NCBI GenBank assembly: GCA_000004985.1 | Contig: GG738882.1 | Direction: 5' to 3' (one strand) | Length of the DNA stretch: 64,000 nucleotides | DNA from: Naegleria gruberi | Lineage: Eukaryota | Shown: in pieces, positions 1 through 64,000 of the stretch | Position numbering within the stretch: the stretch's first letter is position 1 | Layout: the number at the start of each line of letters is the position of its first letter | The notes under the pieces: model-generated | What the model saw: the letters and a program-made list of their open reading frames with translations, nothing else | What the model was told of the DNA's origin: nothing | The model's database searches: none | Made by a program: the position numbers and the translations under genes

Positions 1-1165
1 CAACAGTAATAGATGTTACATTCAAATTTTGAATGAATGCAATAAAATTTTGATGTGTTACTGGCTTGAGTGTTGCAACCTTGTCAAGGAGTTGCTCAAT
101 AGACTCTTCCTTTTGCTTCAATTCTAGAAACCTTTGGAAACGATCACATTTTAGAAATAAGGGAAAACACAACTCCTTCAGTGTATAGGTCACGCATGCT
201 TCTATTTCATTGAATACATTGAAATAATCTCTAAAAAACTCATCCACCGAAATGGAGTCTACATTAGAAATATGAGTGCAAACATTAATAGACGGAATAT
301 CATTATCTTCACAAATTAAATCCCCCACAAACAAATCGCCTTCATCAATAGAAGTACGTCCTCTATCACTCGTTGAAACGTCAATAGCAGTTGCATTAGA
401 ATCTCCTCTTTTTCTACTGCTTTCCAATGCTTGAGAAGGAACAGAGGAAGTTGATACATTACTATTGTTTCTACTCCTTGAAGCTTCAATCAGAGAAGTG
501 GCTAGCTTTGTAACATCCTTAGGAGTTGATGAAAGAGAGACTCTCCGTGGACACACGTATTCATTGTCATCATTTACAAGTCTAGAAAAGATTTGTATTG
601 ACTTTTCTCTAATTGAGTGAGGTACATCAAGAAGAGTATCCTGATTCTTCCAATTTCCATCATTGATATAATCATTGTAAATTTCAATAGCAAAGTTTAG
701 TTTGTTTGTGTTGGACTTTTTAATTTTCATCCATCCAATCTTCTCCAAACAATAATAATAATTAGAAGGTAGTGTATGATATTTGGATTCTCCGTAGGAA
801 GATTGTGATAATGAAACCTTTCCCTTTGTATTCAGACTTGTTGTACCACTACCAGTACTACAAATATCCTCATCATCATCAAGATTACTATCCATTCGGT
901 GGGCCATCATTGATAAACTCTCACTCGTTAAATCATTCCTCAAATATTCAACAAAACAAGTTTTAGTTTCCTCCTCATCCAAAACATCCTCAAACGAAAA
1001 TACATAATCATTGACATTAAAAGTCAAGAGTGGTTGTGATTTTTCATCGGCTGATGAGACTGAACTGCTTCGTCTACCTGCTCCTCCTGATGAAGAAGCA
1101 ACTTCAAAGTTTTCCTTGGTACCACTCCTTGATGAACTGCTCGCTCCATACAATGATGATGACAT
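1..1165 (-). CDS. RGS (regulator of G-protein signalling) domain protein, 5' part; gene continues beyond window start
   Basis: Minus-strand translation from ATG (plus 1163-1165) gives MSSSLYGASSS... with RGS-like helices (FSFEDVLDEEETKTCFVEYLRNDLTSESLSMMAHRM; NFAIEIYNDYINDGNWKNQDTLLDVP; FFRDYFNVFNEIEACVTYTLKELCFPLFLKCDRFQRFLEL). Open frame runs to position 1. The track ORFs 772..966 and 1011..1262 on the plus strand are antisense noise. Confidence 0.5.
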   Translation of the reverse strand, partial: MSSSLYGASSSSRSGTKENFEVASSSGGAGRRSSSVSSADEKSQPLLTFNVNDYVFSFEDVLDEEETKTCFVEYLRNDLTSESLSMMAHRMDSNLDDDEDICSTGSGTTSLNTKGKVSLSQSSYGESKYHTLPSNYYYCLEKIGWMKIKKSNTNKLNFAIEIYNDYINDGNWKNQDTLLDVPHSIREKSIQIFSRLVNDDNEYVCPRRVSLSSTPKDVTKLATSLIEASRSRNNSNVSTSSVPSQALESSRKRGDSNATAIDVSTSDRGRTSIDEGDLFVGDLICEDNDIPSINVCTHISNVDSISVDEFFRDYFNVFNEIEACVTYTLKELCFPLFLKCDRFQRFLELKQKEESIEQLLDKVATLKPVTHQNFIAFIQNLNVTSITV

Positions 1166-1419
1166 GTTTTTTGTGATTAGTAATGATGATTCCATCTCCA
1201 CTCATCAAGTGTTTTTCCTTATGAGCATCCATGAATCTTTTGGAAGAAGATATGTTGAATAAAGCAAGTAATATTCATTATTCAGAAAATATATTCCTAA
1301 CATTTTCATTCTCACCATGAACGGATTAAAGTAGGCCAATTAGTTGTTCGTCGACAACAATAATAATCTTCACATGCTGGTTGTATATTAACACCTAATA
1401 ATTTTCTTTTTTTAAAAAA

Positions 1420-1953
1420 ATGAAACTCTTGTCAATTATGTTGTTGGTGCTCTTGATGAGTACTCTTGTTGTTGTTTTTGGACAACAATCAAATATTAAT
1501 AATTCAACAGGTGTTGGCATTCATGTTGATGAATTGGTTGAATATTATTTAGGAGATCCATCCGATCGTCTCTCAAAGGAAGCAAAAATTTTAACTCCTC
1601 TTGATGAACGTTGTGTAGGCACACAAAAATCATGGACAACAGCTTCTATCTTGTCATTGATTCTAGGAGGTCTAGGAATTGATAGATTATATATTGGACA
1701 TGTAGGAATTGGTCTTTTAAAATTGTTTCTTGGTTTGGCCTTGTTTGGATTTTCCATCTTCAGATGCTGCTTTACCTTTGCTTTTGATACCCAAAAATTC
1801 AATAGAAAGAACAGTATGATGTGGTTGAGTTTTGTTAGCTTGGTGACAATATTCTCATTTGTTCAATTCTTATTGTGGATAATTGATTTGGTTCGTATCA
1901 TGACCAACTCTGTATTGGACGGAAACAATTGTCCCCTCAGTTACTCTAGCTAG
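1420..1953 (+). CDS. TM2-domain membrane protein with N-terminal signal peptide
   Basis: ATG at 1420. Hydrophobic N-terminus. Motif SWTTASILSLILGGLGIDRLYIGHVGIGLLKLFLGLALFG matches the TM2 domain signature (two TM helices around a G-x-DRFYLG-like motif). Confidence 0.65.
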   Translation: MKLLSIMLLVLLMSTLVVVFGQQSNINNSTGVGIHVDELVEYYLGDPSDRLSKEAKILTPLDERCVGTQKSWTTASILSLILGGLGIDRLYIGHVGIGLLKLFLGLALFGFSIFRCCFTFAFDTQKFNRKNSMMWLSFVSLVTIFSFVQFLLWIIDLVRIMTNSVLDGNNCPLSYSS

Positions 1954-2221
1954 GAATTTTGAATCTTACATTCCAATAGAACATGAAAAGACAAAGGAAG
2001 TCCAACTCCAATGGATGCACAAATTACAAATTATTGTTTGTAATTTATAATTTATTCGTACGTGGAGTTGAAAAGTTTAACCTCAATATTTCCACTCCAA
2101 TCTCCTCGGGGCTCAGATCAGAACTGTGAAGTTCCAGCACGTATTGTAAGTGTATACAACTGTTGCAGTAAACAATTGCTCTTCAAGTTGCGTTTATACA
2201 GTAACTTGATGATGGGTGGTT

Positions 2222-3044
2222 TTATTTTACAATGAGTGAAATCTCTGAAACAACCTCATCAAAATTATCGGCTTTTCTCTGAGAAGAATCTGTTTTGAAC
2301 AGTTCGAAGGGGTGTATCTGAGCTGTACAACCATTCTCCTTAAATAAATTGTAAACCTTCTCCTGTTGATCTTTTAGCAACGTATTTCTAACTGCAAACA
2401 ACCAAATTATGTCACTGTTTACATATTGAGAAACAAGCTTGGATACGAGAGGCCAGTGTCTGATAGATTCAATTGTCCCATTTAATGAACGTGAATTTCA
2501 AATGAAATAATTCAAACAATACGTACCCTTTTCCTTCCATTTCAAGCCATCCCAATTCATCCACTACTAGGAGAATTTTCTCTCCAACTCTATTTTCCTT
2601 CATTAAGCTTTGAAGTTTCTCCTCCAATAATTGGCTAATCTGACCAAAAACTTCATTATTGAAAATCCAACGAGGTTGCTTTGGTTTCTTTGCCTTCATA
2701 TTTTCAGACATGATTGAAACTGTATCCTCAGGATTGAATTCTGGATTGAGAGTTGCCAATTTAAAAATCTTCTTCTCCTCATTCTCTCCAATTAATTTGG
2801 TAAGGAAATGAATTTCTATTGCCGTACGATGTTGTTCAATATTTACAATTTTAATTTGCTGACTATTATGAGAAGACTTTTCTTGATTCACTTGATCGCC
2901 TTGTTTCTGATCATAGATAGAAGGTTGCACAAAACCAATTACATTCACTGAGGACACCTCTCCAATAACACGTTCCAATGCTGTAGTTTTTCCAAATCCA
3001 ATTTCCCCTCCAACTAGGACGACACTATGCAATTTTTCGACCAT
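2222..3044 (-). CDS. NTPCR/THEP1-like P-loop nucleoside triphosphatase, 2 exons
   Basis: Exon 1 complement(2527..3044), exon 2 complement(2222..2387); intron 2388..2526 (GTACGT donor, TTAG acceptor). Walker A LVGGEIGFGKTT; LLVVDELGWLEMEGKG resembles the NTPCR CVIDEIGKMEL box. Spliced C-terminus ...EGKGNTLLKDQQEKVYNLFKENGCTAQIHPFEL... resembles the NTPCR tail (IRNRKDVKVFNVTKEN). Confidence 0.65.
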
Positions 3045-4251
3045 TTTTAATAATTGATTAGGATCCGATGATTCGTAATTTGAAGCCTTGCTGATTGTTG
3101 TATCGTTGCCCGATTAATGATGAAGAATCTCCCTGCCAGTGTGGTTTCAATATTTTTTTATATTTTATTAAATCATTGGAATTTTGTACAAAGGTCTCAT
3201 TTGGTTTCCAGTTTTCTATTCTTCTTCATGATGTGTAAAAGATTGAAGTGATCACATGAAGAATTATTAGAAACGAAACAAGTATTGTTCATTTAAGGAC
3301 TTTGCAAGGCATGATTGAGACTTTTAATTTGGTTTAGGCGCCCTCAGCATGCTTTGTAACAATTTGCAAGATTCAACTACTGTACGAATCTCATTCAACC
3401 TCAATGTATTTACAGTAAAATGAGAAGAAACAAAACGAAAGTATCATCCCAAAAGGAATCAACACAAAATATCAACTTATAAATAACTCATTACGTTCCG
3501 TTTCCGAGACAATAAATCATCAACACTTACTAAAATCATCTTTTTTTACAACCTAAAGTCTCTTTTAGGGTCTTCCGAATCCGAGGAATTTATTTCCTCT
3601 CCGGTTTCCTCTCCGAAATACGGAGTTCTTAACTGTAAGGCAAAGCAAGGACCACAAATAGTCGTTGAAAATCATGAGTGACCTCAGCAGGAGACAAATT
3701 ATTTGACTCGCAACACGACAAGCATTTTCTACCCTTCAAAAATAATAATCAAGCATTTTCTTCCCAACAACACAGACCCACTTCAAAATGCCGATCCACA
3801 CAGCTGTGCAAATCATACGGGCTTTGAGGTACCACGAACATTAAACACTTAGAAAAAAAACTCTCAACCGACACTCCACAAAATCCTCCTTGGACTCCTC
3901 TTCACTTCTTCAAAGGCTTTAACTCCTTTGATTTTCCAATTACCTTCCAATAACAACAACAACGAGAAGATTTTGTACACATCCAATAATTAGTGGTGCT
4001 GCATCTATTATAACGTTTGTGTCTTGACAACTGTTTAACTATATATAATTGACACAATTCTAAACTCTCTCAAGTTACTGTATCTATCTGAGAATCATTC
4101 CTTTGCAATAAGCAAAACAACAACAATCAACTACTATTATCACATTGACTCAATTGGACGTTGATCCTTTGTTTCTGAAAACTCCCTCTCTCTTGTAAAT
4201 ATATACATTACACTCACATACTTTGACAACAAACCCAGTTAGTTTGTAAAT

Positions 4252-5836
4252 ATGGTCTCAAAGAATCAAGCCAACATTGAAACAAGTGACTCTGCTTGTT
4301 CTTCACCTCAAAAGATTAAAAAGAGCAAAAAGACAAGTCAACTGACTAATTCCCCACCAAGCATTCCACTCACTCTTACCCAAGTTCTGCCAAAGCAACG
4401 TAAAGAGTACACCATCCAGCAGAAACGTGAGAAATGGAGTGATGAAGAACACGACAAGTTTATCGAAGCCATTAGGTTGCACGGCAGAGATTGGAAGAAG
4501 GTTGAAGAATTTATTGGAACCAAGACAAGAAAGCAAATTAGATCCCATGCTCAAAAGCATTTCGAAAAGATGAAAAAGACTGGTGAAGAATTTCCAGCTC
4601 CAAGAGCAAAGAAAAAGAGTTCCAAACCTTATCCATCCAAGTAAGTATATTTTTTCACATGCATTCTAATTTTATTCACAATTTATTTAAAATTCCATCC
4701 ATCCACCTTAATGAACTCTTAACAGGAAAACAAATGAGATTTACAATGCCTTGTCCAATGAACAAATTGTCTCCAACTTGAAGAACATCCCTAATGAATT
4801 TTTTGAAAAGTTGATTGCTCAACATGATGTCACTGATGCTATCCGATTGATTCACTTGTTGGTAACGACAGACTCTGCCAAGACTTTCTCTGAACAAGAA
4901 AGAGCACTCATAAAGACTATTATACACAATGCTAACATTCTTTCTGAGAAGCAAAGACAATCATCCATGAGTAGCGAGTCCACCAATCACTTGGTGTTTT
5001 TATTATCGATTTTTACTAATTTTGCTGATTTGTTTGATTCTAACGATAGGTCAAACAAGGTATCTAGTCCAACAAGCCAAGCTGCTGCTAGCACTCAATC
5101 ACCAAAACCTAAGCATGCTTCTGAAAAGAAGGAGTCAACCCCAGTTGTTAAAACAGAATCCGTTGATGATTGGAATTCCTCTGTTAATGCACTTGTTGTC
5201 GAGGAAGAGCTTGCAGATTTTAATCAAGTTCTCAACAATCAAAAGCATCAACAACAACAACACCAATTATTGCAACAACAAATGGAATCCAACCAAGCCC
5301 TCAATCCTAATGCTTTGTCTTCGATATTCCCACATCTTATGCTCATGAACTCAAAGGCAAACATGTCTACCAACCAACAAATGCCATCCACATCTACTGT
5401 CGATGTCATGAATGCAATGATGAGCTCAGATGCTGATCAATACACTCAATACTACAATGTTATTGATAATGTGAGTAGTGCCTCATCATTCTCTGGTGAG
5501 GAAAGAGATTCATTCTCACAGACCTTTGATGATGGTACTTTTGGTATGATGTCCAATCCTCACACTACTACAATGCTTAATCCAATTGCACTTTGTAATC
5601 CTATTACAGTTTGTCCACCTCAACAATTCATGTATATTCCAACCATTTTGCTTCAACAACCAGCTCCAGAGCATTTTTGTAATTTCCAAATTCCAACCAA
5701 TACCTTGTACATAGCGCAACAACCTTCGACGAATCCTCAAAATTTTGACCAATCTATCTTGTCCTTCTTTGATCAAAAGGACAATGAAGAGCAATCTGAT
5801 TCATTCAATGTAAATACCATTTTTGACACTTATTAA
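4252..5836 (+). CDS. SHAQKYF-class single-repeat Myb (SANT) transcription factor, 2 exons, long Q/N/S-rich C-terminal region
   Basis: Exon 1 4252..4640, intron 4641..4725 (GTAAGT...CAG), exon 2 4726..5836. Myb repeat KWSDEEHDKFIEAIRLHGRDWKKVEEFIGTKTRKQIRSHAQKHFEK. The track's M at 4751 is a TTG codon inside exon 2. Confidence 0.75.
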
Positions 5837-6244
5837 AGTACTTGTAAATATTCCCATTTCTAATAATTATTCATGTGTTCCATTCTTATTTTTCAACTTC
5901 ATCAATCTTAGTTTCCATCATTACTTGAACTGTCTCTCAACCAATTTCCCAATGGTTGTGTTCTGTAACTTGGTAAATGGGAAAGACACAGGAAAGACCT
6001 GTCATGCCATTTGTTTTTAATTTGATTTGTTTGAGAATCTTTGAGATTTATTTAAATGGGGATAGGAAAAATCGAACCGAAAAATCATTCCGTAGATTAC
6101 AAAACTTACAAAAAATCTATTTGAAATCCCAGCCAATTCAGAAAGTCTTCTTTTTCAATTAGAAAAACATCCATTTTCGTATTAAAAGAAGGAAAATTAG
6201 AGAAAAATTCTTGATTTTTTACCACTTCAAATTATTGAATGAAT

Positions 6245-6796
6245 TTACATCATTGCCATGTACTTTTTAACATCTTGTAAATAGGTTGTATAATATTCAA
6301 TATAGCCAGTCCATTCATGCCACAATCGAACCACAGGTGTATTCAATCCAGTAATCATTTCTCTGTGAACCAATTTGGTATTTCTCTTATCCAAATCCTC
6401 AGCAACCACAAAGTAATGATCCCCACTGAAAATATACTTGTGTACCATGACTCCAACCCATCCAAATTGATATGGATATTGCTTTGGAGACCAATGAGAA
6501 AGAACAACATCAGTTTTACCCAATTTTTCCAAATCCACTTTAAACTTGGTTTTTCCAACTATCATACTGTTTGTTGGAGCATTGGCAGGATCAATTTCAT
6601 ACAATCCTTTCACCATTCCGAGAGGATAATTCCTCTTATCAATAATATATTTAAATACTTGATCAGGTGTTTTGTTTTCAATCACTATTGAACGATCGAT
6701 CAGGAATGATAATTTAAAATCATTATGGTACAATGCATAGGAATAGAAAAGTCCCCAAGCTGCAGCCAAACTAATAGCAATCTCCTTGTAGTACAT
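6245..6796 (-). CDS. hypothetical protein with N-terminal hydrophobic anchor
   Basis: 183-aa ORF with ATG start (rc of 6794-6796). No family recognised. Confidence 0.35.
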   Translation of the reverse strand: MYYKEIAISLAAAWGLFYSYALYHNDFKLSFLIDRSIVIENKTPDQVFKYIIDKRNYPLGMVKGLYEIDPANAPTNSMIVGKTKFKVDLEKLGKTDVVLSHWSPKQYPYQFGWVGVMVHKYIFSGDHYFVVAEDLDKRNTKLVHREMITGLNTPVVRLWHEWTGYIEYYTTYLQDVKKYMAMM

Positions 6797-7162
6797 TTTT
6801 TAATTAAATTGAAATATGATGATTCTTCGACTGGCGATGCTGATGAAATATTGCGAGTCAATCAAAATGCTGTATGGAATGAAACTTCCTCTTCAATTTG
6901 AACTCGGATATGAAATAGCTTCAGCCACAATATTGAATTTAAATTGATTAACAATAACCCATGCAAATTTACACCAAAAACTAGAATATTCGATGAGAAT
7001 TTTTATTTTGTTTTGAATTTTAAAAAAATGTTCGTTAGATAGCGCGGCAATTTGTTGCTAGTATTCAATTATGCTTCTTGAATCATCAAGTGGAGACACA
7101 ATTAATAGGAAAATCACATAAAACATAAAACATCACATGACTGCAAAAACAATTAGAACAAG

Positions 7163-8272
7163 ATGAAGATAGGCTACGTTGGTATGAATAGGGCACTCAA
7201 ATTAACAACCTCCAATACAACCCGATTGAATAATGTTTCTCCAAAGAAGATTAAAGAAAAATTGCTAGTTAATATTGATCACTTGAAAAAGATGCTCAAG
7301 TGGAATGTTCAGAAGAATTTGCTCTTCTTTAGAATTGGAAGTGAATTTGTGCCATTTGCTAGTCATGAAAAGGTTCGGGATGAAGAATTCAAGCAAGAAT
7401 TTAATTGGATTGAGGAATGCGAAGATGATCTAAAGGAGATTGGAAAGTTTGTAAAGGAAAATAATATTAGAATTAGCATGCACCCTGATCAATTTGTATT
7501 GATTAATTCACCTGATATGGAAATATTCAATAGATCCTATGAAGAATTGAACTATCACGCTCAATTGATGAATACTATGGGATTAGATACCACTCATAAA
7601 TTCCAAATACATTTGGGTGGAAAGTATGATGACAAGAGAAAGTCAATGCAAAGATTTGTTGATCGATACAAGAATAATTTGAATGATGCTATCAGGGCTC
7701 GATGTGTATTGGAAAATGATGATAGAATTTATAGTTTGGAAGATGTGTATTGGATACATCAACAATGTGGCATTCCAATTCTCTTTGATACATTGCATCA
7801 TGAATGTTTGAATTCAAATGGTGACTCTTTAGAAGTGGCATTCAAGAAAGCTGCTAGTACTTGGGATCCGGTTAAGGATGGTGTTCCTCTTATTGACTAT
7901 TCAGATCAAGAACCAGGTGCACGTATTGGAAATCATAGAAAGAGCATTGAATTGAAGCATTTCAAGAAGGTAATTTGTGACAAGTTAATGAAATGCAAGA
8001 ACGATGATGGAGAATTTATTGAATTTGATGTCATGTTGGAAATCAAGGATAAGGACGCTAGTGCCATTAAGATCTTACCAGTCTTTTTAAAAGGTGTTGA
8101 GGATAGAGAAAAGGATCCAGAACCAACTGAGGATGACAATCAAGAAGATTTAAAAGTCCAAGTATTAGAGGAAGATGAGGACGAAGCAGTATCGAGTGAG
8201 GAAGAAAAACCAAAGAAGAGAAAGAAGGCACCAACCAAGAAGGCATCCACTACCAAGAGAAAGAAAAAATAA
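7163..8272 (+). CDS. UV-damage endonuclease (UVDE/UvsE/Uve1 family)
   Basis: Single exon, ATG at 7163. Matches UVDE hallmarks: N-terminal MKIGYVGMN, FRIGSEFVPFASH, ISMHPDQFVLINSP, IHLGGKYDDK, VLENDDRIY, FDTLHH, VMLEIKDKD (compare Thermus/Bacillus/S. pombe UVDE blocks MIRLGY, FRIG..IPFASH, SMHPGQY, LHLGG, LENDER, DTLHH, VMVEAK). C-terminal acidic then K/R-rich tail (KKRKKAPTKKASTTKRKKK) looks like an NLS. Confidence 0.9.
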   Translation: MKIGYVGMNRALKLTTSNTTRLNNVSPKKIKEKLLVNIDHLKKMLKWNVQKNLLFFRIGSEFVPFASHEKVRDEEFKQEFNWIEECEDDLKEIGKFVKENNIRISMHPDQFVLINSPDMEIFNRSYEELNYHAQLMNTMGLDTTHKFQIHLGGKYDDKRKSMQRFVDRYKNNLNDAIRARCVLENDDRIYSLEDVYWIHQQCGIPILFDTLHHECLNSNGDSLEVAFKKAASTWDPVKDGVPLIDYSDQEPGARIGNHRKSIELKHFKKVICDKLMKCKNDDGEFIEFDVMLEIKDKDASAIKILPVFLKGVEDREKDPEPTEDDNQEDLKVQVLEEDEDEAVSSEEEKPKKRKKAPTKKASTTKRKKK

Positions 8273-8400
8273 ACCAACACTCAATATTTCAATAACAAGG
8301 ATTTCTCACGTTCTTATTTGGTGGTTGTGTAAAGATAGGGGTGTTTGACATGATATGGACACGATGCCCTTTTGATCTGTTGAGTGAACCGACAGAAAAA

Positions 8401-10131
8401 ATGCAAACAACGATTCTTATTCACCTTCTGCTGACATTTCTATGTTTCAATCTTGTGAGACAAACAAGAGCAGCATTCCAGTATAATAACTCACTCACAC
8501 AAGTTCTTCATCCAACACAGGAATGTCTACTAAATCCACCTGTTAATAATTTCTATTATTCATTCCTGTACACAATTGACTCACCACTACAGGATTATTG
8601 TGGAATGAATTATAGTGAATCATGCTCCTCGATTTGTGGAAATACCATCATTATGAATGTCAAGTCAACATCAAATCTTGATGAAATGACAGGATTGATT
8701 AATTATTGTTTGTATTGTGATAGTTCAGAGTCTTTGGAATTTAGGAAGAAATTGGTGGACGGAGAATGTGCTAGTTTTGCAATAGGAAATGCAAATGTTG
8801 GACCGAAACTATACGAAATGATGGAATATCACTGTGGAGAAAATAACATTCCTTTGGTTGATCTGAGTTTCGTCAATACGGATTATTTTAGTCGAAATCT
8901 CTACACATCCAAGAATAGTACTCTTGATTGGAAAACGATTATTTCTCTCTTTTTTTCCAAATATTACCCTTCATCACAATATTCGAAACCTCCACCATTG
9001 GAAATTCCTGTGCTTTGTTGGTGTAATTATCAAAATGCAGATTCTCAAACATTCTCCCACCAATGCTTTGATGTGAATTCCAACTTTCTAATGTACAGCT
9101 ATAGAGTAAGTCCTCTCATTCTGACAATAGTTTTCTTTCTGCTATTCATTCTTCATTTCATCTTTCTGGTAATTCCTAAATTTACAGAGAGAATCATCAA
9201 GCTCAAGAAGGCCCTCTCATTTGACCACGAATTCAAACCAACCTCCTTCAAAATCAAATACACCATCCTCCATTTCATTCACATTTCCATTCATCCACCA
9301 GTTTTATTTTCCATTACTTTGTTTTTACCATTCATTGAGAATTTGATCAGAGTTTTGAGTAATTATGCATTTTTCTATTCATATTATATGAATTATTTTG
9401 TTGGGATATTTAGAGGATTGGGAGGATTGTGTGGATTGTGTGCGTATAGTTCTTTAGTCATATTGTGGTCTCACTCAATTGACTTGGCGAATACGAAGAA
9501 GGAACAACCAATGTTTCTTTCAAAGATTAATATGGTCATTCTGGGATTGGTATATATTGGAGTGGCCATTACACTGATTACACTATTTGCTCTCTTTCTT
9601 ACCATTGATCAAAATAGTGCCTATATAGTTGTGTCAGTTTCGGCTCTCATTTACACATTGAGTTTCGTATTGGGATTTATAATATACGGCTTTAAAATGA
9701 TTCACAAACTCAGAGCTAGTAATATTTGGGAGTACAAATTTACCAAATTCATACTTTCCATCTCAATCATCTCCACAATAGTTTGGATATTATCAATCCT
9801 AATCTTTATCACTTACTCATTTGGATTTGACATTTTTGGAAATTTCTTTGGAAATGCAAGAAATATCATTTTGGATTTATGTATAATTTCAATGACCATT
9901 CTCTCCTCCTACATTACTATCAATGAGGAGGGTTTCAAGAGATTATATGGTGAGAAAGTGTATCTCTTGATTAGTCTTTCATGTTTCTCATTGAAGAATC
10001 ATGATTCAAAGACTGGTACAATGATGAATTCGAATAATTATTTGAATACTGCTGGTGGAAACAATAGAAATAAGGAAGATTTCAAAACGAGTCAGGAATT
10101 GGAATCAAAAGAAGTAATCGATCAAGTCTAG
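8401..10131 (+). CDS. seven-transmembrane receptor-like membrane protein with signal peptide and Cys-rich N-terminal ectodomain
   Basis: Track ORF 8341..10131 starts at GTG. First plausible ATG at 8401 gives the signal-peptide-like MQTTILIHLLLTFLCFNLV. About 230 aa Cys-rich region, then seven hydrophobic segments (about residues 260-540). No specific family recognised. Confidence 0.4.
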   Translation: MQTTILIHLLLTFLCFNLVRQTRAAFQYNNSLTQVLHPTQECLLNPPVNNFYYSFLYTIDSPLQDYCGMNYSESCSSICGNTIIMNVKSTSNLDEMTGLINYCLYCDSSESLEFRKKLVDGECASFAIGNANVGPKLYEMMEYHCGENNIPLVDLSFVNTDYFSRNLYTSKNSTLDWKTIISLFFSKYYPSSQYSKPPPLEIPVLCWCNYQNADSQTFSHQCFDVNSNFLMYSYRVSPLILTIVFFLLFILHFIFLVIPKFTERIIKLKKALSFDHEFKPTSFKIKYTILHFIHISIHPPVLFSITLFLPFIENLIRVLSNYAFFYSYYMNYFVGIFRGLGGLCGLCAYSSLVILWSHSIDLANTKKEQPMFLSKINMVILGLVYIGVAITLITLFALFLTIDQNSAYIVVSVSALIYTLSFVLGFIIYGFKMIHKLRASNIWEYKFTKFILSISIISTIVWILSILIFITYSFGFDIFGNFFGNARNIILDLCIISMTILSSYITINEEGFKRLYGEKVYLLISLSCFSLKNHDSKTGTMMNSNNYLNTAGGNNRNKEDFKTSQELESKEVIDQV

Positions 10132-10446
10132 CACTTTTACTAACTTTGACTTGTTGAACAATGAAAAAGGATGAAATTATTATTGGAAACTACAATAATT
10201 GTAAAGGTCAATTAGAAAGATAATTGAATATTTAACATGCCTTCCATTGAAATGAGTACTTGGTATAGAATTACAACATTCCATCCAATGGAAAGATTAG
10301 TTTAAAAATAATTCTAATCTCATTGAGGTCGTACTTGGCAATATCAATTAAATTAGTGATTACATGACTATTGTGGCGTCTTTTTTTATTCCCAATAAAG
10401 CTAACGCTCCAATGTAACGAAACCTTTCGTGTAATTCAAAAAAAAA

Positions 10447-13032
10447 ATGCAGAAAGTTATTTTCCTATTGCTGGTTCTGATATTTATGCTTGTGAAAGAG
10501 CAAGCTCACGCGTATTCGAATGTTTATTCTGTCAAGAATACTGTGCAATCATTTTGTTTCTCTCCCAACGGACTTTCTCTCTATCTAGCATCGCAAGATA
10601 ACGCTATTCGAAAGATGGACGAAATTCACCATAATCACATTCAAGCAGTTGCTTGTGATCCTATGGCACATTCTGGTTACAGCGGTGATGACAGCGATGC
10701 CATGTTGGCTGGCTGCCATCTGTCAAACAAGCAAGGAAGCTTGCAAGTTTTGTATGGAAAAGTTTATTTTGTTAATGGCTTGGCGTTGAGAATGGTTGAT
10801 GAACAAGAAGGTATCATGAAGACTATTCTTGAAGATGACATTTCATCCATGTATGTGAATGACTATGAAGAAATTATTTATGCCTCTGGTAATTCGATTA
10901 AGAAACTTTCGGATGGTTTCGTCCAAGTTTTAGCAGGTGGATCAGAATGTATTGGTGATCAAGATGGATTATTCATGAAGGAAAGTTGCGTTTCACCAAC
11001 ACATGTTGTTCAAGACGAAAGATCTGAAGGAGTAATTTACTTTTACGATGAAAAGTTAAAAGTCATTAGAAAAATCAAAGACGAAATTGTTACCACAGTT
11101 CCAGGAAGTAAGTTTACAATTAATTTTTGAGAATTTAATGAAAATGAATCAATAGCCAGTGGATTTTCAATCTTTGACGTAAAACATGGAATGGTCTATT
11201 GTTCAAATGGTAAATTGATCAAGAAAATTCAACATGATGGAACTTTCCAAATTTTGAATGGAATTCCAACAAAGTCTACAATTTCCATGCTTAAAATTTC
11301 ACCGGAATGGAGTGAAGATGAAGTTTATTTCATTTCTCAAAATGGAGATCTCCAAAAAATCAATTATCTTGGAAAATTGGAAACAATTATTTCCAAATCA
11401 GTTTTCAAACCTAAATTTTATAGAACTAGAACAATTTTACAACAATTTGAATATAAGGGAAATAATAATACTTGTTTCTATTATTGTAATGGAACAACCA
11501 ATGGTACTGTTAATGGAAATAGTTCAAACTTTGGAAACAATACTTTTGGTAATAACACATTTGGTAATAATACATTTGGTAATAATACTAATGGAAATGA
11601 AACAAAGCCAAATAATGACAGAATTGACTATTATCCAACTCCAATTCTTCAATCACAGGTTTCTGAAGATGGATCTGGTGTTAGATTTGTAATTACATTT
11701 GGTAAATCGGCTGCGTACACTCATCGTTTATTCTATGTCCAGGATTCGAAATATGACACGAAACTTTGTAAGAATACCTATTTAGAAAGAGCCATTCCAA
11801 TGACTCGGTTAGAATCTTCAGATATTACACTAACTCAAAACTATTCTACCAATTACATTCCATTAGCTAATTTAATTAACAATACTTCAGTTGATAAGAA
11901 ATTGACAGCTGACTATTTACAATTAACTATTAATTTGGCTTTGGAATATATTGACAATGAGGGTGAATTTAATGGAGGATTCTGTAGAGCTTATATTTAC
12001 AAAACTTCACAAGTTATTAATGTGTTTTATTCCACCAACATTATTTCATCACTTTCTGTCAATAAGTTACTGGACTATTCCTATAATATTTATCCTCAAC
12101 TTGTTACAACAGATAGTAACAGTGGTGCTGGTAGTTTAATTGTTGAGCTCATGTTAGAAACTAGCAATCTCTCACTTATTCAATTCACATTCCAAAACTC
12201 TACAAATCCAAACAGCAATTTCATAATCAATAATGTCGAATATCAATTCCAATCAAAATCATTCAAATATTGGAAGATTTCCATGAAAACTGCTTCAAAG
12301 GCTTTTGATTTCACAGGAACCTCACTCTTCTACTCTAAATTTGAATCAACCAGAGGATATATTTTCAATGATTACATTCCACTCGTCATTAATTATCAAA
12401 TTGCAATTCCTCCAGAAGAAAAAAACACAACTGTGAAATATTCGCTATCTCTCTCTGGAAATGACTTGGTACCAAAGTCTTCATTCGCCCTTGGTGATTC
12501 AATCTTTGTAAGAATGACAGCTCAATTCAGTTATGGAACTTACAAGTTGAGAGCCAAGTCAGCTGTCTTGTGTTGCATGAAGGAGTTTAGTCCTGCACCA
12601 ATTTATGATCCTTCCAAAAATTTATTTGGATGCTCCACCTATGATTCTAACACAATGGATGTTTGGAAATCTCTCTATTCAGGATTTGTTTCAAATTCTC
12701 AAATGGAAATTGTAGAATTCCCATCTCCAGAAAGTACTCACATTTTCAATTTCAAACTCAAATATGATTATTTCCCTGTGAGAAGTAGTTCTTACACTGC
12801 TGCTTGTTATATTCAAACAACTGGTGGATTAAAGGAACCTAATTCTAGAGAGATTCATTCTGAAAGTTATCCAGAAACTGAAGTTCATCCATTGAGTGTC
12901 ATTATTCCAGAAAGTACTCAACCAAAACCTATTACTTCTACCAAGACTGTATCATCTGTCAATTCTTTGCACAGTTTCAATTTGATGATGGTTTTATTAT
13001 CACTTTTAATTGGTCTCTTTATCATTTATTAA
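10447..13032 (+). CDS. secreted/GPI-anchored surface protein with N-terminal beta-propeller-like (NHL-like) region and an NNTFGNN tandem repeat, 2 exons
   Basis: Exon 1 10447..11107, intron 11108..11155 (GTAAGT...ATAG), exon 2 11156..13032. This joins track ORFs 10447..11130 and 11191..13032 in frame (...VPGT|SGFSIFDVKHGMVYCSNG...). Signal peptide MQKVIFLLLVLIFMLV. C-terminal hydrophobic tail MMVLLSLLIGLFIIY typical of a GPI signal. Many N-glycosylation sequons. Confidence 0.6.
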
Positions 13033-13126
13033 GAATAATGAATAAATAATCTTTGAATTATTCTAATTGATTAGTTTCAATTTCTTTTTCTAAGTTTCAT
13101 TTTACAATTAATATACATTATTTTCA

Positions 13127-13543
13127 CTAATTCTCTCCAATAAATCTAATAATTTCCTTATAAATATGTTCTCTCACAGCCGTATCATGTACTTCATCAA
13201 ATCCTTCCACAAGATCATCATCATCATATTTATTCGGATTGACTTGTCCCTTTCCACTCTCCCAAACCAACCCTTGAATTTCATAAATAATATTCATAAT
13301 TTCATCTTGATCAGCATTGGAGGCAATTGTTGTTGGTAATTTATTGTCGGTTTTCAATTTTTCCAATACTTTCCTTGTGTTCTCTTCTACTGCCTTCCCA
13401 CCAGCAATTGTAAACATTCCGAAAGTGTTGGGTGTTTTTTTGAATAACATTCTCTTCATTTTGGAAGCAAAGTTTGTGAGGTTCTGTTCTGCTTCTTCAT
13501 GTTGCGACATTTTTTTTCCAGTAAAATAAAGAAATTCGAACAA
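13127..13543 (-). CDS. hypothetical small acidic protein
   Basis: 138-aa ORF. The real start may be the internal MSQHEEAEQ. No family recognised. Confidence 0.3.
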   Translation of the reverse strand: MFEFLYFTGKKMSQHEEAEQNLTNFASKMKRMLFKKTPNTFGMFTIAGGKAVEENTRKVLEKLKTDNKLPTTIASNADQDEIMNIIYEIQGLVWESGKGQVNPNKYDDDDLVEGFDEVHDTAVREHIYKEIIRFIGEN

Positions 13544-13808
13544 TTCCCAAGTTCCATTTAATTTATTGTAAATTCAACACGTGTTTTTAATACAACACAA
13601 AGTTCAACCATTTATGACATTCAATCTTCATTCCAAAATTCATTAAGATTGCACGCCTACACTTTTGGAAAAACAATCCTTTTTGGAAAATGTGCTCATG
13701 TTAAATTTCTTTCATTAAGAGTTATGTATCTTGAATTTCGAGAGTATGTAAGAATAAGAAGAAGAGTATTATTAAACCAACTATTCAAAAAAACAACACA
13801 ACAACAAC

Positions 13809-14375
13809 ATGATGATAATAACTTCGGAAGCAGCACTTGATAAAATCAAATCTTCATCATCATCACAACATATTGCACAAAAGCAAGTGAGGTTTCACCC
13901 AAGTACATCATCGGACCCTCTTCATAAAGAAGAAGAAATCATAATACAAGATGAAATTGAACTGTTTGAACAATCTGCTGCCGTAACAACAACAGTTACA
14001 AGACTGAATGAAGAAGTGCCACCATTAAGTACTGTTTGCAAATCTTCATCAGTAGTATTTCATCTTCCCTCATTAGAATCATTGGCACAAGATATCAAAA
14101 ACTCACCTCCTTCTGAAGTAACTCAATTAGTGTTACCATCACCACTAGTTGGCAATGTTAAGTATCCTGTGATTACAATTCCACTTTTGGTGGGAATTAT
14201 TTGTTTACCTGTAGTTGGAACTGTTATAGGTTTGATTGCTTTTTTGAAATTTAAAAAGACATTTGAAAGTGTCAGAATTTGGATAATTGTGAGCATTGTG
14301 ATCAATTTGATGATTTGTTTGCTTACTGCCATAATCATTATACAAGTAATTATCATATTAAATCTCAGTAAATAA
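13809..14375 (+). CDS. hypothetical Ser-rich protein with two C-terminal TM helices
   Basis: ATG at 13809, 188 aa. C-terminal hydrophobic segments PLLVGIICLPVVGTVIGLIAF and IIVSIVINLMICLLTAIIIIQVIII. Confidence 0.35.
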   Translation: MMIITSEAALDKIKSSSSSQHIAQKQVRFHPSTSSDPLHKEEEIIIQDEIELFEQSAAVTTTVTRLNEEVPPLSTVCKSSSVVFHLPSLESLAQDIKNSPPSEVTQLVLPSPLVGNVKYPVITIPLLVGIICLPVVGTVIGLIAFLKFKKTFESVRIWIIVSIVINLMICLLTAIIIIQVIIILNLSK

Positions 14376-14412
14376 GTTCTCAAATGTTGTTCGTTTCATG
14401 GTTGAATAAAAA

Positions 14413-14530
14413 GACTACAGCACCACAGGTTCCCAAGTTGTCTCCAACCTCAGTACTGATGTGGCTCGACGATGCTTAACTTCTCAAATCGGACGGGATG
14501 AGGTGCATTCATCGTGATATGGCCGTAGCC
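14413..14530 (-). rRNA. 5S ribosomal RNA gene (copy 1, minus strand)
   Basis: rc of 14413..14530 reads GGCTACGGCCATATCACGATGAATGCACCTCATCCCGTCCGATTTGAGAAGTTAAGCATCGTCGAGCCACATCAGTACTGAGGTTGGAGACAACTTGGGAACCTGTGGTGCTGTAGTC. 118 nt. Matches the universal 5S consensus: helix I end pairing, CCGTCCGAT, GAAGTTAAGC, AGTACT, GGGAA. A T-run terminator follows on the transcribed strand (plus 14408-14412 AAAAA). Confidence 0.92.
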
Positions 14531-15203
14531 ATTCAATATCTTAAAATGTGAATAATAAATCATAGCCATTCATTTCCTTAAATTAAGGTTTATCAACCAA
14601 CCCTTTTTGGTAAAGATCGATAAGAAAAGTACAAATTGGAGAGATGTTTATTAGAAATTACTTTTGAAATTATTCAGCTTTCTTTTTAGATAAATCCAAC
14701 CATCCTAATCCAAACTGATTCAATAAATCATCAATAACTTTCTCTCTACTGGACATGAATGGTTCAATGTAACAATTATAAACAAAGTGAGCTCCACCTA
14801 AATGATGATTAATATTTAAATAATTCGAATAATATTATTACAAAATTTTCGAATAAATTTACTTACCAAAGTTTGTATTAACTTTAAAGATCAACCACAA
14901 CAAGAAGAGAATTTTAACTTCAAAATAGAAAGGAATCCAATAAATTAACCATTCGAAAAAGCATTCGAAAGTGATCACAAAAGCATAAACTGACCAATAA
15001 GTCAACTAATTCCGATCATTAAATAATTAAATAATTTAATTTACTTACCCATTGCTTATCATCTTCTTCTTCCTTTGTTTTCAAAGCTTGGAATGATCTA
15101 AAAGCAGGATACAATGCTCCGAGAAGATTAGAAATTGATCGAGAGATTAAAAATCCAAACAACATTTTTTTTAATTTATTGATGTGTTTGAAAGGTGAAA
15201 GGT

Positions 15204-17206
15204 TTAGAATAAATCACTGTATGCTGATGGAGTTGTTACAACTTGTGCTGCAGCTTGATAATTTTCATAAGAACCTGCGTCAAAAGAATTGTTTGGGAAT
15301 TGATCATAGGTTGGTGGTGGTTGTTGTTTCATATTCTTTGTGACACCTTCTAGATAGCTTAACAGAGCTGATAGGACAGCATCATTTTGAGAGACTGGAG
15401 AGCTATTGGCTGATGCATTACTATTTCTATCGGTTACTATCATTTCTTTTTGAGGAAGTGGGAAGTTGTTTTGTGGCATTAGATTTCTTTGAATTACTGC
15501 TTCCATTTCGTCAATTAGTGGTTTATATGCAGTAGATAGCCGCACATATCGTTTGGCAAGTGTTGTAATTGCTCGGTAATCCTTCTCCAAGAATGTAAAA
15601 TAATCCACAGTAATAACCTTTTTAGATGATGTGGTAATTGAGGAAATCCTAGGTCTTAATCCTCTCTCAATTAATTTACAAATGTCCAAATGATATTGAC
15701 AAGTTGTGGTAATACTAGCTAGTATTGTAGAGAGAGAATATCTGTAATTTCACAAGTCATTAAGAACTTGGTATTGAAAAATACTTACGGAAATAGTTCA
15801 TGTTCAGTCATTAACGTAATTTTGAGTGCAATCTCTTCCACAGCACTTGGAGAAATATCAGGTATTCTACTCAAGAATAATAATTTGAATCCCTCCACAA
15901 TAATGAATGAATGCATATGTTGAGATTTGAAAAATGTCTCCGAGTGACAATCAACCATCATTTTGATTAAACGTTGACGATAGCTAGAAACTGCATTGAA
16001 CACTGCTTCAATAACTTGTTTGAAAAGCATGAAATTTTCAGTTGTGACAACAGCGTTTTTCAAATAGTCCCATGTACCAGGCAACAATATCTCAGAAATT
16101 GACTTGTCCAGAGAAACTTCCAAAATCTTTGGTAACCCCTTGATGAAAATGGCAAACTCATTTGGGGAATGTTGCTCAGCTCCACCCACAACAAAAGCTC
16201 TATGTTTCTCTAAATTCTTCTCATATAAATCCAAAGTTCTGTTTTGATTCTCCGAAAAGTAGAAATCTCCAAATAATAAATAGTATCTAGACCTTGGTAA
16301 ATCTCCATATCCAATAAAGTATGCTCCCATATTGTGACAAGCTCCAACAAAGTAAAAGTTTGAAAAGTAATCTGTCGAGAGTTTGGCAATTTCCAATTCA
16401 CATCTCTTGGCTGTGACTTGAGCAAAGCTCAACTGAGCAGTAATTTGTTCAGATAAAGCCAATGCTGACAAGTAAAAGGCAAATAAACACTTCATCTCAG
16501 CCTCTGTTGTGATAAATTCATTGGGAGGAACAATAATTTGTGGTGAACCATTCAAAAATTGTTGTAAACATGTCTTTACAAAAAATTCAAATTTGACCCT
16601 TTTCAAAACGGGATGTCCACTACAAAGGAAAGTATAATACAATTCTACCACATTCATTGGTGAAACTGTACTTGACATTGTTTGTGGAAATTGTGGTGAC
16701 TGACCGTTTATGTGAGTTGGTGAAGTGTACGGAAGAGATGATGATGGGATGGTGGTTGGTAAATTTAGAGGCATGCTATTGAGTAATTGATGTTGTAGTT
16801 GATTGTCAATTGAGGGAGTACTATTTGATTTGTCAGTATTATTGGACGATGATGACTTTTTCCTTCTCTCCGTTTTGGTTGGATAAGCGTCCGAGCCTTT
16901 TCCTCGTTTTCTTGGTGTATTGTACTATTTGTATGAGATTGAAGAAATGATGATTATGATGAATACTTACTGTACATTTGAGTCCTCTGGCTGAACATTT
17001 AGAGCATTCAGGAAGCTTTTTATCACACTTATATAAAACGTGTAATCAATGATATGTTGTAACTACTACTAGACACCTACCTTTTTGTGTAGAGATCGAC
17101 ATTGAATGCAGGCTATTGGGTGAAAGCCTTCCGGAGCAGTTAATCCATCTCCAATATTATAATCTTCATCCTCTGATAATGAAGCTTGACTTTCGGTTTT
17201 CTTCAT
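15204..17206 (-). CDS. Zn(II)2Cys6 binuclear-cluster (fungal-type) transcription factor, 4 exons
   Basis: Exons complement(17081..17206), (16971..17027), (15789..16924), (15204..15741). Introns are 53, 46 and 47 nt (GTAGGT, GTAAGT, GTAAGT donors; AAG, TAG, CAG acceptors). Spliced N-terminus MKKTESQASLSEDEDYNIGDGLTAPEGFHPIACIQCRSLHKK|CDKKLPECSKCSARGLKCT|YNTPRKRGKG... gives a perfect CX2CX6CX6CX2CX6C cluster spread over exons 1-2. In-frame TAA lies upstream of the ATG. The middle region resembles the fungal-TF middle homology domain. Confidence 0.8.
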
Positions 17207-17339
17207 CTTGCTATTCTTGTTGTTGTATTCGTTTTATGTGATATGTCTCTTGTTGCTATCTTTTTACTATTAGAGAGAATTAATACTTGTTCTTCTTGTG
17301 ATGTTGAGCATCATACACAGGATTAAAAAAACGTTCCTC

Positions 17340-17400
17340 TTCTTCTTATTGTTATTTTGTTGTTGTTGTTGTTCCTATTGTTGTTCTTATTGTTGTTACT
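17340..17400. repeat. imperfect (TTG/GTT)n microsatellite in the 5' flank of the Zn2Cys6 gene
   Basis: cttcttcttattgttattttgttgttgttgttgttcctattgttgttcttattgttgttacttc, read directly. Confidence 0.6.
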
Positions 17401-17974
17401 TCTCTCACAAGAAAGCACCTTGCTGGTTATAACGGCTGGTCAGAGATTTCAGCTGTTTTTTTCTCTCTTAAATAACAGTATAAAACCAGATGATACACAA
17501 ACCTCGGTCTCCTTCCTAATAAAACAATTGCTTGCATCCTTCCATCATCATCTCTCAACACTTTTATCTTTGCATTCCATCATTTTTTCGATATTGTCAT
17601 CATATTCTATCAAGCAGTGAGCCATTCTACTTGTTCAACTCCTCTCTTTTGAAAAAAAAGTGTCGGTGTTATTTTACGCTTCTGTTTGAGGCAGCATTAA
17701 ATAAAGTCCTCGCTCTCTGCCTATCGGATGATTGACACAATTAAGGATAATGTAAAATGTGTCCTCGTTGATTGCTTGTTAGGAAGTTACTGTCCTTCTT
17801 GGATTTCATTTGCTAGTTACTGTAAAGTTCAAGAGATGGTGGGATGGTTGTAAATTTAAATACAGGAAATAAGAAGTATTATGAAAACAACCTAAAATAA
17901 TAATGAAATCAATCACTTGTTGAAAGATGTATGAATTACACCTTCAGTGAAAAGTCACTTGAACTGGCTTACTG

Positions 17975-18489
17975 ATGTTTGAAAGCTGTCAAAAGTTAAA
18001 AAATCAATCAAAAAAAATAGACATCAAAATGGTTCTTTGTGCTGGTGATGAAATTCAATTAACTCTTGTCAGAGGAAAAAACTTGAAAGCTGCAGATTCG
18101 AACAATCTCAGTGATCCATTTGTGACTTTTGAATCAAGCACTGGACAAAAATCCAAATCAAAAACCATCAAGGATACATTGAATCCGGAATGGAATGAAA
18201 AATTCACATTTAAATTGGATAAAAGTGAAAATTTCATGCTTGTTATGCAAGTTTTTGATTTTGATTTAATCAAAAATGTATGTAAAGATTAATTAATTAT
18301 ATTAGAAATATTATTCGAAACTTTGTGAAAATATTTGAATTGACTTTCCAATAGGATTTTCTCGGATCAACAACAATTACAATTTCTGATGAAAAGTATG
18401 ATATTGGAAAGGAACATGAAACTGAATTACCACTCCATGCAACAACCACTGGATCATTGGTCATTCGTTTCACCATTGTCAGGAAATAG
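17975..18489 (+). CDS. single C2-domain protein, 2 exons
   Basis: Exon 1 17975..18277 (alternative start ATG 18029 = MVLCAGDE...), intron 18278..18354 (GTATGT...ATAG), exon 2 18355..18489. C2 signature LTLVRGKNLKAADSNNLSDPFVTFES...LNPEWNEKFTF...DFDLIKN|DFLGSTTITISD. The track's minus ORF 18297..18509 is spurious. Confidence 0.7.
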
Positions 18490-18530
18490 ACAATTTCTTG
18501 TACACACATTTAATAATTGAATAAAATTAT

Positions 18531-20441
18531 TTAATAAAAATATGCTTGCTTCTTTGAATTATAAGTTTCTTCATCTAGACAGACCAGTGAACAGTCTCTA
18601 CATTTAGTAAAGCATGCAACAATATCCTCTGGATTAGTGACAAGTACAGGAATTGAATCACTAAGAGGAACTCCCTTTTTGAATGCTTCTGGTGCGTACT
18701 TGACTAAAAGCTCTTTGTTTAATCTGTAAAAGAAATAGGTTGAGACAGGAGTTGGGTTAACAAGGAACCATTGCAAAACTTCTTCTTGCTGTTTCACATC
18801 AAATAAGGAGACAATTTCCATTGCTCTACTGTGTCCAATATTTTGTGAATTATGAGCAATTCCTTCTTTTAAGAATGTCCTACACCACTTTTTCCTTACT
18901 TCCATATCACAATAATTACTTAAGATTTGTGATCCCAATACAAATGCATAAATGTCTGGTTGTTTTCTTGCTAGTTCCAAAATCTTTTCCATATTTTCCT
19001 CATAGTTTTGATAGGTAAAAGGTGGTAATCCCCATGCCTGTAACACCTTTGATTGTATTGAATTATTCTCATCCCTAAATTGTAAAAATAAAGATGGTTT
19101 GGTATCGGCTATCATTTTTACTATTCTTGGATCTTCAGTCACCTTGGTTGAAAAGTTAACTATTGATTGAGGATTGATTGCAAAAAGTTTCTTTGCAAGA
19201 GGTCTGCAATCTTTCCAGAAGGCCGGCAAATAAGTGATGAGGCTTGGATTTTTCATCAATATCATTTCAACAATTTCCTTGTCTTGTAATAGTTCTTCTT
19301 GATTCAAAAATGCAGGGAAAGATGTCATATCTTCAATTTGATTGATTCCTTTGATTACCAATTTGCGGAAACCAGGGGTAGAGTAGGGAATATATTCCAA
19401 AGAGTAAGGTTTGGAAGAAACAGCAATTTCTAATAATTCTTGATGATTTCTCAGAAAATTAGAACTGAGATATTTGATAGCAAATCCATTTTGTTTTACA
19501 GCTTGAGTGACAACCTGCTTATCTTGCAAAAACTTGGTGCAATATTTTAACATTTTACCATGTGAGTTGACCAATCGAAGGCAAAAATCTCTATCTTCCA
19601 AGAAGGATTGAGGTATTTCCTTACCAATCTTGTAGTAAATTTTTGCAGCCTTTACAAGAAAATCTGGATCATTGAATTTTGGAGAGATTGCACTAATGGT
19701 CTTGGCAATTTGTTGAGGAGAAAGATCACGAGCTGTAAAATGTTTCAATAAACAAAGAGCTAATGGAGTGGATGTCACACCTGCAGGTAGTCGATTAAAT
19801 ATTTGTCTTCCACAAGCAATTTTACAATACTTTTGGAAACTATCTGCCTCAATTGTAAACATTGATGAAGGTGGATCGAATAGAGCATCCCATATATTAG
19901 TTTTTGTATTGTAATGGCCACTTGTACTAATAACAAGGTTATTATATTTCCCATTCGGAACTAGGACAATGTTATCACTAATACTAACAAGGTTATTCGT
20001 CTTTTCCCATAACTTGATTGGATATATCCAGTGTGCAGGATACGAATAATATGAATAGCTGGCAACATTCATATCTTCATCGAAATGTCTCGTCATCATC
20101 AGTAACTCTTTAATAATAAATGGAATTTTACAATTTAATTCAGTTTCAACTCTTTCAAATTCCTGTTGATATCGTTCTCTATATTCATCATCACAATCAA
20201 TTAATTGAAATTTATCAATCAAATGTTCATTATAAATAGTCAAATACTCCCGAAACACTCTACGAAAATAATTTAAAAAGGTGGCAACAAGTTGTCGATT
20301 CGTCACTCTAAAATTGCTCGATTCTCTGAATGGAATAAAACTGAATAATAATTCTAAAATTTCCGATGGTAAATCAAGTAATTTATAAAGATGATTGGAG
20401 GTGGTGGAAATTGTTGTGATCATAGTTTGATCGTGTTGCAT
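18531..20441 (-). CDS. F-box domain protein
   Basis: Single 636-aa ORF with ATG. N-terminal F-box-like LLDLPSEILELLFSFIPFRESSNFRVTNRQL. Rest unrecognised. Confidence 0.5.
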   Translation of the reverse strand: MQHDQTMITTISTTSNHLYKLLDLPSEILELLFSFIPFRESSNFRVTNRQLVATFLNYFRRVFREYLTIYNEHLIDKFQLIDCDDEYRERYQQEFERVETELNCKIPFIIKELLMMTRHFDEDMNVASYSYYSYPAHWIYPIKLWEKTNNLVSISDNIVLVPNGKYNNLVISTSGHYNTKTNIWDALFDPPSSMFTIEADSFQKYCKIACGRQIFNRLPAGVTSTPLALCLLKHFTARDLSPQQIAKTISAISPKFNDPDFLVKAAKIYYKIGKEIPQSFLEDRDFCLRLVNSHGKMLKYCTKFLQDKQVVTQAVKQNGFAIKYLSSNFLRNHQELLEIAVSSKPYSLEYIPYSTPGFRKLVIKGINQIEDMTSFPAFLNQEELLQDKEIVEMILMKNPSLITYLPAFWKDCRPLAKKLFAINPQSIVNFSTKVTEDPRIVKMIADTKPSLFLQFRDENNSIQSKVLQAWGLPPFTYQNYEENMEKILELARKQPDIYAFVLGSQILSNYCDMEVRKKWCRTFLKEGIAHNSQNIGHSRAMEIVSLFDVKQQEEVLQWFLVNPTPVSTYFFYRLNKELLVKYAPEAFKKGVPLSDSIPVLVTNPEDIVACFTKCRDCSLVCLDEETYNSKKQAYFY

Positions 20442-20585
20442 TTTTTTTGATCTTGAAAATTCAATTTTTTAGAGATGAACTTTTTGTAAATTTCAAAAAT
20501 GCAATGGAACTTGGAAATTTGCTAAAAATCGTGTTTCTTGAATGTCAATTAGAAAATTGAAAAATCAAGAATAATTGAAAGTTTA

Positions 20586-22295
20586 TTAGAGTTTTGTCTT
20601 TTTGTACATGGACTTGAGTGCCTTTTGTCTAAGATCTTCCATTTCTTCAACGGATCGTTTGTTTTCTCCTCTATCAACTTTGATTCGGTCAGTTTCGTAA
20701 ATGGAGGCAAGATTTTTCTTTACTTCATCCTTTCTAAAGTTCTTTTCATAGGTTGCTAGATTGTGGACCTTAGCTCCTAAGGCAGTGGTACAATTTCTTG
20801 AAACCAAATTAGAAAGTTCAGCAATTTGTTTCAACAATTCACTTTCGTTTTCAATTTTTTTGTACTTTTTCAAATATTGTTCAAGAATGAAAACTTCAGA
20901 TCTGCAATCATAACAATGATCCATTCCTTCAACTTGCACGTTGTGTGGATAATAGTGAACTCTTGTTCTGGTATTGAAATAAAACATTTGACTTTCGTAT
21001 TTTGCAGTATCGTATGGAATAGTTCCACAATCTTTTGAACATACTAATCTTGTTTCGGTTGTTGTTTGAGGTCCCCATACTGGCAAGTAAATATCTCCCT
21101 TCAAATATTCATAGCTCTTCTCAGATTGTGTATCATAAGGTAGACGAAACTTGAGCATGGACATTTTTGGTTTAATTGTCAAATGCCAATTCATTTGTGC
21201 TTGATTATCCCACTTGACACACTTTTCAATCTCCTCACGGTGCTCTACTGTTTGATTTTCATTTCCCTTCTCTGGTTGAGCTGTTCTAATATCACTAATA
21301 AACAACACATTTTTATCAGCATACTTTGCAGCCAACTCATCAGTAAAGAAATCATTCACAATTGTAATCTTATCTGTTGGTTTACAAACAAATGGACTTG
21401 GATCTACAAGTACGAAACTCAAATCAGGAAATAAATCACTCAAAAAGTTTGTGTGGTGGCCAGGAGCAGCACCTGCATAAACAACAATTGCACCAGGATA
21501 ACCAAATTCAGTTAAGAATTCAATTTCTGACATGAGTAATTTACGTTGACCCCAGTGAATGACACTCTTCAACTCTGACTTTCTTCTACGGTAAGTTTCT
21601 TGAGGATCGTGTGGTTGGAGTATACGATTGGTTCTATCGAATGGTTTCTCTTCAATGTGTGGATCATTGTAGTGCAATATTTGTTCACAATGTGGATTTG
21701 ATTTCTTATCTGGCCATTCGTAATTTTCATATTGTTTCTTTCGGTAGGAGAGAACGAATTGATTGGGAGCTCTGTTGAATTGATGGTAGAATCGAACTCT
21801 TCCTTGCGGTTGTTGATAGGAAGATGTATAGGAATGTGGAGGAGAATATCTATCCTCATCCCTTTTTCTGAATCCTGCTTGTCTGATATAAGAAGAAGAA
21901 GAAGCAGAAGCATGATAATATTCTTGTCTACCATATGAAGGCCGTTCTTCTCTTTCTTGATAATGAACATGAGAAGAATGGAAAGGCCTTATGTTGCCAG
22001 CATTTCGTGCCTTAATTGGTTTTCTATCCTGATAAGGGGACGCAGAGGAACCAACACTGAAGCGTTCTTCTTCCTCATGATATTGGTGTTGGTAATTTCG
22101 TTGTTTATTATCTGAACGATAAGAAGAATTATCAACAACAAAATTATCCCTTCTGGAAGAAATGTATTGCCTATTGCTGGAGCTGCTAAAAGTTGAACGA
22201 GTTCCATCTGGTTGTTGAGGAGTATCACATTGTCGAGAACGTTGGAGGTTGTTGTTGTGATTATTGTTGGTTTGAGGGTGGCCACGATTGTTCAT
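20586..22295 (-). CDS. cap-specific mRNA (nucleoside-2'-O-)-methyltransferase of the poxvirus VP39 type, with a ~250-aa R/S/Y/Q-rich low-complexity N-terminal extension
   Basis: Single exon, 569 aa. The C-terminal ~320 aa align block-by-block with vaccinia VP39 as I recall it: HWGQRKLLMSEIEFLT vs YQGQLKLLLGELFFLS; AIVVYAGAAPGHHTNFLSDLF vs [21 protein letters not shown] (SAM-binding motif I); VLFISDIRT vs IILISDVRS; MLKFRLPY vs SLKWRCPF. N-terminal region is N/Q/R/S/Y-rich (…SYRSDNKQRNYQHQYHEEEERF…SPPHSYTSSYQQ…). Confidence 0.85.
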   Translation of the reverse strand: MNNRGHPQTNNNHNNNLQRSRQCDTPQQPDGTRSTFSSSSNRQYISSRRDNFVVDNSSYRSDNKQRNYQHQYHEEEERFSVGSSASPYQDRKPIKARNAGNIRPFHSSHVHYQEREERPSYGRQEYYHASASSSSYIRQAGFRKRDEDRYSPPHSYTSSYQQPQGRVRFYHQFNRAPNQFVLSYRKKQYENYEWPDKKSNPHCEQILHYNDPHIEEKPFDRTNRILQPHDPQETYRRRKSELKSVIHWGQRKLLMSEIEFLTEFGYPGAIVVYAGAAPGHHTNFLSDLFPDLSFVLVDPSPFVCKPTDKITIVNDFFTDELAAKYADKNVLFISDIRTAQPEKGNENQTVEHREEIEKCVKWDNQAQMNWHLTIKPKMSMLKFRLPYDTQSEKSYEYLKGDIYLPVWGPQTTTETRLVCSKDCGTIPYDTAKYESQMFYFNTRTRVHYYPHNVQVEGMDHCYDCRSEVFILEQYLKKYKKIENESELLKQIAELSNLVSRNCTTALGAKVHNLATYEKNFRKDEVKKNLASIYETDRIKVDRGENKRSVEEMEDLRQKALKSMYKKTKL

Positions 22296-22529
22296 TTTTC
22301 GAAAGACGAAATCAATAAATATTTGATTGAGGCGCCACCTTACATGTTTTTTGTCTAAGGATGTTGAAAGATATTCAAGATGGTAAATAGTTGGGCATTA
22401 TGATTATCGTGTTGATTTAAATTCTAATAATTTTGGATGATATTTTCGCACAGCTTTGTTTCGTAATATATTTTCATAATAATTTCACACTAATTTTCCT
22501 TCTATTGAAAAATGTTGATGAATTAACTA

Positions 22530-24266
22530 CTACTTGGAAGATAATCCGTAATTCATGTTGAATAGTTCTTGTATTTCAGTCGAATCCAAGAAGGGTTCCA
22601 AATCTGTTTCCACTTCCGAGCCAGCTGAGAAACTATCCAAAAAGCTGTTTAAACTTTCTTCATATTCCTTCATTCGGTGTTGAACTAGATTTTCATCCTC
22701 CCTTTCTGTTGTTGGAGTCAGGTCATTAAGATTGGAGATGTATTGGAAAAACTCATTGGCAGATTCAATTTTTGATAAATCCACAGTTGGGGGAGAAAAG
22801 CTCTGATTGGTAATGCATTCATTGAGGGCGTTATAGAATTGTTTCCTCTCAATTATTGTTTCAATTTCCTTAATCATATTGTGGTGGAAGAGTTGAACAC
22901 CCTTGTATCGTTTAGAGAGAATTTGAAGAGCTCTCAAATCTTTTGAAAGCACCTGATAGTAATCAATGGCACCTAGAGGAGAAGAAACGTCACAATTCTT
23001 GCGATCTCCCTTTTCAATGAGTTTAACAATTTGCAAATGGATTTTACAAGCAGCAGCAATTGGAGCAATCAAAAAGGAAGGAGAAAATGATAATTGGCCT
23101 GATTCAGTTGTGGTGGTTATTTTCAAAGCGCATTCTTCAATTTTATCCTTTCCTCTATTCATTTCAGTATAAATTCTAATCTTGAGTCCATTTCCAACAA
23201 TTTCTGCAATATCATTAAGAGTTCCAGAAACCCTCTGATTCTTCATCATCATTCCTTTACAAATACTAATTACAGCATCCAACATTTGAATGAAAATCAC
23301 ATAGGTACTCTCTGTTAATTTCTGGTCCAAAATCATACTCCACTCCTTTGGGAACTTGACGCCAATATGTTTTTCAGCAATTTCATGCCAATCTTTTAGC
23401 ATTCCCATAGCCGTATTCTCACTCTTGGCTTCACAGGTAAGAACTTGCTTGAATTTTTTCAAATTTATCTGATACTTTGTTGCTTTTAAATCGTCAATTG
23501 GGTTTTCATCTAAATAAAATTCAACAAATTTAAGGTAAAATCTAGCAGTTTTCAATTTTCCACATCCAATTTCATAACATGCCAAGTATGCATAGGCACT
23601 TGCTACATAAAAATTAGAGTGTTCATCGAAAATCTTGCTGAGAGCATCTCTGGCTTTACGTGCTGATTCATCTGCTGTTGGTGATGCAAGAGTTTCCTGC
23701 TCAATTTGTGCCTTAATAGCCATAAACATGGCCTTGACCTCTTTACAATTCGGTAATGAATCATCCTTACTCAATAAATAAGTTTCCAATTCCTTCGGAT
23801 TAATAACCCAAATCTCAGACATCATTTCTTCATAAATATCCAAATATTTCCTCATCTCTGCAAACTCATTAATTGTCTGATAAAGATTTCCTCCAACTCC
23901 AACTCCAGCACTAATATTACTTCCATTACCACCAATAGAAGAATTTGTAATAATACTTCCTGAATTAATTGTCAAATTATTAATCGAAATTAAATTATTA
24001 CAAGTTTCATTGAACGATGAATTTTCCATCTGGAATGTAATCTTTCCATCATTATTTGATTTCTTCTTCTTCCGAATCCTAGAGGCTCCCTTCTTTGCCT
24101 CTTCATAAACACATTCAACCTTCCTCCATTTACATCCACTACATGATGGCAATGCCCGATCGCAACATTTATGAAGACGTTTACAATTATTGCATGCTAT
24201 TGGATGGAATTGTGGTTTTTCTTCATCTATTGTGCCTGGTGATGGTGAGGATAATGGTTGTTGCAT
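22530..24266 (-). CDS. Zn(II)2Cys6 transcription factor, intronless paralog
   Basis: ATG (rc 24264-24266). N-terminus MQQPLSSPSPGTIDEEKPQFHPIACNNCKRLHKCCDRALPSCSGCKWRKVEC has the CX2CX6CX6CX2CX6C cluster preceded by the same FHPIAC motif as the 15204..17206 gene. 578 aa with Asn-rich low-complexity stretches. Confidence 0.8.
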   Translation of the reverse strand: MQQPLSSPSPGTIDEEKPQFHPIACNNCKRLHKCCDRALPSCSGCKWRKVECVYEEAKKGASRIRKKKKSNNDGKITFQMENSSFNETCNNLISINNLTINSGSIITNSSIGGNGSNISAGVGVGGNLYQTINEFAEMRKYLDIYEEMMSEIWVINPKELETYLLSKDDSLPNCKEVKAMFMAIKAQIEQETLASPTADESARKARDALSKIFDEHSNFYVASAYAYLACYEIGCGKLKTARFYLKFVEFYLDENPIDDLKATKYQINLKKFKQVLTCEAKSENTAMGMLKDWHEIAEKHIGVKFPKEWSMILDQKLTESTYVIFIQMLDAVISICKGMMMKNQRVSGTLNDIAEIVGNGLKIRIYTEMNRGKDKIEECALKITTTTESGQLSFSPSFLIAPIAAACKIHLQIVKLIEKGDRKNCDVSSPLGAIDYYQVLSKDLRALQILSKRYKGVQLFHHNMIKEIETIIERKQFYNALNECITNQSFSPPTVDLSKIESANEFFQYISNLNDLTPTTEREDENLVQHRMKEYEESLNSFLDSFSAGSEVETDLEPFLDSTEIQELFNMNYGLSSK

Positions 24267-25003
24267 TTTTTTGTTTGAGGTAATTGAAAGTCCGAAACAA
24301 ATATGGAGAGGAATTTGTTTTCCTTCCTAAATATGAAACGGAAAGGTGTTTTTAAAAACTGCGCTCAATCAACAACCTTAATCATCATTCTATCTGAAAT
24401 CTAACTAATTGTATCATCAAGGAAATTGAAAATTTTATGGAGAATTGAAAGAAATCCAACAGTTGTTGCGGTGTTATCCAGGGGGGACCAATGTTGATGT
24501 CCGCGTGTTACTGAAAATTAAATTAATAAAAATTATGGGTCAGAAAACGCCTTTGCTCCAGCCAATTTCAAAAAATATTCTTCTCCTTTCTTTTACGAAG
24601 ATTTTAAATTACTTGGCTACTGTGGAATGGATCTGGCTTATTACTTTGTTACATTAAATGATCGCTTTCATTATGGTGCTATATATCATTTTCTATCTAT
24701 AGGATGAATCTTGTCTTATTAGAATAAGTGCATTGGAAGTCTGAAAGTGGAGTTCCTAATTTATTGTTTTCCTCAGAGGAAAAATGTTGGCTTGTTTCCA
24801 CTACCACTATTCGACGCCTTGTTATTCAACAAATATATGAAATAAAGATTCGATAGTTTAGTATAGAAAAGAATAACATCTATAGATGGTTTTCTGAAAT
24901 CAAGGAAGATGGATACAGTACATATCTCAGATAATAAGCTTTGGATTGATTTTATTTTTTTAATAACGGCATGGTTGGAGAAATTGATAATAATTTTATT
25001 ATA

Positions 25004-26383
25004 TTATAGTGATTTGGCAATTATTTTATCCAATGAATCTTTCATCTCATTTCCATTCGAATCAACCATTAAAAAAGATTTTTTCAAATCCTTAATGAGC
25101 TTAAAATGATTTTTCACATTTCGAATAACAGATTCCTTGCCGAACACATGTTCTAATATTTCTTTCAAAGCAATAACATCAGCAGCAGCTGTATGCTGAT
25201 TTTCAATTGATTTTCTAAATAACTGTTGATAAATGTTACCTAATTTACATTGATTTTTCTCTAATTTCAACGCTTTCTTCAAAATTGGAATTGTATCTAA
25301 GAAAATGATATGACTATTTTTCAAACCATCTATTGTCTTTGAATTATTCATTCTCCAGTAATTGAAAGCACGATGTAGAACACTTTTGTCGAATGGTGCA
25401 TTATGAGCAAGAATTAAGGATTTCTTTGGTAAGAAATCAACAATTAATTTAACTGCTTCCATTTCCTTAGTTCCATTTTGCACCAATTCATTTGTGATTC
25501 CTGTTAATTTTTCAGCATCTCGTAAAATTTTCACTCTAGGAAGGATATATTTTGGAAATGATAAAAATCTATCTTTTGAAATATTATAAATATAACAATC
25601 AGTTGGAGCTCTTGTTTGAAGATCAGTTGTTTCAAAGTCCAAAATCAATACATCATATTCCTCAATAGATTCAATAAGACTACATTTGAATTGATGAGTA
25701 GTGCAGCCACCATTATTAAGACAACATTGTCTACATGATTTACAAGGTGCTTTTGTTGCTTTCCTTTTGTTACCACATTGGCACATTTCAATTCTAATTG
25801 AATTACACTTAGTTGATTTCTTTGGAGGAGGGTTTGTATTTGTATTTTGAGAGTTATTAGGTTGTGGTGTTTTTTGTGTATTACATTCAAACATTACTTC
25901 ATCCTCTTCCTTTTCCATTTTGAATTTTTCTAATCTAATCTTCCTACATAATTCTTGCTGAAGAGCATTTGTTAAATAGCAAGAATTCACCATACAATCG
26001 GATATTACTTTAGCCTTATCAGTTGAGCAATCATGTTTGGTCTGTAAATGATTTGACAAACTCTTTCCAATCACATAATTTTTTTGACATAAAGGACAAA
26101 CAATTGGATCGTTCTTGTTGCTGACTACATCAGTATCTTTCCGTAATGGAATTGAGTTTTGTTTCATATTAATGCTCTTAATTATTGTTTGCACATTGCC
26201 AATTACATCTTTTGGAACAACAATTTTTTTTACAAAATTATCTGGCAATGGAGGAATATCATATTCCAATATGAATCTTCCAATTGTAATGGTTGACTCT
26301 GCGTGAATTCCATAGCCTGNNNNNNNNNNNNNNNNNNNNNNNNNNNNNNNNNNNNNNNNNNNNNNNNNNATTTTTTTGAGCAT
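25004..26383 (-). CDS. DEDDh-family 3'-5' exonuclease (DnaQ/RNase T-like fold) with C2H2 zinc finger and Cys-rich region; interrupted by an assembly gap
   Basis: Exo I VLILDFETTD, Exo II ILAHNAPFDKSVL, Exo III HTAAADVIAL. C2H2-like CPLCQKNYVIGKSLSNHLQTKHD. Cys cluster CQCGNKRKATKAPCKSCRQCC. The N-terminal part runs into the N-run at 26320..26369, so the 5' end and true start are undefined. Confidence 0.6.
   Translation of the reverse strand: MLKKXXXXXXXXXXXXXXXXXXGYGIHAESTITIGRFILEYDIPPLPDNFVKKIVVPKDVIGNVQTIIKSINMKQNSIPLRKDTDVVSNKNDPIVCPLCQKNYVIGKSLSNHLQTKHDCSTDKAKVISDCMVNSCYLTNALQQELCRKIRLEKFKMEKEEDEVMFECNTQKTPQPNNSQNTNTNPPPKKSTKCNSIRIEMCQCGNKRKATKAPCKSCRQCCLNNGGCTTHQFKCSLIESIEEYDVLILDFETTDLQTRAPTDCYIYNISKDRFLSFPKYILPRVKILRDAEKLTGITNELVQNGTKEMEAVKLIVDFLPKKSLILAHNAPFDKSVLHRAFNYWRMNNSKTIDGLKNSHIIFLDTIPILKKALKLEKNQCKLGNIYQQLFRKSIENQHTAAADVIALKEILEHVFGKESVIRNVKNHFKLIKDLKKSFLMVDSNGNEMKDSLDKIIAKSL
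26320..26369. other. assembly gap (50 N)
   Basis: Run of n characters read directly. Confidence 0.99.
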
Positions 26384-26455
26384 AAAATTTTTATCAACTC
26401 AATTTTATTGTTTACAATTTGTCGAAATACTAACGTTGCATCGTTCCTCGCAACT

Positions 26456-27301
26456 CTACACAATATTAAGTCTGGCATAATGATCAGATATTTTAAATTT
26501 TGGTAATGAAAATATCCTGGCAGATTCTGAAACGTGATGAATATGTTTGATTTCAATAACTTTCCTTAATTGTTGGAATAATTCTAAATCATTCATATTT
26601 GGAACTTTATGTCTCAAAATACTAAACAATAATTCTAATCCATTAGTTGAAATGGTTGAGGTCATAACTTGATAATCAAAACTACTATCAAAATCACATT
26701 CTTCATATAAATATTCTTCATCTTGACAATTACACATCACATTAAACACAGAACTAACCTGACTACAATCAGAAAGTGAATCAGAATCATTCTGTTCATA
26801 ATCTATACATTTCTTCAACATTACCCAAAATCTTAAAATTGAAGCAACTCCTATTTTTGTTTGATCTGATATAAATGTCGTACTATTTACATATCTGATA
26901 ACCTTTTTCATATAATATATTTTATCTATTAATCCATAGTTATCTTCATCATGACATAAATTATAAAAAAGTGACATATATTTTAAATGTCTATAGAGAT
27001 TTGAAACTAATTGTAACTCTTCAGATGGCAATAAACGTTTCAGACGTATTTGATTTGCTAAATGATGTTTAAGAGTTTCTGTATTAGATGACTTTTCAAT
27101 AATATCAACAATATTTTCAAAATCTAATTGTGCATCCAGTATTTGGTAAACATCTTCACCCTTAGTCATCAAATATCCTTCTGATATTTTAGAAATTGGA
27201 GGAACACTTTCAATTAAGTTTTTTTTTAGATCATTTTTGATCTTTTGTAATGCAGATATTAATTTTGGATCTATCAAGTGTAAAACAGCATCCAAATTCA
27301 T
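26456..27301 (-). CDS. hypothetical protein; may be a separate gene or the 5' part of the exonuclease gene across the gap
   Basis: 281-aa ORF (MNLDAVLHLIDPKLISALQKIKNDL...). No recognised domain. Stop at 26456 lies 86 bp upstream (in gene orientation) of the gap. Confidence 0.3.
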   Translation of the reverse strand: MNLDAVLHLIDPKLISALQKIKNDLKKNLIESVPPISKISEGYLMTKGEDVYQILDAQLDFENIVDIIEKSSNTETLKHHLANQIRLKRLLPSEELQLVSNLYRHLKYMSLFYNLCHDEDNYGLIDKIYYMKKVIRYVNSTTFISDQTKIGVASILRFWVMLKKCIDYEQNDSDSLSDCSQVSSVFNVMCNCQDEEYLYEECDFDSSFDYQVMTSTISTNGLELLFSILRHKVPNMNDLELFQQLRKVIEIKHIHHVSESARIFSLPKFKISDHYARLNIV

Positions 27302-27328
27302 TTCATCTCTAACAACAACATCACTTTT

Positions 27329-27434
27329 TGGAGTGAGTATTCAACTCACTAAAGTTTATTGTAAACAATACACCAAGAAATAGGAAAATTTGTCTAAAAA
27401 ATTTTCAACATTGAGCAAGCTTAATACTTTGATT
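27329..27434 (+). repeat. repeat R1 copy A (106 bp)
   Basis: ggagtgagtattcaactcactaaagtttattgtaaacaatacaccaagaaataggaaaatttgtctaaaaaattttcaacattgagcaagcttaatactttgattc. Identical at 105 of 106 positions to 28304..28409. Confidence 0.85.
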
Positions 27435-28261
27435 CAAGGAGAGTAATTTTTTCAACCAGAGCAAGAAACAGCACGATAAACCTAGCACCAATTCTCTTCC
27501 GACCAGACATCCGGTTCCTTCATCTTCAACATTCGGACTGTTTATAATAATTGTTAAGTCAACAGAACACATTAACACTTTCAAAACAGTTGTTCTTCTT
27601 CGGAAAGCTCATATAGTCAAGGTGATACACAACAACAAGTATCCTTTTTCTTGATGGTTGCAAAAGTGAACGCTAAAGGATAGAGTTCAACCATACGCAA
27701 GTAGATAAGATTATTTCCCAAGAATACTTACTTCGGAATAAGTGGAGACAACTCATCACTTCCACCTTAGGCTCTCTAGTCTTTTATGAAATTCATGAAC
27801 CTTAAGACTGATGAACCAGCAAGTCTCCATCTCACCTAATAACAGTAACTTGATTGCTAACAAAGGATTCAGGGCTTCAATCAATCCTTCCGAATATATT
27901 GGACATAATGAGTTATGGGCTAGATGTTTTAAATTTGAAAATATTATCAGCCAAGCATATAATCTTGAACACACACCGCCACTTCCACATGTTATTAATA
28001 TTCCTGTTGACCTCCAAAATTGAATACCCTTAATGATCCATTCACAGCGAAACCTATTTATTCATCACGATTAGTAATCATTGACTTGATGTTCTCCAGA
28101 GAGGTGATGTTTTGATTTAAGCTAATGCATGGATTCAGGCTCCTTGAAGGCACATTCTCCATTTATATGGAATAATTAGCTTGTATGGTTTATCTAGATA
28201 GTTGAGTTTGTGGTTAAGTTTTAGCCAATCACGTATCAAAAGAATTAGGTTGCTAGTATGG

Positions 28262-28303
28262 GCTCATAATTTCCGAATTTATTGGTGTATTGTTGGATAA
28301 ATT
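28262..28303 (+). repeat. repeat R2 copy 1 (~42 bp)
   Basis: gctcataatttccgaatttattggtgtattgttggataaatt occurs at 28262..28303 and again at 28909..28950. Contains ttggtgtattgtt, the reverse complement of aacaatacaccaa inside R1, forming a 13-bp inverted repeat with the adjacent R1 copy B. Confidence 0.7.
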
Positions 28304-28409
28304 GGAGTAAGTATTCAACTCACTAAAGTTTATTGTAAACAATACACCAAGAAATAGGAAAATTTGTCTAAAAAATTTTCAACATTGAGCAAGCTTAATA
28401 CTTTGATTC
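28304..28409 (+). repeat. repeat R1 copy B (106 bp)
   Basis: One mismatch (A vs G at position 6) relative to copy A. Confidence 0.85.
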
Positions 28410-28496
28410 CCCACCACCCACCCCAACACTCGGTGAGTATATTAATTCTTTTGATACGTCTTTATTGTTATTTTATTAGTGGTGTTATCAAGGACT

Positions 28497-28665
28497 TTGT
28501 GGTGCTTAAAAATCTGCGCTCAATAGGCCAACATAGAACTGGGTTTTAGGGTTGGTGAGGGGATTTTTAGGTGTTATAGAGGTGATCAAATTTGATGCTT
28601 GATGAAGATCTGCGCTCAATAGGTCAACATAGAACTGGGTTCTAGGGTTGGTGAGGGGATTTTTT
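28497..28665 (+). repeat. two tandem ~97-bp units (R3)
   Basis: Unit 1 ...tgcttaaaaatctgcgctcaataggccaacatagaactgggttttagggttggtgaggggattttt... and unit 2 ...tgcttgatgaagatctgcgctcaataggtcaacatagaactgggttctagggttggtgaggggatttttt.... About 90% identical over the ~58-bp core. Confidence 0.75.
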
Positions 28666-28908
28666 GGAGTGTCAAAGACTCTGTGGGTGTTTGAATAATG
28701 GTTGTAGTATTGGACGAGGTAATTGTAATGGAATTGATTCTATTACAATTAGGCAAGATTTTCTTGAAAATTAATTTTCAAGTTTTTCATCTTGTCAACC
28801 ATTATTCGGTTTGCTAGTATTTCAAGGGTAATAGATTAGTAGAAATTGGTTTTGTGGTTGTTCAGTGTTGAAAATAATCTATTACGTGCGTGTAGTAGAA
28901 TAAAGCTC

Positions 28909-28950
28909 ATAATTTCCGAATTTATTGGTGTATTGTTGGATAAATTCGAA
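28909..28950 (+). repeat. repeat R2 copy 2
   Basis: gctcataatttccgaatttattggtgtattgttggataaatt, identical to 28262..28303. Confidence 0.7.
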
Positions 28951-29123
28951 TTAATTCGAAAATGGTGTTATAATAGCAAGATAGATAATTCCTCGCAAAG
29001 ATACAACTTCATTATCCATCATTGGATTCCTTAATCTTTTGAGAATGTGTATATAATCTTCAACATGTTACATTGCAAATTAATAAAAACAAGATTGAGA
29101 ACAAGTAATTATACTAATGGGTA

Positions 29124-29909
29124 TTAAAGCTCAGGGACTGTTTCACCTTTAAGGTGATTCAGCCTTGAGACCTGCTTTAATGGATATAAATCTTTATTAG
29201 CATCAACATGATACCACTCAGTATAATATTGTTTCATATAATTTTCGACTGTATCAATTTTAAATTCTCCATCCGCGCAACTACCAACTATTTCAATGTC
29301 ATTCCTATTCCATTTCTGAGTTATTTCTTGCAAATATTTCAATACCTCAGCCTGAGCATTCTTTCCTGGTAAATTAAATGCAGCTACAGGAAGAGAGAAA
29401 TAACCAGCTGTATCTATCAATTCAAAAACTACCACTTTTCCACATAAATCAATATTATCTATTTCTAATTGTAATAATTCTAAAAATGATTTAGGACCAT
29501 TTTCAAATCCAAAAATATTTCCCTTCACACATGTCAATAAAGATCGCACGGTAACAATATCCCAACTAATTAAACTAAACGAAGTTTGATTTTTCTTAGA
29601 TGTGAATTCTTTGGTCAGTTTCTCGATACTCTCTTCAGTATAAAGATGGCCATATAATAGTCCCTTGTTCCAGGTTTTAAGTGTGTTCTTATGAGGAGCT
29701 TGTATATTGCAACCATTGGATCCCCTGAAAATATCTATTAGTTTTTCTGATGAATAAAATCTAGCAAACTTCCAAAAATTCTTTACACATTGTGGATACT
29801 CTTTAGTTGTGTTGGGATGTATAATTCGTTCCATTTCATCTTTAATTCTAATGAGGTGAAAATCAAGATCATTTCCATTTTTTGAATAATTGTCAATTAA
29901 ATTCACCAT
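29124..29909 (-). CDS. hypothetical protein next to the repeat cluster (possibly transposon-derived)
   Basis: 261-aa ORF MVNLIDNYSKNGNDLDF.... The open frame extends about 120 nt upstream of the ATG. No family recognised. Placed between a repeat cluster and a 1.4-kb gene-free AT-rich region. Confidence 0.3.
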   Translation of the reverse strand: MVNLIDNYSKNGNDLDFHLIRIKDEMERIIHPNTTKEYPQCVKNFWKFARFYSSEKLIDIFRGSNGCNIQAPHKNTLKTWNKGLLYGHLYTEESIEKLTKEFTSKKNQTSFSLISWDIVTVRSLLTCVKGNIFGFENGPKSFLELLQLEIDNIDLCGKVVVFELIDTAGYFSLPVAAFNLPGKNAQAEVLKYLQEITQKWNRNDIEIVGSCADGEFKIDTVENYMKQYYTEWYHVDANKDLYPLKQVSRLNHLKGETVPEL

Positions 29910-31337
29910 TTGTTGGTACAGTTCAGATTTGCTTTCAGCTTCTTCAACTTTTAGTTTTTTAATTTTTTTGTCTAACTCCTTTTTTGTGACCCAAGTTGCA
30001 AACAGAACAGAATTTTACAACCATGTCAGCCGTGAGAAGTTTGTTGATTTTTTCTTGATGTCATCTTGAAACGTCATTAATGATGATGATGATGTTTCGT
30101 GAGTTATTTTTTTTTTGAAATATTAAACAAAAAAATAGAGGGTAATTTTACTAATATATTCAAGAATTATTTTCTCAATGAATATATGGAGAAAACAATC
30201 TAAGTACTCAGATATTTCTATAAAACATGTATTGATCAATATATTCTAAAATTGTTATTTTGAATACTATGAATTCATAGTAAATTGGTGATTGGAAATT
30301 TTTAGTTTTTCAGAAGAAGTAAATTTAAGCCACTTTCCGAAAGAACAATAAAAAACCTTCTTTCCAAATGAATATATTAATTGACCTCACCTCCAGTCAA
30401 AAAGAGAGATGTAATTACCAATAGATTCTATAGTGAATTGATGAAAAAGCGAAATCCTTGTGTAAGGTTGTATTGTTTGTTGCCTTAAGGATGTAATTTT
30501 TTTGAAAAGTATTTGTAGCCAAACTTGGTATCGTTCTGTTAGTCATGTTCATTCCTAGTAAATACCATTGTGGCACTGTTCAACGTTTCACATAATATGT
30601 AAAACAATGTAGACTACAAACTCTAAATATTAGAAGACTTGAAACGATTGTGCAATATATTTATTTTTTGTTAGAAATGAATGTGAAATTTCTCTGCTGA
30701 TAAATTGCTGGTCAAAACAAGCCTACCCTTCAGGCAAGCTCTTTTTCATACATCCTTTATCTGGCACCAGAGAAATTTTTAAAACAACAGAAGGATGATG
30801 TAGAGACCCTATTGTGAAATGTTTATATGTTTAAGTCATTATACACGACCTCTGTTAATATAGTAATCGTTTTCAAAAAATTTCCATAATAGAAATTCCT
30901 GCCAAAAATATGAGTGGTAATTTCCAAATACTCAATATTCCAAACTATAGAAGTGGCACCAACAAGCTCTTTACAATACGTAGTAAACCACCTATTCAAC
31001 ATATATTGAGTAGATGAGGTTCTGAGTTGGTTGTGCAACATGTTAATTTGTTATTGGAAACTTTATTTATTAATATCATTATAAATACAAAACATAACAC
31101 CTTCTAAATTTCAAAGGAAGGTGCACCAAACGTGAATATGAAGGGCTCTTCAGATGAAGGTGTGAAGTTAAATGTACATGAATTCCGAGAGCAAAGTCTG
31201 GTACCTTTGGTAAGTAACACGAGTTTCAGGCCATTTATGATCTCTATGTTCCCCCCTGTGTTATCATGTTAAAGATTGAAAAGACTAATTTGGATGACTA
31301 ATAAATAACCGAAATAGAGCAGAAAAAAATTGGCTAC

Positions 31338-31979
31338 ATGATGCTGTATCCACGAGTATTGAATCATCCTCTATGCATTGTACTCTTCCTATTGTCCTTG
31401 TTTCTAACTGTGACTCTTGTCCATACCATTTCCTCCGAACCAAATTCCAACATTGAAATGTTAATTTTCACACCAAAAGAACCTTTCACAACAGTTGACA
31501 TTAGAGGTTCTGTCTCTTGCACACAAGCCAATGATTATGGATTTGAAATACCGAGTGATTATACTGTGGATAGCATGGAAGTCACATACATGTTTACAAA
31601 ATTTTATCCATTCAGTTCAGATCGTCAAGATATTACAATTTATGTAAAGATTGGAAGTGTGGCTAATTCTACTCATTATGATGCAAAAAAAGAGTCCATT
31701 TCCACACCACTTGTAATTGAGAGCTCATCTCAGGAAATACCCATTCGAAACACAACTGTTTATTTCCAAGTATTAGGAACAGGAATGTGCAAAGATAAAT
31801 TGGAGAATTATTACAAGGTTACCTTCAAGATTTATCCAACAAGATTTCCTTGGTGGGCAACCTTACTGATAGTTTTGGGAGGAATGATTGGATTATTTAG
31901 TGTGTTTGCATTATTGACCATTATTGGACACAAGTATAAAGAATGGAAACGTAGGCAGCAATATACTGAGAATATTTGA
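31338..31979 (+). CDS. hypothetical type I membrane protein (signal peptide plus one C-terminal TM helix)
   Basis: ATG 31338. N-terminal hydrophobic LCIVLFLLSLFLTVTLV. C-terminal WWATLLIVLGGMIGLFSVFALLTIIGHKYKEWKRRQQ. Confidence 0.4.
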   Translation: MMLYPRVLNHPLCIVLFLLSLFLTVTLVHTISSEPNSNIEMLIFTPKEPFTTVDIRGSVSCTQANDYGFEIPSDYTVDSMEVTYMFTKFYPFSSDRQDITIYVKIGSVANSTHYDAKKESISTPLVIESSSQEIPIRNTTVYFQVLGTGMCKDKLENYYKVTFKIYPTRFPWWATLLIVLGGMIGLFSVFALLTIIGHKYKEWKRRQQYTENI

Positions 31980-32107
31980 TAGTTTAAACAATTTTGGGAG
32001 TTAAATATGGAATAAATGATTGAAATATTTTAAGTGAGTTTTGGTGAAATAATGTTAACTATTCGATCGTCTGTAGAATTAGTAGGTAGACATTGTTCAT
32101 GATGGTT

Positions 32108-32692
32108 TTACACTAAAGAGAAATTACCCAAATAAATATTGTGAAATACTGTGACAAATTCCAAATTTCCATCTGAGGAACTATTTTCCTTCAATTCAAA
32201 CTTTGATGGAATTTCAAAAATACGAGTTGGCTTAACAACTAATCCAGAGAAAGGCGTGATTTCTTGAGCATCCATTTGATATATGATATCGACCAATATT
32301 GCATTTGGGCAAAACTTTACAAAGTGACCTTCAATAACTCTAACAACATCCAAGCTAACCTTAAATAATACTCCAACCAAATTGAGAATTGAGAAAGTCA
32401 TTGAGCAAGTACTTTCAACTCGACTTGGAATCTTGCTGAAAATTTCAATTGGCCACTCCATTCGTCCATTATTATTACTTAACAGGAATGTTGATTCGAC
32501 ACATTCATTCATGGTCACTTCTCTAACTACGAAAGGAGCTTCCTTTCCATCCAATTTTATGATCAAATCCTTGTCAAATCGAACTTCAAGTAAGGGAGCA
32601 GAGACCAATCTTTTCAGAACAGAACGTGCATAAAATCCGTTTTGTTGTTTGGCAGAGGAAGAAGCAACATCACTTGATTTGTTTGATGGCAT
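32108..32692 (-). CDS. hypothetical protein
   Basis: 194-aa ORF with ATG. No family recognised. Confidence 0.3.
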   Translation of the reverse strand: MPSNKSSDVASSSAKQQNGFYARSVLKRLVSAPLLEVRFDKDLIIKLDGKEAPFVVREVTMNECVESTFLLSNNNGRMEWPIEIFSKIPSRVESTCSMTFSILNLVGVLFKVSLDVVRVIEGHFVKFCPNAILVDIIYQMDAQEITPFSGLVVKPTRIFEIPSKFELKENSSSDGNLEFVTVFHNIYLGNFSLV

Positions 32693-32893
32693 TTCATATG
32701 CAAGAATAGTTTTGAATTAGTTTGAATTAGTTTTTTTCTTGTTTTTGAAAAATGTTTGTGAACTTTTGTGAATTTAAAGGTTTTTATTTTGCAAAATCAC
32801 GTTTTTGAACCAAAAATATCATTTCAATCACGTTTGTGTTTATAATAGAACAGAAGACTTGTATTGAGATATTGTGTCTCATTCCAACGTTTT

Positions 32894-34486
32894 TTATTTC
32901 TTCCTTTTTTCAACTTCAGTAATAGTTGCTTGCAAGAGTTTTTCCCATTGTGAATCTTCATCCCCAAACTTATTCTTAAATTTGTCAACGACCTCAATAG
33001 CCTCATTCTCATAACCCAAAATGATCATTGGTCTAATAACCTTATTGGTGATGAACAATAGCAATTTGTTGGGTATTGATTTTTCATAATAGGAGAGAAC
33101 TTGATAATTTTGTAAGGCCTCTTCCAATCGTCCAGCTCTGAGATGATTCAAACACTTTGTAACAATTAGGTCAACATGAGTTGGTACTCTTGAATAGTAT
33201 TCCACTTGATCCAATAACATTGTTGAATCCAATAAAGAAGGAGCTTCATTGATGCATAGATATTTAACTCTGGCGAGTATTTGAGGGAAAAATTTGAAAT
33301 CCTTGATTCTTGAGTGTGGTTTCTTATTCTTGAAAATTTCGAATAATTCCATACGCTTCAAATCTTCCATTCTTGAAGGTGCTTGAGAATTTGCCAAGAT
33401 ATTCAAACATTGAGTGGTACAAGAGATGTCATTAGTGCAGATCAGTTTGACATAGGGAATGTATGGATTTTTGGGAGCTCTCTTACTCTCTTCTTCAAAT
33501 ACTTTCAACATTGAACCATCTTTAACGAACTCTTGAAAGATGTTATACATGCCACCTAAATGAATTGGAAGATCTGTTTCCAAATCGTGGTACCAATCAA
33601 ATTCATCTTCAGAATAGACCTTCTCTAAAATATCTGTCCACGACTTGTCAATATCTCCTTCAGATGGTGTGGTATACTTTTGTTTCACAACTGGATACAA
33701 TTCAATAAATCTATGCATCAATGCTGTTGCATTTTGTAAATTCATTCCCAGTTCCAAACAGATTAAATTAACCATGCACATGAGTTTTTCTCTGGTTGTC
33801 ACACTTTCGATATTCACAAATTCTCTCAATAATAGTTCAGTAATTGCTGAATAATAAGTCACTTGATCATGCAACACAAGATCTTTTCCCTCGATATCTA
33901 TTCCACTCGAAAGGAGTACATGCAAATTCTTCAAATCTTCAAAACTAAACCACTCTTGAAAAATTCCCTTAATCAATAAACCATTAAAAGTTGAAAAATT
34001 TAACATTACATAAATGGCCTGTCTCTTCATCTCATCTAAATTCTCAATTAATTCATATTCATCTTTTTCCATTGTTCTGTTTATAATTGTATAGAAAGAA
34101 AAGTTTCGTATGGTACTTTGTACCAATTCGTTAAAAATACCAGTAGGAAGAGCTTTATCAGGGAATTCTCTTTGATTCTCTTTGATTTTCTTGTTGAGTT
34201 CATCTAAAGCAAGATGAACTGTGGTTTTTTCAAATGCAGGAGAAGAAACCATGTTTTTAATACCAGCTATTTGTTTGACAAGTTGTTCTTTGGAAGTTGG
34301 TGTTGCCAATGTGTTAACAATATCAGTGTTGACAAATGTTGCAAATTCCCGATCATGATAATTTGTTGTTGATTGCTGAGCAGAGTGATTTTGAAAATGG
34401 AGGAGGGTAGTTATTGATGATTTGTTCATCATTACTCTCTTCCTACTACTACTACTACTGAGAAGAGAGCCAAGGTGTTTAAACAT
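32894..34486 (-). CDS. hypothetical protein with predicted mitochondrial presequence and helical-repeat character
   Basis: 530 aa. N-terminus MFKHLGSLLSSSSSRKRVMMNK is presequence-like (basic, Ser-rich, no acidic residues). Remainder predicted alpha-helical. No specific family recognised. Confidence 0.3.
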   Translation of the reverse strand: MFKHLGSLLSSSSSRKRVMMNKSSITTLLHFQNHSAQQSTTNYHDREFATFVNTDIVNTLATPTSKEQLVKQIAGIKNMVSSPAFEKTTVHLALDELNKKIKENQREFPDKALPTGIFNELVQSTIRNFSFYTIINRTMEKDEYELIENLDEMKRQAIYVMLNFSTFNGLLIKGIFQEWFSFEDLKNLHVLLSSGIDIEGKDLVLHDQVTYYSAITELLLREFVNIESVTTREKLMCMVNLICLELGMNLQNATALMHRFIELYPVVKQKYTTPSEGDIDKSWTDILEKVYSEDEFDWYHDLETDLPIHLGGMYNIFQEFVKDGSMLKVFEEESKRAPKNPYIPYVKLICTNDISCTTQCLNILANSQAPSRMEDLKRMELFEIFKNKKPHSRIKDFKFFPQILARVKYLCINEAPSLLDSTMLLDQVEYYSRVPTHVDLIVTKCLNHLRAGRLEEALQNYQVLSYYEKSIPNKLLLFITNKVIRPMIILGYENEAIEVVDKFKNKFGDEDSQWEKLLQATITEVEKRKK

Positions 34487-34669
34487 TTTTTATTGAATTG
34501 AATTATAATGTGGATATGTTCGTACGAGTTCTTTGGTTTACAATATGTTCCAAATTGATTAGTTGCTGTAATGAATATTCGAAATGTGCTTCATAAGGAA
34601 TGATATATAAACCTTAATTTAAGGAAATGAATTGATATGATTTATTGTTCACATTTTCAGATAATGAAT

Positions 34670-34787
34670 GGCTACGGCCATATCACGATGAATGCACCTC
34701 ATCCCGTCCGATTTGAGAAGTTAAGCATCGTCGAGCCACATCAGTACTGAGGTTGGAGACAACTTGGGAACCTGTGGTGCTGTAGTC
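34670..34787 (+). rRNA. 5S ribosomal RNA gene (copy 2, plus strand)
   Basis: GGCTACGGCCATATCACGATGAATGCACC...GGTGCTGTAGTC followed by TTTTTTT (34788-34794). 118/118 identical to the reverse complement of 14413..14530. Confidence 0.92.
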
Positions 34788-34905
34788 TTTTTTTAAATAC
34801 AAGGTAATTTTCCCACAATTATCCAAATTATGACACTTTCAAATGTAATATGGCAATAAGCAAACAAATCATACAATTTTGACAAAAGATTGAACTTTTT
34901 GTTTT

Positions 34906-36153
34906 TCATTGTAAAAAGTATTGATGAAGCTTTTTCAGTGCAACTTGCCATTCAGGTCCACAATTCACAGCTGCAAACTTGGCCACTCCGTTTAACATTC
35001 GAAATTCACATTCAAAATTAGCATTACAATCTCCCATTAATATCTCACGATCCTCTTCCCAAGAAAATAAAACAGTTCCTGTAAATTCAGCCAAAGGATT
35101 CAATTCAACAATTTTCACAATTAAATTTCCATTTGTCATGTCCTTGACAAGAATAATATCGATTGCATAGTTTGAAATTGGTAATTCTGCATTGTTTACA
35201 ATATTTTCCAAGATGAATGAAATGATAAGGTGTTTGATTTGATCCTTTTGTTTGAAAAGCGTTGGGAAATAGACAACTGGGTTGTATTGGGTTAAACCTG
35301 TAATTTTTCTATTGTAAACAAAGGCTCTAAATTCATGAGCTACATCAAAGTCGTTCCACTTTTCAAAATAATTACAAAGAACTTTAACAAATTGAAAATT
35401 CATAACTAGTAAACATACCTCTCTAATAATAAGATCAAGTGGTGATTTTGTTGGACTATCCAACATTGCTTTGAATTCTTGTTGAGCTCTCTTTGATTCA
35501 ATTAATAATTGAATTGCTTCATGTCCATTGTAAATTTTCAAAATTGAAATGCTTGCTCTATATAATGCATACATGATAATATTCGTCTTCTCTGACTTAT
35601 CCAATGATTTATCATCCAATAGCTCACTCTCCTTCAAAATATTCAAATATTCCTCATGAATTAACTTGACAAATCCTTTTCTATTAATGGCTGCATCCTT
35701 TGGTGAAAGAGTTGACAATCTAATAAAAACTCCACTTCTTCCACTCAATTCTTCCATTTCCTTCATCTTACTACTAATTCTATCAGCTAAATTATTCAAA
35801 ATTTTTGCATTTTCTCCAACTTTCCACTCATCATATTCCACTACATTATCTTTTTCATTTTGTGGAAATTCGCACTTCTTGAATTTTTCATTTTCATCAA
35901 TCAATGCCTTGATTTCACTTCTTTCCAATGTCATTTGCAATGATCGGAAGGAAAATGGCTCAATTACTTTGAAATAGGTATCAAAATTTGTTTCTTCCAA
36001 TAAGTGTTGATAATCATCATCGGATGAGCAAATCATTCGTGAATTGGTCGATTGCTTGCTTTTTGTGTTGGTTTTACGAAGGGAAACTCCAGAACGAATA
36101 TCATCGAGGAAGGAACTCATTTTTTTGTATTGGTTTTTATTGAGTTGAATCAA
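34906..36153 (-). CDS. CDC123: CDC123 / D123-family protein (cell division cycle protein 123 homolog)
   Basis: Single 415-aa ORF. D123 signature blocks GVFIRLSTLSPKDA and EFRAFVYNRKITGLTQ (compare FVKLNWSSPKDA and EFRCFV...). N-terminal MSSFLDDIRSGVSLRKT resembles a WH2 motif. Confidence 0.7.
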   Translation of the reverse strand: MIQLNKNQYKKMSSFLDDIRSGVSLRKTNTKSKQSTNSRMICSSDDDYQHLLEETNFDTYFKVIEPFSFRSLQMTLERSEIKALIDENEKFKKCEFPQNEKDNVVEYDEWKVGENAKILNNLADRISSKMKEMEELSGRSGVFIRLSTLSPKDAAINRKGFVKLIHEEYLNILKESELLDDKSLDKSEKTNIIMYALYRASISILKIYNGHEAIQLLIESKRAQQEFKAMLDSPTKSPLDLIIREVCLLVMNFQFVKVLCNYFEKWNDFDVAHEFRAFVYNRKITGLTQYNPVVYFPTLFKQKDQIKHLIISFILENIVNNAELPISNYAIDIILVKDMTNGNLIVKIVELNPLAEFTGTVLFSWEEDREILMGDCNANFECEFRMLNGVAKFAAVNCGPEWQVALKKLHQYFLQ

Positions 36154-36288
36154 ATCTGTTGCTATTTACAATTTTTACAAAAGTTCCAAGTTCATTGAAT
36201 ATCACAAAATATGTTATTTCAATTCTTGTGTTGTGTGGTGAGTAGTGCTTGGAATTGAGTTGTATTATACCATTGAACAGGGAACATA

Positions 36289-37758
36289 TTAAAAGTTTGG
36301 ACCTCTTTCACGAAGAGAAGCTCTAAAGTATAATAATTCCATACATGGGAAACATAACATGTAACCAAACCACAGAATTACATTTCCGAAACGAGTTCCT
36401 TTGACTTTTTCTGTAACGTAGAAGAGTGGAATTTGAGAAATGACCATGCAGAAGAAGTATGGTCTGAAGACTCTAAAAGTGTAGATTAGTACAAATTCAT
36501 GCAAGGCGGCAGTGACAAAGAATGTTGATGTGGCAGCCCAGAATTTGTTGAATCCCTTGACTCGTCTCATACTCTCCACATAGATGTGTCTGGACATGAA
36601 TTTGAGAACTGGTCTATTCCACAATCTCCAATATTGAGAGACACTGGTTGCAGACCACCATTCGAGATAGAATTCTCTATCAGCATATCTAACCATCTCT
36701 GCAGTTGCATTCATAAAACAGTGAAAGACACAATAGAATGTCAGCATCCAAATTATCATGGAAGGAATGGTCAAATTAATGATCAAATCATACCAATCGT
36801 AGGTCTCAATTTCCTGTAAGAATGGTGAGATGTGTCTTTGAATAACGAGATACATTACAAGGCAAATCAATAGACCTCCACCATATTCTCTTGCCACATA
36901 TCGATAATCAACCTTATCAGTTCTTGGAAATTCTATTTCATAGACCAAACTTGGAATTCTCACATACTCTACAAAGTCAAACACCAACCAGTACAATCTT
37001 TCCCAATGTGAATAGGACTCACACCTAATCTTCTCATAACGATTATTGAAAATCGGCTTGTTTCCATTTTGAGCGTATTTCCCTTCATAGACAATTTCCT
37101 CTCTGAAATATCTATTCGTGATGAAATAACTATGCATTTTGAAACTATTTACAACTGTTTGACAACCAAGAGCAGATCTACACAAAGGACTCATACTATC
37201 AGTGTTGAAAACTATCCAAGTAGGAACTGCAAACATAGTCAATTGTGCAAGTGCATAAATTGTACAATTAATTCCATCCCAAAAAGGAGACAATCTCTTC
37301 TTTTGAGCAAATTGAATAAGAATAAACTCAGATAACACTGAATAAATCAAAGAAAATGCAACTATTGAAAACCAATATCCAATTACAAAATGCACACCTT
37401 TCAACATTGTAAACAATAAAGTAAAGTCAATCAGTTGCCCACTCTGTCTCCAATTATGATACATTACATTTCCAGACCAAACAACCAACAATAATCCAAA
37501 CAAATTCAAAAAACCTTCACTACTTTTCATTTCCAGTAGTGATTTTCTTGATTGTGGTGGATAGGGAAACTTTCCTATCAATGTATCCTTCTTATCTGGA
37601 TTGACTCTAAACTCATCCGATGATGAAGAAGATGATTTCGTCTCTGAAGAATCCGAAGAAACTGAAGCAGTAGACTGATCAACTACCTTTCCTTTCAAAC
37701 TAGCTTCAGAAACAACCTCCACTCCACTGTTCGTATTATCAACAGCTTTACTAATCAT
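36289..37758 (-). CDS. MBOAT-family acyl-CoA:sterol/diacylglycerol O-acyltransferase (ACAT/Are- or DGAT1-like)
   Basis: 489 aa, multi-pass membrane protein. Characteristic REFYLEWWSATSVSQYWRLWNRPVLKFMSRHIY (FYxDWWN motif) and the active-site His region FFVTAALHEFV. Confidence 0.75.
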   Translation of the reverse strand: MISKAVDNTNSGVEVVSEASLKGKVVDQSTASVSSDSSETKSSSSSSDEFRVNPDKKDTLIGKFPYPPQSRKSLLEMKSSEGFLNLFGLLLVVWSGNVMYHNWRQSGQLIDFTLLFTMLKGVHFVIGYWFSIVAFSLIYSVLSEFILIQFAQKKRLSPFWDGINCTIYALAQLTMFAVPTWIVFNTDSMSPLCRSALGCQTVVNSFKMHSYFITNRYFREEIVYEGKYAQNGNKPIFNNRYEKIRCESYSHWERLYWLVFDFVEYVRIPSLVYEIEFPRTDKVDYRYVAREYGGGLLICLVMYLVIQRHISPFLQEIETYDWYDLIINLTIPSMIIWMLTFYCVFHCFMNATAEMVRYADREFYLEWWSATSVSQYWRLWNRPVLKFMSRHIYVESMRRVKGFNKFWAATSTFFVTAALHEFVLIYTFRVFRPYFFCMVISQIPLFYVTEKVKGTRFGNVILWFGYMLCFPCMELLYFRASLRERGPNF

Positions 37759-38564
37759 TTTTACAAACTCTATACAACTCCTATTTATACAACAATATCA
37801 AATTCTGATTGAGGAGAAACTTTGGAATTGAGGTCAGGGGTAGTTCGAGCAAACTCGTTCTTTGTTTTTTTTTGAGTTTTATTTTAAGAATCATCGAAAA
37901 TTTTCAAGCAATTAAGTAATTGAACGAAGAAGCAATTTTGAAAATTTCCATAAGGAACCAATGGATGATGTATGGAGGAGGGAAGGAAGTCCTATTTTCG
38001 TGGTTGTAGGATTTTGAGAGAGATTTTAGAGTTTTGATTCAAAAATTGGTGCGATTGATCGTATGAACGAAGGGAAAGGAATTGAATGATATTTTGAGAC
38101 AAGCAAGAATTGAAAGTGTTTGAGTAGTGGCAGAGTTGATGATGAATACGCGAAAGTTGTAGATGAGACTTGCCATTTTCGATTGTGCCTACCTGGTGAA
38201 ATGATGCCGGCTGCATTGGACGAAACTTCCAATAAGCAAATTGTGAAATGTAATGTAACTGACAAATTTTTAGTTACGCTTTGTGTTTGGCGCCAAATGG
38301 AACCCGCTAAAACTAACCGTTGATATATCTAAGAGTGTGACTTTTCCCTCCAATTTTTAAAATCACCACAAAAAAAAACAAGCAAAGCAAGTTGCGAACA
38401 AATTGAAAGCCTCCCAGCGTTATCTTGTTCAACATACTCTAGTAGTCAATCATTTTTTAATTGATCGTACACACAACGAATCTAACCTTCATTACCTAGG
38501 ATCAATTCGTTTCTAAGTTTTTTAGTAGTCAAAAGTTTTCCCGTCATAGTATTTAATAATTATC

Positions 38565-41003
38565 ATGACTCTAATTGTTAAAAAGAGTGGAGAGAAGGAA
38601 CTCTTCTCCTCCGAAAAGATTAGAATCAGACTCCAAGACCACACCAAGGATCTCTATCACATTAATATAGATTCTATCATTGAAAAGCTTCAACTTGAAA
38701 TTCACAACGATATTACCACTGAAAAGTTGGACAACCTCATTGCTGAATGTATTGCCTATATGGCCTATTCTCATCCTGACTATTTAAAGTTGGCTGGTAG
38801 AGTGAAAGTTTCTACCCTCCACAAACACACAAAGTCAAAATTCTCTGAAGTCGTTCATGATTTGCGTAACTTCATCCACCCAAGAACTAATTTGCCATCA
38901 CCATTAATTTCCGAAGAAGTTTTTAATGTTGTTGCTGCCAATGTGGATGTTTTGGATCAAGCCATCAAGAGTGAAAGAGATTTCCAATTCGATTACTTTG
39001 GATACAAGACTCTCGAAAGAAGCTACTTGCTCAAACTTGCCGATAGTCGTATTGCCGAAAGACCACAACACATGTTTATGCGTGTAAGTTTAGGTATCCA
39101 CGGAGGTGACATTGAAAGAGCCATTCAAACCTATGATTTACTCAGTAGTGGTATGTTTATTCATGCCTCTCCAACATTGTTCAATGCTGGTACTCCAATT
39201 CCACAAATGAGTTCTTGTTTCCTCGTTTCTATGAAGGATGATTCCATTCATGGTATTTATGATACCCTTAAGACTTGTGCCCTTATTTCCAAGTCTGCTG
39301 GTGGTATTGGTTTGTCAGTTCACAATATTAGAGCTTCTGGATCATACATTAGAGGTACAAACGGAACATCAAATGGTTTAATTCCAATGTTGAGAGTTTT
39401 CAATGACACTGCCAGATATGTCGATCAAGGTGGTGGTAAGAGAAAGGGTGCCTTTGCCATTTATTTGGAACCTTGGCACTCTGACATTTTTGACTTTTTG
39501 GATTTGAGAAAGAATCACGGTAAGGAAGAAATCAGAGCTAGAGATTTATTCTTGGGTTTATGGGTCAACGATCTCTTCATGCAACGTGTTAAGGATGATG
39601 CCGAATGGTCACTCTTCTGTCCAAATGAAGCTCAAGGTCTTGCTGATGTTTGGGGTGAAGAATTCAATCAATTATATACCAAATATGAAAGAGAAGGAAA
39701 GGCCAAGAGAACCATCAAGGCTCAAGAACTCTGGTTTGCTATTATTGAAGCCCAAATTGAAACTGGTGTCCCATACATGTTGTACAAGGATTCTTGTAAT
39801 AGAAAATCCAATCAACAAAACCTTGGTACCATCAAGTCTTCTAACTTGTGTACTGAAATTATTGAATTTACTGCTCCTGATGAAGTTGCTGTATGTAACC
39901 TTGCCAGTATTGCTCTTCCAAAGTATGTCAATGAAGAAACTCAAACCTATGATCACCAAAAGTTATACGAAGTTGTCAAGATTGCCACTTACAATTTGAA
40001 TAAGATTATTGATAAGAATTATTACCCAGTCGAAGAAGCCAAGAAGAGTAACTTTAGACACAGACCAATTGGTCTCGGTGTTCAAGGTTTGGCCGATGCT
40101 TTCATCAAGATGCGTCTTCCATTCGAAAGTGAAGAAGCTAAAAACCTCAACAGGGAAATCTTTGAAACCATTTACTTTGCTGCCATGACCTGCTCAATGG
40201 AACTTGCTAAGGTTGAAGGAACATATGAAACCTATGAAGGAAGTCCAATCAGTAAGGGTATCTTCCAACACGAATTCTGGACCAGAGAAGGTGAACCATT
40301 CGAAGGTAAGACTATTACCAGCGGTAGATGGGATTGGGAAGGTTTGAGACAACAAGTCTTGCAACACGGTGTCAGAAACAGTCTCTTAGTTGCACCAATG
40401 CCAACTGCTTCCACCAGTCAAATCTTGGGCAACAATGAATGTTTCGAACCATATACATCAAACGTTTATACTAGACGTGTTTTGAGTGGTGAATATCCAG
40501 TCATTAACAGACATCTTGTTGCTGATTTGATCAAGATTGACATGTGGAATCCAACTATTGTTAACCAAATTATTGGTAATAGAGGTTCCATCCAAAATAT
40601 CCAAGGTATCCCTGATGATATTAAGGAATTGTACAAGACTGTTTGGGAAATTAAGCAAAGAAGCTTGTTGGATCTTGCCATTGAAAGATCTCCATTCATT
40701 GATCAATCTCAATCTTTGAACGTTTTCATTTCAATTCCATCAGTTTCCAAGATGAGTTCTATGCACTTTTATGCTTGGTCTAAGGGGTTGAAGACTGGTA
40801 TGTACTATTTGAGAACTCAACCAGCCGCCGATGCCATCCAATTCACTGTCGATCCAAACATGATGAAGCAAAGCGTTTCAACATCACAAGCTGAAGAACC
40901 AAAGCAAGAAGAAGAAGTTATCGTTTGCAAAAGAAAGAAGAGAGGCCAAGCTCCACCTGAAGGTGAAGAAGACGAAGAAGAATGCCTCGTCTGTGGTGCT
41001 TAA
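38565..41003 (+). CDS. RNR1: ribonucleoside-diphosphate reductase large subunit (class Ia RNR alpha)
   Basis: Intronless 812-aa ORF, ATG at 38565. N-terminal ATP-cone ([19 protein letters not shown]). Catalytic blocks [35 protein letters not shown]-terminal redox tail ...EECLVCGA. Confidence 0.95.
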
Positions 41004-41109
41004 ATTCTCTTCCCTATTCTGTAAATTACACACAACCTACCCAAAACACATTGTGCACTTTAAGTAGTGACAAGTGAACCATCTAATTCTCTTATTTATT
41101 AAAACAAAA

Positions 41110-42306
41110 TTAATTTAAAATACCTTGTCGTTTTTTTAGAATATCATTTTCGTGCTCTTTTGCAAGTTGTGCCAAACATTCAAATGTATTACTCATACAT
41201 TCCTCTAACTTAAACTTGGATATGAGATCAAAGGCAAGGCAATTCTCATTTGGTAAGGTTTCTATCTTTTTCTGCCCACATAAAATAATACAAGGTTTTG
41301 AGTATTTTTTACAGAGCTGGGCAATCCATGACACTACTTTACCACCTTCTGATTGGTGATCATAACTACCTTCTCCTGTAAAGACAATATCTGATTGAGA
41401 AATGACTTGTTCCAAGTTATTAATTGCTCCAATCATTTCAATTCCCTTTTTGAGATTGACTTGTCCATTCAGTATTGAATAGAAACCACCTGCAATGCCA
41501 CCAGCTGCTCCAGCACCACTCAAATTACTGATATCTATATTCTGGTGTCGTTGAATTAACTTTGCAACTTGATTCATGCCCTTCTCTAAAATTTCTCGTT
41601 GCTCTTCAGTGGCTCCCTTTTGCTTGCTGAAAGTATGTACAGCTCCCCTCTCTCCAATAAATGGATTATTCACATCACATGCAATATCAATGGTTAAATT
41701 CTCATACTGGAATGGTAATCCTTCAGTGTTAATTAAAATATCAGAAATATTAATCAAATCTCCTCCCCAGAAAACTTCTCCACTACTCATCAATTTTCCA
41801 TTTAGCTCAATATCAACACATCCCAAACATTTCAAACATCCCAATCCAGCATCATTCGTACAAGATCCACCAATTCCCATCAAGATGTGAATATGATCCT
41901 TCTTTCCATGTTGTTTCAGAATATTCCCAATCACCACTCCCAATCCAAACGTACTCGTATTGAATGGATTTCTCTCCTCCATTTTCAATAATTCCAATCC
42001 ACACACCGTGGCCATCTCCAAAACATAGAGAAAATTATTCTCCACTTGTTTTCTAAAATATGGAACTGTTATCATCAAATCGGAATTTCTAACAGGTCTC
42101 CTCACTTGAACATGATCGAGTTGATAATTTCCTTCTTGATCCTTCTTGATGGCTTCAAGAAAACCTTCACCTCCATCCGATAAGGGAATATTAACAAAGT
42201 CATAATTAACTTGTCCTAAACCTTGCATGATTGCCTTTCCGCACTCTCTTGCTTTCAAGCTATCTTTGAATTTATCGAAACAACAAGCAATTTGAAGTCT
42301 TTTCAT
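41110..42306 (-). CDS. glycerate kinase (GlxK/GK-I family)
   Basis: 398 aa. N-terminal MKRLQIACCFDKFKDSLKA...IPLSDGGEGFLEAI matches the glycerate kinase N-terminal block (DSFKGSL...P.ADGGEGT). Gly-rich GAGAAGGIAGG loop. Confidence 0.7.
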   Translation of the reverse strand: MKRLQIACCFDKFKDSLKARECGKAIMQGLGQVNYDFVNIPLSDGGEGFLEAIKKDQEGNYQLDHVQVRRPVRNSDLMITVPYFRKQVENNFLYVLEMATVCGLELLKMEERNPFNTSTFGLGVVIGNILKQHGKKDHIHILMGIGGSCTNDAGLGCLKCLGCVDIELNGKLMSSGEVFWGGDLINISDILINTEGLPFQYENLTIDIACDVNNPFIGERGAVHTFSKQKGATEEQREILEKGMNQVAKLIQRHQNIDISNLSGAGAAGGIAGGFYSILNGQVNLKKGIEMIGAINNLEQVISQSDIVFTGEGSYDHQSEGGKVVSWIAQLCKKYSKPCIILCGQKKIETLPNENCLAFDLISKFKLEECMSNTFECLAQLAKEHENDILKKRQGILN

Positions 42307-42423
42307 TTTTTTTGTAATTTTAAAAATCTCATATTAAATAGTTAATTGAATATGATCTTGATTTACAATGAAATAGAATAGTTCAAAATAATTCATAAGA
42401 AAATATAAAATTTATAATTACAA

Positions 42424-43716
42424 TTAAGCATTAGAGTTGAACAAATCATCATCTTCAACATCTCGCCTACTTCTAAAGAATGAAGTCTTCTTTTGTTGTC
42501 CTGTTGGAGTACCTCCTTGTTTAGTATTCTTTTGAGTATTCAAAAGTTCCTTTTGTTTCCTATATCTCAAAATTTGTTTAATTAAATCTTCAATCACAGC
42601 AGAGACGTTCTTTCCAGTCTTGGCACTTGTTTCAAAATAAGGAGCACTTGAACTATCACTAAATTTGATTGCAGTGGCCAAAGGAACCTCTTTATATCAT
42701 CATCATATTATGAATTTATAGTATTCATCATCATTATCATCATTGAGGGAATGTTTTTGAATATTTTCATCAAGTGATCATTTTTTTTAAAGATTTTTCC
42801 CGCGTTTTTTCATACAATGTAAATTTTGATATTTTTCATCATCATGATAATGAAATATTAAATTATTAATTGATATTACATAATATATAACAAAACAAAT
42901 AATAATAACATTATGAAAAGGAAAGCAAAATAGGAGAAGAAATATAATAAAAAAAACGTTAGAATTTTAAAATTGATAAAAAACAACAACTCACCTCTCA
43001 CAATGTCTGCAATATCACACTTATTACCAATACAAATACATGGCTTGAGTAATCCGTAGGTATTCTTCTCTTCTTGTTGGAGAACATCGAAGGATTTGTG
43101 GAAGACTTGCATTTGGGAGAAACTGTTCATTTCATCAACGGAGAAAAAGAGAATGAAGGCATCAATATCATACCAAGGTATATCCTGTTAGTAGCCATTC
43201 AGAGTGGAAATACATTCATAATATATGATGAAATTAATAATAATAATAATATAACAACAACAATAAAAAGCAAAATATTCGTCATCAATTTGAAGAATAT
43301 TATGATATAATAACAATAAGAATTAGAAATTCAAGCGTTCGACCAATAATAACATACCTCTGGTTGAACATCTTCAAAGGAAGATCCTGCTGATGGTTGT
43401 ATATACAAAAATTCAATATCGAGACAGTCGTTGGAAATGGTGTATCGGTTGGAGTTTTCATCCTTCTTATCCATAATTTCACGATGATGGAAAGTGGCAC
43501 CCTATATTATTATTGTTGTTGTTCATATTCGAAAAGTAAGAGAAGAAGAAGAAATATTTTGTTATTGTTATTATTCAATAATGAATATTCGAAATGTCAA
43601 AATGTCAATTATCAGCATTAACACATTACTATAATACTTACAAAAGTCTTCTTTCCAGTGTTTGGATTACCACAAATTGCGATTTTAATATGTGTCACGG
43701 ATTTTGGCTTTACCAT
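42424..43716 (-). CDS. divergent Ras-superfamily small GTPase, 4 exons, no C-terminal prenylation motif
   Basis: Exons complement(43642..43716), (43358..43501), (42995..43184), (42424..42689). Introns 140, 173 and 305 nt (GTAAGT, GTATGT, GTGAGT donors). Protein MVKPKSVTHIKIAICGNPNTGKKTF|GATFHHREIMDKKDENSNRYTISNDCLDIEFLYIQPSAGSSFEDVQPE|DIPWYDIDAFILFFSVDEMNSF...ICIGNKCDIADIVR|EVPLATAIKFSDSSSAPYFETSAKTGKNVS.... G1 GNPNTGKKT, G4 NKCD and G5 ETSAK are present. The switch II DTAGQE position reads QPSAGS. The 305-nt third intron is unusually long for this locus and may hide another small exon. Confidence 0.6.
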
Positions 43717-44304
43717 TTTTTTAAAATTAACGACTGCGATGTTGACAGGAAGCTGTTCGAAACATCCAGACGTTTTCAATCATGATGATTATTTTTAATG
43801 GGAGAAAGACTGAATAACACCTCCTCCACCTTGGTATGAATGTTGATGTAAAGGGATGATAATTGTTTCAGTAAGGAGGGTGCTCTTTGGTAAGTAACTG
43901 ATGTTCAAGTCAATCTGTGAAATTGTGTTAATGTCCTGCCAATTATCCATCAGTAGTTACCTCACTTACCTAGATGGTTAACAATGGAGATGATTGAAAT
44001 GTGTTATACCAAGAACGAGGAGATGCCCAATTAGAAAAAGTTAGAGAATGGGAAGTGCTTACTGAAATTCAATTCATTGATGTGCGAAGTGCCAATAAAT
44101 TTATTCATATTGTGCCTTGTTGCTCTTTAGATTATGATTTTACTTTAACTCTCTGTTGTGTTGTAAAGTAAACAATCATATCAATATTCATTCTTTTCAT
44201 CAATAACAATACTAGTTAATCCATATTATTAAATATTAAATCCATCAACTCTTCCGATAATTGATTATCAAAGCAAGTGTGTTGGAAATTATTTCCGAAG
44301 AGAA

Positions 44305-44553
44305 TTAAAGAGTAAAGTGCGATTTGCCTTGATTCAAGTCTTTTCCAACATGTGCATAGGATTTCAATCTTTCCAAGCCTCCTCTTGCTTCACCAATTTT
44401 ATTGTGAAGCTTTTTTGGATTGGTTTCATTCTTGTAGGCTCTGAATTCTTCACGGATGGCTTGAATCATTCCATCCTTTCTCATGCTCGGATAGTATTTC
44501 ATGTTTTTGAGCAAATTCCGATAGAGTGAGAGAATTTCTTGCTTGTTGGACAT
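44305..44553 (-). CDS. LYR-motif (complex 1 LYR family) small protein
   Basis: 82 aa. ILSLYRNLLKNMKYYPSMRK...IREEFRAYK is the LYR/F pattern of LYRM-family mitochondrial proteins. Confidence 0.55.
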   Translation of the reverse strand: MSNKQEILSLYRNLLKNMKYYPSMRKDGMIQAIREEFRAYKNETNPKKLHNKIGEARGGLERLKSYAHVGKDLNQGKSHFTL

Positions 44554-44732
44554 TTTTTAAAGATTTTAAATAATATTATTTATTATGTAAATATTTGGAT
44601 ATTTAATTGTTTAATTTCAAACATTAAATAATAAACCCTTAATTACTATAAAGATACAATTTTGAGCTTTGTTACTTTTGTGAATTATGCAATCATTAAG
44701 AAATGTTCAAAATGCCAAAAGAGAAAATCTAT

Positions 44733-44813
44733 CGCGATCTACAGGACTCGAACCTGTGCGGGTCTCCCCAATTGATTTCTAGTCAATCACCTTAACCACT
44801 CGGTCAAGACCGC
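44733..44813 (-). tRNA. tRNA-Ser(AGA): tRNA-Ser (anticodon AGA)
   Basis: rc gives GCGGTCTTGACCGAGTGGTTAAGGTGATTGACTAGAAATCAATTGGGGAGACCCGCACAGGTTCGAGTCCTGTAGATCGCG. Acceptor stem 7 bp (one G-U). D-arm GACCGAGTGGTTAAGG typical of Ser. Anticodon loop CTAGAAA (anticodon AGA). Long variable arm TGGGGAGACCCGC. T-arm ACAGGTTCGAGTCCTGT. T-runs follow on the transcribed strand. Confidence 0.9.
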
Positions 44814-45038
44814 TTTACGATAATTGTGATAATCTTCAATTCACCACTAATAAGCCTATTAATTCTTTGCTGACAAGTCGCACACCAAAACAAGTCCATG
44901 AATGACGTGTGCGATAGAGAGATCATCTTAAATCCATTACATTCTTTTAAAACTGTATCGATCTTTCATCAATGACCTTAAGTCGTCTTCAATTTGTCTT
45001 CAATCAACACATCAATCTTTCAAAAAAAAACATCATCA

Positions 45039-46622
45039 ATGCCTCCACCAAAAAGAACTGATGCTCAACCAGCAACAACAACTACCACCACTGTTAAGAA
45101 GGTAGTTTCTGCAACTAATGATGATGTCTCTGGACCAGGTTAGTTTCGAATAGTTTCTAAACTTTCTTATTCTTCTTGTGTTAAAAAATTGTTGATTAAT
45201 TGCTTGCAATGTTAATGTTGTTGATTATGATTTCGTACAAACATTTAGTCATTGTTATCGATCTTGGAGCATATGTAAGTTTCCACATTTATTGCAATTT
45301 AAAACTAAACTATTCTAAACTTAATCTTAACATTTAATATTTTAATATTTTAATATCATCATCAACACATTAATCTTTGATCAACATCATCACAATAATA
45401 CAACAACAACAACAAACTAAACCTTTCCAATAACAATAATAATAACAACAAACTAATCTAAATATACAATCTTACACAACAAAAATAGGAAACCAAAGTA
45501 GCCATGTCAGATAAACCTGATCAAGTCATTTCCTTCCCAACTGTTGTTGCCTATCCACTTGATAAACTTAAATCACTTTCAGTTTCAGATTATCTCGTTG
45601 GAGAACAAGCTCTTAAAAAAGTTCGTACCAGCTCTAAAAAGAAAGATTCATCTGAAAGTTATGCTCTCAGATATCCAATTCAGAGAGGACTCATTATGGA
45701 TTGGGAACAAGTGGAAGCAATTTTAACATTTGCTTTCGAACAAGTTCAAAAAGATCCATCTCTCTTTCCAGTTGTAATTGGAATTCCTGGAAATTTAATG
45801 CCACAAGATCATATTGAAAGTATTGCTGAATTATTGTTTGAAATTTTCAGAGTGAAACACATTTACTTTGATTTACCAAGTGTTTTATCATTTAGAGGTG
45901 TTTCTCAAAAGGAAAAGAATGGATTGAGTGTTGAATCTGGAAGTGCATTGACCTATGTTACTCCAATTATTGATGGAAAAGCTCAATATGGATTAACACG
46001 TAAATTTACCTTATCTGGACAAGATGCTACTAAATATACAATTTCAATTATTGCTAAATCTGGATTTGCAATTGATGCTGCAGATGAATATCGTGTTGCT
46101 CAACACATAAAGACACAAATGGCCTACACTTGTAAGAATTTGAAAACTGAATTCGAATTGTTTGGAAAGAATCCTGCCGATTTCAAACAAGAATTAGAAA
46201 TGAGTGGAGAAAAGATGAATCTCGATAAGGAATGTTTCCTCATTCCAGAAATTATGTTTGAACCAAGCTTAACTGGTATCACTCAAAGTGAAGTTTCCAA
46301 TTTACCTCTCACAATATTCGAAACTGCCAAATTAGCTGCTGATGAAGATTTGAATTTGTTAGGCAAATTACTTTCCAACATTGTCATTGGTGGTGGTAAT
46401 TTATTATTTAATGGAATGTCTGAAAGAATTGAATCTGAATTGAAAGATATTGTAAAGAAGAGCAAAGTTAAAGCAGCTGTCAAAGTTCAAGCAAGTCGTG
46501 GTGAAGATTCTTTTGGACCTGTCATTGGTGGTGCTGTTTGGTCTGAAAAGAATGTTAAGGATATTGATTGGTTGACTAGAAATGAATACAAACAAAGTGG
46601 TGTTACTAAATTCTTTAAATAA
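45039..46622 (+). CDS. actin-related protein (Arp; N-terminus most like Arp6), 3 exons
   Basis: Exon 1 45039..45138, intron 45139..45248 (GTTAGT...TTAG), exon 2 45249..45274 (26 nt), intron 45275..45488 (GTAAGT...ATAG), exon 3 45489..46622. Protein MPPPKRTDAQPATTTTTTVKKVVSATNDDVSGP|VIVIDLGAY|ETKVAMSDKPDQVISFPTVVAY.... Reproduces the actin N-terminus ([31 protein letters not shown]) and is closest to the Arp6-type IVIDNGSYEIKFG. Later blocks YPIQRGLIMDWEQVEAIL and SVESGSALTYVTPIIDGKA fit the actin fold. Confidence 0.7.
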
Positions 46623-46872
46623 ATGAATTCATTTGGTGAAGAAATTATTTATTTAAATGGATGTGTTTCTATTAGTTGATTGGAATAGTTTGGTTTCTTT
46701 TTGTTTCGAACAAATTGGATAGTACGAAACATAATGTTGTTAAAAGGAATCGGAGAACTTGAATTTTATAGGAAATACTGAAAGCATTGCGCCAATAATG
46801 AATTTGCAAGAAATTTAATTTTATTTACATTACTTTCGAATATATTATTTTACATCAATTTACACCACAAAC

Positions 46873-47259
46873 TCATGGCAAACACTTTCCAAAATCAATT
46901 GGCGTCACAACCACATGCAATTTCGCATCTGTTTCACTATCTTGCAAATTCAACCACAAGTCATTTGTCTGTCCCATCATGAAATTCGAAAAATTGACAA
47001 TTTTACATTTTCCCAATGGATCATCCTTTGAAAATCGATCCCAATCTTTCACAGTAAATTGCAAAGTATCAAGTTTTGGATTTTCCAGATCGATAATAAA
47101 TTCTTCATTCCAAACTGGGTTTAAATTCTTCTTGATGACTTTAGTTTTGAGGATTTTCTTGTCGTTGGAGGCTTGTATTTCAACGTATGGATCACTGCTG
47201 GTAATGTCAGCGATCATTAAATTATGAGCTTCGACAATTTCAAGTTTGATTGTTGGCAT
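46873..47259 (-). CDS. single C2-domain protein
   Basis: 128 aa. MPTIKLEIVEAHNLMIADITSSDPYVEIQ...LNPVWNEEFII...DWDRFSKDDPLG is a canonical C2 fold signature. Paralogous in type to 17975..18489. Confidence 0.7.
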   Translation of the reverse strand: MPTIKLEIVEAHNLMIADITSSDPYVEIQASNDKKILKTKVIKKNLNPVWNEEFIIDLENPKLDTLQFTVKDWDRFSKDDPLGKCKIVNFSNFMMGQTNDLWLNLQDSETDAKLHVVVTPIDFGKCLP

Positions 47260-48051
47260 TTTTTTTTATGTATTGTTTGATTGATGTTTGGCACTTTGAG
47301 GTTTGTTTTGGTAATTTAAAAGCCTCCAAGGGGAAACTAAATGTGATATTATTTGATTGATTTGATGAACTGGAGTTCAGTTTACTTCAGTTTATTTTCA
47401 GTTAAACTTTTGTTTTTTTTACTTTGAGAAATTAAGATTGAGAAAATGATGCAACTTTTATTTCATCTGATGAAGAAGTTGTTTAGAATAGTTTGAGGAA
47501 TGAAGTGTGTGAGGAAGTAATGAGGAATAGGTAAGAAAGTTGAAACCTTTCGAATAAAATGTAAGAAGGATTAAAAGGCAGTAAATGATAGAATAGTTAA
47601 TGCGTTTTTTTCCCCAGACATGCAACTTTTGAACACCATTTCTTTCAATTAACCTATTAATAATACTTTGAGCAGATTACTTTTAGTATCTTTCCTAATT
47701 TAGAAATTTAAATAATAATATTTTAATTAAAAATTCAAATTTAAAACACCATTTAACTCAACTTATTCAGCATTAAGTTTTATACAATGAATAAATCGCT
47801 AGTTTCACAAACTTGTCAAAAAAAATTATTAGAAACTCTTCAAACAAGTTTCGAGTAGACAGCTTTCAAAATAAATGAGAACTTTCACTCTTTCCAACTA
47901 GCCTTACTAGTAATTGGTCTGAGAACTTGTTAGCTCGAACTCTAAACTTTCACATTTCAAAATCATTTAAGAGTTGGTTGACCAACAGTTTTTTTGCCGA
48001 TAAAAGAGTTCACAATATAGATCATTTAAAAAATTAGCGTACACAATTGAT

Positions 48052-49615
48052 ATGCGTTCAGTGTTATTCTTTGTATTGTTGCTTGTCTTACTGACAAGTT
48101 GCTGTGTCAAAAGCCAAATTTAATTGTCAAGCCATCAAGAACTACTGGAACAGCTCCTTTAGCAGTACATTTTGATGCTACTGCTACTACACTCCCAGGA
48201 AAAGATGCATTCCGTGATATTACCTATTCTTTTGATTTTGGAGATGTCAACTCTGGCAATTGGTCAACTGACGGAAAATCAAAGAATACTCAAATAGGTG
48301 GACCAATTTCTGCTCATGTTTATGATAATGCTGGAACATACACTGTTTGGATTCGTGCCAGTGCTCCTGGTTACTACTATTCAGATGTCACTTTAACCAA
48401 TCCAAATGTTGACTTTGCTGGAAACAAAACTGTTTGTGTTTCAACGAGTGGAAATTATAATTCATGTCCGAGTGGTGCTCTCAAACAGAAAACCATCCCA
48501 ACAGGAACTGAATGGTCAGGTAAAAGATGGTTATTAAGAAGAGGCGAAACTTTTGACGAAATTGCAATTCAGGATGGAAATTCGAATGTGCAAGTGGGTG
48601 CATTTGGATCAGCAAGTCAACTGCCAATCGTTGCCAAAGTTGGAGTTGGATCTTGGCGTCCAGATACTCCTGATTTTCCAGTTGACATTTCAATTATGGA
48701 CCTGTCAATTCCAGGTGGCGTTTTAGATTCTCTTGGCAAGAGACATTTATTCTATAGAAATAACATTACTGGATGTGATAATGCACTTTGTGTTGGTTTT
48801 GGCGAACCTTATTATTGGATATTTGATGATCCTTATAGAAGAATTCCAATTTCTTCATTTTACAATCCTCAAGAATTCTTCTACGTCGACAATATTGCAG
48901 TTGGTAATACAGCAACTACACAGGGAAATTTCTTTGGGTCCATTGCTAAATCTGCATTTATGGGAAACTATGCTAAGTATACGAAATTTCACAATATGAG
49001 ATGCACCCAATGTTACAAAACTTTCTTTGGACATAATCATTTTGCTGGGGTTTCAATTGATGGAGGATACCACTCTTTTAAAATGCATTCAGGTGCAAGG
49101 CTACCTTGTCAACTAATGGTTGGATTACTCAATTTAATGTCATTTCGAATAACATTTTGGGAAGCTTGCAGGATAACAATGTTTGGGGTTCAATGATTTC
49201 TCCTCAAAATGGTGCATATCCAGAACGTATTACTGATATAATTATTGAAAATAATCAATATATTATTCATAGAAATGATCAATATGATTTGATCTTGTCA
49301 GCAAGAAATGTCACTTACAGAGCTAATACTAGAAGTGATGGTAAATCAGCTGCTGTCATGTTTGGACCTCATGGAGAAGCTCTTCCAGCTTATTGGTTAG
49401 GACCGTATTACACTACTAATACTCCTGTTGTAAATGTGACAGCTTCAACTTCAAATGTCACTCCTATTAAAAGTAGTCAACCAACAGCAGCGAATAGTGG
49501 TGTGAAAGGTAGTGGAAGTACTTCAAGTGAAAGAGTTGGAGAATCGAATGGAAATTTTGCTTGTTCCGTAATGTTATTGCTGTTGATAAGTTTAATTTTC
49601 ATTATCCAGTTTTAA
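48052..49615 (+). pseudogene. secreted PKD-domain / parallel beta-helix repeat protein with GPI-like C-terminus, disrupted by two frameshifts (probable pseudogene or sequence errors)
   Basis: The signal peptide MRSVLFFVLLLVLLTSCCVKSQI (ATG 48052) ends at TAA 48121-48123. The main ORF (track 48099..49196) is in another frame and is closed upstream by TGA. A second frame change lies within ~49080..49110, where track ORFs 48099..49196 and 49106..49615 overlap. The ORFs encode a PKD-like domain (TAPLAVHFDATAT...YSFDFGD...HVYDNAGTYTVWI), beta-helix-like repeats and a C-terminal hydrophobic tail (CSVMLLLLISLIFIIQF). No intron could reconcile the frames. Confidence 0.45.
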
Positions 49616-49630
49616 GTCAATTGATTCAAT

Positions 49631-50542
49631 TCAATTATAAACTTTAATATATTTACTATTTCCTCCACATAAAAGTAAATGACCATTTCTTTTATCAATT
49701 CTCAAATGAGATCCATAAACTAAATATTCCTTAATTAGTTCGACATTATTTTCAGTCATTTGAAATACACTTAATGAGCTAGGTCCCAAAATTATCATAT
49801 TCGAATCATCAAATGTGAGACATGAAATAAAATCATCGCTTTCTATCTGTTTCTTTTCTATAATTTTTGAAAAGTCTTCATTAAATTTCAATATATGTAC
49901 AATTCCCAAATTATTATCCGAAACACATAAACACGAAAACTCATAATTAAATTTGAAATCAGCAATTTCCAAAGGAAAATCATAAATTAATGTCGAAATG
50001 ACTTGTCCATTTGCTGAATTTAGTATAGAAAGCATTTTCTTATCTGAATTTACAACAAATAGAAACGAATTCATATTCGAAACGTCAACTATTCTTCCTA
50101 CTTTTTTAACTTCCCAAACTGGATTGATCAATTCATTAGATTCACTCAATAACACCCTATCCAATGAATAACAGCATACAGATTGATCATCATTCGAAAT
50201 AAACAAATTACAAATTCCATTTTTTCTTTCCTCAATTAAAAACTCGAAAAATTCCACAAATTTAAATTTTCGAATTAATTTTCTGGTTTTCATATTGAGA
50301 AATTTCAATTTTTTACCATATTTTCCAATAATTAAATTTAGCGTGTAGCAAATTTCAAATTCTTTAATTTTCATTCCATAAAATTGATCTTGCAATTGGC
50401 ATTGATAGGAAAATTTTGTTTCGATTGGTTTCGTCAACTTTTCCATGAATTTTTCTTTCATAGACGATTCACCATTTTGCCAAATCCTTCTAGATTCCGA
50501 TAATAATTCGCAGCAACAAACAACCTTCTCACTTTTTGACAT
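49631..50542 (-). CDS. hypothetical protein
   Basis: 303-aa ORF. No recognised domain. Confidence 0.3.
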   Translation of the reverse strand: MSKSEKVVCCCELLSESRRIWQNGESSMKEKFMEKLTKPIETKFSYQCQLQDQFYGMKIKEFEICYTLNLIIGKYGKKLKFLNMKTRKLIRKFKFVEFFEFLIEERKNGICNLFISNDDQSVCCYSLDRVLLSESNELINPVWEVKKVGRIVDVSNMNSFLFVVNSDKKMLSILNSANGQVISTLIYDFPLEIADFKFNYEFSCLCVSDNNLGIVHILKFNEDFSKIIEKKQIESDDFISCLTFDDSNMIILGPSSLSVFQMTENNVELIKEYLVYGSHLRIDKRNGHLLLCGGNSKYIKVYN

Positions 50543-50755
50543 TTTGTTAAAATTAAAAATTAATTATGTTTTGATTAAAATTTCTTACAATACAAACCAC
50601 CAAACTACATAATTTGAGGATCAGATACTTTTGATTGAATATAAAATTCCAATTAGATTGTTTTTTGAAAGAGAAATGGTGGGTACCCACTTTTGCTTAA
50701 CCAATTACTCAATTATTACTGTTAGGTCAGTACCAATCCAATTACATATATTTGT

Positions 50756-51553
50756 GTGTTTCTAATTAAGAAATGCATAAATAGCAAGAAAAAAAACACA
50801 AAGATCTACATTGATCCATCTTGTTTGAAAATGCAACAACACAATTCCTATCAAACTGTTTGCATTCCAATTGATATTTGCACAAATCAATTTTGTTCTG
50901 AATTCGTGCTGCCACTTGTCAATAGAGTTGATCCAAATCAATTCCGTTCGACAATTGATAACTGTTCCTCTATCTTACAGAAACACATTCCAAGAATCAG
51001 TAGAGACTCCCATAAGATGCTAGTTTTCCTAACCGCACTGTCAGGTGTCTTTTTACTTTTGGCATTTATTGCTCTTGTTATAGTATTTGTAATTCCACAT
51101 GAATATTTCTGGCTTCCAGTAATTCCAATGCCATTCTTTATGATTATTCCAATGGTTGTCTGTTTTGTGTCCTCTAAACGTAATGATTCCAATGTGAGAA
51201 TGATTAATTTCGAATGCAAAATGGAATTAGAAAGGTTTCTTCGAAGTGAAAATGATTCGTATTATTTACAATGTGGAGTTCAGTGGATTTTGAGATACGA
51301 TATGTTTTCAGATGAGGAGAATGCTGAAAATGCTTATAATCATTTGGGAAAAATTCCATACTTGGAATTATTAATTATGGATCGACCAATGGTTCATAAA
51401 AATCCACAAAATGATGGAAGTAAATTGGTTCAACAAGATTTTGGTCAACCAATTGCAGTATATAATGTTGAACAAGAACCTAATGGTGTAATTTATCAAC
51501 AACAAGAAATGAATTCGTACGAAAAGGAAAATGATCAAGAACAATTGCTATAG
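50756..51553 (+). CDS. hypothetical membrane protein (two adjacent TM helices)
   Basis: 265 aa. Central hydrophobic LVFLTALSGVFLLLAFIALVIVFVIP and LPVIPMPFFMIIPMVVCFV. Confidence 0.3.
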   Translation: MFLIKKCINSKKKNTKIYIDPSCLKMQQHNSYQTVCIPIDICTNQFCSEFVLPLVNRVDPNQFRSTIDNCSSILQKHIPRISRDSHKMLVFLTALSGVFLLLAFIALVIVFVIPHEYFWLPVIPMPFFMIIPMVVCFVSSKRNDSNVRMINFECKMELERFLRSENDSYYLQCGVQWILRYDMFSDEENAENAYNHLGKIPYLELLIMDRPMVHKNPQNDGSKLVQQDFGQPIAVYNVEQEPNGVIYQQQEMNSYEKENDQEQLL

Positions 51554-51676
51554 TCAATCTTAATATAATTGGAATAATAAAACTCTTGCAGGTTGTGTTT
51601 AGATTTCTAAGGATTCAGAAATAACCTTAATCATGGACTATCATTATTAATAAGAAATGTTTTATTTTAAGCATAA

Positions 51677-51749
51677 GTACCCTTGGCTCAATTGGAAGAG
51701 CATCGGCCTACGGAGCCGGGGGTTGTGGGTTCGAGTCCCACAGGGTATA
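51677..51749 (+). tRNA. tRNA-Arg(ACG): tRNA-Arg (anticodon ACG)
   Basis: GTACCCTTGGCTCAATTGGAAGAGCATCGGCCTACGGAGCCGGGGGTTGTGGGTTCGAGTCCCACAGGGTATA folds as a 73-nt cloverleaf. Acceptor 7 bp. D-stem GCTC/GAGC. Anticodon stem TCGGC/GCCGG with loop CTACGGA (U33, anticodon ACG). T-arm GTGGGTTCGAGTCCCAC. Followed by CTTTTTTT terminator. Confidence 0.92.
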
Positions 51750-51787
51750 ACTTTTTTTATGTTATTAATATTATTTTCCCATTTTAT

Positions 51788-52438
51788 TTAAACACATTCA
51801 TAACTTGTCTTATCTTCACAGAAATTGGTCTTTCCATTGTAAGCTCTGTACAATTTTCCACACTTTTCACCAGAGTATTCCTTAATACTGTAATGAGTTT
51901 GATTGCAAGTTCTATACCATCCATGATTGGATACCTCTTGTTCACACTTATCAATGGTCAATCCACTAATTCTAAACATTTTATCTTTCAATTCACAATC
52001 AACATCACTTTGTTCATATTCCAATACCCACAATAATTTTGGAAAGGCAGTAACTGCCAATTTTCCACAAAATTGAAAAGATGATCCTCCTTTCGAGTTG
52101 GAAGTGCATGGAACAGCTTCTAGCTTGTTAACTTTTTCACACTTGTTACAAGTGTCATCACAATGACTTTCTACAATACCAACATCACCATCACAATACG
52201 TCTTTTGATAGTATCTTCCTGCATTGACACAGGCAGCATTGGTGCTGGACAAGGCAGCTGGAAGTAAAGTTACCTGAGCGAGTGAATCGAGTGAACAACT
52301 TGGATGATCAAAAACATAGTCCTGAACGTAGTGATGTGTTTGATTGACAGGAAGGGAAGAAATAGAAATGATTAAAAGTGAATTGATCACAAGGAGAGAT
52401 AATAGGAGAGAAGAAGTGATGGTTTGCTTTTGAGACAT
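51788..52438 (-). CDS. secreted cysteine-rich protein
   Basis: 216 aa. Hydrophobic N-terminus (LLLSLLVINSLLIISISS). 18 or more Cys in the mature part. Confidence 0.4.
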   Translation of the reverse strand: MSQKQTITSSLLLSLLVINSLLIISISSLPVNQTHHYVQDYVFDHPSCSLDSLAQVTLLPAALSSTNAACVNAGRYYQKTYCDGDVGIVESHCDDTCNKCEKVNKLEAVPCTSNSKGGSSFQFCGKLAVTAFPKLLWVLEYEQSDVDCELKDKMFRISGLTIDKCEQEVSNHGWYRTCNQTHYSIKEYSGEKCGKLYRAYNGKTNFCEDKTSYECV

Positions 52439-52566
52439 TTTTTATTATCTATCTAACTTTGTAATGGAACCAAAGATATTCACACAAATTGACAAGCGGT
52501 ATTATTGAAGGAGTTCTATTAAAAATCTGAGATTTATTTACAGTTCAAGATGGTTCATGAAGTATC

Positions 52567-54603
52567 TTACAAATTATCAATTGTGACCTTGCCATGTTCT
52601 GGATGATTTGAAGGTAATGGGAAGGAGAAAACTTTGGAATAAAAGTAGAATTCACCATCCAATGACTTTTTGATATTTTCTGCCTTTCTGAAACCGTGTT
52701 GTTCTCCTTGGAATAATGTGTAAGAAACTGGTAATTTCTTCTCCTTAACTGCATTGTAAATCATTTCACTTTGATTTGGAGGAACAATCTTATCTTCATC
52801 ACCTTGGAAAATGATGAGTGGAACTCTGAGATTATCGACATGAGTAATTGGTGATCTTTCAATGTAAATTTCCTTTTCTTCAGGATATTTTCCAATTAAA
52901 TTATCCAAATATCTGGATTCGAATTTGTGAGTATCGTGTGCAAGAGCTTGCAAATCAGAAACACCATAATATGCAGCACCAGCTGAGAATACTTGCTTCT
53001 CAGGAGGAGAACACAAACAGGCAAATACTGTAAAACCACCTGCACTACCACCTGAAATACACAAACGCTTTGAATCAATTCTTCCTTGATCAGAAAGATA
53101 TTTGACACTATTATTCGAGTCGTCCACATCACTAATACCCCAAGTCTTGTGTAATCTGAATCTGTACTCTCTTCCATAACCAGTTGAGCCTGAATAGTCG
53201 ACATGCAATACACCAAAACCTCTTGAAGTCCAATATTGAGTCTTGTAGCTCAATGCTGTCATGACGCACGAGGTTGGACCACCGTGGATAAAGACAATGC
53301 AAGGAGGTTTTTCATTTTCTGGAGCAATATACTTTTCATTCTTTGGTGGATAAAAGTAAGCAAAGGCAGTTCTATTGAAACTTGTTGGGAATTCAATCAA
53401 TTCAGGGTGGGAGAAATTGTCTTGGGAGATGGTAATTTCAGCCGATTGTTTGACAAGTCTAATCTTTTGTTCCTCAATATCCAAATAGCAAATACTTGTT
53501 GGGAGGGATGGAGATGAAGCAATCAGGAATACCTTCTTTTTATCTGCTGAAAGAGCCAAAGATTTGAAGGAGGTAAATTGTGATTCCACTGCAGTCCACT
53601 TTCCTTCAGCAACAATGAAAACCTTTCCACTCAATGTACAAACAAATCTATCATCTCCAATAAGGACATAGGAAGAATTACCCAATTGCCACAATGGTCC
53701 TCCAATCTCAGTCTTTTCAATGTGAGTCATTAGATTTTCAGTCTTTCCACTTTCCAAACTATATCTCACAAGTGACCAGTATCCAGTTGGAAAATCAGTA
53801 ATGTAAAAGAGGAACTTTCCATCTGGTGAAAAGAGTGGTTCATTACAACTTTCCTCTTCACTCAAAGAAATCTTTCTACGAGTTGATTCAATTGGCTTAC
53901 TATCCTTATCGAGATCAACCATAAAAATTGCAGAATTATCCCATTGCATGTTTGGATGATTCCAAGCAATATAGGCCAATTTACTTCCATCTCTTGAAAC
54001 TTTAGGAGCAGCATAAAAATCCATTCCACTTGCCAATGTAATTGATTTTTCTTCATTACTCTTGGTTGACAAGGTGATAACACTATTTCTTGGCTCCTTT
54101 TCTCCAGTGACATGTTCTTCCTGAACAAAAACTAATCTTTCCCTTACTTCATCAACAAATCCATCACCAAATCTTACAGATGCATTTTCAGACAAGGAAA
54201 CCATCACAATATCACTCGATTCCTTTAAATTTACTTTCATCAATGCTTGATCTCTAAAATTCGAAAAGTAAACATCAGACTTGGAAGTAATCACGTGAGA
54301 CAATCCACCATATTCGTGAACTCTAGTTCTGGCAGAGTAGAAAATTGGACTCGTCTTGAAATCAGGAAATAAATCCTTCATCACCAATTGATCATCGGAT
54401 GAAGATTGGGATTTTTCAATAGAACACTCTACGAGAACACTTCTACCAGCCTCGCTTGGTCTCAACTCGACATAGACAAAAGTATTTGGATCGGAAGGAT
54501 GAGCAACAATATTGGAAAATCCAATACCAGACTCTGCAACCAAATCAGAAGAAATTGGTGAAATCCAGGAGCCGTATGGAGCAACAGTTTGATCTTGAGA
54601 CAT
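52567..54603 (-). CDS. prolyl-oligopeptidase family (S9) serine peptidase with N-terminal beta-propeller (acylaminoacyl-peptidase / dipeptidyl-peptidase-like)
   Basis: 678 aa, single exon. C-terminal alpha/beta-hydrolase domain with nucleophile elbow CISGGSAGGF, Asp in FQGDEDKIVP, His in GEQHGF. The N-terminal ~400 aa have propeller-like repeats. Confidence 0.8.
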   Translation of the reverse strand: MSQDQTVAPYGSWISPISSDLVAESGIGFSNIVAHPSDPNTFVYVELRPSEAGRSVLVECSIEKSQSSSDDQLVMKDLFPDFKTSPIFYSARTRVHEYGGLSHVITSKSDVYFSNFRDQALMKVNLKESSDIVMVSLSENASVRFGDGFVDEVRERLVFVQEEHVTGEKEPRNSVITLSTKSNEEKSITLASGMDFYAAPKVSRDGSKLAYIAWNHPNMQWDNSAIFMVDLDKDSKPIESTRRKISLSEEESCNEPLFSPDGKFLFYITDFPTGYWSLVRYSLESGKTENLMTHIEKTEIGGPLWQLGNSSYVLIGDDRFVCTLSGKVFIVAEGKWTAVESQFTSFKSLALSADKKKVFLIASSPSLPTSICYLDIEEQKIRLVKQSAEITISQDNFSHPELIEFPTSFNRTAFAYFYPPKNEKYIAPENEKPPCIVFIHGGPTSCVMTALSYKTQYWTSRGFGVLHVDYSGSTGYGREYRFRLHKTWGISDVDDSNNSVKYLSDQGRIDSKRLCISGGSAGGFTVFACLCSPPEKQVFSAGAAYYGVSDLQALAHDTHKFESRYLDNLIGKYPEEKEIYIERSPITHVDNLRVPLIIFQGDEDKIVPPNQSEMIYNAVKEKKLPVSYTLFQGEQHGFRKAENIKKSLDGEFYFYSKVFSFPLPSNHPEHGKVTIDNL

Positions 54604-54816
54604 TTTTTTAAATAGATTCTTTTCATGATCGGAGTTTATGATGGAGTTTTAAACTTGCACCTTAACAATTTATGAAGCTTGGAAATTTTGATCACCACAA
54701 TATTCTATTATCGATTGAGGAAAACCATTCAGGCTTACAAAAAGTGGCGCCAAAAATCAAATTAATAAGTCAAATAAAATACCTCGACTCCATCGATACT
54801 ACACTTAGCTTGGAAA

Positions 54817-56404
54817 ATGTTGGTACAAAAATACCTCAAAGAAGCACTAAGTTATGGGAAAAAGGCTTTTCAATTTGAGGAGAAACTTCCCTCCACACTT
54901 AAGGAATGTAACGAAAGTTATGCAAAGGCTTCGAGTTGTTTGAGGTGTGCCATTAGTTTCGAGAAGAATGAGCTTCTCAAGTCCATATACGAACAATTGA
55001 ATGCTACCTATGAAGGAAGAATAGGATTGTTAAGAGGAAATACAAATGAAAATTGTCATCAGCAACAACATCAAGAAGGAGGTGTCATCACTATTGATTC
55101 CGATTCAGATCGATCAGAGTCGAATCAAAGCCTTGAACAATCAGAGTCACTTCAGAGACCTTCCGAATTTCAAACAACAATGGAGACTTCTTCATCATCT
55201 CTGAAAAAAGTGGATTCTAAAAAGTCTAACAAGAGGCCAATTATGATTGACGAAAGTGGAGACGAAAGCAGTGCCGAAGAAGATGAAGAAGCCTCTTCTC
55301 AATATTCAAGTAAGAGAAAGAAGAGGAAGGATGTGGAGGAAATCAAATCATTCATCATTGATTCGAAAAAGAAAGGACCTAATGATCAAACTTGGAAACA
55401 AATAGTTGGATTGGAATCAGTCATTGAATGTATAAGGGAGGCAACAATTCTTCCTCAGAAATTTCCTCAATTATTTGTTGGGGAGAGAAGACCTTGGAGA
55501 GCAATTCTTCTCTATGTAAGTTTGATTGATTGAATTAATGCATTCTAATACTGTATAGGGACCTCCTGGTACAGGAAAGGTATGTAAATTGTAATCTTAA
55601 TATATTCACACGAATAATAACAAGACCTTATTGGCATCCACATTAGCAAGTGAATCTGAGGCAACATTTTTCAGTGTATCAAGTGCTGATCTTCTTTCGA
55701 AATGGGTTGGACAATCAGAGAAGAAAATTAAACAATTATTCGAATTTGCAGCATCCAGAAAGCCTTCAATTATTTTCATTGATGAAATAGATAGCTTGTG
55801 CTCTGCCAGAAATGACACTGACAGTGAAACTTCAAGGAGAATCAAAACAGAATTCCTCGTACAGATGCAAGGCATAGGATCTAGAGATGGTGTTACAGTC
55901 ATTGGTGCAACAAACTTGCCTTGGGATATTGACTCTGCTATAAGGAGAAGATTTGAGAAGAGAATATATGTTCCTCTACCAACTCAAGAATCAAGAAGAG
56001 AAATTATCAAACACAACCTTAGAAATACTCCAAACTCGCTCATTGAGGAGAATTTTCAAAAGATTGCTGAGCTAACAGACGGCTATTCAGGGTCTGACCT
56101 TTCTGTTGTCATACGACAGGCCATTATGGAACCATTGAGAAAGTGTCAACAAGCCACTCATTTTAGATTAATATCTGGATACTCTCCAATAACTGGAATC
56201 GAGCGCAATGACTTGTTAGAACCCGTGTTTGAAAATATTGAGCAGTTTGATACAGTTCAAATATCCTTGTACGATATTTCACCTGAAAAGCTATTACCAC
56301 CCTTAGTATCATTCGAAGACTTTGAAAAGGCATTGAACATTATTCACCCAACGCTATCAAGGGAAGATGTTGCAAAGTATCAAGAATTTTCCAAAATATT
56401 CTAA
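54817..56404 (+). CDS. VPS4: Vps4-type AAA ATPase (MIT domain plus AAA cassette), 3 exons including a 21-nt micro-exon
   Basis: Exon 1 54817..55515, intron 55516..55558 (43 nt), micro-exon 55559..55579 (GGACCTCCTGGTACAGGAAAG = GPPGTGK), intron 55580..55624 (45 nt, GTATGT...CAAG), exon 3 55625..56404. Spliced product ...PWRAILLY|GPPGTGK|TLLASTLASESEATFFSVSSADLLSKWVGQSEK...IIFIDEIDSL...ATNLPWDIDSAIRRRFEKRIYVPLP... matches Vps4 throughout. N-terminal MIT-like helices. Confidence 0.9.
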
Positions 56405-56412
56405 TTTATAAC

Positions 56413-58332
56413 TTAAAATTTAACAAAGTCTGACAATATTCTCATTCTCCTACATCCTCTATAACTGTGGAAGGCAGTCAATCTAGCTGCCGATAAACTA
56501 CCACCCTTATTGTCGGTAATGTCAAGCTCCTCAATTGTTCTGTTATGTCTTAGAATTGGTCTAATCTTTTCATCGCTCAATTTACAACCTCGAATAGTTA
56601 AGAATCTAATATTTCTATTTTCACTGAGCTTTTGAGTGAATTTTGGATCCAATAAATTGGTGCAGTTGATAATCTTTAGAGTGACGAGGGAGTTGTTCTT
56701 TTTGAAAAGCTCACCCTCTGGCTCACTCCATGAATAAAGGGTTTTTGGAGAATTATTATTTGGTGTTGGTTTGTGATAAGTTACGTTGTTTGCAGTCAAG
56801 CTTTTGACTGGTGTATGGAGAAGTATTGATTCGAGAGATTCTATTCCTTCAAATACATCATCCAATAGAGTAAGAGTTTGAACAGAGGAGTGGGTCAATA
56901 ATTCACAAAATTCCTTACTCAATACTGTATGAGCAATCAAGAGAGTTTTCAAATGAGTTTGACAAGCATAGCTTTGAAGGAGTTGTTTGATTTCATGATC
57001 TTTCAAACCATTGACAATACAAGTTCTAATTTTGTAGTTTGTTTGTTGTTTGAGTGTGAGTTTTTCGAGAATACTTCTCCTTCTGTCTTCCATTATTTCA
57101 CGTTGTTGTCTCTTGGCTTCCTCTTCCTCTTCAGTGAGTACAAGTCTGATTTGTGAAATTTCCTTATTACTCTTGAATGGATACATTTTGAAATATTGTG
57201 CCATTCTAGATGTTTCATGGGAAAGTACAGAGGTAGATTTAAAGTTGAGAGTGGATTGAACTTCCAAATCGTCGTCATCTATCATCTTGTTAATTTTCAA
57301 TACTTCAATACTTGGGAATGTATTCAAAATATCAATAAAGAACATCCTCTTTCCCTTCATGAGACTGTCATCTTCATCCTGTTCATCACCTCCCATACTC
57401 ATATAAGTTTCATAGTCTTCAATGATTCCTTGTCTAAATCTGCTACATTCCGTCTCAATGTAAAGTGTCTTCATGTTCAGTTTGAAGAATTCATTGAATG
57501 AAACATCCATGAGCTTTTCTAAAAATCTATCTACTTGAGCTCTGTCCATATTCTTCACATGGAGAGCCAGTTGGAGTTTGTTATTCAATAGATTTTTAGG
57601 CAATTTACTCCAGAATGTGTTGATCCATGAATTTGTTTCATCCATGCACTCTACCAAAACATCTTCAAAAGGTAAGGCAGTGGATAACACAATTGATTGG
57701 AAAGAGGAAATCATCCTTGGCAAGTAGATCATTTCATGCATCATGAGAGATGTTTCTGCATGTTCCTCCAAATCGAGAATATTTGCAATCGAAGAAACTT
57801 TCTTTGTTTTTGAATTCTTACTTTTAGCATTGATTTCCTGATGATTTGAAATAGCATCATTTACCTGATGATTGAATAGTTTATGCAAATGATATCTGGA
57901 AATATACGAATCCAAAGTAAAAATCACAGAAGGAAAGACTAGGAATGGTGTAACATAATCCCGATGATGTGATTCTTTGAATTTACCAAAGAATGTTGGC
58001 ACCTTGGTTAATCTATTCATTTCCTCTTCAAACCACAGTGTATACTGTTGTTCTTCGTCATCTCTTGTGAGTGGTGATGCGCACTTGGTGTCATCAATAA
58101 TTCTCTCCTTCATAAAATCATACGGAAAGTGAATTGTATGAAAGGAGAGAATGTGTCTAATTAATTCTGCTGGCAAATGATTAAAAACATTATTGTCCAT
58201 ATTAATAGTTGGTATCATTAAATAATTATTATTATCAATGCTACTAGTAGTATTCATAAAAATCTCAGAGAGATTATGCTCTGTAAAATGTGCAGGATCT
58301 GTTGTAAAGTATAATAGAGAATTAGTAATCAA
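56413..58332 (-). CDS. F-box / leucine-rich-repeat protein
   Basis: 639 aa. F-box-like LPAELIRHILSFHTIHFPYDF near the N-terminus. C-terminal LRR-like repeats (…LTLLDDVFEGIESLESILLHTP…LVTLKIINCTNLLDPKFTQKLSENRNIRFLTIRGCKLSDEKIRPIL…). Confidence 0.5.
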   Translation of the reverse strand: MITNSLLYFTTDPAHFTEHNLSEIFMNTTSSIDNNNYLMIPTINMDNNVFNHLPAELIRHILSFHTIHFPYDFMKERIIDDTKCASPLTRDDEEQQYTLWFEEEMNRLTKVPTFFGKFKESHHRDYVTPFLVFPSVIFTLDSYISRYHLHKLFNHQVNDAISNHQEINAKSKNSKTKKVSSIANILDLEEHAETSLMMHEMIYLPRMISSFQSIVLSTALPFEDVLVECMDETNSWINTFWSKLPKNLLNNKLQLALHVKNMDRAQVDRFLEKLMDVSFNEFFKLNMKTLYIETECSRFRQGIIEDYETYMSMGGDEQDEDDSLMKGKRMFFIDILNTFPSIEVLKINKMIDDDDLEVQSTLNFKSTSVLSHETSRMAQYFKMYPFKSNKEISQIRLVLTEEEEEAKRQQREIMEDRRRSILEKLTLKQQTNYKIRTCIVNGLKDHEIKQLLQSYACQTHLKTLLIAHTVLSKEFCELLTHSSVQTLTLLDDVFEGIESLESILLHTPVKSLTANNVTYHKPTPNNNSPKTLYSWSEPEGELFKKNNSLVTLKIINCTNLLDPKFTQKLSENRNIRFLTIRGCKLSDEKIRPILRHNRTIEELDITDNKGGSLSAARLTAFHSYRGCRRMRILSDFVKF

Positions 58333-58655
58333 TCAACACTCAAAGTTGTTGTTTGCTGGTTTACATGAAACTCTCCGAAGGAATTGGTTTGGTGGATTTT
58401 TTTTATCTTTTAAAAGAGAATCTTAAGCTTATCTTGTAAATGTCGCTTATTTTGAGTGTAAAACTTGGAATTGAGGTTGTAAGCAGCAAGGTGGTAACAA
58501 GAAGATAATATTTTCATCAATATGTAGTGCTTTTAACATTCCTCTGAATCTTCCAATGTTATCTCCCTTGAATATTGAAAATTAATTGTAAACCAAAAAT
58601 TGATAATATATTTTTAGAAATTTTACAATTATGATTAGTTCGATCAGATACCTGA

Positions 58656-58736
58656 TTTGTAGGTGAATAGTTTAATTGGGAGAACGCAGAAGGCCGCCTT
58701 GAATCTGAAGTGGTAGATCGAAACTGCCTTCACCTA
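58656..58736 (+). ncRNA. tRNA-like element (degenerate tRNA pseudogene or tRNA-derived Pol III element)
   Basis: TGTAGGTGAA...TTCACCTACA: 10-bp terminal inverted repeat enclosing ~61 nt. A-box-like TAGTTTAATTGGGAGAAC and T-arm-like GGTAGATCGAAACTGCC. T-runs follow (CTTTTATCTTTTGG). No 5-bp anticodon stem can be formed. Confidence 0.3.
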
Positions 58737-59153
58737 CAGTTAACTTTTATCTTTTGGATTGACTGGGGAAAATCATTGCTTTAGCTCATGTTGAGATAGG
58801 AGAGATATCATTGATGAAGATCTACTGGCTAAAAGCCATTTCCAAAATTCTACCGTTATCACTTTATCCATTTTCACTCCTCTCCCACCTCAAATATAAT
58901 TCTCATCACAAACAAACCTCAATGACCTTACTCCATCAATGAATGGAATTGGATGAGTTTTTTTTAGATTTTGTAAAACAAACAGATAAGTTCCAACAAG
59001 CTTGCCAATGTGGTTCAGTGCTTGCAAAAAAATTCTAAAAAAAAATTCGTGTGATTTTTCATTTTTTTTAAAAGCGTCTACATCACAAGCCTTTTTGCTT
59101 TGTTCATCACACCATCACGGATTGATCATCATCATATTACATCTCTATAGAAA

Positions 59154-60263
59154 ATGAGCGTTAAAGTAGAAGAATCAACATCTGCTATTGATTTGTATAT
59201 TCACCCACTTATTCTGATTAACATTTCAGATCACTACACAAGAAAAAAGTATCAATTGAAGGGATCATCCGGTGATGCTTTTGATTCCAAGGTTGTTGGT
59301 ATCCTCTTTGGTACTCAAGACGGAAGAAGAGTTGAAGTTAGAACTTCCTTTGAATTAGTCTTCTCTGTCGATAAGGGAGGTGTTGTAAATATTGATCACA
59401 GCTATTTGCAAGAAAAGGTCGAACAATGTATGTTATTATTATTTATTGTTAATGATGATGATGACACAGAACTACTTTTCACAATTTTCCATCATATTAT
59501 TGTATATTTTGATTATGACATTTTAACTTGATCGTCATCGCTTGTGATTAATTTTAACTTTTGCTACAATTCGAAACACTACAACAACAACAAATTATAT
59601 TTCAACATTATTTTACAACACTACAACAAAATAGATAAACAAGTTTTCAAGAATTACGATGTTTTGGGATGGTACTCAACAGGAACAGAAATCAGAAAGG
59701 AATACTCACAAATTCAACAAGAAATTGTCAGATACAATGAAAATCCATTGATGCTTTTAGTTAGTGTTGCTTTTGGATCAGTTCAAAAGGAATTGCCATT
59801 GTATGTCTATGAAAGTAATATTAACAATACAACTGGTAGTGAAATTACTTGGGCTTCACTTACCTACAAGATTGAAACCGAAGAAAGTGAAAGAATTGTT
59901 GTTGATCAAGTCAACCGTATGGACAAGAGAGACGGATCTTCATCATCACTTATTCCACAATATGTTACAGTTTCAAATGCTGTTGGCATGTTGATTGAAC
60001 GTGTTGATATTTTGGTCAATTATTTGGAACAAGTCAAGGCAGGAAAGATTGAACCAGATTACAAAAAGTTACGTGAAATTTCATCCCTCTCCCATCGTTT
60101 GCCAGCTGTTGTTTCTGATAAGTTCAAGTCTGACTATGTTAATGATGTCAATGAAAGTCTTATCATTACTTACCTTGCTACCATGACAAAGGGTATCAAT
60201 CAATTCAATAACGTTGTTGAAAAGTACTCTTCCCTCAGTGCTGGTAAGAAGAGAATGTACTAA
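59154..60263 (+). CDS. MPN-domain protein without JAMM motif, CSN6-like (COP9 signalosome subunit 6; alternatively eIF3f/Rpn8-type), 2 exons
   Basis: Exon 1 59154..59427, intron 59428..59634 (GTATGT...ATAG), exon 2 59635..60263. MPN blocks IHPLILINISDHYTR, VVGILFG, ...HSYLQEKVEQ|YKQVFKNYDVLGWYSTGTEI (no HxH JAMM motif). C-terminal TYLATMTKGINQFNNVVEKYSSL resembles the CSN6 C-terminal region. Confidence 0.6.
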
Positions 60264-60365
60264 ATGTAATAAAAATTGTACTTTATAATAAGTTAAATTT
60301 CAATTTCCAAAGTGTTGCCTTGGAAAGGACCTAGGTCTAGAGCACATTTGCAATAATTTACAAGT

Positions 60366-61403
60366 TTAGTTTTTACAACCAACTGGCTGATTTGTGAATT
60401 GCCTTTCGAGCTTATTTCGCCTCACTTCATTTCCTTGCAGTATATCTTGTTGAGGTTGTTGTGGAATTGGTGAATTTCGTTCAGGATCTCCCATCAAATT
60501 CTTCTTTCTTCTCTGATGAATTTCATCCTTAATCTTATTAAGTGAAGGATCTTCTTGGTAGGTGTTATGATTCAGAGGAGCCATTGATCCATGGTCATGG
60601 GAAGCTCTCTTCTTGGCCAAAACTTCCTTTCTGAAGGAATGTAGTGATCCTTGTTCACCTAGAGGAGTATTTGCCACATGTGTGCTTGTGTTGGTGTTAT
60701 TTGTCTGTACAATAAGGTCTTCTTCTGGGCTACTGCTATCGCTTCCACTATTATCACCTCCAACTGTTGTTGTTTTCATAAACCTGAAAACGCTTGGATA
60801 TTTAATCTTCTTGTCATTATTGGTCTGGTTGTTGGAATATTTGGAATGCTCTCCATATTGATTGTGGTAGGAAGATTGATCAGGGTGTGAGTAGGAGGTA
60901 TTGTGTTCGTCTTCAGTTGGTTCTGAATTATTGAGGGGATCTTTGGTTTTCATTCGCTTGGAGGAGAGGATGGAATTGTTGATAAAACTTGCTGATGCAT
61001 TGAATATCGGACTTTCGTTCATGTGTGAAATATGTTGAGGTGGTTCATTCTGTTCTTCTATTGTGAATGGGGTTCCAACCGACTGCCCCAAGGGTGATGA
61101 AGAACCCGAGTCAATACTATAATCTTCTTCTTCTTGTACTTCTAAAACTTCTACGCTAGGCTTTCTAGCAAGTGAATGATGATTATTGTTGTTGTTGTTA
61201 GTTATACGTTTTCTTCTCTTTGGTATGAATTGGTATTGAGGATTTGAAAAGTTACCAACTGCATTGAGTTGATTTGCAATTTTCGTTGAGAAACGAGGGG
61301 ATACACTCATTGGTAAATTGTCTGGGAGATCGTCAAGGTCAGTGTCGTTCATTGTTTTTATTTTGGAAGGAAAGAGATAAGGTGAGGCGATAAGTGTGTT
61401 CAA
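60366..61403 (-). CDS. hypothetical S/N/Q/P-rich low-complexity protein
   Basis: 345-aa ORF with poly-N stretch. No domain recognised. Confidence 0.3.
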   Translation of the reverse strand: MNTLIASPYLFPSKIKTMNDTDLDDLPDNLPMSVSPRFSTKIANQLNAVGNFSNPQYQFIPKRRKRITNNNNNNHHSLARKPSVEVLEVQEEEDYSIDSGSSSPLGQSVGTPFTIEEQNEPPQHISHMNESPIFNASASFINNSILSSKRMKTKDPLNNSEPTEDEHNTSYSHPDQSSYHNQYGEHSKYSNNQTNNDKKIKYPSVFRFMKTTTVGGDNSGSDSSSPEEDLIVQTNNTNTSTHVANTPLGEQGSLHSFRKEVLAKKRASHDHGSMAPLNHNTYQEDPSLNKIKDEIHQRRKKNLMGDPERNSPIPQQPQQDILQGNEVRRNKLERQFTNQPVGCKN

Positions 61404-62260
61404 ACTCTTTTAAATGTAGAAAGAGTTATTATTAGAAGTTTCTTGATGTTAAGATTTTGGAGGAGTATTGTTGTGGATATCACTAACTGTTAATAGTAGT
61501 AGAATAAATATTATTTGATGATGAGAATGATACTAAGAATTATTCCTAATGAAAAAGCTTTTTGTTCAAATTGATGATGTTAAAAAATTATTAACCGAAA
61601 AAGCTCGAGCTGCACGCCGTTGAATATTCTCTCAAATCGAAAAATGATGAGACTAAGCGTAGAGAGTGTTGTTGTTCACTAATTTTTTTTATAGTTTTTG
61701 TTGGTTGCGGTTTGCTAAAAAAACTGTAACGTTTTGGCGGGCATGTAAAAATAAATTAATCACTTTTATACTTATTAATACTGTCTGCAGTATAGGACAT
61801 TAAAAAGTTTGATTTAAACCTATCTTTTAACAATAGTGTTACCTAACCCTAGCCTACATTTCCTATGATAAACATCACAATTAATATCCATACACAACAT
61901 TGATATTCCTTAGTCCTTCAAGGTTCTCCAAAGTTCAAGCTTAAATCCAATCAAAATCTTTTTAAAAAATCCCTCAATTAACTTTCAAGTTCATTTCCTT
62001 ATGATATAATTTGATTTCGAAGAAAGCTTATCATATTGTTGGGAAATTAACAATCCCAAAAGATCATCTGAACTCCGAGGAGCATATCCTCATGAACATT
62101 GAAATATCAATATAAAAAGGACGTATTAAACATCGCAACAAATCGCATGTAAGCACAATCTATGAAATCTTGATTTTGCCTATCTTCAAAAGTATAAATT
62201 CGTCATGTCCAATAGGAAATTAAACAAAAAAACAATTCCAACAACAAATAAGAAGAAAAA

Positions 62261-62803
62261 ATGGCTCCAACACTTCTCCATACCATGATCCGAGTTGGTA
62301 ACTTGGAAAAGTCTATCAACTTTTATTGTAATATTTTCGGAATGAAGGAAAAGAGAAGAAGTGATTATCCTGAAGGTAAATTTACTCTTGCCTTCATTGG
62401 ATATGAAAATGATGCTCATGAAATTGAATTGGTAAGCTTGGCTTTATCAAATTATTTAATTAATATTATAATATTTAATGTTGTTGGATTAATAATTATT
62501 AAAATTTGATGAATTTAAATAATAATACTAATTAGACTTATAATTATGGTGTTGAAAAGTATGATATTGGTACTGGATTCGGACATTTGGCTATTGGTGT
62601 TGAGGATATTTACTCTGTTGTTGAACAAGTTAGAGAATGTGGTTGTAAGGTATGTCATTATCATAGTTTTTAAAGCTTTAATTTCTAATAATTTAGGTTA
62701 CAAGAGAACCAGGTCCAATGAAGCACGGCACTACTGTTATTGCCTTTGTTGAAGATCCTGATGGATACAAGGTCGAACTCATTGAACGTAAAACAATGAT
62801 TTA
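62261..62803 (+). CDS. GLO1: glyoxalase I (lactoylglutathione lyase), 3 exons
   Basis: Exon 1 62261..62431, intron 62432..62534 (GTAAGC...TTAG), exon 2 62535..62648, intron 62649..62695 (GTATGT...TTAG), exon 3 62696..62803. Product [30 protein letters not shown]...[15 protein letters not shown]|[38 protein letters not shown]|[32 protein letters not shown]. Collinear with bacterial/eukaryotic single-domain GloA (MRLLHTMLRVGDL...LAFVGY...ELTYNWG...GHIA...[29 protein letters not shown]). Confidence 0.85.
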
Positions 62804-62887
62804 AATTAAATTTTACATTTTAACACAATTATTGGAGAGGTTTTTCCTTTATATATTCCTAGGATACATATTTACAATTATATTCAA

Positions 62888-64000
62888 CTATTTGGAAATG
62901 ATATTAATATCGGAAAAGTCATTACAAGTTGTCAAGTGGATAAACAATTTCTTTCTGAGGAAATTCATATTGTGACAATAGGTTGGAGTACCTGTGAGAA
63001 AGATGGTGTGACCTCTGCCACAAGCTACATCCTTGATTGGAATATTTCTGAAAAAGTCAACACGTACAGGTCTACACACAAAGCAATTTTGTTGATTTTC
63101 ATCTTCTCTAGTATGATGATACATTCTCTCTTGAACTTCATCTGTTTTTTGAGATTGGATGTATCCTAGTTGGCCATGCTTTCCTTCTCCACCAACATAA
63201 CATTCACCACTTCTTGAAAGGAGAACACAATGATTCCATCCACAAGCAACCTTACATATTGGAATTCCATAGAGTAATTTGAGTGGATAGACAAATCGTT
63301 GAGTCTTGGTATTTCCATTTAAAAGCTGACCATATGCATTCCATCCATTCTTTAGAAAAAACATTGTTTGAAATTTGCAATTATTAATTAATACTTACTG
63401 TATACACTCTTCCATCTGATTATTAATAATTGAGTTTGTCACAATGATTGGAGTAGTATTGATTAAGATTAAAGAAAATTATCATAGAACATACCATAGG
63501 TCAAAAAGACAGAATGGAAATATCCACAAGCAACTGCACAAATCTTTTCATCTTGCAAGGAAGTTATCAAATGAGGAATCAAATGTCTATTGGAAGAATC
63601 TGTTTCTTGTGAAAACAAAGTAGGATCATTTTCAATTTCTTGAATGGAGAGCTGTCCATATTGAGTGTCTCCCATACCAAATGTTTTTCCCTCGGAGGTG
63701 ATTAATATGGAATGCCATGCTCCTGCTGCACAATCAACAATTTCCATACATGTGAATGGAATTCTGTACTTGGAACCAACTTGAATGGGTTTTTCACCAT
63801 TCCTTGTGAATTCCCTTAAAATTCTTGGAGGAGTATTGACAGGAACTTCAAATTCCTTCAATAGAGAAGGTTGATAGATTTTAAATTCATGATCCTGTGT
63901 ATTCAAACTTGCATGACTTTTAGTAACTGTTCCACTGTATTTTAATATTACATTATATGAAATATTAACATTGAAAGTAGTTTACAAAAAAACTTACCAT
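62888..64000 (-). CDS. RCC1-repeat (beta-propeller) protein, multi-exon, 5' end beyond the window
   Basis: Track ORFs 62888..63364 and 63469..63906 both carry RCC1-type repeats (NGWNAYGQLLNG, VACGWNHCVLL, GKHGQLGY, GDTQYGQLS, VACGYFHSVFLT). The 63365..63468 interval contains GTATGT/GTAAGT donors and AG acceptors. Near 63940..64000 there is another intron (GTAAGT at the window edge) and the frame stays open. Exact splice phases were not resolved. Confidence 0.5.

Follow-up and report, generated by a model that had tools for sequence, protein, structure and literature searches.

Two identical, inverted 5S rRNA genes of Naegleria gruberi and the probable duplication behind their shared flanks

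Upstream promoter elements are known at 5S rRNA genes of Neurospora, S. pombe, Arabidopsis and Drosophila, and Tyler reportedly described a TATA box ahead of the Neurospora genes in 1987. Rooney and Ward are said to have concluded in 2005 that the dispersed 5S families of filamentous fungi, S. pombe and Yarrowia evolve by birth-and-death together with purifying selection. Other eukaryotes contain dispersed 5S genes and 5S-derived SINEs as well. In N. gruberi, 279 5S entries were listed on 117 scaffolds, with a TATA box, an internal control region (ICR), a T-run terminator and no linkage to the rDNA, and no TFIIIA was found (Feng et al. 2012, PLoS One 7:e36878, PMC3369914). The 18S-5.8S-28S rDNA of N. 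gruberi is an extrachromosomal circle. For tRNA loci, previous work showed that mutation runs 7-10 times above the genome average and that flank divergence is highest within ~20-40 bp (Thornlow et al. 2018, PNAS, PMC6130373).

The two 5S genes and their neighbours

We analyzed a window of 64,000 nucleotides of nuclear DNA from N. gruberi scaffold_38 (about 256-320 kb), in which neighbouring genes exactly match EFC42059, EFC42068, EFC42069 and others, and the RNR gene (38565-41003) matches Naegleria gruberi at 100% identity, so that a fungal context is wrong. A sequence-only reading of this DNA had claimed two identical, inverted 5S genes ~20 kb apart, which our results confirmed. Copy A lies at 14413..14530 on the minus strand (match span 14412-14530) and copy B at 34670..34787 on the plus strand (match span 34670-34788), each with a score of 105.4 bits against Rfam RF00001. 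The 118-nt bodies are 100% identical (118/118) and are inverted with a spacing of 19,989 nt; the longest perfect identity is 128 bp (-5 to +123), and the inverted repeat around the copies, I1, comprises 198 nt at 95% identity. Direct reading of the letters gave a presumed Pol III terminator for each gene, a T5 run for copy A (14408..14412, minus strand) and a T7 run for copy B (34788..34794, plus strand).

Both genes are catalogued members of the known dispersed set (~279), and finding them here is ordinary: in Table S1 of Feng et al., copy A is R33776 (scaffold_38:270411-270527) and copy B is R33491 (scaffold_38:290673-290789) (PMC3369914). The coordinates in that table gave a median gap of 34 kb, and 41% of the gaps between adjacent entries did not exceed 25 kb. 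Furthermore, 42% of the 5S copies lie no more than 25 kb from another one, and therefore the A/B pair is not special. The statement 'tandem arrangement: yes' in the same paper (PMC3369914) was rejected, as it goes against the paper's own coordinates, which show no short-period arrays. The earlier description of solo 5S units dispersed among protein-coding genes, and not in an rDNA array, agrees with the spread of entries over 117 scaffolds and with the extrachromosomal rDNA.

A 188-aa ORF (13809..14375, plus strand), the final ~38 codons of which fall within the duplicated unit described below, converges on copy A and is possibly an unannotated orphan membrane-protein gene. Its sole homologue is the wild-strain orthologue, at 95% identity and with 3/3 indels in-frame; it has no Pfam match and no paralogues. 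The site of copy A is a convergent strand-switch point. The inner neighbour of copy B is a 530-aa gene (EFC42068.1, NAEGRDRAFT_70147; 32894..34486, minus strand, exact match), which has a pN/pS of 0.12 and a pS of 0.032 relative to its orthologue on the wild-strain contig L093, and the outer neighbour is a D123-family gene (EFC42069.1, NAEGRDRAFT_50779; 34906..36120, minus strand, Pfam PF07065, exact match).

The shared upstream flank

As the sequence-only reading had noted, ~70 bp of upstream sequence is common to both copies at ~90% identity. This flank occupies 14531..14605 on the minus strand at copy A (-1..-75) and 34595..34669 on the plus strand at copy B (-75..-1), with solid homology from -1 to -63 (14531-14593 and 34607-34669, respectively). 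Identity is 58/63 from -63 to -1, 65/75 from -75 to -1 and 19/75 farther out, and the homology is random past -75. The 23-mer AACCTTAATTTAAGGAAATGAAT occurs in the window at the two 5S upstream flanks only, with ~0.01 occurrences expected by chance. The flank of copy A holds the palindrome CCTTAAtTTAAGG, the folding of which is no stronger than that of shuffles (z = 0.14). A, B and L093 do not differ in the block from -63 to -38, ATAAACCTTAATTTAAGGAAATGAAT, and 8 variable sites lie from -37 to -1. The only invariant stretch in this proximal flank of all three is a TATA-like core, ATTTATT, at -30..-24 (34640..34646, plus strand, in copy B; 14554-14560, minus strand, in copy A), and in 12 independent 5S upstream regions the A+T maximum, 0.80, fell in the -30..-26 bin.

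Our 5S comparison comprised three independent loci of the N. gruberi lineage (A, B and C). The wild sequences came from short contigs of metagenomes, in which a 118-bp repeat could in principle give assembly artefacts; L093 is anchored in unique genes at both ends. Locus C (L084 = L096), which adjoins the orthologue of EFC43308, from a different scaffold, carries a 5S gene that is 117/118 identical, with flanks unrelated to those of A and B (their local alignment scores fell short of the shuffle mean). Among these three loci, therefore, the upstream element belongs to A and B alone, and it is probably no general promoter. In a more distant organism, the flanks of 11 5S copies were mutually unrelated. 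Together with homology that runs ~150 bp downstream and a proximal 37 bp diverging at ~20 times background, locus C leaves the previous interpretation of the ~70 bp as a conserved promoter unsupported. Nor would an upstream element be unusual for 5S genes, as had been stated, given that a TATA box was already published and that such elements are not unusual elsewhere.

A narrower hypothesis is that the upstream stretch, or its distal 26-bp block with the palindrome CCTTAAtTTAAGG and AAGGAAATGAAT, is a selected, PSE-like Pol III promoter element ahead of the TATA-like box. The invariance of the block beside a variable proximal segment would fit this idea, as would its spacing to the TATA-like box at -30, which resembles that of external Pol III promoters, the presence of AAGGATTCCTGAAAT at an equal distance (~-50) at locus C, and that of AACCTTAAT and AAGGATTCAGAAAT upstream of tRNA-Arg. 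Such an element would matter in N. gruberi, where TFIIIA was not found by Feng et al. However, the invariance of the block is not significant, as 0/38 differences are expected at ~0.7% background and P(0/26) = 0.19 at ~6% paralogue divergence. In addition, the block as a whole is absent from locus C, tRNA-Ser is without the motifs, the motif matches come from 2-3 independent loci, and the limits of -63..-38 were picked after inspection of the data. We consider a selected element of this kind unlikely.

Downstream homology and the 20-kb segment

The T-run had been reported as the only sequence common to both copies downstream, but two more blocks were found. Block I3 (33 nt, 97% identity; local alignment score of 61 versus a shuffle maximum of 35) lies at 14259..14291 on the minus strand at copy A (CACAATTATCCAAATTCTGACACTTTCAAATGT), where the duplicated unit ends distally at about +154, and at 34814..34846 on the plus strand at copy B. 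Block I7 of copy A (TATGGCAGTAAGCAAACAAATCAT..., 14304..14333, minus strand), part of the ancestral duplicated unit, matches I7' of copy B (34849..34878, plus strand) over 30 nt at 90% identity (score of 47 versus 35). The order of I3 and I7 relative to the gene is opposite at A and B, which L093 and L094 explain as alternative deletions from one long form. Wild-strain metagenome contigs revealed that locus B is structurally polymorphic downstream: in haplotype L094, I3 follows another T-run and copy-A-like sequence that is lost in NEG-M, and L093 and L094 together restore a continuous ~300-bp A/B homology. The ancestral common unit extends from about -75 to +154 (~350 bp). Because A/B homology continues ~150 bp past the gene, we read the likeness of the flanks as a footprint of duplication.

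This extent of homology also bears on a spread of the copies via an RNA intermediate (a retroposed, SINE-like 5S transcript) or as mobile-element cargo. Scatter over 117 scaffolds demands some dispersal mechanism, and 5S-derived SINEs and dispersed 5S genes elsewhere offer a precedent. However, the A/B homology reaches 63-75 bp into untranscribed sequence upstream and continues for ~150 bp past the terminator, neither of which an RNA copy would contain, and no terminal repeats, poly-A or convincing target-site duplication were observed at the A/B boundaries. The flank blocks have no further occurrence in the window and the adjacent 188-aa ORF has no paralogues, and we regard either route as extremely improbable for this pair.

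The sequence-only reading had also judged it plausible that ectopic homologous recombination between the two inverted copies repeatedly flips the 20-kb segment, which would leave both orientations in populations. Mechanistically this is possible: the 198-nt arms are 95% identical with a 128-bp perfect core, in most eukaryotes arms of this length can on rare occasions recombine ectopically, and copy A lies at a convergent strand-switch point. Recurrent inversion nevertheless found no support and seems very unlikely, as L093, the sole wild contig over a junction (530-aa gene, 5S-B, D123), keeps the reference order, L095 and L094 fit the reference on their own sides, and in both strains the arm-specific differences (-12, -6 and downstream structure) stay with the unique neighbours of their own arm. 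Moreover, the 118-bp identity is common to all ~279 copies, which makes the pair unexceptional; N. fowleri and Willaertia have no 5S genes at the corresponding place, where synteny is too eroded to inform.

Strain divergence, origin of the pair and known systems

The wild strain has both loci, with the copy B orthologue on L093 (117/118 identical, 101 bits) and the copy A orthologue on L095 (115/115 identical). NEG-M and the wild strain diverge by ~0.7% overall, and differences between orthologues amounted to 1/233 in 5S genes, 11/70 in hot flanks and 28/3461 at remaining sites (Fisher P = 9e-11). Upstream of copy B, L093 differed at 0/38 positions from -75 to -38 and at 6/37 (~16%) from -37 to -1, so that the proximal 37 bp diverge at about 20 times background. 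At the tRNA-Arg locus, on a contig that is 99% identical, 73/73 positions agreed; the 5' flank (at the contig end) could not be aligned, and the 3' side carried a 10-bp indel. In the comparison of A with B, the body showed 0/118 differences versus ~7% in the flanks (P~2e-4), in agreement with the earlier claim that selection and/or homogenisation keeps the body steadier than the flank.

Instead of selection, ongoing gene conversion among A, B and other copies might keep the bodies identical, with spill-over tracts explaining the flanks. Bodies that are identical or 1 nt apart at loci with unrelated flanks are a classic signature of concerted evolution, and L093 has the copy-A state at 3/6 variable proximal sites (-37, -35 and -23). 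However, identity does not drop gradually from the gene, the nearest sequence having diverged most and the distal block least; the three A-like states could equally be ancestral, with three NEG-M-specific substitutions; and the hot zones at the A 3' flank and tRNA-Arg match no paralogue among those compared. Conversion in place of selection is therefore doubtful, although the two are not mutually exclusive.

Altogether, A and B probably represent one old ~350-bp DNA duplication, with the body frozen by selection, the flanks decayed, and the upstream likeness a footprint and not a required promoter. According to this duplication model, a segment from about -75 to about +154 would have been copied at the DNA level, in inverted orientation, 20 kb away, and well before the NEG-M/wild-strain split, because paralogue flank divergence is ~6-7% versus ~0.7% between strains. 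The 118-nt body would stay identical under strong purifying selection for the RNA and the internal promoter, possibly aided by gene conversion between the numerous copies. Flank decay would be quickest in the ~40 bp that border the gene at each end, by substitutions, small indels and deletions between short direct repeats, and by analogy with tRNA genes its likeliest cause may be Pol III transcription, which would leave unwound flanks mutation-prone. Alternatively, ectopic gene conversion could bring foreign sequence into the hot flanks. Based on sequence and literature, transcription most likely depends on a loose TATA-like box at -30..-24 together with internal A-box and C-box-like sequences and most likely stops at the T-run; the remaining common upstream sequence would be historical.

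The set of Feng et al. 2012 (PMC3369914) includes the very same genes, without analysis of flanks, duplication history or strain variation. As in the tRNA system (PMC6130373), the RNA sequence is conserved while flanks of ~20-40 bp diverge several-fold to ~20-fold above background. That study concerned tRNA genes of animals and Arabidopsis and did not mention 5S, whereas our comparison covers three loci (two 5S and one tRNA) in one strain pair, in which indels and rearrangements stand out as much as substitutions do. Systems of inverted-repeat-mediated inversion (NAHR) likewise have inverted arms, here with a 128-bp perfect core, around a segment, here of 20 kb, but at this locus a second orientation was not observed and the arms are short, being two of ~279 equivalent repeats. 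N. gruberi differs from the fungi with dispersed 5S families in belonging to another supergroup (Discoba, Heterolobosea), in having an extrachromosomal large rDNA, which makes 5S linkage to rDNA impossible, and in that no TFIIIA was identified. Nevertheless, it resembles them in its solo Pol III units between protein-coding genes, in near-identical bodies with flanks mostly unrelated between copies, in a TATA-like box near -30 combined with an internal control region, and in occasional young local duplicates with flanks still alike.

Identity and genomic context of the two 5S rRNA genes

A scan with the Rfam 5S covariance model (RF00001) gave full-length matches (model positions 1-120) at 14412-14530(-) and 34670-34788(+), each scoring 105.4 bits (threshold 38), and both features are genuine 5S rRNA genes. 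The 118-nt bodies of copy A (14413..14530, minus strand) and copy B (34670..34787, plus strand) are the same, and the copies lie in inverted orientation, their arms separated by 19,989 nt, as a sequence-only reading of this DNA had reported. Both satisfy eukaryote-type Pol III anatomy, with internal A-box and C-box-like sequences (AGTTAAGC at +50..57, which agrees with box A as given in PMC3369914, and GAGGTTGGAGACAACTTG at +80..97, with 2 mismatches to box C) and a T-run immediately 3' of the gene (T5 at copy A, T7 at copy B). The conserved body beside fast-evolving flanks provides indirect support that both copies would be transcribed and their RNA built into ribosomes. The 5S pattern had no match in IMG/VR, and a scan for bacterial promoters and terminators, a type irrelevant to a eukaryote, returned nothing.

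Previously, Feng et al. (2012) described 279 putative 5S genes in N. gruberi that are unlinked to rDNA and possess both a TATA box and an internal control region; the same study identified TFIIIB and TFIIIC in this organism, whereas TFIIIA was not found (PMC3369914). With the window start placed at scaffold position 256,001, the two copies correspond to scaffold_38:270411-270527 and 290673-290789 in Table S1 of that study (PMC3369914). We transcribed the coordinates of all 279 entries from PMC3369914 and found them spread over 117 scaffolds, with a median same-scaffold gap of 34 kb and no short-period arrays; the smallest gap was 462 bp, which involves a partial hit, and the next were 1.1-2 kb. 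Table 1 of the same paper enters 'yes' for tandem arrangement of these genes in N. gruberi, whereas the Table S1 coordinates show otherwise. Of the gaps between adjacent genes, 41% are at most 25 kb, and 42% of copies lie within 25 kb of another copy. Two genes separated by 20 kb are therefore typical, and the surplus of short distances suggests that local duplication has been frequent. The 18S-5.8S-28S genes of Naegleria occur only on an extrachromosomal circle (PMC5805870, PMC10586121). Together with the coding genes that flank both copies and an Rfam scan that found no other rRNA in the window, these data bear out the proposal that 5S genes are solo units dispersed among protein-coding genes. 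Copies A and B are an ordinary, already catalogued pair, and the dispersed, rDNA-unlinked genes with their TATA box were already known from 2012. The discovery value is, therefore, small, and the useful outcomes are corrective: the DNA comes from a heterolobosean amoeba, not a fungus, and a supposed conserved element is, very probably, a duplication footprint.

The fungal context had been implied by an earlier mention of Zn2Cys6 transcription factors, and it was contradicted by the protist-like homologues of the D123 protein (at most 40% identity) and by the ribonucleotide reductase (RNR), which is 100% identical to that of N. gruberi, 85% to that of N. fowleri and 76% to that of Willaertia magna. 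In addition, window ORFs exactly match N. gruberi EFC42059, 42061, 42068-42071 and 42074, which are encoded on a scaffold of 381,539 bp. The D123/CDC123-family protein (34906-36120, minus strand) has its nearest homologue outside Naegleria at only 40% identity, and its N-terminal WH2 actin-binding motif scores 22.6 bits, with a Pfam cut-off of 23.1. We also considered a giant-virus (Nucleocytoviricota) genome or insertion because the Pfam content of the window includes a VP39-type methyltransferase, RNR large subunit, UvdE, D123 and a divergent actin, besides F-box/DUF4116 domains, and because many ORFs are ORFans; virus-encoded 5S genes, if true, would have been remarkable. However, this origin was rejected, since RNR identity is ~55% with giant-virus MAGs as compared with 100% for N. 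gruberi and 85% for N. fowleri, the protein is nearer to human and yeast RNR1 than to those MAGs, the Mimiviridae early-promoter motif AAAATTGA is not enriched (20 found vs 23 expected), and ORF coverage is ~67% vs the ~90% coding density of the viral type.

The VP39-type (PF01358) methyltransferase domain (E = 4e-22) belongs to a 569-aa protein encoded at 20586-22295 on the minus strand, for which IMG/VR contained no close relative. The VP39 type also includes the cap-4 2'-O-methyltransferases of kinetoplastids, so vertical Discoba ancestry is as plausible for this protein as viral transfer. A bacterial-type glycerate kinase (PF02595; 41110-42306, minus strand) adjoins RNR, and the order MBOAT-RNR-glycerate kinase (36289-41003 plus the kinase) is kept in N. 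fowleri, where the kinase appears intron-split, but not in Willaertia. Dispersed repeats cluster at 27300-29000 in a gene-free 1.8-kb gap and comprise three pairs, with units of 108 nt (99%, 974 bp apart), 66 nt (92%, 96 bp apart) and 45 nt, together with a 27-nt unit present four times in both orientations. TRF detected no array there, and the sole Rfam match, a mir-87-like hairpin at 28495-28582 that stays below the threshold of 49 with 28.7 bits, is probably meaningless.

Between 15204 and 37758, 12 of the 14 ORFs of at least 80 aa lie on the minus strand, whereas plus-strand genes predominate to the left (4.2-14.4 kb), and the convergent gap that separates these runs is exactly where copy A lies. 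In kinetoplastids, which are relatives of Heterolobosea, Pol III genes mark strand-switch regions. Polycistronic transcription, however, is not known in Naegleria.

Upstream flanks of the 5S genes

The upstream flank that the sequence-only reading had described as common to both copies was confirmed, with agreement at 58 of the 63 positions nearest the gene (-63 to -1) and at 65 of the nearest 75 (-75 to -1); farther upstream, identity is random (19/75). Its interpretation as a conserved promoter element of ~70 bp was not supported in a comparison of three independent 5S loci of the N. gruberi lineage, as the 63-75-bp element is absent at a third locus, C, despite a 5S gene that is 117/118 identical. 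A scan with a 27-nt 5S-internal pattern yielded 13 metagenome contigs, 11 of which came from a more distant organism (26-31 gene differences, with mutually unrelated flanks). Locus C, on contig L084 (the same as ENA contig L096), carries the gene with 1 difference beside a hydrolase that clusters at >=90% with N. gruberi EFC43308 from another scaffold. Neither its upstream nor its downstream flank resembled those of A and B (local alignment scores below shuffle means), and flanks that are unrelated between independent copies are those of a dispersed organisation. The only upstream feature common to independent copies was an AT-rich, TATA-like stretch around -30..-20, and its core ATTTATT (-30..-24) is invariant in A, B and the wild-strain sequence of the copy B locus (contig L093).

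The distal block, -63..-38, shows no changes among A, B and L093, and it first looked significantly conserved (0/26 vs 8/37). This significance was gone once background rates were measured, because the orthologue background rate itself predicts an unchanged block, and at the paralogue rate of ~6% such a block has P = 0.19. A hairpin or cruciform role for the palindrome CCTTAAtTTAAGG was likewise rejected, since it folds no better than shuffled sequences.

Short motifs recur upstream of the Pol III genes: AAGGAAATGAAT at about -49 of 5S A/B (34595-34632), AAGGATTCCTGAAAT at about -50 of locus C (L096), AAGGATTCAGAAAT at -68 of a tRNA-Arg gene (51607-51630), and AACCTTAAT at both -60 of 5S A/B and -54 of tRNA-Arg. 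The tRNA-Ser gene is without them, and given so few loci the recurrence may be due to chance. TFIIIA was not found in Naegleria, and we considered an external promoter there, in which the 5S genes (and perhaps tRNA genes) would need a -50 motif, AAGGA..TGAA(A)T, and the TATA-like box; an external, snRNA-type Pol III promoter may have been grafted onto 5S genes, with the motif inside the invariant -63..-38 block. When coupled with a second proposition, that Pol III mutagenesis extends to 5S genes and to deep-branching protists, for which the basis would be a divergence in excess by ~20-fold within ~40 bp of 5S and tRNA genes, this joint reading strikes us as quite unlikely. The shared flanks of A and B very probably record a DNA duplication of ~350 bp, not a special promoter.

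Downstream blocks, the ancestral duplication and the inverted arms

The earlier claim that the two copies have nothing but the T-run in common downstream proved incorrect, as blocks of 33 nt (I3; 97%) and 30 nt (I7 and its counterpart I7'; 90%) recur 3' of both genes in swapped order, with alignment scores of 61 and 47 vs a shuffle maximum of 35. We rejected a more widespread repeat or a further small RNA as their source, since the blocks are present in the window at these two places only and Rfam gave no further matches. At copy A, they encode the C-terminus (…TFESVRIWIIV…MICLLTAII…) of ORF188, a 188-aa ORF at 13809-14375 on the plus strand; the reordered blocks at copy B lie out of frame and are non-coding.

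Contigs of a wild N. gruberi-like strain (ENA ERZ929261), reached via cluster members of neighbouring genes, were compared with the reference strain NEG-M. Contig L093 is collinear with 34978-32687 and spans the 3' end of the D123 gene, 5S-B and the gene for a 530-aa protein; L094 runs from D123 to the 3' end of 5S-B, and L095 covers 12942-14527 with ORF188 and 5S-A. In 5S sense, the structures are 5S-T-X-I7-spacer-I3-ORF at copy A, 5S-T-X-I7-T'-Y-I3-I7'-D123 in L094, 5S-T-X-I7-D123 in L093 and 5S-T-Y-I3-I7'-D123 at copy B of NEG-M. L093 and NEG-M copy B each derive from the long form by a simple deletion, with short direct repeats (I7/I7' and T/T') at its ends. Since L093 and L094 differ in structure downstream of 5S-B, the metagenome holds at least two haplotypes or strains. 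L093 also has 26 extra bases relative to 34487-34594, including TATTTCAGACAAT, between the start of the 530-aa gene and the 5S upstream flank.

When L093 was used, the homology between A and B was unbroken for ~300 bp at 90%, and because the wild-strain alignment restores this continuity, we place the ancestral shared unit at about -75 to about +154. A retroposed 5S copy or a 5S-derived SINE was rejected, since the homology reaches 63-75 bp into the untranscribed region upstream and continues for ~150 bp beyond the terminator, which excludes an RNA-mediated copy. Both loci exist in the wild strain, and the DNA duplication is thus older than the strain split.

The last ~38 codons of ORF188, which has two hydrophobic segments, overlap the duplication unit. 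It had no exact-sequence match in the N. gruberi protein set, was 95% identical at the amino acid level in the wild strain with three in-frame indels, and had no other homologue anywhere beyond that strain; it is possibly an unannotated orphan gene. Substitutions were too few for dN/dS to decide whether it is a real gene, and hence the donor locus.

The sequence-only reading also proposed recurrent inversion of the 20-kb segment between the copies. The arms share enough unbroken sequence (95% identity over 198 nt, including a perfect core of 128 bp) and could support rare ectopic recombination. Nothing points to its occurrence, however: the junction-spanning L093 has the reference orientation at junction B, from a single strain and a single junction, and in both strains the arm-specific flank states stay with the unique DNA that adjoins each arm. 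No 5S gene lies within +-10 kb of RNR in N. fowleri or Willaertia, and as MBOAT-RNR-glycerate kinase is the only synteny left with these genomes, the eroded gene order says nothing about inversion.

Divergence of Pol III gene flanks

Between NEG-M and the wild strain, ordinary coding and intergenic DNA diverges by 0.3-0.9%, and the 530-aa gene has pS 0.032 and pN/pS 0.12. By contrast, 6/37 sites (16%) differ in the 37 bp upstream of 5S-B (-37..-1), ~20x background (P = 4e-5 vs ~1%), and 5/33 aligned sites, plus indels, differ in the 37 bp downstream of 5S-A; the DNA downstream of 5S-B is rearranged. The 5S bodies differ at 1/233 sites. The hot flanks (11/70) stand apart from all other aligned sites (28/3461; Fisher P = 9e-11), and the DNA next to a 5S gene is the fastest-evolving in its neighbourhood. 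The earlier view that the body is better kept than the flank, by selection or conversion, was also supported by the paralogues, in which 0/118 body differences at a flank rate of ~7% (P = 2e-4) indicate that the body is constrained or homogenised.

A similar pattern was observed at tRNA-Arg(ACG) (51677-51749, plus strand), for which 51640-51787 was compared with wild-strain contig L098. The tRNA is identical at 73/73 positions, within a 1.75-kb contig of ~99% identity; its 5' flank could be aligned only as far as -3, with the divergent part at the contig end, and a 10-bp indel lies 3' of the gene. The comparison comprises two 5S loci, with the upstream flank of copy A missing from the wild strain, and one tRNA locus. 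Excess divergence in the immediate flanks of a conserved body, the mark of transcription-associated mutagenesis, was thus found at the 5S loci and again at tRNA-Arg. Divergence hot spots directly beside 5S and tRNA genes, between near-identical strains, are only a mildly new observation. They suggest that Pol III-associated mutagenesis acts on 5S loci as well, in a distantly related protist. The ~279 5S genes in each genome would make Naegleria convenient for measuring it.

Pol III-associated mutagenesis has so far been described for the tRNA genes of animals and plants, where the mutation rate is raised 7-10-fold, the most divergent flanks lie within ~20-40 bp, and strong purifying selection acts on the RNA beside them (Thornlow et al. 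2018; PMC6130373). That paper does not mention 5S genes, whereas the hot flanks in Naegleria include 5S loci, and the pattern at these three loci is best read as an extension of the known Pol III phenomenon.

Follow-up and report, generated by a model that had tools for sequence, protein, structure and literature searches.

Within a 64,000-nucleotide stretch of the Naegleria gruberi genome (the window in what follows), one open reading frame encodes a protein that resembles VP39, the cap 2'-O-methyltransferase of poxviruses. It raises the question whether a viral gene was captured here or a cellular one inherited, and which RNA position its product would methylate. The reading frame (20586-22295, minus strand, to which all feature coordinates below refer) starts with ATG at 22295 and ends with a stop codon at 20586-20588. 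It is a complete intronless CDS of 569 aa plus stop and, in the homology search, was identical to N. gruberi XP_002674806.1 (EFC42062.1, NAEGRDRAFT_70140, UniProt D2VMH7) with 100% identity, 100% coverage and the same length. The initial annotation had treated the gene as possibly uncharacterised. This did not hold, as D2VMH7 is already titled "Cap-specific mRNA (nucleoside-2'-O-)-methyltransferase" in UniRef and Werner et al. 2011 (NAR; PMC3113572) put the N. gruberi protein in the TbMTr2 (cap2) branch. The gene is already known and correctly named in databases, its family placement was published in 2011, and its practical value is accordingly small.

The family assignment was examined by sequence and by fold. 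The Pfam profile PF01358 (PARP_regulatory; VP39 / poly(A) polymerase regulatory subunit) matched residues 233-472 with an E-value of 3.6e-22 (79.1 bits at a cut-off of 25.4) and was covered from position 16 to 264 of 292. VP39 chains were the sole matches among PDB sequences in phmmer (E 1.3e-10 to 1e-9, residues 242-445). An AlphaFold (AF2) model of a fragment of the protein reached a pLDDT of 88.5 and a pTM of 0.84. Compared with the PDB by Foldseek, it gave VP39 for all of the top 21 matches (E 1.8e-19 to 7e-17, TM(target) 0.71-0.79), followed by BTV VP4 (E 1.8e-7) and FtsJ (1eiz; E 5e-5, TM 0.32). Mpox VP39-inhibitor complexes were among the PDB entries matched; inhibitors of VP39 thus exist. 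The best matches in a viral structure library were giant-virus proteins named cap-specific 2'-O-methyltransferases (E 1e-29 to 1e-22). No Pfam match to the FtsJ/RrmJ domain (PF01728) was obtained at E ≤ 0.1.

Profile and structure searches, the latter with strong matches to VP39 only, therefore agree with the VP39-type cap 2'-O-methyltransferase domain that had been proposed. They also bear out that the protein is not of the FtsJ/CMTR type, with Foldseek values of 5e-5 for FtsJ versus 1e-19 for VP39. Of the C-terminal ~320 aa said to align with VP39, ~240 aa did so by sequence and ~290-316 alignment columns by structure. The motif blocks quoted earlier (LISDIR, LKWRCPF and YQGQLKLLL) turned out to be strings near VP39's own; the Naegleria protein has FISDIR, LKFRLPY and HWGQRKLLM.

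Four regions can be distinguished in the protein. By composition, residues 1-186 (21738..22295) form a low-complexity N-terminal tail rich in S, R, Q, N, Y and P. It is followed by a conserved lead-in of residues 187-232 (21600..21737; consensus WxxxxxNPHxxQ...PFxRIL). This lead-in, WPD..NPHCEQ..FDRTNRIL in Naegleria, is common to other homologs and specific to the eukaryote/giant-virus subfamily. The VP39-type Rossmann-fold 2'-O-methyltransferase core (PF01358) comprises residues 233-472 (20880..21599), as delimited by profile, phmmer, model and Foldseek. Residues 473-569 (20589..20879) constitute a K/E-rich C-terminal extension that is helical in the AF2 model, with helices at fragment residues 247-263, 269-287, 307-318 and 334-353; modelling confidence is low for residues ~516-555 (pLDDT 49-73 at fragment residues 291-340).

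Alignment with VP39 located the catalytic residues. The SAM-binding motif I VVYAGAAPGHH was confirmed at residues 271-281 (21453..21485), and VP39 Y66, G68, G72 and D95 correspond to Y273, G275, G279 and D298 in the sequence alignment, D298 being the acidic residue that follows strand 2. The K-D-K-E tetrad, whose absence would have spoken against the assignment, is intact: K252 (21540..21542), D335 (21291..21293), K382 (21150..21152) and E414 (21054..21056) align with VP39 K41, D138, K175 and E207, respectively. The tetrad is essentially invariant among 66 aligned family members, K252 being conserved in 69/69 and 66/66 sequences. In the cap pocket, Y387 (21135..21137) is aligned with the cap-stacking F180 of VP39 and is W or Y in 69/69 family members, and E434 (20994..20996) is aligned with the m7G-contacting E233, with E in 62/69 and Q in five. 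Y235 (21591..21593) is near-invariant (Y in 67/69). In view of the 'Y-Y-E motif' described in PMC13393146, it probably corresponds to the second cap-stacking residue of VP39, Y22, although the sequence alignment sets Y22 on Naegleria E233, two residues upstream. Moreover, the subfamily has a nearly invariant His/Cys cluster that is missing from vaccinia VP39, H451-x8-H460-C461-x2-C464 in Naegleria (20904..20945). Judging by the residues involved (H451/H460/C461/C464), it is a candidate metal-binding site.

On these grounds, the locus very probably is a resident gene for a SAM-dependent, m7G-cap-dependent ribose 2'-O-methyltransferase of the VP39/TbMTr2/Medusavirus-Cap3MTase family that was inherited vertically within Heterolobosea. 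The mechanism is derived from the family, and activity and position specificity are predictions. The Rossmann core would bind SAM via motif I (VVYAGAAPG) and D298. The m7G cap would be stacked between Y235 and Y387 and contacted by E434, and K252-D335-K382-E414 would activate the 2'-OH of a cap-adjacent nucleotide in capped Pol II transcripts for methyl transfer. By analogy with its relatives, position 2 or 3 is favoured over position 1, because the literature places the protein in the TbMTr2 (cap2) branch and a 61%-identical relative acts on the third nucleotide. Positions 2 and 3 appear about equally plausible, each well short of an even chance, and position 1 less so.

The latter possibility would make the Naegleria enzyme the cap1 (first-nucleotide) methyltransferase of the cell, filling the place of CMTR1 in the way that VP39 serves vaccinia. 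We consider this unlikely, but it is the alternative that survives best. VP39 itself is a cap1 enzyme; it is, however, just 28% identical to the Naegleria core, and of the two closest relatives with a characterised activity one methylates position 3 (61% core identity) and the other position 2. In Werner et al. 2011 (PMC3113572), N. gruberi appears in the TbMTr2 branch only and not among the hMTr1/hMTr2 taxa, yet absence of CMTR1 from Naegleria is not stated there. According to the same study, Monosiga has a TbMTr2-like enzyme and no cap1 ortholog. Like metazoan CMTR1, the choanoflagellate homologs have G-patch and WW domains, and position flexibility is possible in VP39-family enzymes (PMC9479742); both would fit a cap1 role. 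No relevant literature was found on CMTR1 in Naegleria or on VP39-like proteins in eukaryotes.

To return to the proposed resident cap methyltransferase, its descent was traced through its homologs. Orthologs occur in N. lovaniensis, Willaertia magna and the deep-branching heterolobosean Pharyngomonas. They were the most similar sequences, with identities of 59, 58 and 50% over the aligned length. In a neighbour-joining (NJ) tree, the two Naegleria sequences and Willaertia grouped with a bootstrap of 97 and, together with Pharyngomonas, with 51. Homologs from Capsaspora and Thecamonas showed 57-58% core identity, and more distant ones were found in choanoflagellates, amoebozoans, a centrohelid and rotifers. 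Homologs hence span Opisthokonta, Amoebozoa, Apusomonadida and Haptista, at least four eukaryotic supergroups besides that of Naegleria, and Werner et al. 2011 (PMC3113572) add Alveolata. The family is spread over several eukaryotic lineages rather than confined to one host lineage. Mammals were absent among the top matches listed for the VP39-type enzyme. The gene would have been inherited vertically since at least the common ancestor of Heterolobosea, within a family that appears widespread yet patchy in eukaryotes and giant viruses.

A different origin had been suggested, namely that the Naegleria lineage recently captured the gene from a poxvirus-like or giant virus and domesticated it by means of a host-like tail. 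This is very unlikely. Giant viruses do carry the family in large numbers (50 IMG/VR loci), Medusavirus ranks with the closest named matches listed in the protein homology search, and virus-to-eukaryote exchange has been favoured for the family in general (PMC3113572, PMC13393146). However, in the viral structure library the homologs, which came from named giant viruses and from viral metagenome bins, were only 18-36% identical versus 58% core identity for Capsaspora and Thecamonas. The VP39-rooted NJ tree places giant-virus sequences basally and eukaryotic ones in the crown, but all nodes deeper than Heterolobosea have a bootstrap below 15. Therefore, no conclusion is drawn as to whether the family ultimately arose in viruses or in cells; an ancient virus-to-eukaryote or eukaryote-to-virus transfer may have taken place. 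The tree comprised VP39, giant-virus and non-kinetoplastid eukaryotic sequences, and the orthology with TbMTr2 was taken from Werner et al. 2011 (PMC3113572).

For a Naegleria-specific event, the capture scenario is largely refuted. The four heterolobosean taxa cluster and supply the most similar sequences; together with the homologs across supergroups, this leaves lineage-specific horizontal acquisition unsupported. An apparent intron in Willaertia was discarded as a sign of eukaryotic residency, since the gene model omits ~40 conserved residues that are present in the DNA in two frames; the "intron" is therefore probably a frameshift or a mis-called intron.

The N-terminal tail does not speak for domestication either. 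The first 232 aa of the Naegleria protein contain 29 S, 26 R, 22 Q, 21 N and 18 Y. A low-complexity tail is present as described in the initial annotation, but its length had been overestimated at ~250 aa: only residues ~1-186 are truly of low complexity, and 187-232 belong to the conserved lead-in. Residues 1-186 show little conservation even towards N. lovaniensis and Willaertia, where the tail measures 56 and 75 aa, respectively. Comparable R/S/E/D/Y-rich tails were found in 36/113 family members including the Medusavirus enzyme. The tail is therefore not specifically host-like, its composition being common to viral and other eukaryotic members, and provides no evidence of domestication. 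It is probably a disordered targeting or recruitment region for the nucleus or RNA processing, with a role probably analogous to that of the G-patch and WW domains which homologs from choanoflagellates and amoebozoans carry as fusions.

The genomic surroundings are those of an ordinary resident nuclear gene of the amoeboflagellate Naegleria gruberi. GC content lies between 0.30 and 0.38 across the whole window. The GC3 of the methyltransferase gene (0.28) is within the range of its neighbours, and its codon usage correlates with that of the pooled neighbours with r = 0.945 (0.79-0.96 for the neighbours themselves). In this respect the gene is indistinguishable from its surroundings, which supports the residency that had been claimed and stands against a recent capture. 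Pfam was scanned with 33 of the 37 window ORFs of ≥ 150 aa. The matched neighbours are cellular genes, one of them with GT..AG introns. The domains found are all non-viral: UvdE, RNR1, D123, MBOAT, glycerate kinase, actin-like, peptidase S9 and AAA/Vps4 as well as F-box/DUF4116, Zn2Cys6, RNase_T, PKD, TM2, NHL-like and NTPase. Seventeen of the 33 ORFs had no Pfam match at all. Capsid, packaging ATPase or viral DNA polymerase domains were detected in none of the 33 scanned ORFs, in line with the reported lack of viral hallmark genes nearby.

Conservation of gene position was less informative. A check for orthologs at syntenic positions showed no shared position in N. lovaniensis and Willaertia: of the 37 window ORFs of ≥ 150 aa, none but the methyltransferase itself had a tblastn match within ±10 kb of the ortholog in either species. 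As such a result has meaning only against the background synteny between these genomes, it does not bear on vertical versus horizontal descent. A functional link to the RNase_T exonuclease gene two genes upstream (25004-26383), an idea derived from an RNase_T-methyltransferase fusion in Rotaria, was dropped, as no detectable similarity was found (best E 7.9).

Two further readings concern the activity itself. The protein could be an inactive pseudoenzyme or a methyltransferase for non-cap RNA, as the length of its disordered tail and the additional His/Cys cluster might point to another partner or substrate. This is highly improbable: the 61%-identical Medusavirus enzyme strictly needs the m7G cap (PMC13393146), and the Naegleria protein has kept the K-D-K-E residues, the SAM motif and both kinds of cap contact, aromatic and acidic, all of which hardly vary among 66-69 homologs. 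The other function that had been proposed, a VP39-like part in poly(A) polymerase processivity or regulation as in the VP55-VP39 heterodimer, is hardly credible. Nothing speaks for it but the name of the Pfam family and the likeness in fold to 2ga9/2gaf chain A. The processivity role is known only as poxvirus-specific moonlighting of VP39 with the virus-specific VP55 (Schnierle et al. 1992, cited in PMC3113572), and the relatives from trypanosomes and Medusavirus have been described as cap methyltransferases and nothing else. Moreover, the catalytic and cap-binding positions are fully conserved, which indicates that selection acts on the methyltransferase activity.

The cap methyltransferase reading has consequences beyond this locus. 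The broad occurrence of the family in eukaryotes and its fusions with G-patch and WW domains suggest that, in many protists, VP39-type enzymes take part in nuclear cap maturation as a matter of course and are no peculiarity of viruses or kinetoplastids. That Naegleria uses this enzyme to give its ordinary Pol II transcripts a ribose methylation of the cap2 or even the cap3 type is conceivable, if rather doubtful. In that case the enzyme would stand for a third family of cellular cap methyltransferases, one of ancient and possibly LECA-era origin. Such a family would occur widely among protists and in some animals (rotifers), in part as fusions with CMTR1-like G-patch/WW modules, and would have been exchanged with giant viruses repeatedly. 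It would have gone largely unnoticed because model organisms lack it. Since the nearest characterised enzyme is a Cap3 methyltransferase, the Naegleria protein is a cheap and well-defined candidate for asking whether caps beyond cap1/cap2 occur without trans-splicing in free-living eukaryotes.

Compared with known systems, vaccinia and monkeypox VP39 (PDB 1av6, 8b07) share the fold (Foldseek E 1e-19, TM 0.71-0.79), the K-D-K-E tetrad, SAM motif I and the F180/E233-type cap contacts with the Naegleria protein at 28% core identity. In contrast to it, VP39 has no His/Cys cluster, no conserved lead-in at the N-terminus and no disordered tail, and it plays a second, poxvirus-specific part together with VP55. 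Metazoan CMTR1 and CMTR2 (FtsJ/RrmJ-type) have the reaction chemistry, the K-D-K-E tetrad and membership of the RrmJ/fibrillarin superfamily in common with the Naegleria protein (PMC3113572). They nevertheless belong to a different family, and matches to FtsJ-like structures were poorer than those to VP39 by 14 orders of magnitude; some eukaryotic VP39-type homologs do, however, bear G-patch and WW domains like those of CMTR1.

Cellular enzymes of the VP39 family are known from Trypanosoma brucei, which like Naegleria belongs to Discoba, namely TbMTr2 (TbCom1, cap2) and TbMTr3 (cap3). They work on spliced-leader RNA and build cap4; Naegleria is not known to trans-splice. TbMTr2 is 31.8% identical to the Medusavirus enzyme (PMC13393146) and therefore probably far more diverged from the Naegleria protein than the Capsaspora and Thecamonas homologs are.

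The closest characterised relative is the Cap3MTase YP_010801901.1 of Acanthamoeba castellanii medusavirus (Medusavirus), a member of the same PF01358 subfamily, with 61% identity over the core (Naegleria residues 233-478) and 46% over the whole BLASTP alignment (E 1e-94). In vitro, this enzyme depended on the cap and placed its methyl group on the third nucleoside (Takemura & Ishige, J Biol Chem 2026, PMC13393146). Position-3 specificity is demonstrated for the viral enzyme and is a candidate property of the Naegleria protein. Both proteins contain the HWGQRKLLMSEIEFLT, MLKFRLPY and VWGPQTTTETRL blocks. The Medusavirus enzyme also keeps the NPH..Q lead-in as well as the second His and the two Cys of the His/Cys cluster. 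It is viral and not cellular, but it too starts with an R/S/E/D-rich N-terminal tail, which is shorter (~63 aa) than that of the Naegleria protein.

The methyltransferase ORF was found exactly where the initial annotation had placed it, at 20586-22295 on the minus strand, as a single open frame of 569 codons without interruption. In a Pfam scan, PF01358 (PARP_regulatory, the VP39 family) covered residues 233-472 with 79.1 bits (E = 3.6e-22) against a curated cut-off of 25.4 bits, and no FtsJ-type match to the ORF was obtained. Among all PDB sequences, only VP39 gave significant matches, with 12 different chains hit over residues 242-445 (E = 1.3e-10 to 1.1e-9). From end to end, the translated sequence matches 'predicted protein [Naegleria gruberi]' (XP_002674806.1, EFC42062.1, NAEGRDRAFT_70140, UniRef100_D2VMH7) with 100% identity, and UniRef lists that entry under the name 'Cap-specific mRNA (nucleoside-2'-O-)-methyltransferase'. 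This match assigns the window to the nuclear genome of N. gruberi. The Naegleria gene and its family assignment are in print (Werner et al. 2011, with N. gruberi in the TbMTr2 branch), and TbMTr2 and TbMTr3, the trypanosome cap2 and cap3 enzymes, are described as VP39 relatives in reviews. Both the gene's existence and its family are therefore published and databased, and the gene is already known, annotated and cited.

The Naegleria domain was aligned together with seven homologs to a VP39 reference identical to PDB 1bky_A. The predicted K-D-K-E tetrad was complete with K252, D335, K382 and E414 (VP39 K41, D138, K175 and E207) and proved invariant or nearly so in alignments of 66-69 homologs. 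SAM-binding residues were Y273, G275, G279 and D298 (VP39 Y66, G68, G72 and D95), and cap contacts corresponded to Y387 and E434 (VP39 F180 and E233). Some of the motif strings originally quoted for the ORF belong to VP39 itself. Residues 216-569 were modelled with AlphaFold2 from a 69-sequence alignment, and the model reached a mean pLDDT of 88.5 and a pTM of 0.84. In a Foldseek search against the PDB, the first 21 matches were VP39 chains (E = 1.8e-19 to 7e-17; target-normalised TM 0.71-0.79), followed by bluetongue virus VP4 (1.8e-7) and then E. coli FtsJ (5e-5). Recognition of a VP39-type domain from the raw sequence was thus borne out. The protein has the VP39 fold with catalytic and SAM-binding residues intact, cap-binding residues intact in part, and strong conservation.

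A His/Cys cluster, H451-x8-H460-C461-x2-C464 (HNVQVEGMDHCYDC), is encoded at 20904-20945 on the minus strand (residues 451-464). Among 69 eukaryotic and giant-virus members its positions are conserved in 66 (H), 62 (H), 68 (C) and 68 (C), whereas vaccinia VP39 does not have the cluster. Judged from the alignment, these residues may bind a metal and be the defining feature of a eukaryote/giant-virus subfamily.

The low-complexity N-terminal extension is present, but it comprises residues 1-186 rather than the ~250 first estimated, is rich in S/R/Q/N/Y and is followed by a conserved lead-in of 46 residues. Of 113 family members, 36 have a tail of at least 50 aa, and in the pooled tails the commonest residues are R (11%), S (9%), E (8%) and D (7.5%). 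The Medusavirus enzyme is one of the tailed proteins; others come from choanoflagellates and have repeats of the RDY/RSY type. Because comparable tails recur in viral and other eukaryotic members, the Naegleria tail does not argue for 'domestication'; the one feature that looks host-typical is its enrichment in N/Q (19%). In some homologs, folded G-patch and/or WW domains stand beside such tails or replace them. Fusions of this kind were seen in choanoflagellate and Ceratiomyxa methyltransferases (P0113, P0090, P0104, P0021, P0107), arranged as WW-MTase-G-patch in Acanthoeca and MTase-WW in Ceratiomyxa. Metazoan CMTR1 has G-patch and WW as its accessory modules, and the resemblance suggests that coupling to Pol II and DHX15-type partners arose convergently. 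We infer that both the tails and the added domains bring the enzyme to the machinery of transcription and RNA processing in the nucleus. Two proteins of 780-830 aa, Brachionus P0034 and metagenomic P0005, each matched PF01358 in two stretches and may carry tandem domains. In Rotaria, the homolog P0119 combines the methyltransferase with an RNase_T exonuclease; a functional link to the RNase_T gene of the window (25004-26383) was dropped, as that gene shows no detectable similarity to the fusion (best E = 7.9).

The homology search returned 1203 proteins at E <= 1e-3. After the protein itself, the best BLASTP local alignments were to N. lovaniensis (64%) and Willaertia magna (57%), whose orthologs lie amid cellular genes on scaffolds of ~0.4-0.5 Mb. 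Among the named matches listed, Capsaspora, Thecamonas, rotifers (Brachionus, Rotaria) and two Medusaviruses showed 40-55% identity. A EukProt look-up added Mastigamoeba, Ceratiomyxa, four choanoflagellates, the centrohelid Pterocystis and two paralogs in the deep-branching heterolobosean Pharyngomonas kirbyi. Relatives were encoded on 50 giant-virus contigs of IMG/VR (identity up to 48%); in a close example (L005), HNH-AP2, Hint/intein and DUF genes surround the relative, consistent with a giant virus. Giant-virus entries of the viral structure library reached only 18-36%. Over the core (residues 233-478), identity was 75-76% for the Naegleria and Willaertia orthologs, 61% for Medusavirus, 57-58% for Capsaspora, Thecamonas and a metagenomic 'cap2 methyltransferase', and 28% for VP39. 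The annotated Willaertia ortholog P0003 (394 aa; JBEGDK010000021.1, locus L002 10001-11333) has a gap of ~40 residues in the SAM-binding region, although the genomic DNA codes for them, in two reading frames ~19 nt apart. The gap probably stems from a frameshift in the assembly or a wrongly called intron and not from a real deletion.

In a neighbour-joining tree (66 sequences, 291 columns, 100 bootstraps, VP39 root), the two Naegleria sequences and Willaertia formed a clade with a bootstrap of 97, which Pharyngomonas P0029 joined at 51; every deeper node was below 15. A ranking by identity agreed with the tree: heteroloboseans came out on top, ahead of Medusavirus and three IMG/VR contigs, and these were followed by other eukaryotes. 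From this clustering and ranking, the heterolobosean ancestor already had the gene. The proposal of a horizontally acquired and domesticated gene, against which orthologs in related eukaryotes had been named beforehand as counter-evidence, fails for any later acquisition, as those of Naegleria, Willaertia and Pharyngomonas cluster. As to synteny, orthologs exist in two other heterolobosean genomes, but no neighbours shared with N. lovaniensis or Willaertia were found within 10 kb either side, which is uninformative on descent.

The gene is flanked downstream by an F-box/DUF4116 protein gene (18531-20441, minus strand; four DUF4116 repeats, E = 1.6e-29; weak N-terminal F-box under the Pfam cut-off, E = 0.006) and upstream by a Zn2Cys6 protein gene (22530-24266, minus strand; PF00172, E = 1.7e-5, above cut-off). 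The latter is a 'fungal' Zn(2)-Cys(6) binuclear cluster occurring in a heterolobosean genome. Farther away, Pfam identified RNase_T, an intronless UvdE-type UV damage endonuclease (7163-8272, plus strand; PF03851, E = 1.6e-55), a D123 domain protein, MBOAT, glycerate kinase, an actin-related protein, an S9 peptidase, and the intronless ribonucleotide reductase large subunit (38565-41003, plus strand; 812 aa). The reductase has the most deviant codon usage in the window (r = 0.79 versus 0.90-0.96 in others) and the top GC (0.39), which may reflect high expression. In a Vps4-like AAA ATPase gene (54817-56404, plus strand), the Walker A motif GPPGTGK comes from a micro-exon of 21 nt (55560-55580) with a very short GT..AG intron on either side, which confirms the claimed setting among spliceosomal genes. 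In line with the initial remark on viral hallmarks, the 33 ORFs scanned, out of 37 of at least 150 aa in the window, yielded no domain of a capsid, packaging ATPase or viral polymerase; 17 of the 33 were without any Pfam match. GC across the window was 0.30-0.38. The GC3 of the methyltransferase gene (0.28; neighbours 0.20-0.36) and its synonymous codon usage against the pooled neighbours (r = 0.945; neighbours' own 0.79-0.96) were inside the local ranges. Together with the 100% match to an N. gruberi protein and the cellular-type surroundings, which fit a normal chromosomal region, this supports a resident gene and not contamination.

Judging from its family, the enzyme would bind Pol II transcripts at their m7G cap and use SAM to methylate the 2'-OH of a ribose next to the cap. 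The published phylogeny suggests the second transcribed nucleotide (N2) as its position, while the closest characterised homolog suggests the third (N3). This homolog, Medusavirus YP_010801901.1 (confirmed as our P0022), depends on the m7G cap and in vitro places its methyl group on the third nucleoside; on the same substrate VP39 yields cap1 and TbMTr2 cap2 (Takemura & Ishige 2026, PMC13393146). Methylation of N1 (cap1) by the Naegleria enzyme is possible, especially if Naegleria is without an ortholog of CMTR1. The poly(A)-associated function raised initially is unlikely because such a role relies on VP55, a partner specific to poxviruses. For this putative cap methyltransferase, the remaining interest lies in its position specificity in light of the new Cap3 enzyme, and also in how widely VP39-type enzymes of this kind occur among eukaryotes, a breadth that is under-appreciated. 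Its closest characterised relative is that Medusavirus enzyme, with 61% identity in the core.
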